Assembly (NCBI GenBank): GCA_033763455.1
Contig: JANRKO010000059.1
Location: 18,375 to 82,374, forward strand
Length of the DNA: 64,000 nucleotides
Direction: 5' to 3'
DNA from: Polyangiaceae bacterium
GTDB taxonomy: Bacteria; Myxococcota_A; Polyangia; Polyangiales; Polyangiaceae
Part shown: positions 1 through 64,000 of the stretch, piece by piece
Position numbering within the stretch: the first letter of the stretch is position 1
How the letters are laid out: each line of letters begins with the position of its first letter
The notes under the pieces: generated by a model
Databases searched by the model: none
Seen by the model: the letters and a program-made list of their open reading frames with translations, nothing else
What the model was told of the DNA's origin: nothing
Program-made: the position numbers and the translations under genes

Positions 1-149
1 TCGTTCAACCGATCTTCGATGGTTTCAGCACCCAAATGGCGTCCAGCGGCGGGACGCAAGAACATCCAGCCGGAGAGGCAACGTCCGTTCCTGAGCAGCA
101 CTTCCACCCGTTGACTGTGCGTTTCCAACTGAAAGTCGCTGTCGCTCAT
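1..149 (-). CDS. hypothetical protein, 5' part (runs off window start)
   Basis: ATG at 149 preceded by AGGGAA; open frame MSDSDFQLETHSQRVEVLLRNG... to the window edge. Confidence 0.55.
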   Translation of the reverse strand, partial: MSDSDFQLETHSQRVEVLLRNGRCLSGWMFLRPAAGRHLGAETIEDRLN

Positions 150-371
150 GGTTCCCTGCCTCGAAACGAGATTTGTCCAGCTTGATAGGCGGCAGCTCGG
201 CCCGGGCAGTTAAGGGCCGTGGCCCTCAAATTGAGACAACACATAGGTGTAGGCGCGAGTAGGATCTTCGCTCCGCCGAAGCTTTTTTTGCCCAAGGAGC
301 CACCTTCATTGGCTTGTGGACGCAAGGCGCACACTCAAAGGGCCGTAGTGGGCATGGGAACGTAGTCTTTC

Positions 372-1940
372 ATGCCATCCACTGACTTGAAGATAACCCA
401 AAGTTCTGGCCCCGCAGCGGCGCGCTTGGTGATGGTGGAGGGTCCACATGTGGGGGAACGTTTCAACCTCTCGGCTAGCATCATCATTGGTCGCTCAACG
501 CTCGCAGACATTTGCGTCGAAGACGTTGGGGTTTCTCGAAAGCACGCCCAGGTCAAAAGAACTGATGATGGTGTGTATGTTATCAGCGACTTGCAAAGCA
601 AAAACGGCGTTTACGTCAATGAGAAGAAGGTTGAAGAACTGGCGCTAGCGCCGGGGGATAAGATCAGGCTCGGGCCACGCGCTACGTTCGTCTTTGGTTA
701 CCTGGATCCGGTTGAGGAGCAACTCCGCCAGAAGCAGAGGCTTGAAACCCTGGGTCGTGCCTTGGCTGGCATTGCGCATGATCTCAACAACGTAGTGGGC
801 GCACTCTCCGCGAATACCGATTTTTTGGCCAGAATGAACCCGAGCGCCACCTTTGAAGGCGCCGAGGTCACAGCCGCGCTAGAAGATATGAAGCTTGCGG
901 CGGTGCAGGCGCGCAACCTAACCCGCAGTGTCGTCAATTTTGCCCGTGGAAAGGCCGCAAGTTTTGGGCTCGTGGATATGTCGGAGCTCTGCCTTGAAAC
1001 CATTCGTTTGGCCCGCCATGCACTCGGGCGTAGCGTCACCGTCGAAACGGATATTGCTCCCAAGTTGGTGGTTCGGGGTTCGCAATCAGAGCTGCAGCAA
1101 GCTCTGATGAACCTTTTGGTCAACGCGCGTGATGCCATGCCTGAGGGCGGCCACCTGAAGGTTTCGGTGAAATCACTAAAAGGCAAAGATTGCCCGAAGG
1201 TGCTCGATCTAACCGCTGGCGACAGCTACGTAGTATTGGAAGTTGCTGACAGCGGCGCCGGAGTGCCTCCTGAAATATTGCCCTATATCTTTCAGCCCTT
1301 CTTCACAACGAAGGGTCATGGCAGCGGTGCGGGCATTGGGCTCGCTACGGTCAAAGACGTGGTCGGGCTGCACAAAGGGCGGGTGGACGTGCAGAGCAAG
1401 ATGGGGCTTGGCACAACGTTCCGAATTTACGTGCCTCGACTCGAAATCGAGGCGCCTGTGCGCTCCGGCTCCACCGGAAAGATGCCCGCAGTCGCGCTGC
1501 CTGGAACGAACCCCAACCTTGGCAAGTTGATTCTAGTCGTCGACGACGATCCGCTAGTGCGGCGTGCGGTCTCTCGTGTTCTGGTGCGGGAGCAGTACGA
1601 AATTGCCGAGGCGGAGAGTGGCAAAAAAGCGATTGAGCGCTACCTCCAGTACCCGCAGCCCGTGCTCGTATTGATGGATCTCGACATGCCCGGAATGAGC
1701 GGGGAAGAAACCTATCGCGAGCTGCTCAAGATCGATCCCGGCGTGCTGGTGGTGCTGTGCTCGGGCCGTGTGGATCTGGACCCAAGCGCCCGCGCCGGGG
1801 CCATGGGGGCGGCGGCGACTCTGCAGAAGCCGTTCAGCGGGGACACACTGCGAGCGACCTTAGCGACACTGTTAGCTCAGACCTCAGCGCTCGACGACGA
1901 AGTGACCAAAGCACACGGCGATTTGAGCAAATTTCGCTAG
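372..1940 (+). CDS. hybrid sensor histidine kinase/response regulator with N-terminal FHA domain
   Basis: FHA motifs IIGR...VSRKHA...SKNGVYVN; H-box GIAHDLNN; N/G boxes NARDAM, DSGAG, FFTTK, GAGIGL; receiver LVVDDD...LMDLDMP...LQKPF. Confidence 0.9.
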   Translation: MPSTDLKITQSSGPAAARLVMVEGPHVGERFNLSASIIIGRSTLADICVEDVGVSRKHAQVKRTDDGVYVISDLQSKNGVYVNEKKVEELALAPGDKIRLGPRATFVFGYLDPVEEQLRQKQRLETLGRALAGIAHDLNNVVGALSANTDFLARMNPSATFEGAEVTAALEDMKLAAVQARNLTRSVVNFARGKAASFGLVDMSELCLETIRLARHALGRSVTVETDIAPKLVVRGSQSELQQALMNLLVNARDAMPEGGHLKVSVKSLKGKDCPKVLDLTAGDSYVVLEVADSGAGVPPEILPYIFQPFFTTKGHGSGAGIGLATVKDVVGLHKGRVDVQSKMGLGTTFRIYVPRLEIEAPVRSGSTGKMPAVALPGTNPNLGKLILVVDDDPLVRRAVSRVLVREQYEIAEAESGKKAIERYLQYPQPVLVLMDLDMPGMSGEETYRELLKIDPGVLVVLCSGRVDLDPSARAGAMGAAATLQKPFSGDTLRATLATLLAQTSALDDEVTKAHGDLSKFR

Positions 1941-1988
1941 GCGCGCACGCGTGCGAGCGCCAGGGCTCCCCGGAGCTGTTTCGGTGGA

Positions 1989-2441
1989 TTACTTACCTGG
2001 TGCGGGAGCTGGTGCAGGTGCACCGGCAGCTGTCGCTTCTTTTGGTTTCGTGAAAGCGATCTTGTCGATACCGTTGCGCTTGAGTGCATCAAGCACTTTG
2101 ATGACCAGGCCGTGTTTGGCTTTCGGATCGCCACCAATCACGGCCTTCACGTCGGGGTTGCCCCTCTTCGCGTCTCTGGCGCGCTGGGCAAGTACGTCCA
2201 CGTTCGGGATGGATTCGTTGTTCAAGAGCAGCGTCTGTTCCCCAGTGATCTTAACGCTGAGTAGTTCCACCGGCGGACCGCCAGAGGGCCCGCCGGCGGG
2301 CAGCTCCATCTTCAAACCCTGCGACAGCACAATCTTCGCCGTCACCATCATGATGATCAGCAACACCAGGGTCACGTCTACGAGGGGCGTCACGTTGATG
2401 CCGGCAATCATTTCGTCAGAGTCTGAACTTGCGCGTGCCAT
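1989..2441 (-). CDS. ExbD/TolR family biopolymer transport protein
   Basis: Signature INVTPLVDVTLVLLIIMMV; C-terminal GD...HGLVIKVLDALK..GI.KIAF. Confidence 0.9.
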   Translation of the reverse strand: MARASSDSDEMIAGINVTPLVDVTLVLLIIMMVTAKIVLSQGLKMELPAGGPSGGPPVELLSVKITGEQTLLLNNESIPNVDVLAQRARDAKRGNPDVKAVIGGDPKAKHGLVIKVLDALKRNGIDKIAFTKPKEATAAGAPAPAPAPGK

Positions 2442-2610
2442 GCTGGGTCCTCTGTGGATCTATCGCTTTAACCCCAAGCGTTCACCGTTCGGGGCGGGGC
2501 CGGGACCCTAGCACGCACTTTCCGGTGGCCGGAAAAGGTTCCTGCATTTGCTCGATTTTTCCCGCAATTCACCGTCTTGAAGCCCGATCCCGTGGTCAAA
2601 AGTCATCCGC

Positions 2611-4251
2611 TCAGCGGAAACGGGCCCGTTCCCGCAGCGCATGATTGAGCACCTTACTCAACTCTTCATGCACTCCATGGGTGTTTGTCGCCCCGCGGGC
2701 TCGGGGGAGGGCTGTCGCGGCGGGGAGGCGGCTGTCCGCGACGAAGAATTCGAGGGGGAGCTGACGGTTCGGGCACTTGGGGCTCGGGTCAGCCGTGGGG
2801 TTGTCCCAGTAAGAGTTCATAAGTTCGCCGGCGCAGGGGTCGGTGATGATGCCGTGGGCTTGCCCATTAAAAGTGAGGGCCCGGCCGTTCGAGAGGCTCC
2901 TGGCCGCCGATTGCGCCCATGCCGGCGGGGTCACCGGATCAAGCGCTCCGCTCAACAGCAAGATAGGAAGAGCGCTGGTTACCGCTGTGTGTTCTGCAGG
3001 TGCGGCCGCCTGCACGTTCCACGTTTTGCAGACGGAGAATAGTTCGATTGAAGAGAGCGCTTTAACAATAACGGGCGGGACCGCTCGGTTCGCCTCTTCG
3101 GTGGCCGCTGCGGATGAAAACGGAACGTAGTCACTACACACCACCGAAAAGTACATTCCGATCGAGAAGGAACCATCCGCCACTGCACTTTGGTCGCTGA
3201 GGCTCAATTGCTCAAAGAAGCCAAAATCACCCTCCGAAAGTTGAAAGATCAACTCGGGCATAAAGCTGACGGCGGGGGCGCTGTAACTCAGATTAAAGAT
3301 GAGTGACGTTAATAAGTCACCGCTTACCCTGAACCTGCCACCCTCTTGGTTGGTAACAAGCTTGGGCTCTGCGTTGAGGCGATTGGCAAGGTCGTAAAAG
3401 CGGGTCTCAAGGTTGGGGTAGCCGAGCGCGCAACTCGCTTGCTCGATGCAGCTCCGGAAAACGGCGTCTAGGGAGCGCTTGAAGTTCACTGGCCCGCTCG
3501 CGGCAAAGTCGACGTCAGGTGGGAGCACAGAATCCAAGATCAAGCTTTCCACACCGCCTGGGTAGTAGCGGGCGACGTCTAGCCCCAGACGCGTCCCGTA
3601 AGAAACGCCCAGCAAGTGCCACTTTTCGTACCCCAGCGCCCTTCTTAGATCATCCACATCGGAGGCGTTTTCGTGGGAATTATAGGCGTCTAGCAAGGTC
3701 GACTGAGAGAGCTCATTCCGGCACGCGAGGAGCTGGGAGTCCGCGTCCGAAGGTGCAGCGGCGCCCGAGAGGCCCGGCATGGGTGTGGCCCCGAGGTTCG
3801 GGCAATCGAGGCGCGGTGTGGCGAAACCTGTCCCTCGCTGATCGAACACCACGAGGTCACGTTGCTTGATGAGTGGCCTGAAGAAATCATCGAAGCTACT
3901 TACAACGTTGGCGATAGCATGGCCCCCAGGGCCACCTTCCAGATACACGACCGGTGGCAGCTCTCTTGCACCGGGCGAAGGGCTGCGAAAGACTACAACG
4001 GGGAGGCTGAGCTGGCGCCACATGGGATTGGCGTGCGACTCGGGAACCTGGAGCTGACCACATTCGGCAACGACATCGGGCATCGGCAATGGGCAATCCG
4101 ACCCCACCAAGCGCCCATCCGCGCTGTTAGGCAACGGATTCTGTACGCCCACAACCCACGGCGGCGGTTTAGGATCCTCACTGCTGCAACCCGCCTCGAT
4201 CAGCGCGACTCCAAGTGCTGATACCAGTGCAAGTGCGTTAAAGAATCTCAT
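2611..4251 (-). CDS. alpha/beta hydrolase lipoprotein (TAP-like peptidase family)
   Basis: Lipobox IEAGC; GGPGG, DQRGTG, GVSYG nucleophile elbow, DPVTP and GQAHG; start taken at MRFFNAL. Confidence 0.85.
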   Translation of the reverse strand: MRFFNALALVSALGVALIEAGCSSEDPKPPPWVVGVQNPLPNSADGRLVGSDCPLPMPDVVAECGQLQVPESHANPMWRQLSLPVVVFRSPSPGARELPPVVYLEGGPGGHAIANVVSSFDDFFRPLIKQRDLVVFDQRGTGFATPRLDCPNLGATPMPGLSGAAAPSDADSQLLACRNELSQSTLLDAYNSHENASDVDDLRRALGYEKWHLLGVSYGTRLGLDVARYYPGGVESLILDSVLPPDVDFAASGPVNFKRSLDAVFRSCIEQASCALGYPNLETRFYDLANRLNAEPKLVTNQEGGRFRVSGDLLTSLIFNLSYSAPAVSFMPELIFQLSEGDFGFFEQLSLSDQSAVADGSFSIGMYFSVVCSDYVPFSSAAATEEANRAVPPVIVKALSSIELFSVCKTWNVQAAAPAEHTAVTSALPILLLSGALDPVTPPAWAQSAARSLSNGRALTFNGQAHGIITDPCAGELMNSYWDNPTADPSPKCPNRQLPLEFFVADSRLPAATALPRARGATNTHGVHEELSKVLNHALRERARFR

Positions 4252-4452
4252 CCAGATTGCCTTTCGGAGGGTTACTGGTTCGAGCACCCCCCGAACCTCA
4301 CCTATGCCTATCACCGCGTCTCAGAGCAGGCCACAGCTTGCCGGAACGCGAGCCGGCGTGCACCCCTTGGTCCGGATCTACGGCGAGATTCGGCGAAATT
4401 TCGCAGCTACCCTGGGCCTTTGAGCCCCCTTTGCTAGGGTACCCGCCGGGCC

Positions 4453-8189
<3,737 letters not shown>

Positions 8190-8459
8190 TGCCCCGCGGG
8201 ATCCCTGGAGCCGCGTTGCTTGTCGCCCAGCGTCTCGAATTGAGCCGCCAGTTCCGGCAAAGCTTGCGACCAGGTTCGGGTCGGAGTAACAGCCCAAAGC
8301 TAGGCTATTTTATTAATTTCGGCTTCTCGATCTTCCGCTCTGACGGCCGGCCGATGCCATGCTACCTTTAGAGACTTAGTGGCACAGCACCTCCCTGCCA
8401 CGCACGCTAGCAACCTGAGCGCACTCAACCACAGATTCAGCCACCGGGGTTAACCACGA

Positions 8460-9587
8460 ATGTCTATAGACTCGACGCCCGCCGTAACAAGTCCACCCAA
8501 TGGCCCTGCCAGCCAGAACAACAGCCTGCCGCGAGCACCGATGAATCCAGCACCGAAGCAAACGCCGCGTGAACCCAGAAGCCTCCTCTTCTATCTCTTA
8601 TATGCCGCCGGCATGCACGCACTGGTCTTGGTTTTAGCGGGCTTCATCAAACATCAGCCACCGCCCCCACCTCCGCCGGACGAAACGCTGATAGAGTTTG
8701 TTCAGCCTGAGGCACCCGAACCGGAGAAGCCGCAGCCGATCAAGGAGGAGCCAAAACCCGAGCCGACAGAGGCACCGGCCCCTGCTCCGAGGCGTGTGGA
8801 GAAGTTTGTTCCTCGCGCTGTAGAGCCGCCTCCCCAGGCCGTTCAGGAGCAAACAATCGCGGACGAGCTTGCGACGGTCGACAATCCCAATTCACCCGAG
8901 AAGAGCTGGGTGCCCCCGACGCGCACGACTGAACCTCCCAAGGAGGATGTCCCGGTCGTTCCGCAGAAGACGCTTTCTTCAGCGTTTGCAGGTGCCATCA
9001 AAGGTAGGCAGGGCGGCTTCGGCCGTTCTACAGGGTCTGCCGTGGGCACGGGTGACGGCCCGGCGGGCCTCGGTAGCCTCGGCAAAGGCAAGAGCAGCCT
9101 ACCGATGGTCTCGGGCGTGGGCGTATTCGGTAGCGGCAAGAAGGGTGCTCTCAAGGGATCTCTTTGCTTTATTCCGCAAGACACCCGCAGCCTCACGCAG
9201 GTCACGCGCTGTACGGCTGTTGGCATCATGTACACCAATGCGCTCAACATTTCGAAGCGCAGGTTCACCAGTGGGTTCCCCGGTGTGGACGAGCGTTTTG
9301 AGTGGTTTGCCCTCGACTATGTCGGGAAGTTCACCGTGAAAACTGCCGGGAATTATACGTTTCGAATCGCTTCCGACGACGGCTCTTTAGTTTGGGTGAA
9401 TGGCAAATTGCTCATCAACAACGATGGCTTGCACCCTCTGAAAAGCAAGGCGAACGCCATTGAGCTTGAAGCGGGTAGCCACAAGATTCGGGTACTTTAC
9501 TACCAGGGGCCTCGTGTTGATATCGCACTCCAGCTCTTTGTGACGCCACCAGGCGAGCAGGAGCGGCTCTGGGGTCCAGAGCTCTAA
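8460..9587 (+). CDS. membrane-anchored Pro-rich protein with C-terminal PA14 domain
   Basis: N-terminal TM helix, Pro/Glu-rich linker, PA14 motifs YTFRIASDDGS..NNDGLH..HKIRVLYYQ. Confidence 0.8.
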   Translation: MSIDSTPAVTSPPNGPASQNNSLPRAPMNPAPKQTPREPRSLLFYLLYAAGMHALVLVLAGFIKHQPPPPPPPDETLIEFVQPEAPEPEKPQPIKEEPKPEPTEAPAPAPRRVEKFVPRAVEPPPQAVQEQTIADELATVDNPNSPEKSWVPPTRTTEPPKEDVPVVPQKTLSSAFAGAIKGRQGGFGRSTGSAVGTGDGPAGLGSLGKGKSSLPMVSGVGVFGSGKKGALKGSLCFIPQDTRSLTQVTRCTAVGIMYTNALNISKRRFTSGFPGVDERFEWFALDYVGKFTVKTAGNYTFRIASDDGSLVWVNGKLLINNDGLHPLKSKANAIELEAGSHKIRVLYYQGPRVDIALQLFVTPPGEQERLWGPEL

Positions 9588-9610
9588 GCTTCACTGAGCC
9601 AGAGCGAAGA

Positions 9611-9645
9611 GCGCCCGGGACTTAAGTGTCTCGGGCGTTTTTTTT
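9611..9645 (+). terminator. rho-independent terminator
   Basis: Stem GCGCCCGGGAC / GTCTCGGGCGT followed by a T-run, just after the stop at 9587. Confidence 0.75.
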
Positions 9646-9819
9646 GCAGGCGGCTGAGGCCTTCGGGTACCGAGGGTTTGTCCTCGATCTTTGAGGAGAA
9701 GCGGTTTCATGTTCTCGCTTCTTCTGACTGCATGTTATTCTCTGAAAATCGGCGGCTCGAGTGCGAGATTCGCCTGTTTTTGCACATTTGTCCCCCAAAC
9801 CAAACGGGAGTTCAGAGGC

Positions 9820-10938
9820 ATGTCGCGAGACCAAAAGCCTGTGGGTGTTCTGTATTCTAACGGCTCCAGCAGAGAACGGCGTGGGATCCTTTATTACCTA
9901 TCGTATGCAGCCGGGTTACACGCTCTCTTCTTCGGCTTAACGGCGATGGCGCGCAAAGAGCCGCCGGAAGTCAGGCCTTCATCGCTTACTGTCCTCACGG
10001 TAGAGCAGCCAGTGCTGATGGAGCCGCCTCCACTCGAAGTGCAGCCAGCGCTGGCGGAGCCGCCGCCAGTTGAAGAGAAGCCGGTGGTAGAGGAGCCGGT
10101 GAAGGCAAACACTCGCGAGTCGCCGCTCCCTAGCCCGAGCAGCGCGGACCAACGGGTGGCAGGGGAATCGATGGTCTCCAAGTTACCTTCGGCTTCTCTG
10201 CCCACCGATGAAGCACAGGGGATTGAGAAAGAGCTCGATGAACTTGGTAGCTCAACAAGCGTGCGCCCACCGCGTGACCCTCAACGGAGCGTGAACCAGC
10301 CGGATGAGGCAGCGGGCACTTCGCCAACGCCGCGGCTCCCCGAAGCCTTTCGTCCGCGGCCGCGCGGAAATCTCGATACCCGAGATGGTTCAGAAATAGG
10401 CGAAAATGGCCCGAGAGGGGTTGCCCGGTGGGGCAAGCGCCCGTCTGGCCCACCCCACATTTCAGGGCGAACTATTTGGGGCGAAGCTGGCAAACAGGCG
10501 CTCAAGGGAACGCTCTGTTTCCTATCTCCAGGAACACGCAGCTTAGTAGCCGTAAAGCGCTGCGTTGCGGCGGGCACCTTCTATACCAACTCGCTCAATA
10601 TTCCCAAGCGGCCGTTCACTCAGGGTTTCCCGGGGATTAGTGACCGCTTTGAGTGGTTCGCCATCGACTATAACGGAAAGTTTACCGTGAGGCAGTCTGG
10701 CAAATACGTGTTCCGCGTGGCGTCAGACGACGGCTCTATGGTGTGGGTGGATGATGGTTTGCTCCTGAACAACGATGGCTTGCATCCGGTGCAAAGTAGA
10801 GCCAATGCTATTTTTCTCTCGGAGGGCAGTCACAGGTTGCGGCTGCTTTATTACCAAGGCCCACGCGTCGACGTTGCGCTGCAGTTGTTTGTCACCCCGC
10901 CGGGTGGCACGGAGCGGTTGTGGGGGCCAGAGCTTTAG
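9820..10938 (+). CDS. PA14-domain protein, tandem paralog of 8460..9587
   Basis: Same architecture; near-identical C-terminus (ERLWGPEL); GAGG before ATG 9820. Confidence 0.8.
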   Translation: MSRDQKPVGVLYSNGSSRERRGILYYLSYAAGLHALFFGLTAMARKEPPEVRPSSLTVLTVEQPVLMEPPPLEVQPALAEPPPVEEKPVVEEPVKANTRESPLPSPSSADQRVAGESMVSKLPSASLPTDEAQGIEKELDELGSSTSVRPPRDPQRSVNQPDEAAGTSPTPRLPEAFRPRPRGNLDTRDGSEIGENGPRGVARWGKRPSGPPHISGRTIWGEAGKQALKGTLCFLSPGTRSLVAVKRCVAAGTFYTNSLNIPKRPFTQGFPGISDRFEWFAIDYNGKFTVRQSGKYVFRVASDDGSMVWVDDGLLLNNDGLHPVQSRANAIFLSEGSHRLRLLYYQGPRVDVALQLFVTPPGGTERLWGPEL

Positions 10939-11702
10939 AGCCGCTTTCGAAGCGCAGCCCAACGAAGCTTCCACACCACGAGCACGGCTTCGGCGAAAAT
11001 ACGCCGATTCATCTTCGAACGGCCGAGCTCGCGATCCACAAATACAATCGGTACCTCGACGACTTTCAGCCCCTTGTTGAGTGCCCGAAAGGTCATTTCG
11101 ATCTGGAATGAGTAACCGTTGGAGTCCACGCGAGAAAGATCGATGGCCTCGAGCGCTTGGCGAGTGAAGCCCTTGTAGCCGGTCGTAAGGTCTCGAACCT
11201 CTACACCCAGGATCGTCCGCGAATAGAGGGAGCCACCTTTTGAAAGGATGTGGCGGTCGAGGCCCCACCCCTCAATGCCACCGCCAGCAATGTTGCGCGA
11301 CCCCACGATCACGTCGGCACCGGCTTTGAACGCTGCAAAAAAGTCAGGGAGGTATTGGGGGTTATGCGAGTGGTCGGCGTCCATCTCGATGAAGTAGTCG
11401 TAGCCTTGGCGTAGGGCCTGCTTGAAGGCGCTCACATAAGCTGTGCCGAGCCCAAGCTTTTTTGATCGGTGCATGACTCGTACCCGCGGATCTCGCCGGG
11501 CCAATTCATCGGCCAGATCACCTGTGCCGTCGGGTGAGTTGTCGTCGACGATCAAAAGGTGCGCGCCAGGCGCCCATAGGAATACGCTGCTCGCGAAGGC
11601 TTCGATGTTGTCACGCTCGTTGTAAGTAGGCGTAACGATGAGTGTGCGTTCGCCGGGGACGGCGCCCGCGGCTGCGGATGTGGAGTTGGAGGAGGCGGAC
11701 AT
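10935..11702 (-). CDS. polyprenol monophosphomannose synthase-like GT2 glycosyltransferase
   Basis: PTYNERDNI, VDDNSPDGT, MDADHSH, GYSFQIEM. Confidence 0.9.
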   Translation of the reverse strand: MSASSNSTSAAAGAVPGERTLIVTPTYNERDNIEAFASSVFLWAPGAHLLIVDDNSPDGTGDLADELARRDPRVRVMHRSKKLGLGTAYVSAFKQALRQGYDYFIEMDADHSHNPQYLPDFFAAFKAGADVIVGSRNIAGGGIEGWGLDRHILSKGGSLYSRTILGVEVRDLTTGYKGFTRQALEAIDLSRVDSNGYSFQIEMTFRALNKGLKVVEVPIVFVDRELGRSKMNRRIFAEAVLVVWKLRWAALRKRL

Positions 11703-11729
11703 GGGCCGGAGGGGAGCGTGGCGCGCCTT

Positions 11730-12545
11730 TTAGCGAGAGATCCGTGTCGCTTGGAAGTCAAACTCGACCAGGGCCTCGGGACTGAGCGTTTTCCCCAATT
11801 CTTTGGCCTTTTCGCTCACAACGACATCGTTGTCCGTGCGTGGGAGTACGGAGTGCGCCAAAAGCGAAACGACGATCGGAGAGCGACTCTTGACGCGAAT
11901 GCTCTCCGGAAAGGACGTTGCGCTTACGGCTCCCACATAGACAAACTCCAGAGTAATCGGGGCCGACTGCCGGACGCGGAAACCGTGTAACAAGAGTTCG
12001 CCTAGTGCTACGGCCTGCACGCGGTGAACCTCGGTTATCGTGTCCTTTTGAGACCCACCAACTTTAGGTGCATACAGGGGGGCCGGTGCGCTGAGCTCAG
12101 TTAGCGAGGAAAGCGTGAAGGTTGCCCAGCGGCGAGCGTTGCGGTCAGCCGTGGGTACGGCTTTGCCAAGGCCAAACCACGCCAACGCTTCGGCTGAATA
12201 CGGAAACTCTTCGCTTCCCTCGAGTGCGTCAATCGGCCCAACCTGCACGCTTGAAACATCTAGGTCCAAGCTTGCCCTGGAGCGCGACAGATCCTTTGCA
12301 TCCAGCGTGATTTGGCCGCGTACGTCCGTGAAACGACCTTTAAGCGGGAGACCCTTGGTCTTTAGGTGAAAGGTGGCAACACCGTCGGCTTTAAAAGCGT
12401 AGAGCCCGAGCCCCAGGCTGGAGCGACTCGCTGCGACCGGCCCGACCTCAGGCTCACCTGGTTCGTGGCGTTTGGAACAGGCCAGTTGCCCCAGGCTCGC
12501 GCTGATAAACAAAATTCCTATAAGAACTCGCCACGACGACTTCAC
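11730..12545 (-). CDS. YceI-like lipoprotein
   Basis: Lipobox QLAC; GRFTDVRGQITLD...LDLDVSSV and GELLLHG resemble YceI; start uncertain (GTG 12545). Confidence 0.6.
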   Translation of the reverse strand: MKSSWRVLIGILFISASLGQLACSKRHEPGEPEVGPVAASRSSLGLGLYAFKADGVATFHLKTKGLPLKGRFTDVRGQITLDAKDLSRSRASLDLDVSSVQVGPIDALEGSEEFPYSAEALAWFGLGKAVPTADRNARRWATFTLSSLTELSAPAPLYAPKVGGSQKDTITEVHRVQAVALGELLLHGFRVRQSAPITLEFVYVGAVSATSFPESIRVKSRSPIVVSLLAHSVLPRTDNDVVVSEKAKELGKTLSPEALVEFDFQATRISR

Positions 12546-12577
12546 GCCCACTTTATCTGGTGCGGCAAAGGGCTGGG

Positions 12578-14050
12578 TCAATGCCAGAATCCGATCCCAA
12601 TGCTCGAGGCGAAGTAATCCCTGGCAATATCGCCCACAAATCCAATCCGCCAAAAAGCTGGGTCGTCTAATACCCCAAACAGTGACCAGTTGAGCACGTT
12701 GAAGTCGGCGCCCAGGGTGCCGTGAATACGCATGCTCTCAGGGTTGGTTCGGAAGCGAGTCGGCTCAATATAGCTGCCCACGCGGACTTTGATGTGATAC
12801 GGCCAAGGTTCGCTTTCGACTCCTATCCGTGGGGAGAAGATCGTCGCTTGCCCGGAGCGATTCACCGTGCGGCTCAGGAATGCCTCAACGCCTACGGCGT
12901 CGGCGGAGGCGCCGGAAATCTGAAGCGCTGCGCTCACCAAGACATAGTCGCGTGGGAGCCGGCGAAAACGGGCTCGTAACATCTTCGAGAACGCACGCCG
13001 AGCTTGTTCCAGTTGTGATTTCTCAATCGAGGCCAGAAGTGCTCGATCGGCGGCGGTGGTGCCACGAGGGCGATTCAAATCGCCTGCGGTGGTCGGTTTA
13101 TTCGCGGCCAACTCGCGCTTGCGACGACGTTCAAGTCCGAGTGCCACCGAATGTACTAGTTCTTGTGGGTCGTACCAGCGCGGGTTGAGCGGGCGGCCTC
13201 CGAACTGATAGGCCGCGCCCAAGTTCAACGTCCAAGGTAAGCTCACGCGGCTGGGTAGGTACATCGGATCGGTCTCCGCGTAGAGCACTTGTTGGTTCTT
13301 GCCTTCGGTTGTTTCCGAGGTAACGGCGCCTTGAAAGGCGGCGCCAAGTCTGAAACTTTCAGCGGTTGGGCTTAGAATTACACCTACCTCTGGAGCGTTC
13401 CCTGCCGTCGCGAAGAGTGTCTGATTGCTGCCTGCGGTGACTACGTTTTGGTTTACGACACTGAGGCCCGTGCCACGTATGCCGACACCGAACATCAGCT
13501 GGTGATTCAAGGCGGCATAGGCCAGATCCAGATGGTAAAAGGAGATGCGTGCGCGTAGGCCGTCAGCTCCTGTAGTAACGGCTGTGGGTTCACGGTTCAC
13601 CGAGTACTGCTGGAGGCCGGTGGCAGCCCCGAGCCCCCACGGGCCGATCTGGAGTGCGCCCGCGATGTCTACGAACACGAAGTCGCCCTCACGTGTTGGG
13701 GGAAGCTGTGTCTTGCCTTTGCCTGTGTTGAAAAAGTCCGAGTTTGCAATCGTGGAGGGAAAGGTGATGCCCGCGGAGAGATCCCAATCCACTCGGTCGA
13801 AAGACCAAACGGGGCGCGCTGCCGGTGCTGCCGGATTCTGGCCGATGCCGTCCACGCCCTGCGCCAACGCAGTGTAGGCCCCGCCCAAGCCCATGGCCCG
13901 GCTACTTTCGACAACTGGACCTTGAAACAGATCGACCGCGTAGCTGTTTGTCTCGATCCGTTCACCATTGCCGGGCAACGCGGCTCGCACGGTTCGGGGG
14001 GCTGCGATCAAACTTGCGCTGAGGGCCAAATATAAAAGTGGGTGACGCAC
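12578..14050 (-). CDS. putative outer-membrane beta-barrel protein (FadL-like N-terminus)
   Basis: Signal peptide; [13 protein letters not shown]...NPAA motif; aromatic C-terminus; start uncertain. Confidence 0.55.
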
Positions 14051-14187
14051 ACCGTCCTCAAAGCTGTTCCGCGCTATCGAGCCTAGGCGTCGATCTGGCA
14101 AGCGAGAGTGGGGTCATGGGTGCAAACCGGCCCCCTCTACCACGGGAGGGCCTCGACGGCGTCGTTCTGCGCGATATAGTCGGTGCC

Positions 14188-15537
14188 GTGCAATACTCCG
14201 CCGAGTTCCGATGCTTTTCCGGCTGCCCCGGCTCCTATCCGGTAACCCAGCCCATCTACCTTTGTCCTTCCTGCGGAGGCCTCTTGGAGGTGTCGCACGA
14301 CTTAGAGGCATTGCGTGATCGTAGCGGGCCGGCTTGGGTAAAGCTGTTTGATGAGCGCTGGCGAAAGAATGATTGGCCGTACGGCTCGGGCGTTTGGGGC
14401 AAACGTGAGTGGGTAATGCCGCAGATGCCCGATTCGGACATCGTGTCGATGTACGAAGGTGGGACGAACCTCTTTTGGGCGGAGCGCTACGGGCAGCAGC
14501 TCGGGCTTTCCGATTTGTGGATAAAGCTGTGTGGCAATAGCCACAGTGGGTCGTTCAAAGATCTAGGCATGACGGTGCTGGTGAGCGTTGTGCGCATGGC
14601 CATCCGTCAAAAAGGCCTGAACGTCAAAGCTATCGCGTGCGCCTCCACTGGAGACACGAGCGCGGCCTTGGCAGCATATGGTGCAGCCGCCGGGTTGCCG
14701 GTGGTAGTGCTTCTTCCCACGGGCAAAATCTCAACTGCTCAGCTGGTGCAGCCGCTCGCTCATGGAGCACTTGTTCTCGGGTTGGATACCGATTTTGACG
14801 GCTGCATGGAGATCGTAAAGCAGTTAGCCGAAGAAGGCCATATCTACCTCGCCAACTCGATGAATCCACTGCGCATCGAAGGCCAGAAGACGGTTGGCAT
14901 CGAAGTGCTCCAGCAATTCGATTGGCAGCTTCCTGATTGGTTGATCTTGCCGAGCGGCAACCTTGGCAATGCAGCCGCACTTTACGCAGGCTTCAGGCTC
15001 ATGAAAGAGCTCGGCGTGATCACGCGTTACCCCCGGCTCGTGGTGGCTCAGGCCGAAAATGCCAACCCGCTGTACCTCGCCTGGCGTGCCGGCAAGAAAA
15101 TGGTCGACCCAGTTGTAGCCAAACCCACCCAAGCAACAGCTATTCAGATCGGTAATCCTGTGAGCGCTCCTCGCGCCATCAAGGCGCTGGAAGAAATGAA
15201 TGGCATCGTCGAGCAAGCTAGTGAGCAGGAGTTAGCGGATGCAGCCGCTCGCGCTGATCGCACCGGCCTCTACGCCTGCCCACACACGGCCGTGGGTCTC
15301 GCGGTTTTGGAGAAGCTGGTCGGCAACGGCACGATCGGAAAAAATGACCGCGTGGTTTGCATTTCCACTGCCAATGGCCTGAAATTCACTGAATTCAAGG
15401 TGAACTACCACGATCCCAATCAGACCGTCCCCGGCGTGAGGCCGTCGCACGCGAACCCGCCCGTAATGCTCAAAGCAGATTACGGGCAGGTGGTGGACGC
15501 ACTCAAGAAGCGTTTCTCGAGCTCGCAACTGGGTTGA
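14188..15537 (+). CDS. thrC: threonine synthase
   Basis: [11 protein letters not shown] lysine, [33 protein letters not shown] start inferred. Confidence 0.92.
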
Positions 15538-15549
15538 GTCAACCCTGAG

Positions 15550-15685
15550 GCGCCGGCCCTGATCCGGCGGTAAGGCGCGCCTTTGGTGTGTAAGTGATCG
15601 AAATTGCTCCATAGTTGTTGGGTAGGGGGCGTCACCGAATTGGTTGGATGCCCACCCCGGCTGCCGCATGAAGCGGCAGCCTGCC
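15550..15685. repeat. copy A of a ~136-bp dispersed repeat
   Basis: Aligns by eye with 30721-30856; shared GTGATCGAAATTGC.CCATAGTTGT and GGGCGTCACCGAATTGGTT; terminal hairpin GGCTGCCGC..GCGGCAGCC. Confidence 0.85.
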
Positions 15686-15792
15686 CCTCCCAAGCGTCTC
15701 CTGTGCAGGAGCCGCGGGCGGGGCGTGTGCCTGGCATCACCGCGCTGCAACTGAGGGGATTGCAACCTGAAAGGCCGTGGGCAGCGCGGCTT

Positions 15793-15867
15793 CTCGTTTT
15801 TGGGATTGGGGATAAACGCGTTGGAAGCGGCGGCCACTACCTGCGAATGCCCAATCCCAAAAACGAG
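15793..15867. repeat. perfect 18-bp inverted repeat with 39-nt spacer
   Basis: CTCGTTTTTGGGATTGGG (15793-15810) / CCCAATCCCAAAAACGAG (15850-15867). Confidence 0.9.
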
Positions 15868-16055
15868 CCCTATTGGGGATTTACGGAAATGGTGGTCATC
15901 TGATAGTAGTTAACCTAAGAAGATTCTAGGCAGACCGCGGCCACAAGCGGAGGCGCTCGCGCACTAAAAGGGCGGCCGGGGTTATCAGCCGGTTTGCATT
16001 TATTGGGCGGATCAAGACCTGGTGGTTGGCGATGAGTACCGCGATGGCAATGTGC

Positions 16056-16395
16056 ACCGATAGCGCGTGTTATCACTCCACCGTCATCAAGTGGTTGGCA
16101 AACGCAGAGCGCGCCAACGGCCCACAGGGCCCGATTGGCTTTACTATCAGCGCGGACATGACGACCGAGCTTCGAGCACTGGCCGCCGCGGTGCCCGAGG
16201 CCGACTGGGCATTTGTGGAGGAACGCTCTGACGCCATCGTCTCTGCGGCAGAGGTCGAGTTTACACCGGGTAATTGGCCAAAACCGCGGAGCCTATGCGT
16301 TAGGTACTGGTGCGCATCAAAAAGCGCCAAGGCGAATTCTTTTCGACCGGCTCCGACACACGCTTCCTCGCAGTAGTGAGCAATCGCCGCGACGT
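16056..16395 (+). pseudogene. IS1380-family transposase internal fragment
   Basis: DSACY...FTISADMT..L.....PEADW...AEVEFTPGNW, then a frameshift and stop into VLVRIKKRQGEFF...FLAVVSNR, which resembles IS1380 DDE transposases. Confidence 0.65.
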
Positions 16396-16431
16396 AGGAG
16401 AACGTGCTCCCCCAAGCTCTGGCGGCGATCT

Positions 16432-17529
16432 TCAGAACGTGAAGCGTGCGTTCGCGCCGCCACCTTTGGTGGACGCGTAGGGCGTGAATTCCAGCTTGGA
16501 TGCTGTTGGTGCCGCACCCGCATCTTCGGTTTCCGGACTCGTTAGCAGGACCACGCCGGTTAAGCCCAGGGTAACTGCAACACCGAACGCCATGTCTGAA
16601 ATCAATGCATTGCGTTCCACATCGTCAGCCTTCTTGCCGGTCGGATTGTCGTTGAAATCACTCTTGGCGCTCAAGGCTTGGAAACCAAAGATGCTTCCAA
16701 CGACTACGCCGGCGCCTGCAAGACCCAAGGTGATGTAAGCTGGAGTATTGCTCCTGGCGGATGGTGGTGGAGCGGCCACGGCCTCTGCGGGCGCAGGCTT
16801 CGGCTGGGTAACGGGAGGTGGCGGGGGAGCCACGGCGGGTGCGGGCGGCGGGGGCGCGAGGAGAGGCTCAAGCTTTAGCTGGCTCTCGACCTTCTTACCG
16901 CCTGTCACCTCAACCTCTAGGGTCTGGGGCTGGTAGTCCATCGCTGCCACCTCGAGCTTGTGTTTGCCGGGCGCGAGCTTGAGCGTGAGGGGGGTGACAC
17001 CTGGCTGAGCTACACCGTCGACGCTTACCGTGGCACCTTTCGGATCCGTGCTGAGCTGTAACTCGCCTGATTGCTTGGCCTGGAGCTCGGCAAGCTTGGC
17101 CGTCGCCTCGGCGACTTTCTGTTCCCCAACTTTATCTTTTGCGGGATTGCTCAGAAACACTTGAAGGGCTTCGACGGCTTCGTTCAGGGTGCTCTCTTGG
17201 CCCGCTAGGCTCATGCCGATCCAATATTCAGCATGGGGGGTGGGCAAAATGCCGTTCGCCTTCTGGAAACTCTCCGCAGCTTCGGCGAAATTTCCAGCTT
17301 TGAACGCCTTCTGGCCCGCCTCAAACGCCTTGCGTGCGGCGTCTTTGGTCTTCTTGTCAGGAGCTGATTTAGGGGCGCTCTCCGGAGCGGGACTCGCCGC
17401 AGCCTTGGCTGGCTGGCCAGCGGCCGTTTGAGCCAACGCAGAGGGTGCAATAAGGGTGGTGGCGATGGCGCCGGCCGTCACGACAGATACAAGTTTGGAG
17501 CTAAGCGAGGAAAAGCGGTGCTGCAGCAT
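16432..17529 (-). CDS. TPR + PEGA domain secreted/membrane protein
   Basis: Signal peptide, TPR-like helices, PEGA motif TDPKGATVSVDG..GVTPL...PGKHKLEV, C-terminal hydrophobic segments. Confidence 0.85.
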   Translation of the reverse strand: MLQHRFSSLSSKLVSVVTAGAIATTLIAPSALAQTAAGQPAKAAASPAPESAPKSAPDKKTKDAARKAFEAGQKAFKAGNFAEAAESFQKANGILPTPHAEYWIGMSLAGQESTLNEAVEALQVFLSNPAKDKVGEQKVAEATAKLAELQAKQSGELQLSTDPKGATVSVDGVAQPGVTPLTLKLAPGKHKLEVAAMDYQPQTLEVEVTGGKKVESQLKLEPLLAPPPPAPAVAPPPPPVTQPKPAPAEAVAAPPPSARSNTPAYITLGLAGAGVVVGSIFGFQALSAKSDFNDNPTGKKADDVERNALISDMAFGVAVTLGLTGVVLLTSPETEDAGAAPTASKLEFTPYASTKGGGANARFTF

Positions 17530-17709
17530 TTGAAGGATTCTCCAGGGGGACGATGACGCCGGGCAAAAGTACCCCCGAGGTTACCCCCACGACAACCCCT
17601 TTCCCGTATCGTTCTGGTGACGAGAGGTCACATCTTGGCTTGGCTAGGCTACGATGTGGTCGTTACACCGCATTAACACCACTGGATTCTTCTTGAACTT
17701 CGGACCCCG

Positions 17710-20700
17710 ATGAGTTCCCCAGCCGCCCCGACCGACTCGCCAGCCTCTCCACCGGTCGAGCATTACCAGCCGCACAAAACACTGAGGCGGTTTCAGGGTC
17801 GCACAGCCGAGCTCGCCACGCTCCGCGCCCAGTGTCGAACCGCAAACGCTGACAATGATGTTGAGGCTGAGCGGCGTGCGAGTGCTCAGCTGGCGCGTGC
17901 CTTAGCTCGCAATGGCATCTTGCTGGGTCAAGCTACCAAGGCCGCGCGGCGCGCCCTCTTGTTGGGGGAGCAAGACGGTCTTCGCGAGGAGCTATCCGCG
18001 TGGTTTGCGGGACTTGGCGAGGCAAGTTTAGCTTGCGCCGCGTTGACGCCCCTGTTGCAGCAGCAATCGGGAACTACGGCGATGCATACGCTGATTCGTA
18101 TTGCCGTTCTTTCGGCGCGCTCGGGTGACGACGACGCGGCGGTGGATGCACTCTCTGGAGCGGTCAACGAAAACCCATCGGATCCTTTGCCGTTAGAGCT
18201 CCTGGGTGCCGTTCGGTTTTGGTCGGAGACTTCGATTTCGGCAGAAAAAGCCGCATCTTATTACCTTCTGGCGGCCAACGCTCGGCAAGCGCGCGGTGAG
18301 GGCTCCGCGGCGTTCGAAGACTTGCTGCGTGCGTTGGAGATGGCGCCAGGTTATGAACCAGCCGCACGTGCTGTGGCCGAAGCTCTGAGCGCACGAGGGC
18401 GTGAGGAGGCGGCGGATGAAGTTTGGCGCGAATACGCGTCGCTATGCCCTGACCCACGGGAAGCGCATTGGAATCGTCTTGAGCGCGCACTCACCCATGC
18501 GGATCTTCCATTGGCGCTCGCAGCGGCTTTTGATGGCGGCTTCCTCGGCACGGATCCCGAGAATATTCTCGCGCTTTCTGGCCAGGCGAATTCCGAGGAG
18601 GCATCTCGTGCCGCGCGAAGTCAGGAGCTGCTCTGGCAGAGTGGTCTCGGTTTGGTAGCCATTGGCCGGCTTGTAGTCGCGGCCGCATCTGAGCTCTTAA
18701 GCGCCGAGGCGAAGAGTGATCTTTGGCTGGTTGCAGGCCGCGCCTGGCAATCCCGCTTCTCGAATAATCTGGAGGCTCGCGAGGCATTTTTGCGTGCTCT
18801 TGAACTATCGCCAGATTCGCAAGAGGCCAAAGATGCCCTCAAGCAATTGGAGCGCGCTGGGCGCGAGAGGGAAGAATGGGACACAAGCCCCACCTCGCTC
18901 CTCTCCGAAGAAGCTCCCGCTAGGATTTGGTTGCTGGCTCAGCAACAGGGTCGACCATTGGCGGCGGCTCCCGCCCTTGAGGCCTTGGCATCGCCCCAGG
19001 TACCGAAGGTGAAAGCCGTGTTGATGGCCCTCGCTGCCGAAGCTTGGGCCCGCTCGGGCCTCTTGGACGAAGCTCTGCGCGCGATCAAGCTTTCCGTACT
19101 AGCAGATCCGGAGTGTGCACGAGCTGCCCGGGTGCATGCGGATCTTGTCCTGCAAACGGAACGAGGGCACGCCGAAGCCATTGAGCGAGCCGTGAGCCTG
19201 GTATTGCCTCGGGCTATGTGGTGTGAAGCGCTCGCTCAGCGCTATCGGCAAACGGAGCCCGCCCTTGCGATGGCTTGGGCGGAGCGACGCTTGGTGCTGT
19301 GTCCAGGCAGCTTGAGCGCCGCCCGAGCGCTTCTCGAAATTGCTGCCGAAGCTGGTCAGAAGCACAAGCTTGTCGAAGGCCTTTCCTGGTCGCTCTCGCA
19401 ACCTCAGCCACTGTCAACCTTATCCGGCACGATTGCAGAGGCGCTTTTGAGCCTTTCGTTGCTGGATCCTGAGGAATGCATTCGCTTGAGCCGGCGTGCG
19501 TTGGGTATCCTCGGCCCCCAGGATGAAGTGCTGCGCGGGGCACTGCTTGGGATCTCGGCGACCCTGCAGCGGCCAGACCTCGGGGCATTGGTGTTCGAGC
19601 GTTGGTTTGCCGTTCTGGACGAACCTAACCCAGATCGATACCTGGATTTGTCCGATTTGCATCAGGCCGCGGGTGAGCCACTTGGTTGGATTGCGGCACT
19701 TGAGCGGGCCCTCAAACGCGGAGCCCCACCTCGCACGGTGCTGGAGCGCCTGGAGCGTGCCTCGGAACCCACCGAGCCGGACGCCTTGTTTGCGTTCCTT
19801 GAAACTCGAGCTTTAGCTTTGGAGGCACTCGGTGCGGATCGCATGGCGCGAGTGCACGCGCACCGCTTGTTCGCGCGGGCTGCTTGGGATCTTGCAAGCG
19901 ATGTGGAGCAGGCCTTTACGAGTCTTCGCGCGGCATACGCGGCGGATGGGCAGGAGGCCCCGGAATGGTTGCTGAGCGATTTCGAGGACCTTGGAGGGGA
20001 ACAAGAGCTGCACTACCTGCTTCAATTCTTGGCGGCCCCGGCCTTCAAAAAAAACTCGGCGCGCATATTAACGCGAGCTGCCGTCCGCGCCTTCGGCAAG
20101 GAGCAAAATCGCCTCGCTTTGAAGCTTTCGGAAGAGGCGCTCACGCGCGAGCCTGCGTTTACCGAGGCACTCGCGATCTTTGAAGAAGTCGCACAAAAGC
20201 TCGGTGATTGGGACTCTTTGGAGGGGGGGTACGCGCGGGTGAGTCGAGCCACCTTGGGAAGCTTTGGCGAACGCGCGCTTCATTACCGGGCGGCTCGGCA
20301 GTTCGAAACTGTGCGTGAGATGGAGCGCGCTCTCAACCACGCAATCAAGGCTTTTGAGGCAGTGCCCGCCGACGGCTTGGCGCTCGCGTTAGCGCAGAGC
20401 CTCGCAGAACGAGAGCAGAAACGTTCCCTCGTGGTCGCAGCCATGCGGCGTGTTGCGGAAAGCTCAGATACGTCCGAGTTGCGTCTAAGTTGGCTCGTTC
20501 GCGCTGCGGCTGCCGCCGATACCAACGAAGCGGGCTGCCGAAGCCGGGTGCAGCTTCTGTTGGAAGCTTTGAAGCTTGCGCCTGACAAGGAAACGTTCAC
20601 CAAACTGCACGATGCGCTTACAGCTCTTTCGCTACTAGCGCCCGGCGAGCGGACCCCATTTGCCGAAGCCTTCGAGCAGACCTTGGAACGTGTCTTGCCA

Positions 20701-23700
20701 ACGCTAGATGGTCCAATTGGTGCGCGCGCGGCGCTCGAAGCCGCGCGCATCGCAGTAGTCCATTTCGGTCAACCGCGCTGGGCGCTTGCCGCGTTGTCGC
20801 AGGCCGCAGCTGCCGATGCAGATCTCGAAGAGTTCGAGACGATGTTCGAGTACGCGTCGCTCTTGGGGAAAAAAGAGCAAGGCGCCGAGGCACTCCTACA
20901 GCGAGCCGAAGAGTTGTCGGTCAGTCGTTTCGCAAGCGCGGGTACCTCTTTTCTTGAGCTCTGCGCTCGCATAGCTGAGGCTCTTGGTGAGCTTGGCGCG
21001 GCGAGCCGGTTGTTAGCTGCTTCGGCTCGGCTTGCACCTGAAAATGCCGCTCTTCTGTCCCGAGCACGCGAGCTTGCAGCTAAGGGGTTCGAGCCAGGCC
21101 TGCTGGAGACGCTGCCTCTTCCTCCTGACCACCCCGATCGCCCCAGCGCACTTATCGCCCAGGCGAAGATAGACGAAGAACGCGGTGATCTCGGGGCAGC
21201 CAAGCAGAGCTTGATCGAGGCGCTTGCTCTGCGCCTGTCAGAAGAGGAAAGAAAACGGGCCCTGCTCTTGCTGTTTCGACTACATGCCGCCCTTGGCGAA
21301 GGGGCGGAGCTCAAGGAGCGCTGGGAGGCGCAAAGTGGGTTAGACCGAGAGCTTAGGCTTGAGCTGCTCTTGGCCCTGGTTCAGAGCGTTGCACGTACGA
21401 ACGGGCAGGAAGCAAAGGCGCTTGATTTATTGCTGGGGGAGCGTGGGGAGTTCGAGCGCGAGGCTTTGTTCTGTCAAAAGTGGTTAGCCTTGGCCAAAAA
21501 GGCAGACGATGAAGCAGCGCAAAGGCAGGCTCTAGAAGCCTTGCTGAAGATAGAGGGCGACGCGCAACAAGGCGAGCATGCTCGGCAGCTGGCGCGTTTG
21601 CTGGAGAAACAGCACGACCGTCCGGGCGCCGCCAAGATTTGGACCTTGGTGCATCAGCAAGATCCCACCGATGTCGAAGCCCTTCGCGCTCTTGAACGTG
21701 AAGCTGAAGCGGATGGCAACTACCCTGAATTGGTGGAGCTTTTGGGCCAGCGCGCCGTTCTCACAACGGATATCTCAGTCCTTCGAGACCTGCGTTTGCG
21801 CCGTGCCAGGCTGCTCCTGCAGAAGCTCGAACGTTCGCGGGAAGCATTTGACGAATTAACGCAAGCTGTTAGCCATGGGCCGATAGACGATCGCGCTGTT
21901 GCGGGGATTGTGGAGCTAATCCGCGATCGTAGAGACCCGGCTTTGTGGGCCCCCCTGTGGCTCAAGCTTTCCCCCCTTACGGCGGATTTTTCGCGACGGG
22001 TTGAGTTTGTGGAGCGCGCTTGTGCGGGTTTTCTCGACATCAACGATGCTCCAGCGGCACGACGAGCCTTGGAAACGTTGGCACCCGCCTGTTCGGAGGC
22101 TGAGCTGGCACGGCATGCGCTTTCGCTTGAACGGAGGATTGGAGAGCCTGTGGCCATTGCCTCGGCACTTTCGAAACTCGCCCGTGTGAGCGCTGAACCG
22201 CCCAGCGTGCGCGCCGGTTACCTGGTAGAGGCCGCCCGTCGCGTCGCAAATCCAGAAGATCTGAGCCAAGCCACCCGCTATGCGGAGGAGGCCCACCAGC
22301 TCGACGCCACCAATCCGGATGTGCATGTATGCCTTGAATGGTTCGCGTACCTCACGCGAGGTCCGGGCTCCGGGGACCTCAGTCAGCAAGCGGTGCATGA
22401 TCTGCGCAAGTGGGACGCTGGGCTGTCTCTTGAGTTGATGCCGTTGCGTTCATTTCTCTTGGCCGAAGCGCTGGACGTCGTGGAGGGAGGTGGAGCCGGC
22501 ATGCGGGAGTTGAACGCTGCGGCGGCGGACTTCGGTGAGTCGGGGTTGGTCGCACTCGGCTTGGCAGAGCGCTTTGCCCTGGTAGAGGACTACGAGAGGG
22601 CGCTGCTTGCTTTCGATAGGGCTCTTTTGGGTGACCTCATGCTCGTGCGCACCCGCGGTCAGGTGTTGATGCGCGCCGCCCATGTCGCTCGTGGGGCACG
22701 CCGATTCGATCGTGCCCTCCACTACCTCAAACTTGCCGAAGGCGAGGAGGACGTTCGAGGCCTGGCACTGGAGCTTGAAATGCGCGTTTCGCGTGAACTC
22801 CAGGCAGAGAACCGGAGAACGACCTCCAGGCCACCAGAAATCGTGCGGCTCGGGGGGCTGGGTTCCGCTTCGGAATTGCCCGTTCCGAATATTCCTCCGG
22901 CGGCTGAAGCCGATACCCTGAAAACACCCCCAGACCACGCCTCTCCACGCAAGTCCGTCGCGCCTGGTCCCTCCCACACCAGGCGGAGCGATCGTGCGAA
23001 CCCAATGCGCAGCCCCGGTGGTTACTCACTTGCGTCCGAAGGTGCGGTCGAGGAGATCCGTGTGAAGCGCAGCTCCTCCGCGCCGAAGACGCCGTCGAGC
23101 GACACCCTTGCCGCCGCAGGTGGCTACTCAGTGCGGCCCGCGATTGAAACGGCCGAGGCCCTCAGGCCGAGCAAGGTGCCCCAAATCAGCACTCCCGCAT
23201 CGCAACTCAACACTCCGACACCTCGGCCTTCTCGTAGCGTGGGCGCCTATTCGCTCCGAACCCCCGAAGCAGACCTCATCGACGTACGACGCATCAGCAG
23301 TCGCCCGCCTCAGGTAACACCGAAGGAGCCCGCAACAGCGGCCGAGGCTACCGCGCGTGTGAGTTCGGTGCCACCGAGTCCACGTGAGCATTCGTCAGCG
23401 CGCTTTCGTGCACTACGTCGTATGGACCCCACAGTGATCCCGGCGCGCACGGCCCACGAGGCACAGCTTTTGGCGGAGCTAAAAGCTGGCCAAATCTCCG
23501 CAGGCAAGGAGCTCGTTGCCGCGTTTGAGGGCGTGCCCGGTCGCGAGCAGGATCAGACGCTCCTCTGCCAATTCCTGAGTCAGTTGTTGCCGGGTGACTC
23601 TTGGGTGCTTGGCAAGCTCCACCAAGCCGCAGTTGCCGATCGGAACCATATTCTCGGTCGCGCCGTCCAGCATGTGCTGCTGCTTTCGGGTGAAGAGCAA

Positions 23701-24561
23701 GCGAGCATGCCGCCGCCGCTGGAAGAACAAACCGAGCAACCGGAGGCTGTGCAGGCGCTCTTATTCCGAGACGCGGGCTCGGCAGCCACCGAGGCATTGG
23801 CGTTAGCTTGGGAGGGGGCTCAGCATGTTCTTCATCGCGACCAGAAATTGTACGGAATATCGAACTACGAGCGCGTGCCCTTGGGCCCCGTTTCGCCCCT
23901 GGGCCGCGTCTATAGCGGCGTTGCGCGAGCCCTAGGGATGGTGAAAGTGCCGCTGTTTTTTAGAGCAACCGAAGCTCCGTTCGACGCGCGGGTGGCTCTT
24001 TTATCCCCTCCGTCGATCCTCGCCACCGGGCACGTTTCCGTTGATAACAGAGAACTGCAATTTCAGCTGGGTGCAGCCCTAACAGCCGCACTCCCGCAGT
24101 ACGCCCTATTGTTCGGCTTGCCCGAGGCCGAAGCGAGCGCGTTGCTCTTGGCGCTCGTTCATGCATTTGGCCCCCCGCGCCAAGGCAACGCGGGGTTGGC
24201 CGCTTCAGCACAATTGGCCGAGGTGCTCTGGGAGGGGATCCCCAGGCGTTCGCAGCGGCGCCTCCAGGAGTTGTGCCACGACGTCGAAGATTTTTCGTAT
24301 GATCGGGCCGTGGCGACGGCGCGGCTCGGGCAATATCGGGCGGGTCTCTTTGTTTGCGGAGACCTTGCAGTTGCCGTTCAACAGATCTGCGCGCTCGAAG
24401 GGATCGCGTTCTCCGGGCTCTCAGCACCCGGGGAGTTGGCGAGGCTATGCCGGGAGAGCCACCCCGTGGCTGATCTTGTGAGGCTTGCTTCAAGCTCACT
24501 GTACGCGGAGATGCGGTGGCGACGAAATGAAGGCAGCTTCGGGCGAATGTTAGTCGAGTGA
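17710..24561 (+). CDS. giant TPR-rich protein (2283 aa), myxobacterial type
   Basis: Long Ala/Leu/Glu/Arg helical repeats, a Pro/Ser low-complexity linker, and a C-terminal RAGLFVCGDL motif. Confidence 0.75.
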   Translation: MSSPAAPTDSPASPPVEHYQPHKTLRRFQGRTAELATLRAQCRTANADNDVEAERRASAQLARALARNGILLGQATKAARRALLLGEQDGLREELSAWFAGLGEASLACAALTPLLQQQSGTTAMHTLIRIAVLSARSGDDDAAVDALSGAVNENPSDPLPLELLGAVRFWSETSISAEKAASYYLLAANARQARGEGSAAFEDLLRALEMAPGYEPAARAVAEALSARGREEAADEVWREYASLCPDPREAHWNRLERALTHADLPLALAAAFDGGFLGTDPENILALSGQANSEEASRAARSQELLWQSGLGLVAIGRLVVAAASELLSAEAKSDLWLVAGRAWQSRFSNNLEAREAFLRALELSPDSQEAKDALKQLERAGREREEWDTSPTSLLSEEAPARIWLLAQQQGRPLAAAPALEALASPQVPKVKAVLMALAAEAWARSGLLDEALRAIKLSVLADPECARAARVHADLVLQTERGHAEAIERAVSLVLPRAMWCEALAQRYRQTEPALAMAWAERRLVLCPGSLSAARALLEIAAEAGQKHKLVEGLSWSLSQPQPLSTLSGTIAEALLSLSLLDPEECIRLSRRALGILGPQDEVLRGALLGISATLQRPDLGALVFERWFAVLDEPNPDRYLDLSDLHQAAGEPLGWIAALERALKRGAPPRTVLERLERASEPTEPDALFAFLETRALALEALGADRMARVHAHRLFARAAWDLASDVEQAFTSLRAAYAADGQEAPEWLLSDFEDLGGEQELHYLLQFLAAPAFKKNSARILTRAAVRAFGKEQNRLALKLSEEALTREPAFTEALAIFEEVAQKLGDWDSLEGGYARVSRATLGSFGERALHYRAARQFETVREMERALNHAIKAFEAVPADGLALALAQSLAEREQKRSLVVAAMRRVAESSDTSELRLSWLVRAAAAADTNEAGCRSRVQLLLEALKLAPDKETFTKLHDALTALSLLAPGERTPFAEAFEQTLERVLPTLDGPIGARAALEAARIAVVHFGQPRWALAALSQAAAADADLEEFETMFEYASLLGKKEQGAEALLQRAEELSVSRFASAGTSFLELCARIAEALGELGAASRLLAASARLAPENAALLSRARELAAKGFEPGLLETLPLPPDHPDRPSALIAQAKIDEERGDLGAAKQSLIEALALRLSEEERKRALLLLFRLHAALGEGAELKERWEAQSGLDRELRLELLLALVQSVARTNGQEAKALDLLLGERGEFEREALFCQKWLALAKKADDEAAQRQALEALLKIEGDAQQGEHARQLARLLEKQHDRPGAAKIWTLVHQQDPTDVEALRALEREAEADGNYPELVELLGQRAVLTTDISVLRDLRLRRARLLLQKLERSREAFDELTQAVSHGPIDDRAVAGIVELIRDRRDPALWAPLWLKLSPLTADFSRRVEFVERACAGFLDINDAPAARRALETLAPACSEAELARHALSLERRIGEPVAIASALSKLARVSAEPPSVRAGYLVEAARRVANPEDLSQATRYAEEAHQLDATNPDVHVCLEWFAYLTRGPGSGDLSQQAVHDLRKWDAGLSLELMPLRSFLLAEALDVVEGGGAGMRELNAAAADFGESGLVALGLAERFALVEDYERALLAFDRALLGDLMLVRTRGQVLMRAAHVARGARRFDRALHYLKLAEGEEDVRGLALELEMRVSRELQAENRRTTSRPPEIVRLGGLGSASELPVPNIPPAAEADTLKTPPDHASPRKSVAPGPSHTRRSDRANPMRSPGGYSLASEGAVEEIRVKRSSSAPKTPSSDTLAAAGGYSVRPAIETAEALRPSKVPQISTPASQLNTPTPRPSRSVGAYSLRTPEADLIDVRRISSRPPQVTPKEPATAAEATARVSSVPPSPREHSSARFRALRRMDPTVIPARTAHEAQLLAELKAGQISAGKELVAAFEGVPGREQDQTLLCQFLSQLLPGDSWVLGKLHQAAVADRNHILGRAVQHVLLLSGEEQASMPPPLEEQTEQPEAVQALLFRDAGSAATEALALAWEGAQHVLHRDQKLYGISNYERVPLGPVSPLGRVYSGVARALGMVKVPLFFRATEAPFDARVALLSPPSILATGHVSVDNRELQFQLGAALTAALPQYALLFGLPEAEASALLLALVHAFGPPRQGNAGLAASAQLAEVLWEGIPRRSQRRLQELCHDVEDFSYDRAVATARLGQYRAGLFVCGDLAVAVQQICALEGIAFSGLSAPGELARLCRESHPVADLVRLASSSLYAEMRWRRNEGSFGRMLVE

Positions 24562-24680
24562 GCATGCTAGGCGCGTCGTTACTTCGATCCATCACGACAG
24601 GATTGTCGCGCTCGGCTTCGCTCTTCGGTAGAGATTTTCGGCAGTTGGGGGCGGTGGCACGGCGTTCGCACGGAGTACGA

Positions 24681-25220
24681 GTGAAGCTCCAACGTGTGTT
24701 GTTGCTGGCAGCGTCTTTCCCCCTCTCGGCATGCGTCCTTTCGGGACCGCCCGAGTTCGAGCAGTCCACCAAGATCACTCCTGTGCTGAACTACAACGAA
24801 GCCGTTCCACCCCTCACGCGAATCCTGGATGCCCGCACCGGTGAGTCGATCGCGTTTAAGGTGCCATTTCAATCCCAAGATTTCAGTGGTCAAGATGATC
24901 GCGAATTGGTCGAAGGTGTGCTCTTGCTCGATTACACCCTGGTGAAGCCAGACAACCGGGTGGGTGGTCCGACGCTGCTGGATCCGGATGTCTTCGCAAA
25001 AAAGCGTGACATGGAGGTGCGCTGGAGCGTGGGCGCTGGGCTCAACGGTTGCCACCAGATTTCGATGGTGATGGGCCATCGATCCAACTTTGACAGCCAG
25101 ACTCACCTTCCGATCATGGGCGCCAGCCTAGGAATTGCAGTCTGGTGGGTGAACGTAAATCCAAAGCCGGATCAACCCACGACACTCCTTGATTGTCCTC
25201 AAGTGGGAGCGGCGCCATGA
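24681..25220 (+). CDS. hypothetical lipoprotein
   Basis: GGAG before GTG 24681; lipobox LSAC; stop overlaps next ATG. Confidence 0.65.
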   Translation: MKLQRVLLLAASFPLSACVLSGPPEFEQSTKITPVLNYNEAVPPLTRILDARTGESIAFKVPFQSQDFSGQDDRELVEGVLLLDYTLVKPDNRVGGPTLLDPDVFAKKRDMEVRWSVGAGLNGCHQISMVMGHRSNFDSQTHLPIMGASLGIAVWWVNVNPKPDQPTTLLDCPQVGAAP

Positions 25221-27106
25221 AGAACAGTAGCCACGCTCGAAGTTGGCGCGCATGGAGCCTTCTATTCGTGCTCCCGCAAGTTTTGGCTGCTCTTGGTTGC
25301 TCTACCAACGCAGATTTGGCGGCACCCAGCCCTGTTCGCACGAGTCAGAATTCTTGCTCATTGGATAGTGAATGCGGAGCGGGTGTCTGTGTCCGCAGCG
25401 GGGAAGGGGCTCCGGGCGAATGCCGCGCTACCGAAAACCGCTTCACACGAGGGTTATTCGAAGTTTCGTTTCCCGCGAACGCTACAGATAGTGCGGGTGT
25501 GCGCTTTTTTCTGCCAGATCAAGCCATTCCCGGGCAGCCTGGGACATTTGACCTCGAAGCGGCGGGTGTCGTGAAGATCTCTGGGCGCGTGCGTCCGGAG
25601 TTGCTTGGCCAAGTCACAGAAGAGTGCCTGCGGGCGTTTGAAGATCCGGTGACCGGCGAAGGTTATATGCGAGGGCCAGACGGCAGCATTCCTGTGAGAG
25701 TCAGCTTAACACCCGTGGAGCGATTCTTAGGCCTCAACACCCAAACCTACTCGGCCAAGACTATGGATACCAAAGCTGCACCTGTTGGGCATGAATTCGC
25801 CCTCTTGGTGCCGAAAGGGGAGTACGACGTATACGTTCAACCATACAAGTCAACAACGCCAGGCTGTGTGGTGCCACCGGTGAATTTGCGGCGAATATTC
25901 TCTGGAGATACAGTGCTAAGCGTTACGCTCTCGCCACCGGAAGCGCTGGCGCTCAGCGTGCGATATGCGCCATCTGGGTGTGAAGTTTCCACTTGCGGAA
26001 GCTTGGACGGTTGGGCAGTCGAGGTGATCGACAGCGAGAGTGGTCGAGTGCTTTCTAACAAGGTCCCTTTAGTTGACGCCCGAAGCACATTGGTCGGGGC
26101 TACGCGCGCTTATGCGGTGGATCTCTATATTTCGACTTCGAATGTGCCCGCCGTACCAAGTGGGAGCGAGCTTTTGCGTTTGGCCCCTCCCGACGGGGTT
26201 GAAGCTCCGGTGCTTTACATGGAGCGCTCTGGAATCGAGCTGTTTCAGAAGGGGCAGGGGGTTTTCGATGTACCAGTTCAACTCAGCTCGGCGGTAACCG
26301 TCCAGGGCTTAGTGGAGGGTCTCGGAGTTGGTGGCGCTGCCACGGTCGAAACCCAAGCGTCGTTAACCTTCGTGGCCAAAGAGCTTCTCGGTTTTTCGAG
26401 CGGCATGCTAGCGGCTTTTTCGCGCACTATCGACACGGACGCCGAAGGACGTTTCTCGGCGGAGCTGCTCCCAGGCTCCTACACGGTGCGCGCTGTTCCC
26501 AAGCCGGAATCAGGTTTCGCAGCCACTGAGTTAAATTGGTCCGTCAGTGACGCCCCAAAAATGCAGACAGGCAAGGCTATTGAACTTGAACCCAAGGTCA
26601 CGATTCAGGGTAAGGTTCTCGATTTGAGTGGCGGAGGTGCTGTCGGTATGCCGGTTCAGGTGGTGCCTTCTCCTGCAATGCGTCAGCTTACGAGCCTGGA
26701 GCGTTTGTTGGGTACCGAACAAGTTGCGCCGCGTGGAGGCACCCAAACGTTGGATGCGGCAGGCCAGTTCGCCCTGCCCACTGATCCGGGCAAATACGAC
26801 ATCTCCGTTCGTCCGCCCGAAAGCAGTCGTTGGGCGTGGCTCGTTCGCCCGCGGCTTGACGTTATGCAGCCAGGGCTTGATCTGGAACGGATGACTTTGC
26901 CTCTACCGGTTGCCTTCGAAGGGGATGTTCATGCGGGAGCGGCGGGGCTCGTGCCCGGAGCGCTTATTCGCGCCTACCTCTACTTAGATGCCGAAGGCCG
27001 GTACGTGGATGTGCCGGCAAAGGCCACTTCGGTGGTTCAAGTCGCGGAATCGCGCGCAGATGCTGTCGGTCACTTCAATCTGTTGGTTCCAGCCCAACTG
27101 AACTAG
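25217..27106 (+). CDS. hypothetical lipoprotein with beta-sandwich (carboxypeptidase-regulatory-like) repeats
   Basis: Lipobox ALGC, Cys-rich N-terminus, repeated D..G.F...L.PG.Y.V motifs. Confidence 0.7.
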   Translation: MKNSSHARSWRAWSLLFVLPQVLAALGCSTNADLAAPSPVRTSQNSCSLDSECGAGVCVRSGEGAPGECRATENRFTRGLFEVSFPANATDSAGVRFFLPDQAIPGQPGTFDLEAAGVVKISGRVRPELLGQVTEECLRAFEDPVTGEGYMRGPDGSIPVRVSLTPVERFLGLNTQTYSAKTMDTKAAPVGHEFALLVPKGEYDVYVQPYKSTTPGCVVPPVNLRRIFSGDTVLSVTLSPPEALALSVRYAPSGCEVSTCGSLDGWAVEVIDSESGRVLSNKVPLVDARSTLVGATRAYAVDLYISTSNVPAVPSGSELLRLAPPDGVEAPVLYMERSGIELFQKGQGVFDVPVQLSSAVTVQGLVEGLGVGGAATVETQASLTFVAKELLGFSSGMLAAFSRTIDTDAEGRFSAELLPGSYTVRAVPKPESGFAATELNWSVSDAPKMQTGKAIELEPKVTIQGKVLDLSGGGAVGMPVQVVPSPAMRQLTSLERLLGTEQVAPRGGTQTLDAAGQFALPTDPGKYDISVRPPESSRWAWLVRPRLDVMQPGLDLERMTLPLPVAFEGDVHAGAAGLVPGALIRAYLYLDAEGRYVDVPAKATSVVQVAESRADAVGHFNLLVPAQLN

Positions 27107-27232
27107 GGCAGACGCCGTTGGGTTAATGGTTCGGCGGGGGTGCGCGGGAAGTGTGTACTAGCGGGCAGCCGCTTGGGGTCGTATGTTGTTGGTGTGGAGA
27201 GCCCCAACGCGCTGAAGGCGGAGTCCGCTGAA

Positions 27233-28318
27233 ATGCAGCCCACGGAAGCGGACCTAGCGGGTGCGTTGCATGAAGTCAGCAATGCCCTCACCGTCGTTCT
27301 GGGCTGGCTGGACGTCGCGCGGTCGAAAACCGTAGCGGCAGCTCCCCTGGATGCGATTGCCGAGGCACTAGATGTTGCGCAGACGCATGCGCGCTTAGGT
27401 CATCGAGTTGCACGCCAGGCTCTCGGCGTCGATGCTACCAACGCCGGTTCTAATCAGCGTGCCGCGCGAACACTAGCTCACACCGCTTTGCAGGGCGTCT
27501 CACCGCATGCTCAGGCGCGTGACATCGACATGGTGTTAGAGGAGCAGCGCGGTTGTACCGGGCTTGTGCGTGATGCGGCGCCCGTAATTCAAATCCTTAC
27601 GAACTTGTTGTTGAACGCGATTGATATGTCACCCGTTGGATCTCGCGTGGTGCTATCGGTGCGTGGCACTGGCTCAGAGGTTGCCTTCACCGTTGCGGAC
27701 AATGGCCCCGGTATTTCCGAGGAGCGTGCGCCTCGCTTGTTCCTTGGGGGAGAGTCCACCCGGCCCGGCGGCGCTGGTATCGGGCTCCGGCATTCTTTGG
27801 GTGTGGCTCGTGCCCACGAGGGTGACCTTGTGTTGCTTGAGGGCACCCCGCACGCCAAATTCCAGCTCACGTGGCCCCTTGGGGCGGCCTCCTCACCCCG
27901 CCGCCAGGCCCCTACTGCGCAGTCGCTCGAAGGCGCGAGCATTCTCGTCGTTGAAGATGATGTAGCCGTGCGCACCCTGATCGAATTGGCACTCGAAGCG
28001 CGAGGCGCCACGGCCGTAATGGCCGGCTCGCTTTCCGAGTTTCACCACGCAATCCAAAGCGGTCGCGCTTTCGATGCCGCCCTTATGGATCTTTCGCCCA
28101 TCCAGAGCGACATAGACGGCGCCGTTCGAGCGCTCCGCGGCGCGAGCCCCACTACTCGCATCATCATCATCAGCGGTGTCCTAAACGGGCTCCCGGACGA
28201 AGTTTCCGCGCAGATTTCCGCTTGGGTGCGCAAGCCCTTCGAAATGGGGGAAGTCATCGAGACGCTTGGCTACATTCTGGCCAACCCCAACGCCGCCCCC
28301 CTCTCCGTCGCCCCGTAA
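27233..28318 (+). CDS. hybrid histidine kinase/response regulator lacking an obvious sensor domain
   Basis: H-box LHEVSNAL, NLLLNAID, DNGPGI, GAGIGL; receiver VVEDD..LMDL..RKPF; start uncertain. Confidence 0.85.
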   Translation: MQPTEADLAGALHEVSNALTVVLGWLDVARSKTVAAAPLDAIAEALDVAQTHARLGHRVARQALGVDATNAGSNQRAARTLAHTALQGVSPHAQARDIDMVLEEQRGCTGLVRDAAPVIQILTNLLLNAIDMSPVGSRVVLSVRGTGSEVAFTVADNGPGISEERAPRLFLGGESTRPGGAGIGLRHSLGVARAHEGDLVLLEGTPHAKFQLTWPLGAASSPRRQAPTAQSLEGASILVVEDDVAVRTLIELALEARGATAVMAGSLSEFHHAIQSGRAFDAALMDLSPIQSDIDGAVRALRGASPTTRIIIISGVLNGLPDEVSAQISAWVRKPFEMGEVIETLGYILANPNAAPLSVAP

Positions 28319-28421
28319 GGTCCGCGCAATCCAAGGACAAAAGGGGCTTGCGGAAGTCCCGAGCTCTGCGGTAGACCCCACCCCCTGCTCGGCCCGGGCA
28401 CCTCCCAGGCCAATCCAAGAC

Positions 28422-28505
28422 GCGAAGGTGGCGGAACTGGCAGACGCACTAGCTTGAGGTGCTAGCGGGGTTATTCCCATGGAGGTTCAAGTCCTCTCCT
28501 TCGCA
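28422..28505 (+). tRNA. tRNA-Leu (anticodon GAG), CCA not encoded
   Basis: Acceptor GCGAAGG/CCTTCGC + A; anticodon stem CTAGC-TTGAGGT-GCTAG; long variable arm; GGTTCAAGTCC T-arm. Confidence 0.95.
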
Positions 28506-29495
28506 CAAAGGCATTCTAATCGGGGAGTTGCCGACCCCAGCTAGGCGCTCCCGAGCGCTAGCGGGGTAGGGGGCTGGTTTCTGGCCCGGCGGGGTGAAGC
28601 CGGTGGGGCCAGCGCCGGAGAGAGCACGCCGTGCGGCGGCTTGGTTGGGGCGCACGTAGATGGCCGTGGTCGAGATACGGGTGTGGCCGGCGACGAACGC
28701 GGCGCCATTAAGGTTGGTTTCGGCGAGCTGGGTTAGGCGAGCTGAGCGGAGGTCATACGCCGTGAAGGTCTTGGCTTTGGCGGGGGTGAGCACGGCTGCT
28801 GCCGCGGCCCTCAGCTGATCGCGGTAGTCATGGTCGCCGAAGATCAAGCCGTGATCTGGAAGAATGGAGTCGAGCGCCGCGCACGCCTCAGGGCTGAGAG
28901 GAACTTCACGGCTGAAGCGTGCCTTGTCTATGTCCTCGGTGATGGTGAGCGACGTAGCGCCGCGGGTATAGTGCTCGGGTACGCTGAGTGCGTTAAGCGT
29001 GGCCGGTCGCAGAGAGGTTTCAAATGCGACCACGAAACGAGCCCGGATGGGGAAGCGGGAGACCCGCAGGGATTCGGACCATTCGGGTAAGCAGTTAATT
29101 AGTAAACGACATTCCTCAACGCCCAACTCGGTGGATTTGCCACGACGGCGCACACCAAATCGCGTCCCGGTGGCTCGGCGTGCAGGTTTGGGAATAACCG
29201 GAGCTGCGTCGACGTAGCCTTGCTCTTGGCACCAAGCTAAGAACCCCCGCAATGCAGAAAGTTCCTTATTGACCGTCGTTTTGAGGACACTCCCGAGCCT
29301 GTGGCGCATGTAATCTGCCGCCCGTGCTGAAGTGATGGCACCCAAGGTCTTGAAGAAAGGTGCAATGTGGGTGGCACCGTACGTCATCAGGTAGAGATTG
29401 TTCGTTTCTGGGTCGCGTTCGTTCGTAGTTTCCGTGATCCAGCGAGACCAGAGTTCGTCCACGGGCGTGTCAGGGTTGATGGTCCAGGTGCTCAT
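28449..29495 (-). CDS. tyrosine recombinase/integrase (integrated, C-terminally short form)
   Basis: TVNKELSALRGFL, catalytic R (SLRP), K (DKAR), YDLR (Y in place of H of HxxR), GHT, Y (TTAIYV); 3' end runs through attL antisense to the tRNA. Confidence 0.9.
   Translation of the reverse strand: MSTWTINPDTPVDELWSRWITETTNERDPETNNLYLMTYGATHIAPFFKTLGAITSARAADYMRHRLGSVLKTTVNKELSALRGFLAWCQEQGYVDAAPVIPKPARRATGTRFGVRRRGKSTELGVEECRLLINCLPEWSESLRVSRFPIRARFVVAFETSLRPATLNALSVPEHYTRGATSLTITEDIDKARFSREVPLSPEACAALDSILPDHGLIFGDHDYRDQLRAAAAAVLTPAKAKTFTAYDLRSARLTQLAETNLNGAAFVAGHTRISTTAIYVRPNQAAARRALSGAGPTGFTPPGQKPAPYPASARERLAGVGNSPIRMPLCEGEDLNLHGNNPASTSS
28452..28610 (+). repeat. attL (left direct repeat)
   Basis: 156/159 identical to 60500-60658; begins in the anticodon arm. 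Confidence 0.92.
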
Positions 29496-29911
29496 TGTTT
29501 TGCTCCGCTATTGGTTCTGGTGCGCATTTTTTCGAGGGCAGCACGTTCGCTCGCCGTCTTTTCCGAGAGTGGCCGCAGCTGGGTGCTGTATCGAACCACG
29601 GTGTCGATCGCGTTTGCTGCCGCGCTCGCGGGATCTTTTGTTGCCTCCGGCGCCCGCGTAAGGGCGGCAACGAGCGCGCTGCCGGTTGCGTCTATGCTGC
29701 TCCCTAGTTTGGCCCCCGCGTCCCGTATCGCATCCACCAACGACAGACCAACGCCTTGCGCAACCAGCCCTAGATCTTGCACGGCATCAACCACCTGCTT
29801 AATATCGATATCGTTGGTGGCTGGTGTGCACTTGGGTGCTGCGTTTGGCATGGCCGGGCTATGCTCCTTGGCTACGTGGGTCAGATTAGCCCCACCAGAC
29901 CAGGCGGTCAA
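29492..29911 (-). CDS. hypothetical protein translationally coupled to integrase
   Basis: Stop overlaps the integrase ATG; no recognised domain; start uncertain. Confidence 0.5.
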   Translation of the reverse strand: MTAWSGGANLTHVAKEHSPAMPNAAPKCTPATNDIDIKQVVDAVQDLGLVAQGVGLSLVDAIRDAGAKLGSSIDATGSALVAALTRAPEATKDPASAAANAIDTVVRYSTQLRPLSEKTASERAALEKMRTRTNSGAKQ

Positions 29912-29934
29912 TCAAAATAGATAGGAGGCGGAAA

Positions 29935-29960
29935 GGACATTAGGGAGCTCCTAAATGTCC
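29935..29960. promoter_or_regulatory. 26-bp imperfect palindrome, candidate operator between divergent genes
   Basis: GGACATTAGGGAGCTCCTAAATGTCC, 11 of 13 positions complementary. Confidence 0.5.
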
Positions 29961-30024
29961 AGATTGCTCAGAGGGTGCGTGAGCCTCGCCGCATACTTGG
30001 TAAGGTAGTTGCAATTCCTCATTT

Positions 30025-30660
30025 TTGGTGAATAATCCAGCCGTGACAGCCCCTGCACTTGTTGACCCCGCTGAACTTACGGCAGTTCGTGATCAGTTGT
30101 TCAAGTGGCTGAAACAACACGGGTACACCCAAGCCGCGTCCGGCAAAGCCTGGTTTGAGAGCAAGGAATTTAGCAGTTCGGAGCCGCGGGGGAGCTTGGC
30201 CTACATCATTAGTCGGGCCCTTTTTTCAGTTTCGTCTGCGCACGTGAACATCAAACGTTCGGCCACCACAGAGGCATTGACCCAGGCCGCCTTGGTCCGT
30301 GCACGCGTGGTTTCCCTCCAGCAGGCTTTGCGCGGCCTTGATGCCGACAGGGCTCGGAGGGGTTTGCCTACCGCAAGACCCTCCTTTGCCGAATCTGGCG
30401 ACGCCGTGCTTGAGGCCATAAACGCCGTCGTCCAGAGGTTTCAGAGCATCCAAGGAACCACGGTGCCGGTAACCCGTGCTCAGTGGAAACGCTACATCGC
30501 CAAGACAACAACCTCTTTGCAAAAAGCAGGCATGCCCCTGGAAGATATCGCCCGGCTGCTCGCCCCATCGAGTGATCCGGCGGTCTTCAAGGATCGCGCG
30601 CGAAAGCAGCGCGAGCGGGGCACCGTGCAAGGTGCTGGGGTGGAGAAGAAAAAGCGCTAG
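30025..30660 (+). CDS. hypothetical protein, possible C-terminal DNA-binding helix
   Basis: 211-aa ORF divergent from the int operon; GMPLEDIARLL resembles an HTH start. Confidence 0.5.
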   Translation: MVNNPAVTAPALVDPAELTAVRDQLFKWLKQHGYTQAASGKAWFESKEFSSSEPRGSLAYIISRALFSVSSAHVNIKRSATTEALTQAALVRARVVSLQQALRGLDADRARRGLPTARPSFAESGDAVLEAINAVVQRFQSIQGTTVPVTRAQWKRYIAKTTTSLQKAGMPLEDIARLLAPSSDPAVFKDRARKQRERGTVQGAGVEKKKR

Positions 30661-30720
30661 ATTTTGGCAAGTGGCTCCGGAACGGTGGGGCCGTGAGCTG
30701 GCGGTGGGTGAAAGGCTTTT

Positions 30721-30856
30721 GCGCCGTCCCTGAGCCGGCGGTCGTGCGGGACGTTCGTGGTGTAGGTGATCGAAATTGCGCCATAGTTGTGGGCGGTGGG
30801 CGTCACCGAATTGGTTTGATGCCCTCCTCAGCTGCCGCACGAAGCGGCCGCTTGCC
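30721..30856. repeat. copy B of ~136-bp dispersed repeat
   Basis: Matches 15550-15685 in the same orientation. Confidence 0.85.
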
Positions 30857-31244
30857 TCGGCTCTCGGACTTGATCGAAGCGGCCGGCGACGTGAAGGGTA
30901 AGGGTGCCAAACGATCTAGTGGACAGGCGACTCTGGAAGCCGTCGGGGAGGCCGAAATCGAGCAGGCTTGTCGGACCGCTATTAAGCCAGTCAGGGGCTA
31001 GCCCCTGGGCCACGCCGACATCGGCAACGGCTTCTGAAAGTCCCTTCGGCAGCGGTTGCGCGGTGAGGAGAGTTCCGTGTTCCAGCAAGGCGAAGACGTC
31101 GAGATCCTTCGTCGGCCGTTGCAGCACGCCAAGAAGAAGGAGGCTGCCGCCACCGATGACAACCAGCTCGGCAGAGAGGCTTCTCTCCTCGAGTAGCTCG
31201 CCCAATGTGACAAGGGCATCCTCAAGAGACGCTGCGGAGACCAT
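30828..31244 (-). pseudogene. DUF6036-like nucleotidyltransferase, 3'-truncated
   Basis: LVVIGGGSL...RPTKDLD...DWLN.GP motifs; sequence ends shortly after GRFDQV, where repeat copy B begins. Confidence 0.65.
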
Positions 31245-31532
31245 GATTCGAGAGTCTCGCTGCTCGTATCAAGAAAATAAAGTTCTCGATTTAGGTAGTT
31301 AAACTTCTCGATTTTCAGCGGCCCATACCTGTCACGCAGCAGGCATGGGGAGCGCACAGGTCTCACGGGCCGGACGGTCGACCCTTGTTTTTGTGGGTCT
31401 TGGAGCGTCAGCCGAGAGCGAAGGCAGCCAGACCCACAAAACTTTGTTGCGCCGGTCACGCTTCGCTTCGGAGTCGCCTACATTCATCGGAGTGGCTTAG
31501 TCTCAAAGGTTCAACGCCCAAACCCAAGACCC

Positions 31533-32251
31533 ATGATGAAGCTGAGCATTCCCCGCCGAGCACTCCTGCCGTTGGCTCTGTTCGTGAGCGCGTGCGCCCC
31601 CGGCGCTGGAACGCAGGCTCATGACATGAGCGCGGCCCGGCATTTGGCCGCAGCCAAGCAGGAGGATGACCTAGCGTCGCAGCACGCCCCCGGAGCCAGG
31701 GAGCCCCGCACTCGGTGCACTCCGAGCCAAGGCCGCGTGTGCTGGACTGGACGGACAGACACGCCTGACGGCCATCAGCACACCGCCGAGGAACATCTTG
31801 AACTGGCGGCTAAACACCGTGCGGCCTCGAAAGAGCTCATGGACGCTGAGGCACACGCGTGCGCTGGCCTGAGCGATGAAGATCGCGACACGAGCCCCTT
31901 CGCTCACAGCGCTGACATTGAGAGCGTGACCGAGCTTAGGGAAAATGCTCGGCCTGCTAGGGTGAACGTCGGGCGAGATGCTGCGACTCGACTCGCTGGA
32001 GCAACCATTGTGTTTCGCGCCTCACCAGGCCTGACCGTTGAGTGGCTGCAGCGCATTGTGGATTGCCATCTGGCGCGCAACGTGCGGTGGGCCACGATAT
32101 GCCTGAAATGGCCTATTGCCCCCTCGTTCCTCGCGGTGTTGCCGCCAAAGTTTACTCCGCTCGGCGTGGGTTTGCGGTCGACGTCCGCTCGGACGACCCA
32201 GAGATCGCTGCTGAGATCTGGAAACGTGCCCAACAAATTGGAGCAAAGTAA
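31533..32251 (+). pseudogene. His/Cys-rich lipoprotein family copy 1, frameshifted near 32082
   Basis: Paralog of 45003..45719; after DCHLARN the conserved AVGHDMPEMAYCPLVPRG...AEIWKRAQQ continues in another frame to 32251. Confidence 0.8.
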
Positions 32252-32432
32252 CGATGAGCTGTCCTAAGTGCGAGCCCTCGCCCAAGAGTCGCTGGTGGAA
32301 GTGGCCCGCAACCGCCGTCCTGTTAGCGGCAGCCTTGGCCTGGCTGGCAAGCTCTCAAACGCCGTCGCACAGTGTTGGAGAGCCGGCTTTGGGTAGCTCT
32401 GCAGAGTCAAAGTGAGCCTAAAAGGAGCTTGA

Positions 32433-33788
32433 GTGAAAATGGGAAACGACGGATTGAACCGACGAGAAGCTGTGTTCAAATGTGCCGCCATTGCGGGAGG
32501 TGCGGCACTGCTCGCCACCAGACCCGTGAAAGCCGCAACTGGCGACAGCACGCACTCTTGGGAAAAGAGCTACAGCGGTGGAACGCTCGCTGTGAAGGCG
32601 TTACCTCCAGGTGACCCTGGCCGCGACTACACACCCACGATCACCCCCGGAGGTGCTACTGCTGTTTGGAAAATCGTCGAGGGTGTCAAGGTATTCCATC
32701 TTATTGCCGAGGAGGTGTTGCACGAGTTTGCTCCCGGCCTGAAAGGGAAATGCTGGGGCTATAACGGGGGAGTGCATGGCCCGACGATCGAGGCGGTCGA
32801 AGGCGATCGTGTTCGCATCTACGTTACTAACAAGCTTCCCGCATCTACTACCGTGCACTGGCACGGAGTGTTTCTTCCAAATGGAATGGACGGCGTGGGA
32901 GGGCTGAACCAACGTGCTATCCAGCCTGGGGAAACGTTTATGTATGAGTGGACGTTCCGACAATCAGGAACCCTCATGTATCACTCACATCATGACGAGA
33001 TGACCCAAATGGCGATGGGAATGCTCGGAATGATCGTGGTGCATCCGCGGCGTCCTCCACCAGGTTATCGTGTAGATCGCGAATTTGTCATCATGTTGAG
33101 TGAGTGGAAAATCACACCGGGTACGCTGCGCCCGGATCCCAACGAGATGACCGATTTTAACGTGCTCACCATGAACGCCAAGGTGTTTCCGGCTACGCCG
33201 CCGCTGGTATGCAAAACGGGTGATCGAGTGCGCATTCGTTTCGGCAATTTGAGCGCCATGGATCACCACCCCATTCATCTGCACGGGCACTATTTCAAGG
33301 TAGTAGCGACTGATGGCGGCGCCATTCCCGCGGCCGGGCAATGGCCGGAAACCACCGTTTTGGTGCCGACTGGTAGTACGCGTGACATAGAGTTTGTCGC
33401 GGATGCGCCTGGCGACTGGGCGATGCACTGCCACATGACTCATCACGTGATGACTCAGATGGGGCACGGCATTCCGAACATGATCGGCGTGAACACGGAT
33501 AAGCTGGACGGACGTCTGAGCGCGCTCCTCCCAGGCTACATGAGCATGGGGCAATCCGGCATGGGTGACATGGGTGGGATGCAGATGCCAGTGCCGAAAA
33601 ATAGTATCCCGATGGTCGCCACACCCGGACCCCACGATGGCATCACCATGGGAGGCATGTTCACGCTCGTGAAGGTGCGCGACAATTTGAAAAGCTACGA
33701 CGATCCAGGTTGGTACCAAAATCCCCCAGGAACCATGGCGGATGTGGCCACCAAAGCCGCGCTTTTGCGTGATGGGATCAAAGTATGA
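32433..33788 (+). CDS. multicopper oxidase (copper resistance type), Tat signal
   Basis: NRREAVFK twin-arginine; HWHG, MYHSH, HPIHLHGH, HCHMTHH; Met-rich C-terminal region. Confidence 0.92.
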   Translation: MKMGNDGLNRREAVFKCAAIAGGAALLATRPVKAATGDSTHSWEKSYSGGTLAVKALPPGDPGRDYTPTITPGGATAVWKIVEGVKVFHLIAEEVLHEFAPGLKGKCWGYNGGVHGPTIEAVEGDRVRIYVTNKLPASTTVHWHGVFLPNGMDGVGGLNQRAIQPGETFMYEWTFRQSGTLMYHSHHDEMTQMAMGMLGMIVVHPRRPPPGYRVDREFVIMLSEWKITPGTLRPDPNEMTDFNVLTMNAKVFPATPPLVCKTGDRVRIRFGNLSAMDHHPIHLHGHYFKVVATDGGAIPAAGQWPETTVLVPTGSTRDIEFVADAPGDWAMHCHMTHHVMTQMGHGIPNMIGVNTDKLDGRLSALLPGYMSMGQSGMGDMGGMQMPVPKNSIPMVATPGPHDGITMGGMFTLVKVRDNLKSYDDPGWYQNPPGTMADVATKAALLRDGIKV

Positions 33789-35263
33789 AGGCAAGATCGC
33801 ATGGTTTGAATGGGGCGCGTGCAGGGCTTCGCGAGTTCCCGCGCTCCGCGCTTGGCGGAACCTTTGCGGCGGTGGCGCTTGTGGGGTTGCAGGCCTGCGT
33901 CCCGGCGAACGCTGGGTACGAAGATGTTCGGCAACTTACTTCGGCACGCATACATCAGGATGTGCGCTGGTATGAGCACGATTCGGCCAGCAACGTCGAT
34001 AAAGATACATCTGCCTTGATGCGGCGTCCCCTGAACGCGAACGCGGCGGTTCAAATCGCTCTGCTCAACAATCAGGGGTTGCAGGCTGCCTTCGAGGAGC
34101 TCGGAATTGCTCGAGCGGGCCTCGTGCACGCGCTGCGCCTTCCGAACCCAACGGTGGATGCTGCCCTGCGTTTCAAGGGTTCGAGCGAGCCAAACATCGA
34201 TGTGAACGCTCTGGAGGATCTCTCCGAGTTGCTCTACCTTCCGTTGCGCAACGGAGTAGCGAACGCTCAGCTTGAGGTGGCGAAGGCGAGTGTGGTCGGG
34301 CGTGTTTTAGACCATGCGTTCGAAGTGCGCTCAGCATTCTATGGCTATCAAGCGTCGGCCCAGATCTTCGAGCTCGCGCGCAGTGTGCTCGGGGCGGCGC
34401 AGGCTTCCTCCATCGCGAGCCAACAATTGCACGAAGCCGGCAATATCACTGATTTGGCTCTTGCCAGCGAACGCGCGCTCTACGAGGAATCGCGGCTTTC
34501 CTACATGCGCGCCGAAGCAAGCCTCCATGCGCAACGTGATGCGCTCAATGCTCTCATGGGCCTTTGGGGAAAGAACACAGGTTGGACCGCGGAAGCACGG
34601 CTACCTGAGCCAAGCGCAATCACCAGCGTGCTCGACAAGCTAGAGCAACGGGCGCTCGCCAATAGCTTAGATCTGCAGGTAATCAGGCATCGGGGTGACG
34701 CGGCCGCTAAGCGCGCGCATCTGGCGACCCTGCAAGGATGGCTTCCGGAACTCAAGGCAGGGGTGTCCGCGGAGCGGGATGAGCAGGGCGCATGGGGCGT
34801 TGGCCCCGCCGCAGCGATTGCAGTGCCGCTCTTCTATCAAGGGCAAGGCGAGTCGGGCGCGGCGCTGGCCGAAGCGCGCCAGCAGCAAAAGCTTTTTGCC
34901 GATACCGCCGTACAAATTCGCGCCGCTGCCAGAGCGGTCGCCACCGAGCTCGCCGCTGTCGCCAAAAGTGTTGGGTATGTCAAGTCCACCTTGCTGCCGT
35001 TGCGCGCTGAGATCGTAGACGGCACACAACTCCAATACAACGCAATGGGGGTCGGTGTTTCCCAGCTCATTCAAGCCAAGCGCGATCAAATCACTACGGC
35101 GCAGACCTATGTCACCCTCCTGCGAGACTATTGGACCTTGCGCGCCGAAGCCGAAGCGCTGGTGGCGGGGCGCCTGCCTAAGCGCGGCCTAACGTCGGAG
35201 GAAGCAACCCGTGACGCCGCCTCTTTCGAACAGGGGCGCACTGGCGGTCTCCGGCAGCATTAG
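33785..35263 (+). CDS. TolC-family outer membrane efflux lipoprotein
   Basis: Lipobox LQAC; AVQIALLNN.GLQA, two OEP-like helical repeats; coupled to the oxidase. Confidence 0.88.
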   Translation: MKARSHGLNGARAGLREFPRSALGGTFAAVALVGLQACVPANAGYEDVRQLTSARIHQDVRWYEHDSASNVDKDTSALMRRPLNANAAVQIALLNNQGLQAAFEELGIARAGLVHALRLPNPTVDAALRFKGSSEPNIDVNALEDLSELLYLPLRNGVANAQLEVAKASVVGRVLDHAFEVRSAFYGYQASAQIFELARSVLGAAQASSIASQQLHEAGNITDLALASERALYEESRLSYMRAEASLHAQRDALNALMGLWGKNTGWTAEARLPEPSAITSVLDKLEQRALANSLDLQVIRHRGDAAAKRAHLATLQGWLPELKAGVSAERDEQGAWGVGPAAAIAVPLFYQGQGESGAALAEARQQQKLFADTAVQIRAAARAVATELAAVAKSVGYVKSTLLPLRAEIVDGTQLQYNAMGVGVSQLIQAKRDQITTAQTYVTLLRDYWTLRAEAEALVAGRLPKRGLTSEEATRDAASFEQGRTGGLRQH

Positions 35264-35320
35264 AAATTAGTTGTTAACTTGGATTCAATTACCCTCGTTT
35301 GAACAAAAAGGACGACTAAA

Positions 35321-35779
35321 ATGAACGCATTTCAAGTCACGATCTTGGGTGCCCTAGCAGGTACGGTAGTGGGCTGCGCTGGCGCGTCGGGGCAGAGCTC
35401 GGCCCCGAGCGTCACGAATCCTCCCTCGGAAAAACCCGACCACGAGGCTCAGCACGCGGGATCTCACCACGCAGAGCGCGCTGTTTCCTCTTCGGAACGC
35501 GCCGCGTACGAGAAGGCAAAACCCATTTTTGATCGCTACTGCTCCAGCTGCCACACCACCGCAGGAAGCCGATCGCAAGGTGGCGCTCTTCAGCATTTCG
35601 ACATGGACCACTACCCGTTTGGCGGGCACCACGCCAACGAGATAGCTGCAGCCGTGCGTGGAGTCTTGGGTGCGGATGGCAGCAAACCGAGCATGCCCCC
35701 GGATCGGCCAGGAGCCGTGGAAGGCGAGGATTTAAAGTTGATCCTTGCCTGGGCGAGTCAGGTGGGCGCCAGCCACTAA
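35321..35779 (+). CDS. monoheme cytochrome c lipoprotein
   Basis: Lipobox VVGC; CSSCH heme motif; distal MPP; His-rich linker. Confidence 0.8.
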
Positions 35780-35838
35780 GTGGCGTAGCGTGACGGGGGT
35801 CTGGACAAAAGATCAGAAAGACAATCTGGCTTCTGCGC

Positions 35839-36593
35839 TTACAGGCACGTCGGCGTCGCGCATTCGAGCACGATATCGTCGATCCAAAAATCGAACGTCT
35901 CTCGGTACGTGATGAAATGCAGTATTTGTGTCATGCCGGAAAATAGTGGCTCGACGCCCTGACAGCTCCGAGCGGTCTTAGCTCGCGGAGCGGAACGCGG
36001 ATTTGCGTCCAAGTGGGTGGCACGACCAACTCTTTACCCTGCCAAGCAATGCCCTGCGCTTGGGCCATCCAGTAGCTATCGGTGACCTCACCCGTGACTG
36101 CGAAGATCAGTCGCTCCGCGTTGCTGAGGCCACAGCGTGCCCAGAAAGTGAGCGTGGCGTCTTCGGGGAGGCTGAAATGCTCGTGACTTAACACCTCGAC
36201 GCCCGAGCTCGTTTGCAGATCAACGATGTGCAGCGCCTTCCGGCTAGCCTCGCGTGGGGGCGTCAGAAGTTCCCCAAGTAGGCGAGCTGCGGGCATCATC
36301 GACGTCCGCGGGGTATATGGTTGCCAACGCAAGATGGCCGTCGTCTCCCAGTCTTCAAGCAGGATGGTTGCGGGGGAGACCGGCGGCGGGTTCATTGTGG
36401 GAGCTGCGCTCATCGTAGGAATCGCACTTGCCGTCGGGACTGCGCTCCCTGTCGGGATCGCGCTTGTGCTCGCGGGCGGCGAAGGCCCAAATTTGTTGGC
36501 ATCCGACTCGGAAACGCCACCGCAGTTGGTTACAGCGAGCGCCGCGGCGCCGAGAGCTGAGCGCCTAAAATTGCGCGCCACTTGGAAAACCAT
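35839..36593 (-). pseudogene. lipoprotein with CBM11/CIA30-like beta-sandwich, frameshifted near 35955
   Basis: LTFWAR...WTQIRVPL, then the typical ending ILHFI...FDFWIDDIVL lies in a different frame with stop at 35839. Confidence 0.55.
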
Positions 36594-36990
36594 TCGGTGA
36601 GAATACGCTCCAGCGGCCCGATGGGCGAACCCTATTTCGGCCTCTACCAAGGGTTGCCTCCGTGTCGAGACACACGGAGGCCAGGCAAGACGACACAGTT
36701 TGAGTCCACCTGTCGCGTTTTTGCTAATGAGTGGCCACGAATCGGCACGTCGACTTCTTAGGTGTGTGTGGATCTAGCGAACACGCACACGCTCTGGCTA
36801 CCTGCATGGGGCAAGAATGGTACCACCGCCCACGCTTAGTGCTCGCGGGTTAGCGACTTTCGCGCAGGAACTGCGATTGTTCACAAGACTGACGCAAGCG
36901 GCGCGTGAGCGAACGAAAGGGAAACCCCCTCACTCGCGGTAAAATCGCACTGCTACCTATGTTTGCGGAGAGCCTCCCTGTGCAGTGAAT

Positions 36991-37006
36991 TGGCACGGGT
37001 CCTGCT
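36991..37006 (+). promoter_or_regulatory. sigma54 -24/-12 promoter
   Basis: TGGCACGGGTCCTGCT (GG-N10-GC) upstream of 37086. Confidence 0.55.
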
Positions 37007-37085
37007 GGAGTTGTGCCATGCTGAGAATAGGAACAAGAAACGCAAGAAGCTGGCCCCCCACCGTCGGCTCATCTTTGGTGGAGTG

Positions 37086-37586
37086 ATGCTCTCATCGGTA
37101 TTGTCAAGCGCTGCGGCCGTGGCGCAACCAGCCCCAGCCAGCTCGGATCCTTCGCCTACCGTTGTTGCGCCCATGCACACGCCACCGGTTCACCACGGGC
37201 TCTTCGACGATTCGAGGTACCGTAGCCCAGGGTTGGCTGTCGCGCTCTCCCTCACACCAATGCCTGTCGACTTTGGTAACCTGTACGCCGAGAACCTTGC
37301 TTGGGGCGTAGCTTACACCGCAGTTGAGTTGTCCTTGCTAACTCCGGTCGTTTGGCTCACGGGAGGCCACATGAACCATGGCGGGGACGACACTCGACGT
37401 TGGAGCGATGGCGAGCGAAATACAGTAATTGGCGACCTTTCCGCCTATGTCGTCGTCAAGCTCGTTGCCGGGCTGCACGCTGGATACTCGGCACGCCAGT
37501 TCAACGCCGAACGCAAACCGACAACTATGATTCTTATGGCACCTACGGCGGGCGGAGCCCTTGTGAGTGTGGGCAGAAGCTTCTAA
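37086..37586 (+). CDS. hypothetical membrane protein with His/Met motifs
   Basis: Signal-like N-terminus, RSPGLAVALSL...FGNLYA, TM helices, GHMNHG. Confidence 0.6.
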   Translation: MLSSVLSSAAAVAQPAPASSDPSPTVVAPMHTPPVHHGLFDDSRYRSPGLAVALSLTPMPVDFGNLYAENLAWGVAYTAVELSLLTPVVWLTGGHMNHGGDDTRRWSDGERNTVIGDLSAYVVVKLVAGLHAGYSARQFNAERKPTTMILMAPTAGGALVSVGRSF

Positions 37587-37609
37587 CCGAGAGCAAACGA
37601 CGCCACCTC

Positions 37610-37835
37610 TGGCGCTTATCGGGCCGCAGGCACCCGCCACTAAGCTGAATGGCAAAAGAACCAGGTGTGAGAGGCGTAGATTCTCAGTGGTCATTTCGAT
37701 GTTTCCTTGGAAGTGTTGTTTATCCTTGAGCGAAGCTTGTTGCTGTTGTTAGCGATCTTTCGCGAGCATCCTCAAACAGCCATAGCGACAGAAAACTTTC
37801 ATAAGCTCATCGATTTTCTGATTTCGTTCGGGTGC
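37610..37835 (-). pseudogene. relic csoR 3' end plus signal peptide of the His/Cys lipoprotein family
   Basis: ERNQKIDELMKVFCRYGCL matches the CsoR C-terminus ERKQKIDELMQVFARYGCL; downstream LSHLVLLPFSLVAGAC matches LSRLVLLPLTLAAGAC. Confidence 0.75.
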
Positions 37836-37905
37836 GCGCCGCCGTGACGCCGCGTTGGCTCCCGCGATTCGGCGGCGTACGGGGCCGTCAAACTCCGCGC
37901 GAAGC

Positions 37906-39102
37906 ATGACCCTTCTCGTTCGCTCTCGTGAATGCCACGCTGTCGGCCAACAGCCGTTCGAAGTCGTCGAGCGCAAAGGTATCGGCCACCCGGACACCAT
38001 CTGCGACGCCGTTGCAGAGCACATTTCCCAGCAGCTCTGCCGCTATTACCTACAGCACTTCGATCACGTCCTGCATCACAACGTCGACAAGGTGTTGCTG
38101 TGTGGCGGAGCTGCTCGCCCGACATTCGGCGGGGGCGAAGTGCTCGCCCGGATCGAGATTTACTTGGCAGGGCTTGCCACGACGCAGGTGGGCGACAAGA
38201 GCATTCCCGTCGCCGAGATCGCAATCGAGGCCTGTCGCGAATGGTTGCAGGAGAATCTGTCCGAGCTCGACGTCGCGCAGCAGGTTCGGATCCATTCCAA
38301 GTTGCGGCCGGGCTCCCACGGCCTAACGGAGCTCTTCCTGCGCGGCTCGAGCCTGCCGCTCGCGAACGACACGTCGTGTGGCGTCGGCTTTGCACCCCTG
38401 ACTGATCTCGAAAGCCTGGTGCTTGCGGTCGAACGGCGACTGAACGAGCCCGCGTTGAAGCGCCTGCATCCGGAGCTTGGCTCGGATGTGAAGGTGATGG
38501 GCGTACGTCGCAGTGACGACATCGAGCTCACTGTCGCGTGCGCGATCGTGTCGCGTCATGTGCCCGATTTAGCTGCGTATTTGGCAGCCAAGGACTTGGT
38601 CGTCCAGCTCGTCCTCGCGACGGCTGCCCAGACCACCAAGCTCCACGTCAGCGTGATCGTCAACGCCGAAGACGTGCCCGAGCGCGGCGAGCTCTTCCTT
38701 ACGGTTACAGGGACCTCGGCCGAAGCAGGCGACGATGGCGAGGTCGGGCGCGGCAACCGCGCCAATGGGCTCATCACTCCGTATCGCCCCATGACGCTCG
38801 AGGCTGCGGCTGGCAAGAACCCGGTCAATCACGTCCGGAAGCTTTACAACCTGGCGGCAGGTCGAATGGCGGAAGCGCTCGTGGAACTTCTGCCTCAGGT
38901 TCAAGACGCCAGCTGCGTGCTCGTGAGTCGGATTGGCGAGCGCATCGACGAGCCTCAGGCCACCGACATCGAGCTTGGACTCGACGACCCTTCCCAAGCC
39001 GAATCGCTCACTCCCCGCGTCATCGAAATAGCGCGATCCGTGCTCCAAAATCTACCACGTCTCCAGCGCGGGTTGCTGGAGGGCACCGTGACCGTCTTCT
39101 AG
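37906..39102 (+). CDS. archaeal-type S-adenosylmethionine synthetase (methionine adenosyltransferase)
   Basis: [55 protein letters not shown]. Confidence 0.9.
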
Positions 39103-39439
39103 CGAAGCGGTGCACCCGAGCTTGGACAAACCGGCGCCTTCAGGGTGGCTGGCAACCTTGCGCAGAAATCACGCAACGGTCCCTCCTCCCTGCAAGAACT
39201 GCGTGGTTACGATTGCAGAGTATTCATGTCACGCACTATGTCGGCGCGGCCTAGATAGGTTGCAATGCTGTTCGATTCCCATGCCGCGAGTTTCATTGCT
39301 GCCGCTGGGGCAAAGCACGTGGGTGGGCGAGGTAACGCCGTGTTGTCCGCCGGTAGAGCTACGGGTCAACCGTGCTCAGTTGAGGCATTTTGCCACGCGA
39401 CAGAGCACCAAGTGGCATCTTGGGCACGACAGATGCGTA

Positions 39440-39484
39440 TGGCACAACACGTGCTTAACCACATTCTATACCCCCTGGGGGCAT
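39440..39484 (+). promoter_or_regulatory. sigma54 promoter followed by CsoR-type operator
   Basis: TGGCACAACACGTGCT (39440-39455) and ATACCCCCTGGGGGCAT (39468-39484). Confidence 0.7.
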
Positions 39485-39566
39485 GGGTCATGCCTCGATG
39501 AACTTGAAGAGTTCGATGATGATGCCCAACTGCCAACACCCAAATAGTGAATGGAGACCTTCCGAA

Positions 39567-40388
39567 ATGAACCCATGGATCACGCAGCTCCTTCGTCCGC
39601 CCGGGAGCCTATTGCTCGTCATGGCAGTGCCCGCGGTCGCCTCCGCACAGGCAGCGATGGCCCCAACGCCAAACGGGGTTGAGATGGAAGCTCCTCCAGC
39701 GGGCCCCGCACCGATGGAGGGCAGTCATGGCAGTGCGAACGCAGCGGAACCTTCCGGGCATCACGCGATGACGCACCCGTTCTTAAGCCACATGGGGCTG
39801 CCCGACGGACCCGGTGAAGCAAGTGTGCGCGTAACCGGCATTCAACGCGGCCTGAGGGATAGTTCCGGGACGGATGCGGCCTTTCACGTCGAAGCGGGGA
39901 TTGCCGATCGCCTCGGTTTGCACTTGCGCAACGACGCCATTACCGGAGCCGGCATGCGCTCCGCGGATGGGAAAATGGAGGACCACGGCACGGAGTTGAT
40001 GTTGATGTACGCGGTGCTCGAAGATGCCGAGGCGACGCGCGGTGTGTCACTGTTTGGCGAGGTCGCTGCACCTACCGTTCGTGGCGAGGGGCCGTCCGTG
40101 AAATTTGGAGGCGGAGTCGGGGCGCGTTTCATTCTGGCGACCCGGCTTCAGTGGGACGGAGTCGTGCACATCGCGCCAGCCGAGGGCAAGGGCGCCGAAA
40201 TGGGGTACGAGACTGCGCTTGTGGTCCGTACGGTGGGCCGCGTTTTTGGGGTCGTGGAGACACGCGGCGAAATTAGCAGCGGCGCGCCCACGAACTACGT
40301 TCTGTTTGCGCCAAAGGTTGGCTTGGGTGAAACTGGTGCTGCTCGGCGGACGCCTCTATCCGTAACGGAGAATTATCATCATGCATAA
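39567..40388 (+). CDS. putative outer-membrane protein with His/Met-rich N-terminus, possibly 3'-truncated
   Basis: Signal peptide AVASA; MEGSHG...GHHAMTHPFLSHMG; alternating beta-strand pattern; no terminal aromatic strand. Confidence 0.55.
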   Translation: MNPWITQLLRPPGSLLLVMAVPAVASAQAAMAPTPNGVEMEAPPAGPAPMEGSHGSANAAEPSGHHAMTHPFLSHMGLPDGPGEASVRVTGIQRGLRDSSGTDAAFHVEAGIADRLGLHLRNDAITGAGMRSADGKMEDHGTELMLMYAVLEDAEATRGVSLFGEVAAPTVRGEGPSVKFGGGVGARFILATRLQWDGVVHIAPAEGKGAEMGYETALVVRTVGRVFGVVETRGEISSGAPTNYVLFAPKVGLGETGAARRTPLSVTENYHHA

Positions 40389-40617
40389 GAACACTCAGAA
40401 ATCGCCCGAAATCATCCTTGAGCAGACCGAGATCCCGATCGAGCTCATCGCCAGTCGTGCGTATGACAAATGGCAGCAACGTGGGTGCCCTCTTTGGGAG
40501 GAACAGACGGACTGGTTCGCCGCTCGGACTGAGCTTGAACAGCAAGCTAGCCACCCGCAAGAAATGCTCGAGAACGCGCTTAATTCCCACGTGAAGGCCG
40601 CAGACGGAAGCGAATAA
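40381..40617 (+). CDS. DUF2934 domain protein
   Basis: IASRAYDKWQQRGCP.....DWFAARTEL. Confidence 0.75.
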   Translation: MHKNTQKSPEIILEQTEIPIELIASRAYDKWQQRGCPLWEEQTDWFAARTELEQQASHPQEMLENALNSHVKAADGSE

Positions 40618-40748
40618 TTGGCGCTGACAGCAAGCAGTCACCGGGGGGGGACTCCGATTTGACCATGTGGGGCAGCCCGGGCTCGTCAACAATGGTTAGA
40701 GCGCTCGGGCTACGGCATGCAGCGACATGATAATATGAAAGGAAGGGA

Positions 40749-41513
40749 ATGAACATGATTCGCTCAATCTGGTACACATCAACTCTCAGTTTGCTCGCAG
40801 CGGCATGCGCATCGACTCCGGGCGCAAAACCGCACGACATGAGCGACGCGCAGCACGAGCGAGAAAGCCAATCGCAAGGCGCCACGGCGGACGCTCACGC
40901 AGCCCAGTACGACTCGAATGCGAGGGTCGAGCGCTGGCGGTGCTCGCCCAGGGGAGGCGGGCGCGCCGGTGCAGAGTTCGGCGGATGTTGGAGCTCCGTC
41001 TTGAACCCAACGACGGCGCATCTCCACGCCGCCGAGGATCACCGGCGGCAGGCGGCAGATCATCGTGCGGCCTCTGCTGCCCTCCGCGGCGCTGAAGCTC
41101 GAAGCTGTGTCGGCATCAGTTCCGACGACCGGGACATGAGCCCGTTCGAGCACGTGGAGGACATCACAAGCGTGGAGCCGTTGATAGACCGCAACGGCAG
41201 CAGCGTGGCACCCTCCCTGCGGACGGTCGGAGCAATCGTCACGTTCCGCGCGGTTCCCGGCATGACGTCGAAGTGGTTGCAACGCGTGATGGACTGCCAC
41301 CTTGCCCGCAATGCCTCGCTTGGTCATACGGTGCCCGAGATGCCGAACTGTCCGCTCGTCCTGAAAGGAGCCCAAGCGCGCGTGACTGCAACAGGCAACG
41401 GATTCGCGGTAGCGATTCGTTCCGACGACCCTGCTACGGCGCGCGAGATCCTGTCGCGTGCAGAGCGACTTCACGCCGCAACCGTTAACTCCGCGGCATC
41501 AACAACTAGGTGA
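40749..41513 (+). CDS. His/Cys-rich lipoprotein family copy 2
   Basis: RBS AAGGAAGG; lipobox AAAC; HDMS..QH, DRDMSPF, WLQRVMDCHLARN, GHTVPEMPNCPLV. Confidence 0.85.
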   Translation: MNMIRSIWYTSTLSLLAAACASTPGAKPHDMSDAQHERESQSQGATADAHAAQYDSNARVERWRCSPRGGGRAGAEFGGCWSSVLNPTTAHLHAAEDHRRQAADHRAASAALRGAEARSCVGISSDDRDMSPFEHVEDITSVEPLIDRNGSSVAPSLRTVGAIVTFRAVPGMTSKWLQRVMDCHLARNASLGHTVPEMPNCPLVLKGAQARVTATGNGFAVAIRSDDPATAREILSRAERLHAATVNSAASTTR

Positions 41514-41604
41514 GCACAGGACCCAAGGTCTGGACGGATTGCGCGAACGCCTTGCTGAGTATGCTCAAATGGGCGCTCGGATGCAATTGCGGAAAGCACT
41601 TGCG

Positions 41605-42072
41605 TCAGTGGCTGCCGCCGGCTCCAGCGCCACCAGTTCCGGCACCGCCGGTTCCCGATGCCGCCGCCAACGCGAATGTGACTACGTTGGAGTAGTTGTT
41701 ATGTTCTGCGGCTTCTTTGCCCATGGCCATCACTCGGTAGGCGTAGGTAACTCCGGCCGTTAGCGGCGCATCGTGGTACTGAACCGTGTTAAAGGGAAGC
41801 GTACTGACCACGGCAAATTCTGCGGCACCTGCTTTACGTTCGAGCATGAACTGCGATTCGTTGTCCGAATTGTCTTTCCAGGTTAGGTGAGCTCCGCCCC
41901 CAAGCTCCATCGCGGACAGTTCGCTTGGGGCGTTGGGCATCATGTTGTTAGACATGTCCATGCCGCAGGCTACGGTAATGAATGCAGCTGCCGACGTAAA
42001 CGTGAGTTTGGTGAGGTTGGTGTGCACAGGTCGCATGTTTTGGTTCCTTGTTGGCTTGATGAATGTTCTCAT
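41605..42072 (-). CDS. fibronectin type III lipoprotein with Met-rich N-terminus
   Basis: TVAC lipobox, MDMSNNMM, PNAPSEL...LTWKDNSDNE...YAYRVMA. Confidence 0.7.
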   Translation of the reverse strand: MRTFIKPTRNQNMRPVHTNLTKLTFTSAAAFITVACGMDMSNNMMPNAPSELSAMELGGGAHLTWKDNSDNESQFMLERKAGAAEFAVVSTLPFNTVQYHDAPLTAGVTYAYRVMAMGKEAAEHNNYSNVVTFALAAASGTGGAGTGGAGAGGSH

Positions 42073-43508
42073 TGAGTTAGCCGCAGTTCGCCCATCATTC
42101 CACGCTCGGCGTGCTCAAGGATGTGACAGTGGTACATCCATGTCCCTGGTGTGCCGTAGCGAACGGCGAACCGCACGGTGCTTTTTTGTGGGACATTTAC
42201 CGTGTCTTTCCAGCCTACGTGGGCGGGGGGCACGCCATCGACATCCAGAACCTTGAAGAACATCCCGTGCAGATGAAAAGGGTGGTCCATTTCGGTGTCG
42301 CTCTTAACGCTCCAGATCTCAATGGCACCTTCTTTGGCATCAATGGGAGGCACGGCTGGAAACTGTTGTTTATTGATGAAAAATTTTGGCTCCTGCCCCG
42401 GTTCCTTAGGTTCCTCCTCCTGCAGCACCAACTCCCGCAGAGGAGCGTCGAGCGGTACTTCAAGGTCAACGGTGCGACCCCAAATGCTAGGCAGCGGTGG
42501 CGGTGTGGGTGCCGCAGCCTCAAATCTTAGACTGAGCAAACTGAGGGGTCCGGGGTCGGCTATGGCGTGACCTCTGTCGTAATGGATTGTCTCCAGCGCC
42601 AATGTGGTGCCCGCCGGGCCTGTTGGCGTCACGAGGACCTCGTAGCGCTCGCCCGGCGCAATCAACAATGTATCTGCTTCATAGGGCTGCGGCAAAAGGC
42701 CGCCGTCCCATCCGATCACCGTGAATCGCTGCCCCGGCAACCTAAGATTGAAATACCGTCCGTTGGCTGCATTCACGAAGCGCCAACGTTCACGCGCCCC
42801 GCTTCTAACCTCTATCTGAGAACCTACTTTGCCGTTGACCAGCAATGTATTGCCCTGCCGCCCCAACATCCAGTCGAGAGCCTCGACGCGGGTTGAAAGG
42901 TTTCCGGTTGACTCAAGCTTTACGTCGTCAAGCACGAACGCCCGGTCGTTCGACACGACAATGTTATCCTCTTCCTTGACGACCAACATGCCGTAGAGGC
43001 CACGTTCCAGCTGGACGTCAGCGTGCACATGCGGATGGTACCAAAACGTTCCGGCGTCATTCGCCGTGAACTCGTAGTTGAATGTCTCCCCCGGTGCGAC
43101 TTCCCTTTGCGTCGAGGGGGTGCCGTCGGCAACGTTAGGAACACGAAGACCGTGCCAGTGGACGGTCGTCGCTTCTGGCAGGTCGTTCCGAAAATGGACG
43201 ATCACTCGGTCGCCCTTATTCGCCAGGATGAGAGGCCCCGGCACTGACGCTTGGCTTCCATCTTTCGAGCTATCCCGATAACCCCAGATGTCAGCAGGGC
43301 CGGCACTCAGGTAACGAGTGGTGCCAGTTGCCGCCACCAGGTTAATTTCTACAACATTTTCAAGGGGATTGACGTCAATTATTGGTGACACCGCAGTTGG
43401 TTCGCCGCCACTCGCGGGCTCGCCTGAGCAAGCGACCGCCCCCAACGCAATGAAGGCGAAAGCCAGGCGCTTGAACGACCGCAGAAGCAAGAACATGGGC
43501 GAACTCAT
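42069..43508 (-). CDS. multicopper oxidase (laccase/CueO-like) lipoprotein
   Basis: Lipobox AVAC; HWHG, WYHPH, HPFHLHG, HCHILEH...M. Confidence 0.92.
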   Translation of the reverse strand: MSSPMFLLLRSFKRLAFAFIALGAVACSGEPASGGEPTAVSPIIDVNPLENVVEINLVAATGTTRYLSAGPADIWGYRDSSKDGSQASVPGPLILANKGDRVIVHFRNDLPEATTVHWHGLRVPNVADGTPSTQREVAPGETFNYEFTANDAGTFWYHPHVHADVQLERGLYGMLVVKEEDNIVVSNDRAFVLDDVKLESTGNLSTRVEALDWMLGRQGNTLLVNGKVGSQIEVRSGARERWRFVNAANGRYFNLRLPGQRFTVIGWDGGLLPQPYEADTLLIAPGERYEVLVTPTGPAGTTLALETIHYDRGHAIADPGPLSLLSLRFEAAAPTPPPLPSIWGRTVDLEVPLDAPLRELVLQEEEPKEPGQEPKFFINKQQFPAVPPIDAKEGAIEIWSVKSDTEMDHPFHLHGMFFKVLDVDGVPPAHVGWKDTVNVPQKSTVRFAVRYGTPGTWMYHCHILEHAERGMMGELRLTQ

Positions 43509-43570
43509 AGGGAGGCTTCGATTCCTTCACAATGCGAGGCATTTGACAAACACCACCACCGACGCTGCAC

Positions 43571-44047
43571 TCAGTTGCGTTTGATGCGCTGCGCGTAGGC
43601 CACGAGGTTCGCCTGCGTCTCGAAGTACGTCACCGCCCCTCTTTCGTCCTGCGCGATAACAGCCTGCGACTTGTCCACGGGGCGGTTCGAAACCGGATCC
43701 GTTGCCGTGCGCGCTGAAATGTCGCGATTGAGGCGTCCTTTGCACATCTCGCAGCAGCCGTAGTAGGTGCGTCCGCCGACCTCGACCGGGATCTGTGCAC
43801 GCCCCATGAACTGGTTGTTGACCATGCACACCTGGCTGCGATCCGCGACCAGAGTGAGGGTGCCGGCCGGCGTCGAAGAACTTGCGGTCGCAGACACCGC
43901 GGGCCTTGCTGGCTGAGTGGAGACGGATGAGGCAGCCGGCACGGGCTGCACCGCGGTCTTTCCGGTGACCGTGGTACGGTTGCCTTCGGAACAACCGGGG
44001 GCGATTAGCGCCAAGGCGACCACTGTTGGCAGGAGGATTCGTCTCAT
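43571..44047 (-). CDS. YHS/TRASH metal-binding lipoprotein
   Basis: Lipobox APGC; VCMVNN...TYYGCCEMC and TDPVS..VDKS. Confidence 0.75.
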   Translation of the reverse strand: MRRILLPTVVALALIAPGCSEGNRTTVTGKTAVQPVPAASSVSTQPARPAVSATASSSTPAGTLTLVADRSQVCMVNNQFMGRAQIPVEVGGRTYYGCCEMCKGRLNRDISARTATDPVSNRPVDKSQAVIAQDERGAVTYFETQANLVAYAQRIKRN

Positions 44048-44551
44048 ATTTGTTTCTGCTTTCTGGGATCTTTCTCTACATGGACATAGGCCGTAGGCAC
44101 CGGCTCGAAGAAGCGTGACAGTCTATTTACTGCTGGAGCGAGGCCCCGGCGTTACGGGCTGATCCGCCACGTTGTCGACCGACGGGAACATGATTCGTGG
44201 ATCGGCGATGGAGACGACAATAGCGCCGGCAAATGATGCTTTGAGGTTCGGGTGGAAAGCGATCGCTACTAGGCAGCGGGGTACTGACTCGCCAGGCACG
44301 TCGTCCTGTGCGATAGGGCTAGGCGCAAGCTTGCTCAGTTGAGGCATTTCGCTACGTGGCCATTGAAGAGCGCTCGCTAAGCGTGTTTCCGGAAGGAGGG
44401 AACACGTCGCAAGAGGTTGCTTAACTCCGCGCAGGGTTTTCTCGGGTGTGCCTGCTGGGCGCAATATGTGCGCGCACTCAGCAAGCCTTTAGTCCACGTT
44501 TCGGGGGCCTCGCGCAGAAAAGGCTCGCACCAGCTCAGTGACGCGCTCCAA

Positions 44552-44596
44552 CGGCATGGTCCTTGCTCTCGAGCACAGCATACCCCCAGGGGGCAT
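44552..44596 (+). promoter_or_regulatory. sigma54 promoter followed by CsoR-type operator
   Basis: CGGCATGGTCCTTGCT (44552-44567) and ATACCCCCAGGGGGCAT (44580-44596), directly upstream of csoR. Confidence 0.75.
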
Positions 44597-44618
44597 AGGG
44601 CAAGGGAACTCCAACATC

Positions 44619-44915
44619 ATGATGAATGAAAACACGAAAAACAAAGTCCTAGCCCGCCTTCACCGAATCTCAGGCCAGGTAGAGGGCATTGCGCGCATGG
44701 TCGAAGGGGACCGTTATTGCGTCGATCTACTGCTCCAGATCGCCTCTGCCCAAGCGGCACTCAGCGAAGCGGGCAAGCTAATCCTACGGTCGCACGTGGA
44801 AATCTGCGTTTCCAATGTTCTTTCATCCGGCAAGCCAGCCGAGAGGAAGCAGAAAATAGACGAACTCATGCAGGTCTTTGCGCGCTACGGCTGCCTGGGG
44901 GCACGCGCAAAGTAG
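44619..44915 (+). CDS. csoR: CsoR-family copper-sensing repressor
   Basis: RLHRISGQVEGIARMVE.DRYC...HVEIC; C-H-C ligand fingerprint. Confidence 0.9.
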   Translation: MMNENTKNKVLARLHRISGQVEGIARMVEGDRYCVDLLLQIASAQAALSEAGKLILRSHVEICVSNVLSSGKPAERKQKIDELMQVFARYGCLGARAK

Positions 44916-45002
44916 TTTAGATACCGCTCAAGCAATCCCATCTTCAATCACCAACCACTCATCCCAAACGTAAACAACCAACGCACCTAAAAGGAAAATT
45001 CA

Positions 45003-45719
45003 ATGAAACTTTCACTCTCGCGCTTAGTTCTACTTCCCCTAACCCTGGCTGCTGGAGCCTGCGCGCACTCCGCGGGGACCGCTCCGCATGAGATGAGCGC
45101 GGCGGAACACCAGGCTGCCGCCCAGAACGAAGACCAACAAGCGGGAGGGCACGAAGCGCAGTATGACGCGAACGCACGGCAGTCTACCGTCTCATGCAAA
45201 CCGAGCAGGGGTCGCGTCTGCTGGACGGCATGGGAGAACCCGACCAAGGAGCATAATGTTTCGGCGGCAGAGCATCACGAGCTCGCGGCCAAGCACCGCG
45301 CGGCCTCCAAAGAACTCGCTGATGCTGAGGCCCGTGAATGCGCCGGTCTGAGCGACGAAGATCGCGATGTCAGCCCATTTGCCCGCGGGGCTGATATCTC
45401 AAGCGTTGCACAACTCAAGGAGGACAAGCGTGTCGGCAAAGCTTCGGTGTCGCGCGAAGCCGGGGCGACGATCGTCTTTCGCGCGGCGCCAGGGCTGACC
45501 GCAGAGTGGCTACAGCGCATCGTTGATTGCCACCTCGCCCGAAACTCTGCGGTCGGGCACGACATGCCAGAGATGTCCTATTGCCCACTCGTCCCACGCG
45601 GAGCGCAGGCGAAAGTGCACTCGTCCGGTGATGGCTTTGCCGTGGATGTTCGTTCTGACGACGCGGAGACTGCCGCTGAGATATGGAAGCGGGCGCAGCA
45701 GCTCAGCATCAAGCCTTGA
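45003..45719 (+). CDS. His/Cys-rich lipoprotein family copy 3
   Basis: RBS AAGGA; lipobox AGAC; lies between csoR and the tolC-cusB-cusA genes. Confidence 0.85.
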   Translation: MKLSLSRLVLLPLTLAAGACAHSAGTAPHEMSAAEHQAAAQNEDQQAGGHEAQYDANARQSTVSCKPSRGRVCWTAWENPTKEHNVSAAEHHELAAKHRAASKELADAEARECAGLSDEDRDVSPFARGADISSVAQLKEDKRVGKASVSREAGATIVFRAAPGLTAEWLQRIVDCHLARNSAVGHDMPEMSYCPLVPRGAQAKVHSSGDGFAVDVRSDDAETAAEIWKRAQQLSIKP

Positions 45720-45721
45720 GC

Positions 45722-47014
45722 ATGAAGTCGAAAAGAGCTGCCGTTGTCATTGCCTGGTGCGCGGCAATTTGTTTAGTCCAGAGCATATCCCTGCAGGCCG
45801 AGGCCCAAGCGCGCAAGGGCTCAGAAGCAACGCTCGCTCTTCCAGAGCCCCTCCACATTCAGCAAGTCCTAGAGCTGGCACGCTCGCGACGCGCCGAAGT
45901 TGTGGCCGCTCGGGAACGTGCACGCGCGGCTTCTGAGCGGCCCGCCATCGTGGCTGCATTGGAAGAGCCCGTGGTTTCGGCGTCCGTGGATCACCTCCCG
46001 TTCATGCTCAACGGGGCCGACGTTAGCCTCACCGTCGAACAGCGGTTCCCGCTTTCGAAGGTTCGCGGAAACCTGCGGCGTGCGGCGGAGGCCGAAGCCA
46101 CGCGACTTCGCTCCGACACGAATCGGGTGGGGCTCGACGTTGAGTGGGAAGCAGCAAGCTCCTTTTTGATGCTGCACGAGCGGCGGCAAACAGCCAATAT
46201 TTTGATAGAACAGCTGGGTCTCGCCCAGGAGTTGGTGGGCGCAACCACTGCGCGCTACGCAAGCGGCAACGGTCTGCAAGCGGACGTCCTTCGGGCGGAG
46301 CTTGAAGTCGCTCGCCTGGAGGCTGCGCAGCTCTCGCAAAAATCCGAAATTCGTGGAGCTGAGGCCATGCTGAATGCAAGCCTTGCGCGCGACACGCGGG
46401 CACCTATCCCCGAGCTTGCCAGCGCAGCTATCACAACAGAACCACCGGAGTTCGTAGCAGCACGCGATGCGGCGCTTGGAAACCGCCCAGAGGTCGCCTC
46501 CGGGCGTGCCGAGATCACAAAGGCCCAAGCGGACGTGTCGGTGATGAATTCCATGTATTCGCCGATGGCGATGCTGCGCACCGGCCCTTCGTACACGATG
46601 AACGATGGGCCAGGCTGGATGCTGATGGTCGGCGTGAGCGTCCCGATTTGGCGTGAGCGTCTGAGCTCCGGTGTGCGCGAGGCTGAGGCCATGCTGGGCA
46701 TGTCGCGGGCCGATCTGAGTGCCATGAAGCGTATGATAGAGGGTGAGGTTGCCAATTCTCGCTACCAATTGCTCTCCGTGCGGGATCGCTATCTTGCACT
46801 CCGGGATCAACTTCGCCCGCGCGCCAAGCGCATGGTCGAAACCGCCCTCACCAGTTACTCAACTGGCACTCTGCCGCTCGTGAGTGTGATCGAGGCGGTC
46901 CAGACCACGTGGTCCGTCGAGACGGACTTAGTCAGCGCGGAGTTTGAGCTTGGGCTTGCCTGGGCGCGTTTTCAGCGGGCTATTGCGGCTCGCACTTGGG
47001 GTAAACATGAGTGA
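45722..47014 (+). CDS. TolC/CusC-like outer membrane efflux protein
   Basis: Signal peptide, OEP repeats (ARYASG...DVLRAELE; VSVPIW). Confidence 0.85.
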   Translation: MKSKRAAVVIAWCAAICLVQSISLQAEAQARKGSEATLALPEPLHIQQVLELARSRRAEVVAARERARAASERPAIVAALEEPVVSASVDHLPFMLNGADVSLTVEQRFPLSKVRGNLRRAAEAEATRLRSDTNRVGLDVEWEAASSFLMLHERRQTANILIEQLGLAQELVGATTARYASGNGLQADVLRAELEVARLEAAQLSQKSEIRGAEAMLNASLARDTRAPIPELASAAITTEPPEFVAARDAALGNRPEVASGRAEITKAQADVSVMNSMYSPMAMLRTGPSYTMNDGPGWMLMVGVSVPIWRERLSSGVREAEAMLGMSRADLSAMKRMIEGEVANSRYQLLSVRDRYLALRDQLRPRAKRMVETALTSYSTGTLPLVSVIEAVQTTWSVETDLVSAEFELGLAWARFQRAIAARTWGKHE

Positions 47015-48368
47015 TCCAAAAACGGAAATAGACGGCGGGCAGGCGGAGGTCGGGCCCGAAGGCAAGAGCAAGCACGAGTGGCGGACCTTCACGACGGGTG
47101 CCGGCTTGATGCTGGTTCTCTTCGGTGGCCTTGTCCTTGTTCAGCATCTGCGCCACGGTTGGCCCTTTTCACTGCACCATGGGATAGTCAGCTCACAGTC
47201 TGCGCCTGCCCCCAAAGCGCTGCCCGCCAGCGAGGATGCAAAGGCCAACGTCCGCGCTCCAGTTGAACTCGAGCCTTCTCGGCTCTCGGCTCTCGGCATT
47301 CGCGTGGAACGTGTTCGCCCCGAAATTATCGCACGCCCGCTCCGCACCGTAGCCTCGGTGGCACCCGACGAATCTCGGCTATCGCACGTGCACACTCGGG
47401 TTTCTGGCTGGATCGAGGAGCTCGGTATCAACACCACCGGGCAGTCGGTGCGCGCTGGGCAGGCGCTTGCCGGAATCTTCTCCCAAGAGCTGCTCTCCTC
47501 TCAGACGGAGTACTTGGCGGCGCGTCGAGCCTCAGAAAAGGGGCCCGTAAGTGCTGTTGCAGAAGGGGCTCGCTCGCGCCTGAAGGTGCTTGGCATGACC
47601 GACGCGGAAGTGAGCGCGATTGAACGCTCTGGCCAGCCTCGGCGGCTCGTCACGGTGACCGCACCAAGGAGTGGCGTGGTTATCCACAAGGGGATCACGG
47701 TGGGCACTGCCGTGGATCCGTCGACAGAACTTGTGGTGATCGCGGATCTATCGACGGTTTGGATCTTGGCGGAAGTTCCCGAGTCCGACATTCCCAATGT
47801 AGAGCGCGCCACACCTGTAAGTTTGCAATTCCCAGGTTCCGGCTTGGTGCCATTTGAAGCACCCGTGGACTTCTTGTACCCCACGCTGTCAGAACGCACG
47901 CGCACGTTGCGGGTGCGGATAATCGCCGAGAACCCAACCGGAGCCCTGCGCCCCGGCCTCTACGGAACTGCTGAATTTCGGGTGCGCCCGCGTTCAGCGC
48001 TCACCATTTCACGTGACGCAGTGGTGGATACCGGAGCCTCGCAGCACGTCTTCTTGGTCGAAGGCGAGGGCCGCTTTGTCCCCAAGCCCGTCAAACTCGG
48101 TGCGCGCTTTGATGATCGGGTGGAAGTACTCGAAGGGCTTCATGAAGGCGACGCCATCGTGGCATCTGGTGTGTTTCTCATAGATTCGGAGAGCCGCTTG
48201 CGAGCCTCTGGTGGGGGTACGGGGCATGCGCATGGTGCGCCAGCCAAGGACTCCTCAGTACCCAACGGCGAACCTGCGCTAAAACACGAAGGCGGTTCTC
48301 ATTCGTCGGCGCCTCCACCTCCAAAAGAAGAGTCGCCGCCACACAGTGGACATGCGGTGATGCCGTGA
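47007..48368 (+). CDS. cusB: CusB-like RND membrane fusion protein
   Basis: VHTRVSGWIEEL, IADLSTVW, YPTLSERTRTLRVR, GVFLIDSES; His-rich C-tail. Confidence 0.88.
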   Translation: MSDPKTEIDGGQAEVGPEGKSKHEWRTFTTGAGLMLVLFGGLVLVQHLRHGWPFSLHHGIVSSQSAPAPKALPASEDAKANVRAPVELEPSRLSALGIRVERVRPEIIARPLRTVASVAPDESRLSHVHTRVSGWIEELGINTTGQSVRAGQALAGIFSQELLSSQTEYLAARRASEKGPVSAVAEGARSRLKVLGMTDAEVSAIERSGQPRRLVTVTAPRSGVVIHKGITVGTAVDPSTELVVIADLSTVWILAEVPESDIPNVERATPVSLQFPGSGLVPFEAPVDFLYPTLSERTRTLRVRIIAENPTGALRPGLYGTAEFRVRPRSALTISRDAVVDTGASQHVFLVEGEGRFVPKPVKLGARFDDRVEVLEGLHEGDAIVASGVFLIDSESRLRASGGGTGHAHGAPAKDSSVPNGEPALKHEGGSHSSAPPPPKEESPPHSGHAVMP

Positions 48369-51300
48369 TCGCTCGCATCATCGAATGGTCCGCCAAGCAC
48401 CATTGGATCGTATTTGGTGCCACGGGCCTTTTGATCGTGTGGGCTGTAATCGCAATGAAGCAGACCCCTTTGGACGCCCTGCCGGATCTGTCCGATCCCC
48501 AGGTGATCATCTTCAGCGATTGGATGGGGCGAAGCCCGGATCTCGTTGAAGATCAGGTGACCTACCCCTTGGTGCGCGCCCTCCAAAGTACTCCCAAGGC
48601 GCGGACGGTGCGTGGGTATTCCATGTTTGGGATGAGCTTTGTCTATGTCATCTTTCAAGATGACACCGACATCTACTGGGCGCGGACCCGCGTGCTGGAG
48701 CAACTCGGGCGGGTAAAGCAGATCTTGCCGCCAGATGTGGCGCCAGTGCTTGGCCCAGATGCGACGGGCGTTGGCTGGGTGTTTCAGTATGTCATCAACG
48801 ACAGCTCAAGGAAGCTCGATCTCGCACAACTTCGTGAGCTCCAAGACTTTACGATCCGCCCTGCATTGCAGGCGGTGTCGGGTGTCGCTGAGATCGCGAC
48901 GCTCGGCGGCTTCGAACGCCAATACCAAATCGTCTTGGATCCCAACCGGCTGGCGGCGTACGGCGTCACATTACCCGACGTGACGCGTGCTGTGCGCGAC
49001 GCCAACTCGGAAGTTGGCGCGCGTGTGCTCGAAATGGCTGGGCGCGAATACGTGCTGCGTGGACGCGGCTACGTAAAGACTCCTGCTGATCTCGAGACTA
49101 GCGTGGTGGCAGTGGGTGCCGGCGGAACACCGATCCGCGTCCGAGACGTCGCGCGCGTGCAGTTTGGGCCAGAAATTCGACGGGGTGCAGCGGATTGGAA
49201 CGGGAAGGGCGAGGCCGTAGGCGGCATCGTGGTGATGCGGGTGGGTTCCAATGCGCTCGAAGTGATCGAGTCCGTAAAGAAGGAAATCGGCAAGTTAAAC
49301 TTGCCCGATGGCGTGACGCTTGTCCCTACCTACGACCGCTCTGATTTGATCCGTGGTTCGATTGACACGCTGAAGACCACCCTGGTCGAAGAAGGCGTCA
49401 TCGTTGTTCTGATCTGTATCCTTTTTCTCTTCCACTTCCGTTCCGCACTGGTCGCGATGATCATTCTGCCGCTGGCGGCGCTGCTCTCCTTTATTGGGAT
49501 CCGCTACCTCGGGTTGACCTCAAACATCATGTCACTCGGAGGCATTGCAATTGCCGTCGGTGAACTCGGGGACGCCGCGATCGTTTTGGTGGAGAACGCA
49601 CATGTGCGTCTTTCCACCGCACCCCAGGGTTCGGACCGCAAACGCATCATCATTGATGCGTGCAAGGAAGTGGGGAGCCCTATCTTCTTTTCTCTGCTCC
49701 TCATTACCGTTAGCTTTCTTCCGATCTTCACGCTTGCTGGCCAAGCCGGGCGGCTTTTTCGGCCACTCGCCTTCACCAAGACGTTCGCGATGTTCGCAGC
49801 AGCTCTGCTTTCGATCACCCTGGCACCGCCGCTCATGGTGCTGTTGCTGCGGGGCCGCTTCCGTACCGAAGCCGAAAATCCGGTCAGTCGGGTGCTCGGG
49901 AAACTCTACCGTCCGATCGTGCGTCGGGTGGTTCGCGCTCGATTTCTCGTGGCAGCAGCGGCGATTGCGACGATAATCGCAACCGTTCCGATGTTTCTTC
50001 GGATCGGTTCCGAGTTCATGCCGCCCTTGGATGAGGGCTCACTCTTGGTGATGCCCACCACATTTGCTGGGATCTCGATCGAAGAGGCTCGAAGAGCGTT
50101 GGCTGTCCAACACCGTGCGATCATGAGTTTTCGTGAAGTTCAGTCGGTGCATGGCAAAGCTGGGCGCGCCGAAACTGCCACTGATCCGGCACAGCTCGAT
50201 ATGATCGAAAGTGTGGTGATGTTGCGTCCCAAGGAGCAATGGCCAAAACATTTCGAGAAGCAATGGTACAGTGGGGCACCCGCATGGGTGAAAGCTCCGT
50301 TCGAACTTGTGTGGCCTGAAGAACGCACGCGCACTCAAGAGGAGCTAGTGCGCGATCTAGACCACGCGTTGCGCATGCCTGGCTATCAGATGGCGATTTC
50401 GCCCCCCATTCGCACACGTATTGACATGCTCACCACAGGCGTCCGTACGCCTGTCGGCATCAAGGTATTTGGCCAAAATCTGGCGGAGATAGAGCAGCTT
50501 TCGATTTCGCTTGAAGGCCTTTTGCGCGAAGTTTCAGGCACTCGAAGTACCTTTGCCGAGCGCCAAACAGGGCGCGAGTACGTGGACGTGGTGCCCAATC
50601 GCGAGGTCATTGCGCGCTATGGCCTCAGCATGCGCGACGTGCACGACGTGCTCGAAGCAGCCGTGGGCGGCATGAGCGTTTCGACCGTCATTTCCGGACG
50701 TTCACGCTTCTCGGTGAACCTGAGATACGCCTCGGACTACCGCAATTCACCGGACAAGTTGCGCGACATTCTCGTGCCAGTTCCCACCACGGATTCGATC
50801 GCGGACATTGATCTCGGTGTCTCCGGCACCGGTGTGTCGGGCGCCATGGCTGCGTCTTCCGACAGCATGGCGTCCGGGCCAAAGAGCGGTTCCATGGGCA
50901 CGATGAACAGCGCGAGCGGTAGCAATTCAGCTCGCTCCAGCATGGGTGCTATGGGTTCCAGCGGGGGGGTATCCCCGCCGCGCATGGGAGCGGGCCCAAG
51001 TTCTCCACCCGACACGCAGGACCGCTGGCGCCAGCCTCTCGCTACCGTGCCCCTGGGCGCGCTTGCGGAAGTCAACGTACTTACGGGACCACCGATGATA
51101 AAAGACGAGAACGGCGTACTGGTCGGGTACGTCTTTGCAGATATCGACAGCTCCAACCGGGACCTCGGTGGCTGGGTGAAAGACGCGAAAGCGCTCGTCG
51201 CTAAGAAGCTGGTACTTCCGGGAGGTTCGCGCCTCGAATGGACTGGCCAGTATGAATTCATGGCCGAGATGGAGGCGCGCATGCGGTACGTGCTGCCGCT

Positions 51301-51823
51301 CACTTTAGTGCTCATTGTGGTGCTGCTTTACCTGTCGATGAAAGGCTGGGCCCAGACGCTCCTCGTGCTTGCCAGCCTCCCTTTCGCAGCCGCGGGGAGC
51401 ATCTGGCTCCTCGCCGCCATGGGTTACAACTTCTCAACTGCCGTCTGGGTGGGGCTGATCGCGGTGGCGGGGGTCGCGGCTGAGACGGGCATCGTTATGG
51501 TGGTGTACCTGGATGAGGCTTTCGAACGAGCTCTGGGAGAAGGTCGCATTCGAGAACCCAAGGACGTAGACGCGGTGATCGTAGAGGGTGCCACACGCAA
51601 CGCCCGCCCGCTCGTGATGACGGTTGCAACCACCGTGCTCGGCCTGATGCCCTTGCTGTTCGAAAGCGGAGTCGGCGCTGATGTGTCCGCACGCACCGCA
51701 GCTCCCGTGGTTGGTGGGCTCTGGTCGTGCATGTTTCTCACCCTTTTGGTAATACCGGCCGCATACTCGATCTGGCGCAGGAGCCAAATCCGTCGCGGAA
51801 CCTTCGCTGCAATCGACCTATAA
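48365..51823 (+). CDS. cusA: CusA-type heavy-metal efflux RND transporter
   Basis: LDALPDLSDPQV, GPDATGVGWV, GSEFMPPLDEG; Met triad equivalents LVMPT, LDMIE, IDMLT. Confidence 0.92.
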   Translation: MIARIIEWSAKHHWIVFGATGLLIVWAVIAMKQTPLDALPDLSDPQVIIFSDWMGRSPDLVEDQVTYPLVRALQSTPKARTVRGYSMFGMSFVYVIFQDDTDIYWARTRVLEQLGRVKQILPPDVAPVLGPDATGVGWVFQYVINDSSRKLDLAQLRELQDFTIRPALQAVSGVAEIATLGGFERQYQIVLDPNRLAAYGVTLPDVTRAVRDANSEVGARVLEMAGREYVLRGRGYVKTPADLETSVVAVGAGGTPIRVRDVARVQFGPEIRRGAADWNGKGEAVGGIVVMRVGSNALEVIESVKKEIGKLNLPDGVTLVPTYDRSDLIRGSIDTLKTTLVEEGVIVVLICILFLFHFRSALVAMIILPLAALLSFIGIRYLGLTSNIMSLGGIAIAVGELGDAAIVLVENAHVRLSTAPQGSDRKRIIIDACKEVGSPIFFSLLLITVSFLPIFTLAGQAGRLFRPLAFTKTFAMFAAALLSITLAPPLMVLLLRGRFRTEAENPVSRVLGKLYRPIVRRVVRARFLVAAAAIATIIATVPMFLRIGSEFMPPLDEGSLLVMPTTFAGISIEEARRALAVQHRAIMSFREVQSVHGKAGRAETATDPAQLDMIESVVMLRPKEQWPKHFEKQWYSGAPAWVKAPFELVWPEERTRTQEELVRDLDHALRMPGYQMAISPPIRTRIDMLTTGVRTPVGIKVFGQNLAEIEQLSISLEGLLREVSGTRSTFAERQTGREYVDVVPNREVIARYGLSMRDVHDVLEAAVGGMSVSTVISGRSRFSVNLRYASDYRNSPDKLRDILVPVPTTDSIADIDLGVSGTGVSGAMAASSDSMASGPKSGSMGTMNSASGSNSARSSMGAMGSSGGVSPPRMGAGPSSPPDTQDRWRQPLATVPLGALAEVNVLTGPPMIKDENGVLVGYVFADIDSSNRDLGGWVKDAKALVAKKLVLPGGSRLEWTGQYEFMAEMEARMRYVLPLTLVLIVVLLYLSMKGWAQTLLVLASLPFAAAGSIWLLAAMGYNFSTAVWVGLIAVAGVAAETGIVMVVYLDEAFERALGEGRIREPKDVDAVIVEGATRNARPLVMTVATTVLGLMPLLFESGVGADVSARTAAPVVGGLWSCMFLTLLVIPAAYSIWRRSQIRRGTFAAIDL

Positions 51824-53137
51824 ATTCAGCGCACGCGCAACTGCGACGATCAAGCCAGCTGCCGCGCCACACCCAAACACCTTCGCGATGTCCGCGCCGT
51901 AGTTGCGGCCACCCCCGATCCACGCGATGGCCCCTTTCACTATCGTGTTGCTTACCACGGCAACGGTGATGGCGAGCGCCGCTATGCCGCTGTCGAGCTG
52001 ACCATTCGACGCCAGGCGCGTAGCAGCGAGGTTGATTGCATCAACGTCCACAAACCCCGAAATGGCGGCGGTCGCTATTAGCCCCGAGCTGCCGAAAGCG
52101 TCGCGGGCCACAGCGGAAGCGACCAGAACGCCAGCCAATAGGACACCCCACTTGAGGGCTGGGACCAGGGAGAAAGGGTTCTTGAGTTCCATCTCGCGGC
52201 GCGGTGCGGGGTGTCGATCCAACAAGCGAAGCTGACGCCACTTCCACAGCACTCCTCCGATCGAGCAAAGCGCCATCACTCCGAACGGAAGTGCGAGTGC
52301 CTTGGCGACATTCAGGTCGATGAGCGCAGAAACGACGATGACTCGGCCTAACATTACGCTGCTAGAGAGGAGCGTCGCGAGTTGACCGGGCTGCACCATG
52401 TTAGAGGTCGCTTTGGCCTCTTGCGCCATGGCCACCGTCACCGCTGTTGAGCTGACGAGCCCTCCGATGATACCGGTGAGGGCCGCGCTACGCCGACCGC
52501 CGAGTAGGCGATGCAGGACGTATCCGACGTATCCTATGGCCGCGATTAACGCGACAAAAATTCCGAGACGCCGAGGCGATAGCACTCGCCAAGGGTCGCG
52601 TGCTTCTTCGGGCAAGAGCGGCAGTACGATCGCAAGGAGAATCAAGAGTTGGAGCGTGGCCGTCAAATCTACGCGACGCACGCGCGGCACCAATGAACGG
52701 AACCAAGGCTTGGAGATCAGAAGGAGCGTGGTTCCAAGCGCGAGGGCGACGGCGATCCCTCGGTGATGATGGACGACCATTCCCAGGACAAGCGTGGTGA
52801 GGGCGCCCACTTCCGTCGTGAATCCACGACCTGATTCGTGCTCGCGCGCTGCTGCCAGCGCCACAAGGCCTCCGGTAACCACCAGTGCAGCCACGGGGAG
52901 CCAAGGATGGATTTCTCCAGAGTAGGCCGTTACCCATCCGAAAAGCGCCAACAACGCGAACGTCCTCACACCAAGGAGCGTCTCCGGGTGTCCCTCAACC
53001 GGTCCTTGCTGATGTTGGTGCCGCGAAACGTCACTGTGCTCGCGCTCAAGCCCAATGAAAAGGCCAATTCCTATAGCCAACGTGGCGTCTAAGAGGAGGC
53101 GAAGCGTGGAGTTGTCGACTTGATTCACGTAATTCAC
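51818..53137 (-). CDS. MgtC/SapB + DUF4010 membrane protein
   Basis: GLFIGLERE, GVRTFAL, GFTTE, GGLVSSTAVT, DVDAI. Confidence 0.88.
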   Translation of the reverse strand: MNYVNQVDNSTLRLLLDATLAIGIGLFIGLEREHSDVSRHQHQQGPVEGHPETLLGVRTFALLALFGWVTAYSGEIHPWLPVAALVVTGGLVALAAAREHESGRGFTTEVGALTTLVLGMVVHHHRGIAVALALGTTLLLISKPWFRSLVPRVRRVDLTATLQLLILLAIVLPLLPEEARDPWRVLSPRRLGIFVALIAAIGYVGYVLHRLLGGRRSAALTGIIGGLVSSTAVTVAMAQEAKATSNMVQPGQLATLLSSSVMLGRVIVVSALIDLNVAKALALPFGVMALCSIGGVLWKWRQLRLLDRHPAPRREMELKNPFSLVPALKWGVLLAGVLVASAVARDAFGSSGLIATAAISGFVDVDAINLAATRLASNGQLDSGIAALAITVAVVSNTIVKGAIAWIGGGRNYGADIAKVFGCGAAAGLIVAVARALNL

Positions 53138-53218
53138 GTCCCGAGGATGTTCAGAATGTTCGGTGCTCTCGTGTTCATGCTTCGCTTGGCGGGTTCGTTG
53201 GTGGTGCGCACGCTTTCG

Positions 53219-54604
53219 CTAAGGCCTGAGCGCCCGAATCAGGGGAGCTTTTCCGAGCGGAGTTCTGGTGACCGCCGAGACGATTTCGACTTGCACGCGT
53301 GGTGGGTCCGCGCCCGCGTCTCGGAGAGCCTGCGTCACCGAAGCCACGAGTTCCTCTTCTTGAACGGGCTCTTTTGGGTTGCTGAGTAGGATGCGCACAA
53401 GGTTGAGCTCCTGGATAATCTGCCACTCTTGGACACGCAACGGCTCAAGCAGGCGATGAAATACGTTGGGGTGGATCACCACGTCGCTTCCCGCAACGGT
53501 GTGCATAACGAGCGAATCCTCCGCGCGCCCTTCGATGCCAGAAAGCAGTCTGAACGGTAGCCCGCAGTCACAGGTGTCCGTTGAGAGACTCACGCAATCG
53601 CTCATGGCGTAGCGTATGAGAGGCTGGGTGCGACTGAACAATACGGTAACGAGGATCTTGGCCCCGGGAGTACCCGGAGGTACCGGTCGGTCCTGTTCGT
53701 CCACCACCTCCGGAATCACTAGATCCTCGTAGAGATGCATCCGGTGGCGCCGGCAATCGGACGCGACCCCCGCGGTCTCAGTTGCCGCATAGACGTTGAA
53801 CGGCGAAGTGCCCCAGGCGTGCTCGATCCGTGCCGTGCCCTCCGGGGTGAGCACCTCGGACGAGCACATCACCGCACGGGGCGAAATCCGCAGGCGACCA
53901 GCGAGTTGCTCCTCGGCGAGCACGCGTGCCATGGACGCATACGCGACTAGATTCTCGGGCCGCCATTCGTTCAAGCCGGCCACAATTTCCGCCAGTGGTT
54001 GCGTCGCATCGAAGCGGTGGACGGGAATGAAGGGACTATCCACGCTCATCCCGACCCGAGATGACTGATGCCATGGCACACGCGAGCTCACGACAGCGAG
54101 CCGGGTCCTCTGCGTCAAACTTGCATGGATACCCGCCCATTCCTGTGCCCTCGCGTAGGACGCGATGACGGTGGCCCACTCACGACGATCCGCGAGGAAG
54201 ATGCCCGGGTGCCCCGTGCTGCCTGAGGTGCGGGAGACCCAGAATTTTCCTCGGAATCGATCGTTCGAGCGAAGTGTCTCCAGGTAGCGCTCAACGTCGT
54301 TGAGTCGAACTTCAGGGGAGGTTACCAGTTCGTTGAAGCTGGACATAAGCTCGGTTTTAGTGAGAATCGGTAACTCACCGAGCGGCTTTCCCTCCAGGCC
54401 GCGGTGAAACCGCCTGTAGAACGGGGAGCGTGCGTAAGCAAAGCGACGAAGGCGCTCCAACTGCCTGGCCTGAAACGCTTCAAGCTCACTCCGGGACCAG
54501 CGCTCGTGTGAGCGCAGCCGCCTTCGATTCCAAAGTACGCTGAGAATAAGCCGAGTGTCCACGGTTTCGAACGTTCTCGCGCCCGGCAAACTAGCCGAAA
54601 CCAA
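53219..54604 (-). CDS. phenylacetate-CoA ligase/CapK-like adenylate-forming enzyme
   Basis: LPILTK, TSGSTGHP, YAATETA, PLIRY, IEGRAED. Confidence 0.85.
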   Translation of the reverse strand: MVSASLPGARTFETVDTRLILSVLWNRRRLRSHERWSRSELEAFQARQLERLRRFAYARSPFYRRFHRGLEGKPLGELPILTKTELMSSFNELVTSPEVRLNDVERYLETLRSNDRFRGKFWVSRTSGSTGHPGIFLADRREWATVIASYARAQEWAGIHASLTQRTRLAVVSSRVPWHQSSRVGMSVDSPFIPVHRFDATQPLAEIVAGLNEWRPENLVAYASMARVLAEEQLAGRLRISPRAVMCSSEVLTPEGTARIEHAWGTSPFNVYAATETAGVASDCRRHRMHLYEDLVIPEVVDEQDRPVPPGTPGAKILVTVLFSRTQPLIRYAMSDCVSLSTDTCDCGLPFRLLSGIEGRAEDSLVMHTVAGSDVVIHPNVFHRLLEPLRVQEWQIIQELNLVRILLSNPKEPVQEEELVASVTQALRDAGADPPRVQVEIVSAVTRTPLGKAPLIRALRP

Positions 54605-54673
54605 ACCGAAACGGAAGATCGACGATCTGACGCGGGTCGTTTACGACGCCAGATCACCAAAAGGACACACCCG

Positions 54674-55390
54674 ATGAAACTCGCTATCTCGCACCTGATT
54701 CTACTTCCCCTAACCTTCGCTGCCGGGGCGTGTGCTCCCGCTGCGGGCACTCAAGCGCACGAAATGAGCGCCGCCGAACACCAAGCGGCAGCGAAGCAGG
54801 AAGAGAGCGATGCCGAAGCCCACGCGGCAAAATATCACCCTGAGGCCCCGGCCGTTGGGGCTGCGTGTAAGCCCAGCAGGGGGCGCGTCTGCTGGACGGA
54901 ATGGGAAAATCCGAGCAAAGAGCATCAAATTTCGGCCGCCGAGCATCACGACCTCGCGGCTAAGCATCGTGCAGCATCTAAAGAGCTCACGGAAGCCGAG
55001 GCCAGCGCATGCTCAGGTCTCAGTGACGAAGATCGGGATATTAGCCCCTTCGCCCACGGGGCTGATATTTCAAGTGTCACGCAACTCAAAGAGGAAAAGC
55101 GCGCCGGCAAAGCCACAACGACGCGCGACGCTGGTGCGACCGTTGTTTTTCGCGCGGCGCCAGGCTTAACCGCCGAATGGCTGCAGCGCATTGTGGATTG
55201 CCACTTGGCAAGAAACGCGGCTGTGGGACACAATATGCCACAGATGTCGTACTGCCCGTTGGTGCCACGCGGGGTGCAGGCGAAGGTGCACTCATCCGGC
55301 GGCGGCTTTGCCGTCGACATTCGTTCTGACGATCCAGAGACGGTCGCTGAGATATGGAAGCGAGCTCAACAACTAAAGATTAAGCCCTGA
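54674..55390 (+). CDS. His/Cys-rich lipoprotein family copy 4
   Basis: RBS AAGGA; 238 aa, collinear with and very similar to copy 3. Confidence 0.85.
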   Translation: MKLAISHLILLPLTFAAGACAPAAGTQAHEMSAAEHQAAAKQEESDAEAHAAKYHPEAPAVGAACKPSRGRVCWTEWENPSKEHQISAAEHHDLAAKHRAASKELTEAEASACSGLSDEDRDISPFAHGADISSVTQLKEEKRAGKATTTRDAGATVVFRAAPGLTAEWLQRIVDCHLARNAAVGHNMPQMSYCPLVPRGVQAKVHSSGGGFAVDIRSDDPETVAEIWKRAQQLKIKP

Positions 55391-55687
55391 AAGCCGCGGT
55401 GCCGTTGGTATGGTGAAGCGCAGTACTGGGCCTGGGGCTTCTGCGTCTCCGCTGTCCTAGGTCCGAGCAACCAAAGTAGGGCATGGAAAGGCATGGCGGC
55501 GGCAGCGCCCGTGCTCCCCAAACGGTGTAAGTAGCAGGGCAGCCGGAGGTGTAGCCTCCTTAGGATACGCAAGTTGCGCGTCGAGACGCAAAAGCGGCGC
55601 GGAAAATGCGCGGTGGCCCACCACCTATACGGTGTCGTATCCACCGAAACTGTGGTGAAGCAAGCCGAACGCCCGCAGTCGGCGGAC

Positions 55688-55703
55688 TGGCATGCTCCTC
55701 GCA
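55688..55703 (+). promoter_or_regulatory. possible sigma54 promoter
   Basis: TGGCATGCTCCTCGCA (GG-N10-GC) ~50 bp upstream of ATG 55754. Confidence 0.45.
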
Positions 55704-55753
55704 AAGGCGCACCTTGTCATCGACCTCACTACTTCAACTGGAACGAGAACCTG

Positions 55754-55984
55754 ATGCGAACCACATCACCTAAAGAAGAGATCCAAGACGAGCTCGTCGC
55801 TGCCCGTGCCTACGAAAAATGGCAGCAACGGGGCTGCCCGCTGTGGGAGTCCGCACTGGACTGGAGTGCCGCCCGAGCTGAGCTGGAGCAAGAGTTGGAA
55901 ACAGGGGCAGCACAGCCTCCACAAGAACGCAAGTCATTCACTGAGTCGCGTCCCACTAGTGAGGCACACGCCTTCGCACATTGA
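55754..55984 (+). CDS. DUF2934 domain protein (second copy)
   Basis: VAARAYEKWQQRGCPLW...DWSAARAELEQ. Confidence 0.75.
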   Translation: MRTTSPKEEIQDELVAARAYEKWQQRGCPLWESALDWSAARAELEQELETGAAQPPQERKSFTESRPTSEAHAFAH

Positions 55985-56094
55985 ACTTGAGGGAGAGAAC
56001 GATAGAGCCCGAACGCGTGCCGGAGGGCACCTGATCTCTGGGGGCGGTGCGCGGGGGGGACGCTTCAGGATACGTTTGTGGTAACCTGCGGAGC

Positions 56095-57135
56095 ATGGCA
56101 GATGCTACGTTTCGGGACCGGGCGATTGGCGGCCCTTTTTTGATCGCAGTGGCGCTCATCGCGACAGCTTGCGGCGGGCGGGCCGAGTCGGATGGCCAGG
56201 CTGCCACGAACGCGGTTCCCACTTCTCCCGCTTCGCCCCCAACGCTGGTCGCTCCCGCGATGTCGGGCTCGCCAGCACTGCCGCGCCCTATCGATCTGAA
56301 ACAGGTACAATTCTCCAAAGTCGTGGCAGGGAAGTTGGGATACTTCTGCGGTATTGAAATGAGCGGTGCTCCGGGCACCACCGCAGGAACGCGATCGCCG
56401 AGCGTTCCTGCGGGCAGGTTGCTCTGTGTTCAAGACGAACAGCTCGTCAAAGAAATGCCGGGGCCGTACATCGACGTTTCCTTCAATCACGACTTGGCAA
56501 TATGGGAATACCTTTGCGCCGTGCGGGATACTGGCACGTTGGAGTGTGGGTCCGACACAGACATCAACACAGGTATCACGCTTTCATTGCCAGCTAACCG
56601 TTTTACAGCCGTTGCGGTGAGCTTTTTCAATGCCTGCGGGCTCGATGATCAGGGCAAAATGCACTGTTGGACGTCCGAGGTCGCCGGGGGGACGAAACCG
56701 CTCGAGGGATCTTTCGGTCGACTTGCCGTTGCGATGTATCACGTTTGCGCAACCCAGAAAGAGCTCCCGGTTCACGTCGATTGTCGTGACAAGACAGGCA
56801 GTCAACGCCTGCTTGATTCTGGCTTCTTTGACGTCGCCGTCTACTCTCAGGGGGGATGCGGAGCGGGCCTTTTCCCGGTCGTCGGTTTGATCTGCTGGGA
56901 CGACGCATCACCCGCCGAAAGAGTGGTGGCAAAGGGCACGTTCGTCCAAGTGAGCATGAACCTGGCGGGGCAGGGTTGCGCCCTTTCCGACGTTGGCCTT
57001 CCCACCTGTTGGCAGGGGAGCGATGTTTGGGTTCCAAAAGGGGTAAGTGGGCCGTTGCACGGAATTTCGGTAGGGCCGGAGCACACGTGCGCTCTCGATG
57101 CTGAAAGCCACGTTAAGTGTTGGAGTGGGCGTTAA
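56095..57135 (+). CDS. RCC1/BLIP-II-like repeat lipoprotein
   Basis: Lipobox ATAC; repeated C.L...G...CW units ending ISVGPEHTCALDAESHVKCW. Confidence 0.7.
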   Translation: MADATFRDRAIGGPFLIAVALIATACGGRAESDGQAATNAVPTSPASPPTLVAPAMSGSPALPRPIDLKQVQFSKVVAGKLGYFCGIEMSGAPGTTAGTRSPSVPAGRLLCVQDEQLVKEMPGPYIDVSFNHDLAIWEYLCAVRDTGTLECGSDTDINTGITLSLPANRFTAVAVSFFNACGLDDQGKMHCWTSEVAGGTKPLEGSFGRLAVAMYHVCATQKELPVHVDCRDKTGSQRLLDSGFFDVAVYSQGGCGAGLFPVVGLICWDDASPAERVVAKGTFVQVSMNLAGQGCALSDVGLPTCWQGSDVWVPKGVSGPLHGISVGPEHTCALDAESHVKCWSGR

Positions 57136-57154
57136 GCCCGAAGGAGCGCATCCC

Positions 57155-58426
57155 ATGCCACCTACCGCAGATCTGCTGAACCGCGAGTGCGCTTGCCTTA
57201 CCGTTGATCAGCAAGCCCTCGAAATGCTCCTAGATCGAGGGGGCGTGGATGGCCTGTACGGTTCGATCCTTGCCAAGCAGCCGCATCTCTTTTCATCCGT
57301 CCCGGTCTTCCTGTCGCGGGCAAACGCTGAAGCTGTGGCGGCTACCGTGTCTGCGATCGAGCGAGTTGTCGCGATCCCTTCCTATGCTGCGGCCGCCATC
57401 GCGCGTGCTCCCCATAGTGCCGCGCTTCGCTTCGGGCCACACGGCGTTTTCTATGGCTACGATTTTCATCTCGGAAGCGATGGGCCGAAGCTAATCGAGA
57501 TCAATACCAACGCGGGCGGTGCGTTGCTCAACGCAATTCTAGGGCAGGCCCAAAAAGCGTGCTGCCCGGAAATGGCCGCGCTCAGCTGCGGTGAAGAGCC
57601 GCTCCAATCGCTGGAGGATGCATTTGTGGCAATGTTCCGGCGTGAATATGCGTTGCAACGGGGCCATGCGCCACTGCGTACGGTCGCCATCGTCGACGAC
57701 GATCCAGAGGCGCAATACCTGCATCCCGAGTTCCTGCTGTTCCAGCAGATGTTCCGCGCGGCCGGGCTGGAGGCGCACATCGTGAGCGGAAGAGAGCTCA
57801 CCTTCGAGGCCGGCGCGCTCAGCGCTCAAGGGCACACTATCGATCTGGTTTACAATCGCCTCACCGATTTTTATTTTGAGGATGAGGAACACCGGGCGCT
57901 CGGCGAGGCGTATGCAGCGGGGGCAGTTGTCGTCACCCCTAATCCGTTCGGGCACGCACTTTACGCCGACAAACGAAACTTGGTAACGCTCTCGGATGCG
58001 GATCGACTTGCCACTCTCGGTGCCGACACCGCCACCATTTCGACATTACTTGCGCACGTGCCACGCACGCTGGAGTTGACGTCCGAAAACCGTGAAGCAA
58101 TGTGGAAGGAGCGGAAGAAGTATTTCTTTAAGCCTGTAGCCGGCTACGGCGGCAAAGCAGCTTACAGAGGGGATAAGCTCACAACGTCGACGTGGGCCGG
58201 AATGGCTGGCCGAGAGTATGTAGCGCAGGAGGTTGTGCGCCCAACTGAACGCACGATAGCTCTCGAAGGTCAGCGGGTCGCTCTCAAGTTGGACCTTCGC
58301 GCGTACGTGTACGACGGGAAGGTCCAGCTTATGGCGGCGCGGCTTTATCAGGGGCAGACAACGAATTTTCGCACCGCTGGCGGAGGCTTTGCGCCGGTAT
58401 TCACGGAATGCGCGACGACCAGATAG
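57155..58426 (+). CDS. ATP-grasp amide ligase-like protein (circularly permuted / GSP-synthetase-like)
   Basis: RBS AAGGAG; GYDFHL...KLIEINTNAGG, VYNR, FFKP..GYGGK, YVAQE, DLRAY. Confidence 0.7.
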   Translation: MPPTADLLNRECACLTVDQQALEMLLDRGGVDGLYGSILAKQPHLFSSVPVFLSRANAEAVAATVSAIERVVAIPSYAAAAIARAPHSAALRFGPHGVFYGYDFHLGSDGPKLIEINTNAGGALLNAILGQAQKACCPEMAALSCGEEPLQSLEDAFVAMFRREYALQRGHAPLRTVAIVDDDPEAQYLHPEFLLFQQMFRAAGLEAHIVSGRELTFEAGALSAQGHTIDLVYNRLTDFYFEDEEHRALGEAYAAGAVVVTPNPFGHALYADKRNLVTLSDADRLATLGADTATISTLLAHVPRTLELTSENREAMWKERKKYFFKPVAGYGGKAAYRGDKLTTSTWAGMAGREYVAQEVVRPTERTIALEGQRVALKLDLRAYVYDGKVQLMAARLYQGQTTNFRTAGGGFAPVFTECATTR

Positions 58427-58465
58427 GCTTTCTTTCCACGCGCACTGCCATCGCTGTTATTGGCC

Positions 58466-59551
58466 ATGACTAAAAATCCAATCGCACATAGCAGTGTCAT
58501 CGCCATGCTGGCCGCGGTGCTGTTCGGGGTAACGACGCCACTCGTCAAATACTTTGGCCAAGGTGCCGGCGCGTTCGCTACGGCAACGCTGCTCTATGCG
58601 GGCGCCGCAGTGGGTGCAGGCTTGCCCAAACGTCGACCGAACGAGCAAGCGCTGGGTCGCGCGCAAATACCTCGGCTTCTGCTGGTTGCCTTCTTTGGCG
58701 CAACGCTTGCTCCAGCAGCGTTGGCTTTTGGTCTCAAAGGTGCGGGCGCGCTCACGGCCTCACTGCTCCTCAATCTTGAAGCCGTTTTCACGGTGCTTTT
58801 GGCGTGGCTGTTCTTTCGAGAGCCCGTTGGCAGGCGTGTGCTTGTGGCGGCGACACTGATGGTGGCGGGCGGAGCCGTTCTCGCCCTGCGCGTCGACCAT
58901 GGCGCGGATTCGAAGGCACTGGCCTTTTTGGCGCTATGTGGGGCGACGTTCGGCTGGGCGCTGGATAACACCTTGACACGCCCACTCGCTGATTTCGATC
59001 CGCAGGCTGTAGTATTTGGGAAGGGTGGGAGCGGTGCGGTGCGTTCTCTCGCAGCAGCTTTCCTGTTGCGCGATGCATGGCCGCAGCGTACGGCCCTCGT
59101 TGCACTGTTAGTTTGCGGCGCCACCGGCTACGGTTTGAGTTTACGCCTTTATTTGCGCGCACAGCGTGCGCTCGGCGCTGCGCGGACGGGTTCGCTCTTT
59201 GCGTTTGCCCCGTTTGTTGGCTCAATCGTAGCTTTTGCACTTGGTGATCGCGCGGGCATGGAGTTCGTCGCCATCGCCGCTCCGCTCTTTGGTATAGCCG
59301 TGTACCTTCACCTCACGGAAAGCCACCACCACCTTCATTCGCATGGGGCAATGGACCACGATCACACGCATACCCACGACGACGGTCATCACCTGCACGC
59401 TCATGAGCCACCGATCGGCGGCTCACACAGTCATCCCCACCACCACGACCCGCTAGAGCACGAGCATTCGCACGGCTCTGATTTGCATCACCGACATGAG
59501 CACGAGGGCGCTCCTATGACACAGCCTTCGGGCATTCCCCCCGAGCGCTGA
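58466..59551 (+). CDS. DMT/EamA transporter with His-rich C-terminal tail
   Basis: ASLLLNLEAVFT, WALDNTLTR, multiple TM helices; tail HHHLHSH...HEHSH..DLHHRHEH. Confidence 0.88.
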   Translation: MTKNPIAHSSVIAMLAAVLFGVTTPLVKYFGQGAGAFATATLLYAGAAVGAGLPKRRPNEQALGRAQIPRLLLVAFFGATLAPAALAFGLKGAGALTASLLLNLEAVFTVLLAWLFFREPVGRRVLVAATLMVAGGAVLALRVDHGADSKALAFLALCGATFGWALDNTLTRPLADFDPQAVVFGKGGSGAVRSLAAAFLLRDAWPQRTALVALLVCGATGYGLSLRLYLRAQRALGAARTGSLFAFAPFVGSIVAFALGDRAGMEFVAIAAPLFGIAVYLHLTESHHHLHSHGAMDHDHTHTHDDGHHLHAHEPPIGGSHSHPHHHDPLEHEHSHGSDLHHRHEHEGAPMTQPSGIPPER

Positions 59552-59777
59552 ATCCCACGCCGCTCGCAGACGCGGTGCAGTCGCTGGCGTTCGCGATGCG
59601 GTCGCAGCTGCATACCTAGCGAAGGTCATATAGGCAGGGTTGCACTACGACACCACGTGCGAGCTGGCGTGACGAGGTCGCTTCCGGAAACGAGCGGTTG
59701 GCGTCTTTCGAGGGCTCCGGTGGCATAGATTCGCCACCATCATCGCGAATACAGCCGAATGCTACGCCACCCGTCGC

Positions 59778-60077
59778 CTAAAATCGCCGAAACCTGCCAT
59801 TGCGTCGCCGAAAGCGCTGCACCCTCGCGTCCCAAGCGCCCGCTCGTGAAAGCACCAACGAAAACACACCCGTCCCAGCCGCGAGGAGTGCCGCCCCCCA
59901 ACCGGCACCACGCGTACTCGGCACGGGCGCATCCTTGACGAGCGCGGTTGTTAACATTGTGGAGCCCAACTGGCGCGACATGTTTCGCGCAAGCACGGTG
60001 GGTTGTGGCGACGTCTCGTCCGGTCGCGAGACCCCACCTTGAGTAGTTGAATTAGGCGTACATTTTCGGTTTTTCAT
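59778..60077 (-). CDS. hypothetical protein
   Basis: GGAG before ATG 60077; no recognised domain. Confidence 0.3.
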   Translation of the reverse strand: MKNRKCTPNSTTQGGVSRPDETSPQPTVLARNMSRQLGSTMLTTALVKDAPVPSTRGAGWGAALLAAGTGVFSLVLSRAGAWDARVQRFRRRNGRFRRF

Positions 60078-60166
60078 GTGATTGCTCCGTATTGGTTATG
60101 TGTCTTTCGGCTGAATGCAGTTGAGAAGCCGCTGTTCCCAAGGTGGCAAATTCCCACCTGAGTCTT

Positions 60167-60499
60167 TCAAGCGCCGCTTCGTTCCTGCGTTGGAGGGACA
60201 ACGCGTCGCTCATGCACCGGGTCGCCGACTACGAGCCTCGCCAGCTCGAGCGCTCGCCGTGGCGCAAAGAGCCCGCCATCCAGAACGGCGAGGGCAAGCC
60301 GTCCGGCGTCCGAGAGTTCCAGGCAGGCGCGAGCGAACGCGCGGAGCCGTTCCAACTCCGGGGTCCGTTGGCTCGCGGCCAGATCCAGGAGGGCCTGAGC
60401 CTCTCCCGTGAGAACCGCCAGGGGCTCTGGGCCGAGCCCGTCGGGGAGCCAGCGACCGACAACGGGTTGGCCTTTCAGTGCATCGGTAGAAAGCGTTTG
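60167..60499 (-). other. detached 3' coding segment of the integrase (110 codons)
   Basis: In frame with the att-encoded peptide ...LNLHGNNPASTSS shared with the integrase C-terminus. Confidence 0.7.
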
Positions 60500-60658
60500 G
60501 CTTGAGGTGCTAGCGGGGTTATTCCCATGGAGGTTCAAGTCCTCTCCTTCGCACAAAGGCATTCTAATCGGGGAGTTGCCAACCCCAGCTAGGCGCTTCC
60601 GAGCGCTAGCGGGGTAGGGGGCTGGTTTCTGGCCCGGTGGGGTGAAGCCGGTGGGGCC
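60500..60658 (+). repeat. attR (right direct repeat, includes tRNA-Leu 3' half)
   Basis: 156/159 identical to 28452-28610. Confidence 0.92.
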
Positions 60659-60721
60659 GGCGGCGGTGAAGCATTTCGAAAAGCCCATTGCTTCCCCACG
60701 TAGGTTGCGAATACTTCGCTC

Positions 60722-61756
60722 ATGATTTTGAGCGATTTATTCCTTAAAGGTGGAATACTGCAGCTGCCAGCGATTGTTCTTCTACCCTTACTCACGGGGT
60801 GCGCAAGTTCCGCCTCTTCACCTCGCGTGACCGAAGGCGCGTCGGCTGGTGGAATGTTCGGCGGCCTGGGAGGTGCCAATTCCACGCTGCCTTCCAGTGG
60901 GGGCACGGGTGGCGGGTCACCTGCCGGTTTTGGTGGAAGCAGCGCGCAAGGAAATAGCGGTGGTGCTGCAGCCGGCGGAAGCACCGTCCATGCGGGGGGC
61001 ACGGGTGGGACGCAAAGTTCAGGCAGCGGGGGAGCCTTCTCGGCTGCTGGAGGTAATGTTGGTAGCGGAGGAGCGGGCGGCAGCGGCTCCGACTTTCAAC
61101 CTTGCCCAGGCGGTGGCGCACCCTGCCGGATCTTACCGTTGGGCGATTCGATCACATTCGGAGTCGGGTCAACACACGAAGCCGGCTACAGATTATCTCT
61201 ATTCCGCGCCGCCACTCAAGCGGGCAAGTTGATAACGTTCGTTGGATCGGCAGATCCCAATGGGCCCAGCATGGTAGATTCCGTTCCTTTCCCCCGTGCG
61301 CATGAGGGGCATAGCGGATTTACGATCGCACAAATACGGGCCCTCACGAGCGCCACGCTCCAAGCCAACACGCCCCACATCGTGCTCCTTCACATCGGCA
61401 CCAACGATGCCGAGGAGCAACAAACCGATCGACCAAGCCCATCAGCACTGGGTGGGCTTATCGACCAAATTGCGGCCGAGGCCCCCAACGCCCTGATCGT
61501 CGTGGCCCAGATCATCCCTCTTATCAACCCTGATGTCGGGCTTCAGGCGGGGCTTTCGGCCTATAATCAAGCGATACCGAACCTGGTGAGCACCCGAGCA
61601 GCATCAGGCATGCACATCATTTCCGTGAACATGAACGCAGCACTGGCAGGGAGCCCGAGCTCCGAGACCATGGCGGACGACTACCATCCGAACGACGTTG
61701 GGTATGATCTGATGGGGGCCGCATGGTTTGCCTCAATTGCAGGCACGTTGCGCTAG
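60722..61756 (+). CDS. SGNH/GDSL hydrolase lipoprotein
   Basis: Lipobox LTGC, Gly-rich linker, LGDSIT, HEGHSG, IGTND, DDYHPN. Confidence 0.88.
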   Translation: MILSDLFLKGGILQLPAIVLLPLLTGCASSASSPRVTEGASAGGMFGGLGGANSTLPSSGGTGGGSPAGFGGSSAQGNSGGAAAGGSTVHAGGTGGTQSSGSGGAFSAAGGNVGSGGAGGSGSDFQPCPGGGAPCRILPLGDSITFGVGSTHEAGYRLSLFRAATQAGKLITFVGSADPNGPSMVDSVPFPRAHEGHSGFTIAQIRALTSATLQANTPHIVLLHIGTNDAEEQQTDRPSPSALGGLIDQIAAEAPNALIVVAQIIPLINPDVGLQAGLSAYNQAIPNLVSTRAASGMHIISVNMNAALAGSPSSETMADDYHPNDVGYDLMGAAWFASIAGTLR

Positions 61757-61761
61757 GCCTA

Positions 61762-62625
61762 ATGTGGCCCCAAATGCTTAAGCTCGCTAACACCAGCTTA
61801 GAAGTAGAAATCCTGGACCCTGTTCGGGATCTCAACCGTTGTGGATCCCGCTATTGCGTGGGCGGGTATATCTACCAAGTCCTCGATAAGAACCTGGGGC
61901 CGCTGCTATCAGGTCCACAGTATCCGAGGGCCAACCCGGATGTTTTCCATGGTCAAGGAGCGCCAGAGCAGTTCGTGCGCGTCCTTGGGGAAGATGCAGA
62001 TATAGGAGATGAGGTCGCCGTCATCGGTGTAGGTCGCGTGCGGCGCACCGGTGAGGCTCGCCCCATGTTTGCACGCTACAATCCAGAGGTTCTTTCGTTC
62101 TTGCCCTGGACCGTGGAGCAGACTGACACAAAAATTGTGTTTCGCTCCGAGGACGAATTTCGAGGATTCGCGTACGAACTCACGCGCACCGTTCGCCTCG
62201 ATGGAAGGGCGGTCCTCTCCGAAACGCACATTAGTAACCGCGGGCTCCTGCCCATCCCGGTAGAATGGTACGCACACCCATTTTTCCCAGCGTGCTTGGA
62301 CCGGATCTGTTGCAAACCCTCCGCGCCCGTGGTCCTAAAGGAGAACCCTGGTTACTTTCTTAACTCAGACGGCTTCATTCAGCAGAAGGTCGAAGGGGAT
62401 TGGGCGGTCGGGTACTATCTTGAGCTGAGCTATGCAAAGAGCTCGGCGCCTCTATCCGTCGTTCAGAGACATCCCAAGCTCGGCCAGCTCATCACCAAAA
62501 CCGACTTTCCACCTGCACGGCTGCCCATTTGGAGTAACGACTGCACGTTCTCCTTCGAGCCTTACTTCATCGAAGAGCTATTGCCACGACACGCGGCAGC
62601 ATTTGCCGTAACTTACGAGTTTTGA
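61762..62625 (+). CDS. galactose mutarotase/aldose epimerase-like hypothetical protein
   Basis: Open 287-aa frame; WYAHPFF and FSFEPY resemble mutarotase-fold motifs. Confidence 0.55.
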   Translation: MWPQMLKLANTSLEVEILDPVRDLNRCGSRYCVGGYIYQVLDKNLGPLLSGPQYPRANPDVFHGQGAPEQFVRVLGEDADIGDEVAVIGVGRVRRTGEARPMFARYNPEVLSFLPWTVEQTDTKIVFRSEDEFRGFAYELTRTVRLDGRAVLSETHISNRGLLPIPVEWYAHPFFPACLDRICCKPSAPVVLKENPGYFLNSDGFIQQKVEGDWAVGYYLELSYAKSSAPLSVVQRHPKLGQLITKTDFPPARLPIWSNDCTFSFEPYFIEELLPRHAAAFAVTYEF

Positions 62626-62772
62626 AACATCGTCGAAGTATTGAGCGCTATGTCCTAGTTTTTTTTATGCACAGGCCGACGCAAGTCCGCTCAGTGTTCC
62701 GCGCAGGTAATTTAATGTTATTCGGAAGTCCCTCGCCTGCTAATATTGGCCCCCAGTTCCAAGGAGCAGTCT

Positions 62773-64000
62773 TTGTTTATCCAGCTTTCGAACTTGTGCC
62801 GTTATCCTTCGCATCTTCGCCGCGCAGCTTTCGTCTGCCTTGTGTGGGCGAACACGGGGTGCTCATCGGAGGCGTCTCCAGGTGCGGGTTTCTCGGGGCC
62901 TTCGGCAGGCGGTTCCGGAGGGAATGCGCAGTCTGGAGGCTTCTCGAATGCCCAGGGTGGCGCGCCCACGGTCGGCGGGGCAGCCGTGGTCGGCGGAGCA
63001 CCCACGGTCGGCGGAGCGCCAGCAACGAGCATGGGTGGTGCGGGCAACACTGGGGGTAGCGGTGGCAGCGTGGCGGGGCCACCCAGTACGATAGATGCGG
63101 CTTGGAAGATGCGAAGAAGCATCACGCTTAAGGGAACACAGGCGGAAGCGCTTGTTGATTTTCCGGTTCTCGTCCAGCTAACTCCTCAGAATTTTGATTT
63201 TGCGTCAGCGAAGAGTGCCGGTGAAGATCTGCGCTTCACCGATAGTATGGGCGTCGCGCTTGACCACGAAATTGAGGCCTTCGGATCCTCATCTGCGTTG
63301 ATCTGGGTGCGGGTTCCCCTGCTGCCCCCTGCTGGGCAGACGGCAGAGCTATTCTTGTATTATGGCAATCCCAACGCATCCGCACTGCCGCCGGAGCGAG
63401 CGCAGGCAGTTTGGCCGGCCGCGTCCTACCTGGGCGTTTGGCATTTGTCGGACACGCGGCACCTGGATTCGGGGCCCCTTGGGCTAAATGGGCAAACCAC
63501 GGCCGAGCGGTTCGTTCAAGGCACCTATGTGCCAGGCAAAATTGGGAATAGCTTTTCCATGGATTCTGCGAAGCAAGACCACTTTTCGCTGCCACCAAGC
63601 AAAGCCATTTTCCCAGGTATTTCCCAGATTTCTTTTTCTGGATGGGCCAAGCCGCGTGGCGGAGCACAAGATGAATCACGGAACTTGATAGCCATAGGCA
63701 ATGATAAGCGGTTTGGGCCGGGTGGGCATCCGAGCTTTGACATCTCCTACGATGGGGGTCAATTAAAGATCCGTTGTTTGCCCAACGAGGCTCAAGATGG
63801 TGGTCCCTACGTGACCGAAACAGCCACAAGCTCTGCCCCCGAACTCGTGCCAGATGTTTGGGTACACCTCGGCGTAGAAATCAACGTGGCCACTAAGACG
63901 ACGCGGGTCTACGAAAATGGCGTGCTTGCAGAAACTTTTGAGAACATTCCCTATGCCGAAACGGCATTTGATGCTCAGCACGTTTCTCAGGATTCAACGC
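62773..64000 (+). CDS. DUF2341 + LamG-like lipoprotein, partial (runs off window end)
   Basis: AAGGAG then TTG 62773; frame open to the end; DFPVLV...GEDLRF...LDHEIE...IWVRVP...YYGNP, VWHL, WVHLGV. Confidence 0.8.
   Translation, partial: MFIQLSNLCRYPSHLRRAAFVCLVWANTGCSSEASPGAGFSGPSAGGSGGNAQSGGFSNAQGGAPTVGGAAVVGGAPTVGGAPATSMGGAGNTGGSGGSVAGPPSTIDAAWKMRRSITLKGTQAEALVDFPVLVQLTPQNFDFASAKSAGEDLRFTDSMGVALDHEIEAFGSSSALIWVRVPLLPPAGQTAELFLYYGNPNASALPPERAQAVWPAASYLGVWHLSDTRHLDSGPLGLNGQTTAERFVQGTYVPGKIGNSFSMDSAKQDHFSLPPSKAIFPGISQISFSGWAKPRGGAQDESRNLIAIGNDKRFGPGGHPSFDISYDGGQLKIRCLPNEAQDGGPYVTETATSSAPELVPDVWVHLGVEINVATKTTRVYENGVLAETFENIPYAETAFDAQHVSQDST

Follow-up and report, generated by a model that had tools for sequence, protein, structure and literature searches.

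Accounts of the Myxococcus phage Mx8 place attP within int on the 3′ side of the catalytic region, and int acquires a different 3′ end upon integration (passages in PMC6070905 and PMC4383910). In SSV1-type archaeal integrases, the att site also lies in the gene, which integration partitions (sections of PMC8371274 and PMC5861418); the section of the review PMC8371274 on these enzymes says that the split leaves a possibly inactive enzyme, and terms suicidal integrases exclusively archaeal. In the integration-dependent immunity of the mycobacteriophages BPs and Brujita and of corynephage CyranoPS, attP sits within the coding sequence of a gene, overlapping the 3′ end of a tRNA, and integration removes a C-terminal part of the product; the stop codon is made by host bases beside the common core and, so far as the passages in PMC9262239 and the CyranoPS abstract go, there is no evident RDF. 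Islander-class islands with an anticodon-centred site are described as comprising a tRNA gene, a displaced 3′ fragment, an adjoining tyrosine integrase and cargo in between (passages in PMC4383910).

The stretch of DNA analysed here (the window, 64 kb) carries a 32-kb copper-resistance island in a tRNA-Leu(GAG) gene for which we favor, with a probability of roughly four in five, a reading in which attP falls within the int frame, beyond the codon for the catalytic tyrosine, such that integration truncates int and excision would re-fuse it. Observed in its support are the geometry and reading frame of the locus, the conservation of both the fused form and the tail, and att-cassette swapping in relatives.

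The closest parallel is with Mx8 Int/IntX (IntP/IntR), in which the att core also lies in the int ORF past the catalytic tyrosine, the C terminus of Int is also changed by integration, and the tail is of similar size. Tojo et al. in 1996 reportedly found 112 residues of Mx8 Int to be replaced by 13, whereas the island integrase undergoes pure truncation, without replacement residues. The two systems also differ in that the core starts at the anticodon loop here and at the T-arm in Mx8, and in that the element described here has cargo but no phage genes, and its integrase tail belongs to a conserved family with 72 relatives. The earlier note was right that the tRNA half doubles as antisense coding sequence, but the novelty it saw in this did not stand, because Mx8 int is likewise an antisense reading over the 3′ end of a tRNA (T-arm, acceptor, CCA, hairpin and T run; minus strand, ~6405-6470 of AF396866). 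That end was recognized in the sequence itself and through a chance alignment, Rfam at a permissive E value giving no tRNA call in the 3′ part of Mx8 int. No homology to Mx8 was detected in comparisons of the integrases (BLASTP, best E 0.77) or of the tails (BLASTP, E 1.9; hhalign probability, 0.14%), and the Mx8 record is absent from the tblastn matches at 1e-5. As far as sequence comparison can tell, the same logic as in Mx8 is present in a separate integrase lineage without detectable Mx8 homology.

The site also lies within the integrase gene in the SSV1 type, but, unlike there, all catalytic residues are present in the 348-aa product and the enzyme does not fall into the suicidal class. 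The host-supplied stop, the C-terminal loss, the attP on a tRNA 3′ end and the lack of an evident RDF are shared with BPs, Brujita and CyranoPS; in those cases, however, a repressor loses a short degradation tag, whereas here the integrase loses a folded 67-residue domain together with linkers. As the gene crossed is that of the integrase, the locus is not a case of integration-dependent immunity, in which attP lies in the repressor. The arrangement of the island is otherwise that of the Islander class with an anticodon-centred site, except that in ordinary members int normally ends before attP, whereas here it crosses it.

The intact tRNA-Leu(GAG) gene (28422..28506, plus strand), the sole tRNA called in the window by ARAGORN, is composite: its positions 1-30 are chromosomal and, from the repeat boundary at 28452, its positions 31-85 come from the island (attL). 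A displaced 3′ fragment (60500..60554, plus strand), the attR core, is identical to positions 31-85 at 55/55 nucleotides. The full tDNA and the displaced fragment bracket the 32-kb island and its integrase gene, as in the Islander definition of a tRNA-gene genomic island. Base-by-base comparison places the start of attL/attR identity at 28452/60500, and the putative crossover region would be the anticodon loop (28454..28460, no strand assigned); in natural long integrases the peptide is conserved up to ...ASTS and diverges beyond.

The tRNA half is repeated as the earlier note had it, but the repeat is not confined to that half, extending 115 nt past the tRNA 3′ end. The attL copy, from a repeat search and base-by-base comparison (28452..28621; 55 nt of tRNA 3′ half and 115 nt coding for integrase linker), matches 60500-60669 at 96% identity over 170 nt, the initial 81 nt being identical. 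By tblastn, Int residues 290-348 match 60676-60500 at 90% amino acid identity, which defines a linker-like int remnant flanking attR on its chromosomal side (60555..60676, minus strand); the same search of the 64-kb window found no other int fragments. The additional 115 nt most likely derive from a related int gene that occupied the site earlier and whose 3′ end stayed behind. A repeat of 170 nt exceeds the length required by the attP-in-int model, which counts against it. In L003, a related island, an int remnant lies beside a tRNA fragment, in parallel to that at attR. An 11-mer of the tRNA core has a second copy 96 nt into the P′ arm; as an extra integrase site it was set aside as a lead only, since 7/100 shuffles match as often and L003 has a single copy.

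The int gene in its short form (28449..29495, minus strand) encodes 348 aa followed by a TAG at 28451-28449, just beyond the repeat and inside the chromosomal tRNA half. As first proposed, its frame thus crosses the tRNA 3′ half, running antisense across tRNA positions 31-85, and attP falls within it. Over residues 149-285 the product scores 30.1 bits with Pfam Phage_integrase (PF00589), for which the cut-off is 27.1, and it also matches the phrog_1 integrase family of PHROGs (8.8e-23). Arg163, Lys191, Arg250, His271 and Tyr280 are invariant across 51 aligned sequences and are all kept in the 348-aa form, bearing out the claim that the short form retains the catalytic motifs; in the same sequences the His-II position is a nearly invariant tyrosine (Tyr247). 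The catalytic roles given to these residues are putative, assigned by motif and by what is general for the family. The AlphaFold2 (AF2) model (pLDDT 87.4; >90 to about residue 295) has the two-domain fold, core-binding and catalytic, of a tyrosine recombinase, with Foldseek matches to 40 PDB entries at E<=1e-3, including XerA, XerH, Tn1549 Int, IntI and lambda Int; Brujita Int (5vfz) is also among the fold matches. A phmmer search of PDB sequences with the 348-aa protein gave no match. The folded core, residues 1-292 (28620..29495, minus strand), defined by pLDDT and invariant columns, contains all six residues named above and is followed by a disordered linker, residues 293-348 (28452..28619, minus strand; pLDDT 43-61), the last 18 residues of which (LCEGEDLNLHGNNPASTS) correspond to the tRNA read in antisense. 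The att repeat begins, within the int ORF, 12 codons past Tyr280. A 139-aa ORF (29492..29911, minus strand), which overlaps the int start by 4 nt, is a conserved companion, being similar to the N-terminal extension of P0017 (31% identity, E 2e-9); it has no match in Pfam or PHROGs.

At attR the same frame runs on in island DNA as the note had claimed: an ORF of 173 aa (60167..60688, minus strand) repeats the Int peptide and continues into QTLSTD...ERSGA, 110 codons at 60499-60170, with its stop at 60169-60167. This tail (60167..60499, minus strand, with stop) is severed from int by integration. Joining 60499 to 28452 in silico preserves the frame and gives a single 458-aa ORF with a lone terminal stop, in agreement with the length proposed for the product of the excised circle. 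The junction ORF is collinear with 11/11 natural long forms tested, at 47-58% identity; those aligning with it end to end are 414-434 aa long, and its residues 1-447 align with residues 1-423 of the 428-aa P0162 in one HSP. At E<=1e-3, 72 relatives of the tail were found, with 15 reaching E<=1e-10. The test for purifying selection that the earlier note had suggested gave dN/dS values of 0.08-0.60 over a 55-codon core; in the comparison with L003, dN/dS is 0.12 and the differences by codon position are 13/8/31. The outcomes that had been named as fatal, a tail without conserved homologs or a broken frame, were looked for; relatives were found in number and the crossover frame is kept.

Modeling of the tail with AF2 and a tail alignment predicts a four-helix domain at tail residues 26-92 (60224..60424, minus strand), with helices at 26-42, 49-61, 64-74 and 79-92 and pLDDT 96-97 over residues 31-90. 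Foldseek found no match to the model at E<=1e-3 in PDB (best E 2.2) or BFVD (0.45), nothing was found in Pfam or PHROGs, and tblastn of phage and plasmid sequence collections gave no match. A RecO_C identity, the best ESM Atlas score being 0.81, was rejected as a minority label below the counting level. By alignment and predicted structure, the tail is a real conserved domain with a confident fold and without a known fold relative.

The cargo (30025..59551, strand not specified), assigned using Pfam on 30 ORFs, PHROGs on 18 ORFs and paralog alignment, is by its predicted domains of copper-resistance type. It includes two multicopper oxidases, two OEP proteins, a CusB-like protein and a 1152-aa RND pump, together with MgtC/DUF4010, an archaeal-type AdoMet synthetase, a His-rich EamA transporter and four paralogous lipoprotein-like ORFs. 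The description of a metal-resistance island lacking phage and conjugation genes holds: no phage structural, lysis or packaging families were found (Pfam on 30 ORFs and on 22 small ORFs, PHROGs on 18 ORFs), no conjugation genes were recognized with Pfam and PHROGs, and the element does not qualify as a temperate phage. A 155-aa ORF has a weak Hoc-like match in PHROGs (5.8e-4).

No excisionase, replication or transfer gene is recognizable either (Pfam on 30 ORFs and 22 small ORFs, PHROGs on 18 ORFs), so the island may have lost mobility. The strongest competing explanation, unlikely in our view, accordingly holds that it is a fixed relic, in which the attP-in-int anatomy is genuine history and this copy no longer excises, leaving the switch inoperative. 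The GC content of the island equals that of its flanks (~0.60), and the Prim-Pol and D5-like genes that adjoin the tail in L003 are both absent from the window, as a relic would have it. Set against this, int is intact with every catalytic residue, the tail frame is unbroken, the tRNA parts of attL and attR remain identical at 55/55, and decayed copies look different: L003 has int fragments, P0017 appears to be frameshifted and L004 carries scars.

The wider family bears on whether the tail belongs to the integrase at all. A tail HMM run over the 120 integrase homologs listed places the tail at the C terminus, after a tRNA-like peptide, in 40 of them; at least five kinds of such peptide precede the tail, three being read in the sense orientation. 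A strict tRNA-Leu antisense peptide occurs in 39 of the 120 listed; 21 of these end one residue past ASTS, as in the window, 17 extend 61-100 residues further and one extends 11. Among the 72 tail matches, 16 are orphans with a tRNA-like peptide in front, as at attR, and these cover several tRNA types. Both contexts in which the earlier note proposed to look for the tail, fusion to integrases and proximity to tRNA-like segments, are found. In L005 an intact tRNA-Arg is read in sense directly into the tail. P0022 and P0040 are identical at 376/430 positions, yet residues ~306-352 are wholly different (Leu-type versus RTSTG-type) with the frame intact. Column identity is 0.67 in the recombinase core, 0.20 in the linker before the att core, 0.85 in the tRNA-coded segment, 0.17 in the linker after it and 0.59 in the tail. 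A search for related loci with a 12-row tail alignment gave only three, and one for longer tail-carrying proteins only three matches.

It is improbable, in light of these forms, that the tail is a separate product, i.e. a small regulator or directionality factor acting in trans from its own start or as the 173-aa attR ORF, its fusion being incidental. Such a product would fit the 47/72 tail matches that are short proteins starting <=30 residues from the domain, the ATG of the attR ORF at 60688, the presence of the domain in a few non-integrase proteins (P0160, P0169 and P0171) and the long disordered linker between tail and core. The 40/120 listed homologs are nevertheless continuous through at least five tRNA-like segments and the cassette swap held frame; moreover, the orphan tails have no common conserved start, and only 33 nt, scant promoter room, separate the ATG at 60688 from a divergent gene start at 60722.

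We regard as more improbable still the view that long and short integrases are two lineages and not two states, the tRNA-like segment of the long clade not being a crossover site. A 44-row clade of the tree does contain 39 forms with a tail and zero ending in ...ASTSS, while the 18-row clade of the window has 15 short forms and one long; but that long form, P0020, is sister to the short P0006 (SH-aLRT 97), within the window's clade. The window itself carries both halves in frame at either end of one island, orphan tails lie behind tRNA-like peptides for several tRNA types, and in P0075 an RTSTG-type peptide is followed by non-tail sequence, the pattern expected of an integrated form. That the continuation stays open by chance alone, the DNA being GC-rich, is scarcely credible and is refuted by the 72 homologs, the collinearity of the junction ORF and a dN/dS well under 1 with third positions holding most changes, as well as by the confident fold and natural fused forms; however, 11% of shuffles of the stretch and 16% of arbitrary 330-nt window frames are open, as are other frames of the same stretch, so that the openness by itself is within chance, and it is the homologs and the selection on them that make the tail real.

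With attP inside int, the preferred reading, the gene in the free circle would code for a 458-aa protein made up of five parts. The two-domain core (residues 1-292) would be followed by a disordered linker, then by the 18-residue tRNA-antisense att core, a short linker and the four-helix tail. The two linkers and att core would together occupy ~86 codons (residues 293-378), the size of an ordinary attP, from which we infer that the DNA sites coincide with the least constrained stretches of the protein. A crossover within the anticodon loop would end int at a TAG from the chromosomal half of the anticodon stem, giving 348 aa with a complete catalytic set; the tail would be left at attR, 32 kb off, and excision would rejoin the two. 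It is possible, if somewhat short of probable, that long and short Int differ in activity, as is reported for Mx8 Int/IntX, so that integration itself would alter the enzyme; most likely the tail would then favor attP x attB synapsis or assembly, its loss stabilizing the integrated state. The switch of activity or directionality put forward in the earlier note would likewise follow by analogy with Mx8. Neither a circle junction nor an attB-empty site was seen, which, like the lopsided clades and the tail domain in non-integrase proteins, tells against the preferred reading. We infer the free state of the long forms only from their many longest contigs of 40-45 kb.

More doubtful than a change in activity is the broader proposal of a large undescribed modular family (core, att cassette and tail), with attP in a disordered linker, cassettes swapped in frame between targets (at least five peptide types, both orientations) and a tail that depends on state, giving directionality without a separate excisionase; as the tail would be removed on integration and restored on excision, the protein would record whether the element is free or integrated. 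The attR tails and arrays, such as that in L004, may act in trans. L004 has an array of tails, in which Rfam at a permissive E value gave no tRNA call. A literature search outside the subscription journals found no description of the family.

To our knowledge, Mx8 and its kin are the only bacterial cases described to date of an enzyme rewriting its own gene. The family offers a testable system in which to ask how a module at the C terminus tunes tyrosine recombinases, how attP and coding sequence coexist and how integrases come to target new tRNA genes. Its island integrases are annotated as complete although they are in a truncated state, and orphan tails, which mark attR ends, go under the label of hypothetical protein, so the tail could serve as an island-boundary marker. 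Members of this integrase lineage are frequent in soil-type metagenomes and in MAGs of Polyangiaceae.

The island's tyrosine integrase gene, int (28449..29495, minus strand, 348 aa), reads antisense across the 3' half of a tRNA-Leu(GAG) gene (28422-28506, plus strand), the sole tRNA gene of the window, and this reading gives ...LCEGEDLNLHGNNPASTSS. The tRNA end next to int (attL) and the far island end with the displaced tRNA 3' fragment (attR) carry a 170-nt direct repeat (28452-28621 and 60500-60669, 96% identity), which begins two bases into the anticodon stem on its 5' strand, at tRNA position 31; the copies are identical over their first 81 nt, and the 55-nt tRNA 3' half shows no difference between them. 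The int stop is a TAG at 28451-28449, part of the chromosomal half of the anticodon stem, and at attR an ORF (60167..60688, minus strand, 173 aa) gives the identical peptide followed by 110 further codons in island DNA (the tail). The ORFs and the repeat thus bear out the earlier note, which had described an integrase running antisense through the tRNA half, a stop past the repeat boundary and an open continuation at attR. The integrase product, Int, matches Pfam PF00589 (30.1 bits versus a cut-off of 27.1) and a PHROG integrase family (8.8e-23), and its AlphaFold model (pLDDT 87.4) has 40 fold matches in the PDB at E<=1e-3, including XerA, XerH, Tn1549 Int, IntI and lambda Int.

The open frame of the tail is by itself not beyond chance, as the stretch is 69% G+C and its frame stays open in 11% of its shuffles, with 16% of arbitrary 330-nt frames of the window being open; the case for a real tail therefore rests on comparison. 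Joining 60499 to 28452 in silico produces an uninterrupted 458-codon ORF, closed by a single stop at its end; three of its residues change if the attR repeat copy is used instead. The junction product aligns in a single HSP with all 11 of the natural long integrases tried (47-58% identity), e.g. its residues 1-447 with residues 1-423 of P0162 (428 aa), so the prediction that the junction 60499|28452 keeps the frame holds. The 348-aa query has 239 relatives, and among the best 120 of these the strict tRNA-Leu antisense peptide is present in 39: 21 end one residue past ...ASTS, exactly as Int does (short forms), 17 continue for 61-100 residues, and one continues for 11. A tail profile has a C-terminal match in 40 of the same best 120.

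A search of 1.84 billion cluster representatives returned 72 tail relatives at E<=1e-3, with 15 at E<=1e-10. Of the 72, three form part of integrase fusions; in 11, all short proteins, the sequence opens with the tRNA-Leu antisense peptide, and in five with other tRNA-like peptides; 47 begin within 30 residues of the domain, and six occur in other contexts, two of them without a match to the tail profile. When the window was compared with four genomic copies (one in locus L003, two in L004 and one in L005) over a 55-codon core by the Nei-Gojobori method, dN/dS was 0.08-0.60; the value against L003 was 0.12, with 13 differences at first, 8 at second and 31 at third codon positions. Judged by these sequence comparisons, the tail is a real, selected domain, with the conserved homologs and purifying selection that the proposal had called for. 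Its AlphaFold model (46-row alignment) has four helices (26-42, 49-61, 64-74 and 79-92; pLDDT 96-97); the 25-residue lead-in ahead of them is poorly predicted. The tail matched no Pfam or PHROG family, its model matched nothing in the PDB or BFVD at E<=1e-3 by Foldseek, and the ESM Atlas gave a weak lead only. The domain is present outside integrases too, in P0160, P0171 and P0169; it is C-terminal in P0160, which also shows Cys-rich motifs and a weak HD/YfbR-like match, and N-terminal in the 335-aa P0171.

Within the family, mean pairwise column identity across 17 aligned Leu-type long forms, including the virtual product of the window, is 0.67 for the recombinase core, 0.20 for the linker before the att core, 0.85 for the tRNA-coded segment, 0.17 for the linker after it and 0.59 for the tail domain. 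Together with the disorder of Int residues 296-348 in the model (pLDDT 43-61), these values reveal two folded, conserved modules that bracket ~86 codons (residues 293-378) of unconstrained linker, a stretch similar in size to the ~250 bp given for an attP in the Islander paper (PMC4383910). We infer that the attP DNA sites occupy the part of the gene in which the protein tolerates anything. The tRNA-like peptide varies in type among the 40 tail-bearing long forms of the best 120 of 239 relatives, being Leu-type in 18, RTSTG-type in 11, RTSTxFR-type in four, read in sense (..RFESS..) in three, GLEPP-type in two and of other kinds in two; in L005, the sense reading of an intact tRNA-Arg(ACG) leads directly into a tail. 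The relatives P0022 and P0040 are identical at 376 of 430 positions, with nearly the same cores and tails; between them, at residues ~306-352, a Leu-type segment in one protein stands against an unrelated RTSTG-type segment in the other, with the frame kept and a length difference of one residue. This is an att-cassette swap within the ORF, and it speaks for selective maintenance of the fused arrangement.

Other endings are also found among the relatives. Five integrases of the long-form clade (P0035, P0053, P0055, P0061 and P0069) are without the four-helix tail and have another conserved C-terminal region of ~130 aa after a ..LEPP.. peptide, with a sub-threshold GntR-type match (E 0.0074) in one; a second tail family may thus exist. 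A tail-less subclade (P0066, P0068 and P0076) ends in -RAAA, -LLAA and -LWAA, recalling the ssrA-like tags reported on mycobacteriophage integrases (PMC9262239). At Int residue 247 (28755-28757), a near-invariant Tyr of the family takes the usual position of the second-box His (YDLRxxR).

A quick IQ-TREE analysis (SH-aLRT support only) covered 107 of 121 rows, the 14 others being <300 aa or without the Tyr motif. It places the window in a clade of 18 rows (support 99), made up of 15 short forms, one long form and two others; the long form, P0020, groups as the sister of the short P0006 (support 97). The occurrence of long and short forms among nearest neighbours supports their being two states of one lineage. 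Nearly all remaining long forms belong to a clade of 44 rows (support 99), in which no member ends in ...ASTSS, and the tail is mostly absent from a 33-row outer clade. The lopsided content of the 18- and 44-row clades counts against an easy reading of long and short forms as two states; it may stem from how frequently forms of either kind are sampled in the free or the integrated state. For many long forms among the best 120 of 239 relatives, the longest contigs are 40-45 kb, and those of P0025, P0031, P0033, P0037 and P0039 are all 42-45 kb.

The attP-in-int anatomy has a precedent, and the earlier note's citing of Myxococcus phage Mx8 and SSV for attP within int is upheld by the literature. 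The integrases of both extend across attP (PMC4383910), and according to a review (PMC6070905) attP of Mx8 is situated inside int, where integration creates a new 3' end that alters the specificity of the enzyme rather than inactivating it. On the int minus strand of the Mx8 record, at ~6405-6470, a hairpin and T run come after a T-arm, acceptor and CCA; thus Mx8 int, like that of the window, reads antisense across a tRNA 3' end. Neither the window integrase nor the tail has detectable similarity to Mx8 Int, and the sole match of the integrase in the phage collection, MW202476 (44% identity), ends soon past the catalytic Tyr without a tail. SSV-type integrases are described as splitting into possibly inactive parts (PMC8371274, PMC5861418), whereas the catalytic set stays whole in the short Int, as had been claimed. 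In mycobacteriophage integration-dependent immunity a host-supplied stop likewise lies beside the common core, but the gene cut there is a repressor (PMC9262239; CyranoPS paper), not an integrase.

At this site, integration leaves a catalytically complete integrase without its tail, which is conserved and folded, and excision would join the two again in frame; the observation is confirmed and its interpretation supported. Long and short proteins would be expected to differ in behaviour. By analogy with Mx8, the most likely role of the tail, to which we give a tentative probability of about 0.4, would be to promote the integrative reaction, by aiding synapsis, through assembly on the arms (P at 60167-60499, P' at 28507-28700) or by touching the core, with the tail-less enzyme being a weaker or differently directed recombinase, which would stabilise the integrated state. 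The principle itself is already known from Mx8; the locus belongs to a distinct, apparently large integrase family whose tail domain is new and whose att cassettes can be swapped, and our search, covering papers outside subscription journals, found no published description of this family.

The repeat extends 115 nt beyond the tRNA 3' end, coding there for integrase linker, and Int residues 290-348 match 60676-60500 at 90%. In the attR orphans P0127, P0150 and P0156, unrelated sequence stands at the position of this extension, and in L003 integrase fragments lie on the chromosome side of its tRNA fragment. In a 5-kb array of L004 (5850-10900), antisense fragments of a tRNA 3' end occur four times, at spacings of 1383, 1634 and 1703 nt, together with three 166-nt repeats (94-96% identity) and two to three copies of the tail; the array looks like stacked attR scars of serial integrations. 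The simplest account of the extra 115 nt is serial integration at the same tRNA, in which an older int gene would have left its 3' end beside attR. An 11-mer of the tRNA core recurs in both repeat copies (28461-28471 and 28557-28567; 60509-60519 and 60605-60615), the second occurrence sitting 96 nt deeper in the P' arm, and could be an extra integrase site; an equal number of matches arose in 7 of 100 shuffles, and L003 has one copy only.

A Pfam run on 30 island ORFs identified two multicopper oxidases, two outer-membrane efflux proteins, a CusB-like adaptor, a 1152-aa RND pump, MgtC/DUF4010 and a His-rich EamA transporter, as well as an unexpected cargo for a copper island, an archaeal-type S-adenosylmethionine synthetase (37855-39102, plus strand; PF01941, 1.1e-147). 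Island G+C is the same as that of the flanks. PHROGs on 18 ORFs and Pfam on 22 small end-proximal ORFs found no excisionase, replication, phage or transfer gene, in agreement with the view of an island without recognisable phage or conjugation genes; it may therefore depend on a helper or be immobile. In the related island L003 (10274-19927 of that locus), replication genes of the Prim-Pol and D5-like (D5_N/DUF5906) kinds adjoin the tail, and defence-like cargo comes after them (Schlafen AlbA_2, Mrr_cat with HEPN/Toprim, DUF4062 and HNH). A 139-aa ORF of the window (29492-29911, minus strand), which overlaps the int start by 4 nt and matches no family, is conserved: the Polyangiaceae integrase P0017 carries it as an N-terminal extension (31% identity, E 2e-9). 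It is a candidate for an accessory protein or a directionality factor. Lipoprotein-like paralogs of ~240 aa are encoded by four ORFs (31533-32267, 40749-41513, 45003-45719 and 54674-55390, plus strand); they are 37-53% identical, with invariant Cys and His columns and no Pfam match; since each adjoins copper-handling genes, they may represent an undescribed periplasmic metal-binding family.

Follow-up and report, generated by a model that had tools for sequence, protein, structure and literature searches.

An unnamed myxobacterial lipoprotein family is a good candidate for copper buffering in the cell envelope

Myxobacteria are copper-sensitive soil predators, and the proteins known to handle copper in the periplasm belong to a few small families such as CusF, CopM, SilE/PcoE, and SmbP. 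What, then, might be the role of a lipoprotein of no recognized family that occurs four times, partly among copper genes, in a 64,000-nucleotide stretch of a Polyangiaceae genome (contig JANRKO010000059.1; hereafter, the window)? The original prediction, made from the letters alone, was of a membrane-tethered Cu(I)/Ag(I)-binding protein that feeds efflux or oxidase systems or buffers copper, amplified locally and rich in His, Cys, and Met.

The four paralogs start where predicted (Table 1), every motif listed for them is present, and a family HMM matches these four loci only in the 6.56 Mb genome. Copy 4 shares 76% identity with copy 3, to which all residue numbers refer (residue 128 is Arg in copy 3 and His in copy 4), while copy 2 groups in another subclade. 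A single local amplification of four copies is rejected by a tree test (AU p=1.7e-10), and this part of the prediction falls. So does the notion of four working copies, as copy 1 is broken by a one-base loss near 32082-32083, with DCHLARN in one frame and CPLV and GFAV.VRSDD in another, whose stop is at 32251; the called open reading frame (ORF; 244 aa) runs off-frame to 32267, and because of the frameshift it lacks the fifth of the cysteines expected in all copies, even though the motifs themselves are present. A sequencing-run contig equals positions 32072-32293 without differences, but it extends only about 11 letters left of the break, too few to count as bridging it, and it could derive from the same source as the assembly; the break is either a real lesion or an assembly error. 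None of the sequencing runs listed as containing this DNA is of RNA. The mature proteins of copies 2-4 are indeed enriched in His (4.7-5.5% versus a window background of 2.2%) and Cys (2.1-2.3% versus 1.0%), but not in Met (1.4-2.1% versus 1.9%). The signal peptide closes with a lipobox Cys: 99% of the family alignment has Cys at position 20, and 99 of 122 members fit a PROSITE-like rule, suggesting that the proteins are exported and then lipidated at Cys20, as bacterial lipoproteins.

Table 1. Coordinates of the family copies and of other features in the window
Feature	Position	Strand	Remarks
tRNA-Leu(GAG)	28422..28506	+	left island boundary
Tyrosine integrase	28449..29495	-	
Family copy 1	31533..32251	+	frameshifted near 32082-32083
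Multicopper oxidase	32433..33788	+	downstream of copy 1
Second outer-membrane factor	33785..35263	+	
Small cytochrome c	35321..35779	+	PF13442, under cut-off
Second CsoR-like operator	39468..39484	.	near-identical to the first; upstream of the ORF preceding a DUF2934-like ORF and copy 2
Family copy 2	40749..41513	+	254 aa, intact, different subclade
Second multicopper oxidase	42069..43508	-	
CsoR type-2-like operator	44580..44596	.	ATACCCCCAGGGGGCAT; upstream of csoR (and copy 3)
CsoR-family repressor	44619..44915	+	Cys-His-Cys (RYC..H...C); best NCBIfam match RicR, below cut-off
Family copy 3	45003..45719	+	intact (238 aa), flanked by csoR and OMF
Outer-membrane factor (OMF; TolC/OEP family)	45722..47014	+	
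CusB-like adaptor	47007..48368	+	without N-terminal Met triad or HMBD
CusA-type RND pump	48365..51823	+	Met triad kept: M563, M613, M688
Family copy 4	54674..55390	+	238 aa, intact
Repeat (96%) of 28452-28621	60500..60669	+	tRNA 3' half and integrase end; right island boundary

All four copies lie in a 32-kb, tRNA-integrated island of mixed cargo, and their tie to copper modules is uneven. The gene orders predicted around copies 1 and 3 are correct, copy 1 being followed by a multicopper oxidase, an OMF, and a cytochrome c that shares its Pfam family with the copper-induced MXAN_3414 (PMC3707914), and copy 3 standing between csoR and the OMF-cusB-cusA genes, with a gap of 2 nt between its stop and the ATG of the OMF. 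The pump scores 909 bits to Escherichia coli CusA versus 433 to ZneA. The CsoR box said to precede copy 2 exists (the type-2 operator consensus was taken from PMC3902906), but it lies upstream at a distance of about 1.27 kb, with two ORFs in between. No copper gene adjoins copy 4, which begins 2.85 kb away from the end of cusA and diverges from an F390/PaaK-like ligase. Scans of positions 39000-46000 for sigma-70 promoters and terminators gave chance-level results only, and a plasmid search gave no match. A TRASH/YHS-like lipoprotein (43571-44047) precedes the second multicopper oxidase, and a Met-rich lipoprotein (41605-42072) follows it.

The predicted linkage to metal genes is borne out on a wider scale, being far above background. 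Copper-class genes are found at 57 of 79 family loci and at 40 of the 48 loci of at least 12 kb, versus 8 of 344 background tiles, all of which come from one genome; with one long locus taken per genome, among close relatives, the count is 32 of 39 versus the same background, and 30 of 39 versus 5 of 344 tiles if strict copper classes are used. These counts rest on tblastn because ORF calling chose the wrong strand at some high-GC loci. When genomes were sampled blind to similarity, linkage was found at 3 of 9 loci with a full-length main-clade member and at 14 of 26 loci of the distant clade, several loci from sampled genomes sitting among housekeeping genes. Copper linkage is thus strong for close relatives and weaker further out. 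The linked genes include those of Cu(I)-specific efflux and regulation, this association again being weaker in the sampled distant members: among 31 neighboring RND ORFs, 26 possess the CusA Met triad, three are CzcA-like, and two are truncated (26 of 29 readable pumps are thus of the Cu/Ag type), and 11 of 27 neighboring P-type ATPases carry a CPC/CPD P1B motif. Of the nine loci with csoR, eight have it adjoining the family gene, CsoR-like boxes are found just upstream of the family gene in three loci (L011, L034, L074), and just upstream of csoR in another (L004).

The family is large (1,673 clusters at 50% identity, mostly in Myxococcota) and unnamed, and it matches no known family: none of the four copies has a Pfam or NCBIfam match, a Pfam search with 126 members returned three single weak unrelated matches and nothing else, and a PDB profile search returned three matches at E 0.14-1.8, none meaningful. 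Neither these results nor the linkage counts above refute the original prediction. Two weak searches for longer fused forms found none, and the long family members are mis-called starts. The literature searches, which covered few subscription papers, listed no paper on the family.

The structure model (pLDDT 89.5; 177 of 238 residues at pLDDT of at least 90) presents a helical hairpin (helices 33-53 and 82-113) and a beta-beta-alpha repeat domain. Foldseek found nothing at E 0.001 for either the whole model or the C-terminal domain. The best VIA-align match of the whole model is to generic helical hairpins (Z 8.3), and that of the C-terminal domain against 48,161 chains reaches Z 4.9, with none of at least 5, which does not by itself prove a new fold; an atlas cluster with 74% HMBD members matches this domain at TM 0.57, under the bar and a lead only. 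The homodimer prediction score (0.01) is uninformative for or against a dimer. Among 219 sequences below 70% identity, His residues covary at H36-H98, E/H43-H91, and H50-H84 with odds ratios of 59, 20, and 13 (p-values being inflated by kinship), versus at most 7.4 for the remaining six combinations of positions 36/43/50 with 84/91/98. The three rank 12, 6, and 2 by MI-APC, and the pattern repeats in the 190 sequences of the main clade and at 60% identity. This supports reading them as cross-helix, ordered ligand pairs; such His pairs give no distinction of Cu from Zn or Ni. Gain and loss patterns across members make four of the five Cys fit disulfides, probably C65-C73 and C113-C176, while C194, kept in 206 of 219 sequences, looks unpaired, its likely partner position 124 being Ser in most. 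Cys and Met as the main ligands are thus not sustained, and a Cys-rich metal cage is rejected on the disulfide patterns.

Our preferred reading, to which we give somewhat better than even chances, is that the family members are lipid-anchored proteins that buffer Cu(I)/Ag(I) in the periplasm, accessory to the Cu(I)-efflux and oxidase modules of myxobacteria, and we infer Cu/Ag binding by the protein. From the operon layout and the operator, copper would relieve CsoR repression, and the family gene would be expressed together with the OMF, CusB, and CusA. In the lipidated protein, the disulfides would stabilize the fold, and the antiparallel helix pair would present its three ligand pairs, seven residues apart, that may hold several metal ions at low-coordination His sites; the repeat domain may, speculatively, add a site of H177, M191, and the unpaired C194. 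The protein would thereby lower free periplasmic copper while pumps and oxidases clear it. Such a role agrees with a gene that is optional, frequently multi-copy, and found with copper modules of various kinds.

A role as a dedicated donor in place of CusF, handing Cu(I) to a CusB subtype devoid of the N-terminal Met site, or straight to CusA, appears doubtful to us. It gains from the lack of CusF, noted for the window and found to hold for the genome (no PF11604 match across the 93.7% complete assembly), and from the CusB proteins of family-adjacent operons (L001, L002, L006 (first operon), L009, L010, L011, L013, L014, L019, L023, L034, L039, L040, L048) that, like that of the window, lack the N-terminal Met/HMBD motif; the window CusB has H..HGWPFSLHH and a His-rich C-tail in its place. 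Family matches are also found at 9 of 23 loci of this subtype versus none of 12 HMBD-type loci, but the loci include some near-duplicates, and those of HMBD type belong to other taxa; moreover, only three of the nine matches are full-length, 14 of the 23 loci have no family match within the fetched flanks, and the gene also occurs beside HMBD-type CusB operons (L045, L065, L066, L125) or, with no pump present, next to P1B ATPases or oxidases. On the 9 of 23 count we reject an obligate pump subunit, and an obligate replacement of CusF is likewise not upheld; a Cus pump of this kind need not be accompanied by the family gene. A membrane-tethered relay of unsolved fold, in which Cu(I) would be collected on a His ladder of three rungs and then passed to the Cus pump by a His/Met/free-Cys site in the beta-beta-alpha repeat domain, seems to us a similarly doubtful proposition; if true, it would represent a CusF-free route into RND copper export across Myxococcota, through a CusB without the N-terminal Met site.

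It is also unlikely, in our estimate, that the family serves as a sink for a wide range of metals (Zn, Ni, Co, Cu(II)) or is a general stress cargo of mobile islands whose copper linkage is mainly hitch-hiking. Other frequent neighbors speak against the buffer: Ca/Mg-type P2 ATPases (at 18 of 79 loci) along with Usp, PPK2, and F390-like ligases, a setting that resembles general stress islands. For the sink or cargo reading, the mixed cargo of the island, the non-copper contexts frequent in sampled genomes, and the resemblance of the His-only pairs to SmbP all point this way; however, the gene is inserted between csoR and pump genes in independent genomes, the nearest copper-module gene is within 1 kb at 25 of 77 loci, and the neighboring pumps are mostly of the Cu/Ag type. 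Quite improbable is a sensing or thiol-redox lipoprotein, in which C194 or a switchable disulfide would signal copper stress to a nearby histidine kinase or protect envelope thiols. The conservation of C194 despite the Ser at position 124 would agree with it, as would kinase-like ORFs, present at as many as 14 loci, and sigma-54 regulators, present at eight, but the island has no such kinase, C194 is replaced by Asp or Ser in some members, as would suit a turn-capping residue, and the His ladder is left unexplained.

How does the proposed buffer compare with known systems? Like CusF/SilF, it is encoded by a small envelope gene inside a cus operon. CusF, however, is a small beta-barrel, while the family model combines a helical hairpin with an alpha/beta part; CusF is not among the fold-search matches listed, which does not formally exclude it, and PF11604 matches none of the four copies or 126 members. 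The CusF metal site, of the His/Met2/Trp kind, uses Met47, Met49, and Trp44, and the CusB site that works with it in E. coli uses M21, M36, and M38 (PMC6235853), an acceptor site missing in this operon. SmbP of Nitrosomonas europaea, for which binding of Ni, Cu, Zn, and Fe is reported (PMC7137794), is periplasmic with His on helices, as is predicted here, and model residues 31-103 superimpose on its structure (PDB 3U8V) over 44 residues (rmsd 0.7 A, Z 7.1), a match that unrelated hairpins tie; the copies and the 126 members have no sequence or Pfam match to it, and SmbP is a small soluble helical protein, while the family proteins are lipoproteins that have an additional alpha/beta domain and probable disulfides. 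CopM of Synechocystis binds Cu(I) in the envelope and acts independently of the RND pump with which it is co-regulated (PMC4335983), as we propose here, and in the Myxococcus xanthus curA locus such a slot is filled by the DUF305 lipoprotein MXAN_3416 (PMC3707914); PF03713 (DUF305) has no match in this genome, nor in the four copies or 126 members, and the family is predicted to have another fold. SilE/PcoE are His-based multi-ion sponges encoded with a CBA pump (PMC5008109), but SilE is disordered without metal and has His and Met motifs, whereas the family is predicted to be well folded and is not Met-rich. We thus propose that the family works like SmbP, CopM, or SilE, while not being a member of those families. 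With its large, unnamed membership, an unmatched predicted domain, and a tie to a CusB subtype without the textbook metal site, it is a good candidate for new copper buffering in the cell envelope and, if Cu(I) binding is true, it would represent a new scaffold that binds metal at several sites and would fill a gap in the envelope copper protection of myxobacteria.

The four paralogous lipoprotein genes (copies 1 to 4), with starts confirmed at 31533, 40749, 45003 and 54674 of the window, belong to a family that proves as uncharacterised as originally predicted: no sequence matches were found in Pfam, NCBIfam or PDB, no description was found in the literature searched, and relatives are annotated at source as 'hypothetical protein', one stray label excepted. 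From 2,761 candidates, 764 relatives were accepted, the profile-based family size is 1,673 clusters at 50% identity, and a sample of the phylum gave a family match in 62 of 401 genomes (six candidates scored per genome), with E below 1e-50 in 10 of these and distant and short relatives among the rest. A six-frame HMM scan recognised copies 1 to 4 as the only family loci of this genome. All four proposed paralogs are thus present, but copy 1 is frame-broken as assembled: its HMM match is divided between two frames (model positions 1-181, then 182-235), the sequence is one base short near 32082-32083, and the second frame holds the expected C-terminus, with a stop at 32251, leaving three intact copies. 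The other copies align to copy 1, as called, with 37-53% identity, and identity between copies 3 and 4 is 76%. As to the proposed richness in His, Cys and Met, the first two are at about twice background, while Met is at no excess.

The linkage to copper genes, also part of the original prediction, is well represented in 79 loci, mostly from Myxococcota MAGs, taken from the best 80 of 108 confirmed stretches, several family copies on one contig being common. Copper-class genes (tblastn, copper-class queries) are found in 57 of the 79, and in 40 of the 48 loci of at least 12 kb, compared to 8 of 344 background tiles (own genome, island left out). With one locus per genome the linkage is 32/39, and with strict copper classes it is 30/39 versus 5/344. 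The nearest copper-module gene, outer-membrane factors (OMFs) included, lies within 1 kb in 25 and within 4 kb in 48 of 77 loci (two duplicates removed), the CusA Met triad is kept in 26 of 31 pump ORFs near family genes, and csoR adjoins the family gene in eight of the nine loci holding it. Speaking against the linkage, it is seen, among 40 regions hand-picked from the 62 sampled genomes, in just 3/9 of the main clade, 14/26 of the distant clade and 2/5 short forms, and several sampled loci have housekeeping neighbours (47 chosen ORFs); P2 ATPases are present in 18 of the 79 loci. Two further genes recur at such loci. One is an F390-synthetase/PaaK-like adenylate-forming enzyme (window 53219-54604; also in loci L014, L044, L050, L052, L056, L144 from other genomes or metagenomes), found beside family and copper genes. 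Another is a small Met-rich lipoprotein without a Pfam match (41605-42072; also in L034, L058, L067, L071, L074), which at several loci forms a pair with a multicopper oxidase.

All four copies lie inside one 32-kb island, bounded on the left by tRNA-Leu(GAG) and an adjacent integrase, and at the other edge by a 96% repeat of that tRNA's 3' half, its cargo including two multicopper oxidases, two OMFs, CsoR, CusB and one CusA-type pump. Near-identical boxes, ATACCCCCWGGGGGCAT, at 39468 and 44580 resemble the type-2 CsoR operator ATATACCCCTNAGGGGTATAT reported in PMC3902906; as a looser pattern has 15 sites across the genome, these candidate operators are plausible rather than proven. Copy 3 lies within csoR-OMF-cusB-cusA and copy 2 is the third ORF downstream of the 39468 box; copy 4 is without a copper-gene neighbour. 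The reported lack of a recognisable CusF in the window extends to the genome (93.7% complete), in which neither CusF nor DUF305, the family of a lipoprotein in the M. xanthus curA locus (PMC3707914), was found. Amplification within the island must be abandoned. In a quick tree of 133 rows copies 1, 3 and 4 group together (SH-aLRT 91) and copy 2 falls elsewhere, an AU test on a 45-row subset, chosen after that tree had been seen, rejects a single clade (p=1.7e-10), and copies 3 and 4 differ in codons at 85 of 182 positions of identical residues, all speaking against recent amplification of one gene; the island was assembled from old modules.

Other genes of the island and genome deserve mention. 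An archaeal-type S-adenosylmethionine synthetase is encoded at 37855-39102 (PF01941; NF003366 above cut-off). Directly behind the first CsoR-like box, 39483-40388 encodes a secreted protein with a His/Met-rich N-terminus and no Pfam match, possibly an outer-membrane barrel, with relatives in L005 and L057. Small DUF2934-like ORFs lie just 5' of copy 2 (40381-40617) and just 3' of copy 4 (55574-55984), and 57098-59551 encodes an ATP-grasp protein, then an EamA transporter whose tail is long and His-rich. Further copper modules elsewhere in the genome (G000 C16, C23, C45, C66, C73), comprising P1B ATPases, oxidase-OMF pairs and a YHS lipoprotein, hold no family copy.

In copy 3 (238 aa) a signal peptide is followed by Cys20, and the AlphaFold2 model (120 sequences; pLDDT 89.5, pTM 0.78) predicts the elements tabulated here.

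Predicted structural elements of copy 3 (AlphaFold2 model)
Element	Residues
Helix	33-53
Hairpin	60-78
Helix	82-113
Strands	132-144, 147-159
Helix	167-183
Strands	202-208, 211-217
Helix	221-231

The C-domain modelled alone scores 95.1 and has no match among PDB structures at Z 5; Atlas matches are unnamed Myxococcota clusters, with one mostly HMBD-carrying cluster at TM 0.57, below the tool's bar. A repeat unit is weakly shared with short CP-beta-beta-alpha repeat proteins, whose Cys occur at CP positions only. Short lipoproteins of this kind, with two to four repeats, Met/His linkers and weak kinship to the family C-domain, are encoded at L143:993-1604 (-), L149:7800-8753 (-) and L147:4163-4591.

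His or Glu recurs at seven-residue spacing along both helices, and in 219 sequences under 70% identity the presence of such residues covaries along the antiparallel diagonal. The pairs are 36-98 (OR 59), 43-91 (OR 20) and 50-84 (OR 13), with MI-APC ranks of 12, 6 and 2, the remaining six position pairs reaching an OR of 7.4 at most. The signal persists when the main clade is taken by itself and when the identity limit is 60%; for 43-91 it persists in the distant clade too. Although p-values are inflated by kinship, the preference for a single register speaks in favour of three pairs that are physical. Linear sites made of two His are well suited to Cu(I) and Ag(I), other metals also being possible. 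We infer disulfides 65-73, 113-176 and 124-194 from conservation: of 313 rows, 242 have Cys65 together with Cys73 and 51 have neither, and Cys113 and Cys176 occur together in 307 of 315 rows, being the only Cys pair in the short relatives (L145, L146, two L129 ORFs). Cys124 occurs in 30 rows of the distant clade, each with C194, which, C194 being near-universal, is little evidence. In the window's clade Ser124 accompanies C194 in 253 rows, so the C194 thiol, placed by sequence conservation near H177 and M191, is possibly free.

On balance we lean, at a little better than even, toward a lipid-anchored, CsoR-controlled, multi-site Cu(I)/Ag(I) buffer, and we infer every functional step: CsoR would control expression, the anchored protein would bind and buffer the metal at multiple sites, and it would work alongside pumps and oxidases. 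A role as metal donor to the pump gains from the partner CusB (47007-48368) lacking the Met site present in E. coli (PMC6235853), and loses from the family gene not being obligate, and we consider it rather unlikely. In a reverse test, nine of the 23 loci that carry this CusB subtype and include 3 kb upstream have a family match (three full-length), versus none of 12 HMBD-type and one of 11 other loci, a contrast weakened by duplicates and taxon differences; the family gene is a frequent accessory and not a fixed subunit. A broad metal sink or island cargo appears unlikely, and a sensor or thiol role very unlikely.

The CusB subtype itself, without N-terminal Met triad or HMBD, is also found in L001, L002, L034, L039, L040, L048 and L150-L199. 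It has GHAH/GH.GH tails, and its membrane anchor is directly followed by a conserved motif, HGWPFS.HH, on the periplasmic side. The motif was seen at 39 of 80 metagenome loci and may be an alternative metal-entry site. The window CusA carries a Met/Ser/Gly-rich insertion of ~80 residues (~810-895; ~50790-51050) missing in E. coli CusA.

As to known systems, while sequence tests with CopM, SmbP (PMC7137794) and SilE (PMC5008109) all failed and the architecture differs from each, the family would resemble all three in its manner of working, and the proposed buffer beside pumps and oxidases would parallel CopM, which works beside CopBAC (PMC4335983).

Follow-up and report, generated by a model that had tools for sequence, protein, structure and literature searches.

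Both copper-resistance operons in the window (the whole 64,000-nt stretch of DNA analysed here) are preceded by a −24/−12 motif with a CsoR-type operator directly after it, and it is probable, at roughly two chances in three, that both sites are sigma-54-dependent promoters, with the start region covered by the operator for the Cu(I)-sensing repressor CsoR. CsoR is the textbook one-component copper switch on sigma-70 promoters, and sigma-54 promoters are silent without an activator; to our knowledge, the latter have rarely been described with a classical repressor on the start site. The predicted arrangement recurs in related genomes and appears to be new for CsoR.

Two putative promoter–operator sites on a copper island

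The sequence-only reading had described two −24/−12 motifs, each followed by a 17-bp box, and both pairs are present:

39440-39455, + strand: site 1 sigma-54-type promoter TGGCACaacacGTGCT (TGGCAC-N5-GTGCT), matching 10 of 11 consensus positions; predicted start at about 39466
39468-39484, no strand assigned: site 1 CsoR-type operator ATACCCCCTGGGGGCAT, at +3 to +19 of the predicted transcript
44552-44567, + strand: site 2 sigma-54-type promoter CGGCATggtccTTGCT (CGGCAT-N5-TTGCT), matching 9 of 11; predicted start at about 44578
44580-44596, no strand assigned: site 2 CsoR-type operator ATACCCCCAGGGGGCAT, at +3 to +19 of the predicted transcript

Matches were counted out of 11 against TGGCAC-N5-TTGCW, the sigma-54 consensus quoted in the accessible part of PMC3707914, with GG and GC obligatory. 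At both sites, these dinucleotides lie 10 nt apart in a context resembling the consensus, from which site 2 deviates by C for T at the first position and T for C at the sixth. As had been claimed, the gap from the C of the −12 GC to the first base of the box is identical at the two sites (13 nt), and the central base is the sole difference between the boxes. The predicted operator likewise lies at the predicted start site in both cases, its span of +3 to +19 assuming that the C of GC is −12.

Operator 2 (ATACCCCCAGGGGGCAT) ends 22 nt upstream of the csoR ATG, and orf254 is probably the second gene of operon 1. The genes of the two operons are as follows:

39567-40388, + strand: orf273, encoding a secreted protein whose N-terminus is rich in His and Met; its ATG follows GGAGA at a distance of 9 nt
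40749-41513, + strand: orf254, encoding a lipoprotein 48% identical to its paralogue orf238
44619-44915, + strand: csoR, 98 aa, with Cys34/His59/Cys63 (PF02583, 91 bits)
45003-45719, + strand: orf238, a lipoprotein of a family found almost only in Myxococcota
45683-47014, + strand: outer-membrane factor (OEP) of a Cus-like efflux system (PF02321)
46944-48368, + strand: CusB-like membrane fusion protein (PF16576, PF13437, PF16572)
48365-51823, + strand: RND pump, CusA-like (PF00873, 707 bits)

Homologues of orf238 are a recurrent target of the putative sigma-54 promoter with box, which lies directly 5′ of the gene in two other loci (L060 and L101). The orf273 product has no Pfam or NCBIfam match; a language-model comparison likens it to outer-membrane beta-barrel "transporter" families, which can serve only as a lead.

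Both operons sit on a mobile island of about 32 kb in this soil myxobacterium, with a tRNA-Leu, an integrase and 81-bp repeats; an Rfam search returned the tRNA only.

28422-28506, + strand: tRNA-Leu(GAG), at the left end of the island
28449-29495, − strand: integrase ORF (PF00589, E 4.9e-07)
28452-28532, + strand: left copy of the 81-bp exact direct repeat, in the left end of the island (28422-28532)
60500-60580, + strand: right copy of the 81-bp repeat, at the right end of the island

Chance expectation and promoter class

With up to three mismatches, the box pattern occurs in the window only at sites 1 and 2, each of which counts on both strands; shuffling gives an expectation of 0.40. A genome-wide search (6.56 Mb) for the strict box found these same two sites and no others. 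Other near-boxes in the genome (C17:821, C89:48678, C6 and C50) were rejected, being without ATA/CAT flanks and, by eye, without a −24/−12 motif. A degenerate −24/−12 pattern, fitted to the two sites and hence post hoc, also matched only sites 1 and 2 in the window, with 0.40 matches expected and two or more found in 5 of 100 shuffles. Genome-wide, scores of at least 9 and at least 10 have frequencies per position of 1.5e-4 and 1.9e-5, respectively; over its whole length, the window shows no enrichment for scores of at least 9 (24 matches versus 19 expected). About 0.003 motifs of that score are expected per 20-nt stretch before a box, and two boxes both preceded by such a motif would therefore arise by chance with a probability of about 1e-5.

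An alternative, which we regard as unlikely, is that these −24/−12 look-alikes are unused and that CsoR is an ordinary repressor near sigma-70-family or ECF promoters missed by simple scans. In its favor, the score of site 2 is only 9 of 11, which has 1,976 occurrences in the genome; most csoR homologues of the class are on sigma-70-like promoters with the box in the spacer; and copper genes of M. xanthus also use the ECF sigma factor CorE, according to the accessible part of PMC3707914. Against it, a consensus scan found no plus-strand sigma-70-like promoter at site 1 or site 2—the scan being simple, and myxobacterial sigma-70 and ECF promoters being diverse enough to be missed—and TTGNNN-N16-18-TANNNT is absent around the box at both sites. 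The comparative evidence given below also counts against this alternative.

It is very improbable that box 1 instead serves a minus-strand sigma-70-like promoter, ATGACC-N17-TAGAAT (39491 to 39463), with the sigma-54 motif unrelated to the box. The promoter scan of 39200-39700 gave this one sigma-70-like site alone, with matches at 9 of 12 positions, and box 1 falls exactly in its 17-nt spacer, as in classical CsoR geometry. However, 0.3 such sites are expected by chance in that interval, no minus-strand gene lies downstream (the left neighbor being a plus-strand AdoMet synthetase gene at 37855-39102), and site 2 has no counterpart.

Identity of the repressor

The 98-residue CsoR matches PF02583 (Trns_repr_metal) over residues 7-88 (E 6.3e-26; 91 bits versus a cut-off of 22.8). 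Aligned to the solved chains 4m1p_A, 2hh7_A and 4adz_A, it keeps the YCVD and H-x3-C columns—in 2hh7_A, YCVD and sHveiC of the query pair with YCVD and nHletC—which we take to be the Cu(I) ligands (the Cys-His-Cys triad, or x-C-H-C fingerprint). Box 2 precedes a csoR gene encoding these copper ligands, in support of the earlier attribution of the box to CsoR. The gene is preceded by a G+C-rich pseudo-palindromic CsoR-type operator, and the same box is found in homologues.

It could be proposed that the sigma-54 promoters are real and that this CsoR-family protein does not sense Cu(I) but a different signal, such as the persulfide, nickel or formaldehyde sensed by other members of the family; the second input would therefore not be copper. 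The family includes CstR, InrS, RcnR and FrmR, with solved InrS and FrmR chains among the matches, and the model for the copper repressor RicR (NCBIfam NF052430) scored below its cut-off (65.4 versus 175 bits), such that the protein was not filed as RicR. The kept Cys-His-Cys columns, the best matches being solved copper CsoRs, and the multicopper oxidases and Cus-type RND system encoded in the operon and island make this proposal quite improbable.

Comparison with relatives

Protein-level searches of 61 relatives and of 401 genomes from the class gave 44 upstream regions of csoR homologues, amounting to 13,168 nt on each strand; promoter type played no part in the choice. A sigma-54 score of 10-11 of 11 was found on the csoR strand in five of these (L003, L004, L009, L022 and L029), in each case 7-17 nt before the box, whereas chance would give 0.24 such matches in all of the DNA scanned, and 0.02 at no more than 25 nt from a box; no score of at least 10 was found on the opposite strand in the 44 regions. 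These numbers argue for use of the motifs, and against their being idle look-alikes. The matches are phylogenetically clustered, three of the five coming from close kin. In the closest homologues of csoR, the place of promoter 2 is taken by TGGCAC-N5-TTGCT. Upstream of csoR genes, the geometry is kept in part: the motif followed by the box recurs (5/44), but the identical spacing does not, being 7-21 nt in relatives, and because of this variation the exact geometry may not matter. Upstream regions were compared in a motif-anchored manner, MAFFT alignments having left the −24/−12 motifs out of register and being unused.

The accessible part of PMC10457146 places the box of described CsoR systems on the −35 or −10 elements of sigma-70-type promoters. 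The sequence-only reading had likewise put known CsoR systems on sigma-70-type promoters, and the present survey agrees: TTGNNN-N16-18-TANNNT surrounds the box in at least 11 of 45 loci, and the box lies just after the −10 element in one more. This pattern is absent in the five regions with a sigma-54 match. In related Polyangia (e.g., L027, L028, L030, L035 and L038), a homologous CsoR with 45-55% identity is accompanied by the same ATACCCC..GGGGTAT box, which falls between TTGCAx and TATGxT, in a spacer of 16-17 nt, and a further box usually follows downstream; unlike the window, these csoR promoters (e.g., that of L027) have no −24/−12 motif.

In the congener G001, the orthologue of orf273 is preceded by TGGCACaacatCTGCT, which is identical to promoter 1 at 14 of 16 positions. 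When the two intergenic regions are compared, the best local match falls on the −24 element, the rest being unalignable, and the −24/−12 motif as the only conserved stretch again argues against an unused motif. The box is absent from this orthologous promoter.

A pattern scan of 185,579 species genomes yielded 61 loci, nine of which (L053, L058, L060, L068, L087, L092, L101, L107 and L090) have promoter and box correctly oriented with csoR or a neighbor. Eight of the nine are of Myxococcota type by record titles. Four represent DNA of loci already counted, and the five extra loci, selected by the pattern itself, are not independent tests. In a tree of which the topology alone was used (its group statistics set the two sigma-54 labels against each other and are uninformative), a single clade of 15 rows (support 82/85) holds every sigma-54-type CsoR from Myxococcota, with the CsoR of the window in a 5-row subclade showing the sigma-54 and box layout in every row. 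As read from motifs and tree, the predicted layout is characteristic of one lineage, a single clade of CsoR in Polyangia (Myxococcota), and sister lineages have kept the same operator on what are, by their motifs, ordinary sigma-70 promoters.

Sigma-54 machinery, activator and candidate enhancer

The genome encodes RpoN in a 511-aa open frame (PF04552, 216.9 bits in a profile search) and has 33 matches to PF00158, 29 of these at E 1e-55 or better, corresponding to about 29 enhancer-binding proteins (EBPs). That the island would be without its own activator was claimed earlier, and zero EBPs were indeed found in the 32-kb island or on the 82-kb contig of the window (C59). The activator may be borrowed from the host, as that reading proposed. 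The other copper loci of this genome (multicopper oxidases on C23 and C73, and an HMA ATPase on C66) have no adjacent EBP and no sigma-54 match of at least 10 just upstream.

In G001, a two-component system comprising a histidine kinase and an NtrC-type response regulator is encoded inside the equivalent locus. No orthologue of this in-locus EBP was found in the genome of the window (G000), G003 or G026; in G000, the response regulator has paralogues at 43-45% identity only, and the best match to the kinase is at 29% identity. The sensor domain of the kinase has no match at E ≤1e-5 in G000, G003 or G026. Among the five relatives with a putative sigma-54 promoter and box before csoR, csoR shares its contig with an EBP in G001 only, the EBP of G182 being 229 kb away.

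Upstream of both promoters lies a shared element, the two copies being 81% identical over 47 nt (blastn):

39351-39397, + strand: copy 1, with a 17-mer core at 39374-39390, starting 66 nt before the −24 motif
44311-44356, + strand: copy 2, with the 17-mer at 44333-44349, starting 219 nt before the −24 motif

The exact 17-mer occurs twice in the genome, both times in these copies, and is absent from the G001 locus. We regard the shared element as a candidate UAS, or enhancer, at which the activator would act. The 17-mer also has 65 exact matches in metagenome contigs, with no box and no extended similarity and with a 9/11 sigma-54 match near one only; these were taken for chance matches.

Relation to described systems

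The small PF02583 repressor with its Cys-His-Cys triad is as in M. tuberculosis cso, B. subtilis copZA, Streptomyces lividans and Bradyrhizobium csoR-copA. The G+C-rich pseudo-palindromic box of about 17-19 bp before the repressor's own gene, with copper-efflux genes downstream, is also shared with described CsoR operons, as far as the accessible parts of their descriptions go. The window differs from these systems in that the box follows a −24/−12 promoter and covers the predicted start, such that an ATP-driven activator would be required. A literature search, judged by titles and abstract openings, found no CsoR operator at a sigma-54 promoter.

Sigma-54 control of copper genes has a myxobacterial precedent in CorSR/curA of M. 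xanthus (PMC3707914, in its accessible part, as for what follows). The curA operon comprises a multicopper oxidase and a cbb3-type cytochrome c subunit III-like protein, and has putative sigma-54 promoters and an NtrC-type response regulator; a similar gene set is found at 32-36 kb of the window. No CsoR or operator is mentioned there for the curA promoters, unlike in the window. With its kinase and NtrC-type regulator in the equivalent locus, G001 resembles CorSR, whereas the genome of the window has no such two-component system on the island or contig C59 and no orthologue of the G001 pair.

Proposed mechanism and implications

In the reading that both sites are sigma-54 promoters gated by CsoR, sigma-54 RNA polymerase would bind the −24/−12 elements as a closed complex, and CsoR at +3 to +19 would block DNA opening or promoter escape until released upon Cu(I) binding to Cys34/His59/Cys63. 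After release, ATP-dependent remodelling by an EBP, of which the island encodes none, would still be required. Two inputs—the signal of the activator and cytoplasmic copper—would therefore be needed for both orf273-orf254 and csoR-orf238-cusCBA, and csoR would be under negative autoregulation. We infer such dual control, by activator and copper derepression, together with the predicted start sites and CsoR binding, from the arrangement of the motifs.

More tentatively, a wider picture can be drawn, which as a whole we consider possible but doubtful. A tRNA-integrated copper island, with two sigma-54 promoters gated by its own CsoR and no activator of its own, would have its expression wired to the recipient via a host EBP recognising the shared 47-nt element, and would thus be a portable switch for host signal AND cytoplasmic Cu(I). 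Promoter class would have been exchanged between sigma-70 and sigma-54 around a kept operator in the same CsoR clade, and the site 1 promoter of the congener, with no box, would instead work with a local metal-type two-component system.

If the proposed control is true, these operons would represent a natural two-input gate for metal resistance, in which the repressor must act on a pre-bound closed complex and not by excluding polymerase, and the promoters of a mobile island would depend on a regulator of the recipient cell. The loci would also provide a comparative series for a change of promoter class, in which sister lineages share an operator that is combined with a sigma-70 promoter in some and a sigma-54 promoter in others, and congeners share a sigma-54 promoter that either has the box or lacks it.

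Promoter motifs and CsoR boxes

Each of the two sites in the window joins a sigma-54-type −24/−12 motif to a 17-bp CsoR-type operator (the box), as follows.

39440-39455, plus strand: site 1 motif TGGCACaacacGTGCT, then 13 nt, then box ATACCCCCTGGGGGCAT at 39468-39484
44552-44567, plus strand: site 2 motif CGGCATggtccTTGCT, then 13 nt, then box ATACCCCCAGGGGGCAT at 44580-44596

When the sequence was re-read, the motifs, boxes and 13-nt gaps at both sites were found exactly as described in the sequence-only reading. Setting the C of GC as −12 places the predicted starts at 39466 and 44578 and the box at +3 to +19 at both sites. The window holds just these two boxes (four strand-wise matches at no more than three mismatches, versus 0.40 expected), which are also the only strict copies in the 6.56-Mb, 59% G+C genome. 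CCCCC-N-GGGGG was found at four other genomic sites, all lacking the ATA/CAT flanks, and no −24/−12 motif was seen by eye beside any of these four.

Motifs were scored as 16-mers, out of 11 and with GG and GC obligatory, against TGGCAC-N5-TTGCW, the sigma-54 consensus quoted in PMC3707914; site 1 scores 10/11 and site 2 scores 9/11. The −24/−12 motifs might be unused look-alikes, with cryptic sigma-70 or ECF promoters serving instead. Both strands of the genome contain 1,976 matches scoring at least 9 (1.5e-4 per position), 244 scoring at least 10 (1.9e-5 per position) and 22 scoring 11, and the window overall is not enriched (24 matches scoring at least 9 versus 19 expected, 6 of the 24 being intergenic). 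A motif scoring at least 9 is expected about 0.003 times in the 20 nt before one given box, and about 1e-5 times before both, and a plus-strand sigma-70 scan returned no promoter at either site; we consider this alternative unlikely. Two further sigma-54-like motifs share one divergent intergenic region, namely TGGCACgggtcCTGCT at 36991-37006 (plus strand; 10/11; 92 nt 5′ of a putative start at 37083) and a 9/11 motif at 36825 (minus strand), and a CsoR box is absent after both.

A sigma-70-like sequence, ATGACC-N17-TAGAAT, was observed on the minus strand at 39463-39491. Box 1 lies exactly within its spacer, as would be the case if this promoter were the one under CsoR control; no minus-strand gene follows it, and such a role is judged highly improbable.

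Genes at the sites and the copper island

Site 2 lies within a 572-nt gap 5′ of csoR, and site 1 precedes orf273, whose ribosome-binding site is good (GGAGA 9 nt 5′ of the ATG at 39567). The genes concerned are listed here.

After site 1: orf273, a 273-aa secreted, His/Met-rich protein
40749-41513: orf254, next after orf273, a 254-aa lipoprotein
After site 2: csoR, encoding a 98-aa PF02583 protein
45003-45719: orf238, a 238-aa lipoprotein, paralogous to orf254 (48% identical)
3′ of orf238, in order: OEP, CusB-like protein, ACR_tran RND pump
Between the operons, other strand: Cys-rich lipoprotein, multicopper oxidase, 155-aa protein

When the window CsoR is aligned to the solved CsoR chains 4m1p, 2hh7 and 4adz, the YCVD and H-x3-C columns contain its Cys34, His59 and Cys63, which we take to be the Cu(I) ligands of CsoR. 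An effector other than copper is, with this ligand set, quite improbable.

No match to orf273, orf254 or orf238 was found in Pfam or NCBIfam. As leads only, the Atlas groups orf238 with hypothetical proteins restricted to Myxococcota, and places orf273 beside outer-membrane “transporter”, Phenol_MetA_deg and HAEPLYID-like clusters. The orf254/orf238 lipoprotein family has been seen almost exclusively in Myxococcota. Among other observations, the divergent multicopper oxidase operon begins with a gene for a 158-aa lipoprotein (43571-44047, minus strand) that has a CCEMC motif and lacks a Pfam match; an AdoMet synthetase of the archaeal, PF01941 type (37855-39102; E 1e-147) lies centrally in the copper island, immediately 5′ of site 1; and Pfam gave no match at E ≤ 1e-5 for a 2,283-aa ORF at 17710-24561.

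The copper genes are placed on an integrative element of approximately 32 kb because of a tRNA gene, an adjacent integrase ORF and an exact direct repeat.

28422-28506: tRNA-Leu(GAG)
28449-29495, minus strand: integrase ORF adjoining the tRNA gene (Phage_integrase PF00589, E 4.9e-07)
28452-28532 and 60500-60580: exact 81-bp direct repeat

All of the copper genes lie in this island of about 32 kb, bounded by 28422-28532 and 60500-60580.

Upstream regions of csoR in related bacteria

Searches with the CsoR protein found matches in 16 of 61 relatives and, at E 1e-15 or better, in 41 of 401 genomes of the class, and upstream DNA was read at 45 loci chosen blind to promoter type, with the window's own among them; three partial matches of about 40 residues (L018, L019, L021) and matches without a returned locus were left out. 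The csoR strand of the 44 foreign loci (13,168 nt scanned on each strand) carries five motifs with a score of 10 or 11, each of them immediately 5′ of a box.

Sigma-54-type motifs before the CsoR box in foreign loci
L003: TGGCACgcgccTTGCT, gap to box 14 nt
L004: TGGCACgagcgTTGCT, gap to box 17 nt
L009: TGGCACgccggCTGCA, gap to box 7 nt
L022: TGGCGCgcctaTTGCA, gap to box 11 nt
L029: TGGCATgcgacTTGCT, gap to box 10 nt

By chance, 0.24 such motifs would be expected over all scanned DNA and 0.02 no more than 25 nt from a box, with Poisson tail values of 3e-11 (five motifs) and 1e-6 (three). Kin among the five are dependent observations: L003 and L004 are closely related to the window's csoR, and L009 (51% identity) and L029 (47%) are distant. 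On the opposite strand, the 44 loci gave no match of at least 10 and one of 9, versus two expected. Thus, of the geometry for which a scan of orthologous csoR upstream regions had been proposed, the sigma-54 motif plus box recurs, in 5 of 44 loci, and the 13-nt spacing varies. Over 12 instances, the GC-to-box gap ranges from 7 to 21 nt (box start at about −4 to +11), so that the equal 13-nt gaps at the window's two sites are no constant of the family.

A strict sigma-70 rule (TTGNNN, 16-18 nt, TANNNT, with the box within the spacer) describes 11 of the 45 loci and none of the six sigma-54-type loci; one more locus has the box just 3′ of the −10 element, and further loci, such as L008 with TTGACA-N17-TATCAC, appear sigma-70-like by eye yet fail the rule. 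According to PMC10457146, the CsoR boxes of B. liaoningense and M. tuberculosis fall on −35 or −10 elements. Both that source and the 11 loci bear out the earlier statement that known CsoR systems act on sigma-70-type promoters.

Wider pattern scan and phylogeny

A composite pattern (TGGCAY-N6-TGCW, 4-20 nt, WTRCCCC-N3-GGGG), scanned in one genome per species, matched 61 loci, which is about the order expected by chance by our own estimate. These loci extend the range of the layout and are no test of it, because they were selected by the pattern itself. A CsoR homologue lies within 450 nt of the pattern at 10 of the 61: csoR follows the promoter in six (L053, L058, L087, L092, L107, L090), precedes a promoter and box that stand before an orf238 homologue in two (L060, L101), and is on the other strand, with the motif inside its coding start, in L081 and L084, which were counted as chance. 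Four of the matches are the same DNA as blind-test loci (L058 = L009, L087 = L029, L092 = L004, L107 = L003). The lipoprotein family is a recurrent predicted CsoR target, since a sigma-54 promoter with box directly precedes its homologue in L060 and L101.

By record title, the right-orientation matches belong to Polyangiales, Polyangiaceae, Sorangium, Myxococcales or Deltaproteobacteria, except for L087 (“bacterium”) and L090 (Cloacimonadota). In L090 (52-92), ATACCCCCCAGGGGTAT lies 12 nt after TGGCATcaaaaTTGCA and precedes a gene for a 33%-identical CsoR; this could be chance or an occurrence of the architecture beyond Myxococcota. Three matches at good CsoR boxes (L065, L084, L112) are in Actinomycetota, to our knowledge a phylum without sigma-54, and show what chance produces. 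In L068 (451-560), promoter and box are kept, and csoR ends after about 10 codons, its frame running into unrelated sequence owing to a rearrangement or else to a join made in assembly. L085 and L108, from one “Deltaproteobacteria” record, carry near-identical copies of TGGCATacccaCTGCT...ATGCCCCG..GGGG on different contigs, a pattern more suggestive of a repeated element than of a CsoR site.

A tree was built from 47 CsoR homologues, with L013 excluded for its short length. One clade of 15 rows (support 82/85) takes in every Myxococcota sigma-54-type row, together with six rows that lack the motif. CsoR is a short protein, and many forks of the tree lack resolution. The window CsoR groups with L003, L004, L053 and L101, every one having the sigma-54 plus box layout. 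The simplest reading is that this layout is probably a clade-level trait, with several switches of promoter class around a constant operator.

Site 1 in congeners and the shared upstream element

Homologues of orf273 were found in 2 of 60 relatives, the congener G001 (73% identity) and G007 (a weak match). 5′ of the G001 orthologue lies TGGCACaacatCTGCT, which is identical to the window motif at 14 of 16 positions and scores 10/11; a local comparison of the two intergenic regions gives the −24 element as its best match, the remainder being unalignable, and a CsoR box is absent 3′ of this motif. A census found one box each in G001 and in the relatives G003 and G026, always at csoR, and two in the window's genome. 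Because G001 keeps the motif without a box, and single boxes stand at csoR, the operator was probably either gained at a pre-existing sigma-54 promoter in the window's genome or lost in the congener.

The two sites also share a 47-nt element (39351-39397 versus 44311-44356; 81% identical), whose 17-nt core is present at these two places and nowhere else in the genome; the core starts 66 nt 5′ of the −24 motif at site 1 and 219 nt 5′ of that at site 2. The element was not found in G001, and matches to it in metagenomes seem fortuitous. It could serve as an enhancer, or it could be left over from a partial duplication to which the orf254/orf238 pair would likewise be due.

Sigma-54 and its activator

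The genome encodes rpoN, and a profile search for enhancer-binding proteins (PF00158) gave 33 matches, 29 of them strong. The sequence-only reading was correct that no activator is encoded in the island: PF00158 has no match on the contig, and Pfam scans of the island ORFs revealed none. The other copper loci of the genome also have no enhancer-binding protein beside them.

In G001 (L114; G001:C118, 2831-5787, minus strand), the orf273 orthologue and csoR are separated by genes for a kinase and a response regulator. The kinase combines HAMP, HisKA and HATPase domains with a His-rich sensor region flanked by two hydrophobic segments, and the regulator is NtrC-type (REC, Sigma54_activat, HTH_8). 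This arrangement resembles CorSR of M. xanthus, in which CorR acts as a sigma-54 activator for the curA copper operon (PMC3707914). No orthologue of the pair was found in the window's genome, G003 or G026; the regulator's best matches in the window's genome are numerous and only 43-45% identical, and the kinase sensor domain has no match in that genome (93.7% complete), G003 or G026.

Proposed dual control

CsoR leaves DNA on binding Cu(I). Sigma-54 forms a closed complex whose opening depends on an activator (PMC6524683). A three-step mechanism is inferred from this established behaviour of sigma-54 and CsoR: CsoR bound at +3 to +19 would block opening or escape, copper would take CsoR off, and an activator would be needed even after its release. 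Starting from the observed motifs and geometry, their recurrence in relatives, and the presence of sigma-54, enhancer-binding proteins and a ligand-complete CsoR, we assign a probability of roughly two-thirds to the reading of sigma-54 promoters with a CsoR block that is relieved by copper and an activator that is still required. Full-text literature searches brought up no paper that, judging by titles and the starts of abstracts, describes CsoR operators at sigma-54 promoters. Overall, the pairing of CsoR operator and sigma-54 promoter is rated as made of known parts in an undescribed combination that is conserved in one lineage.
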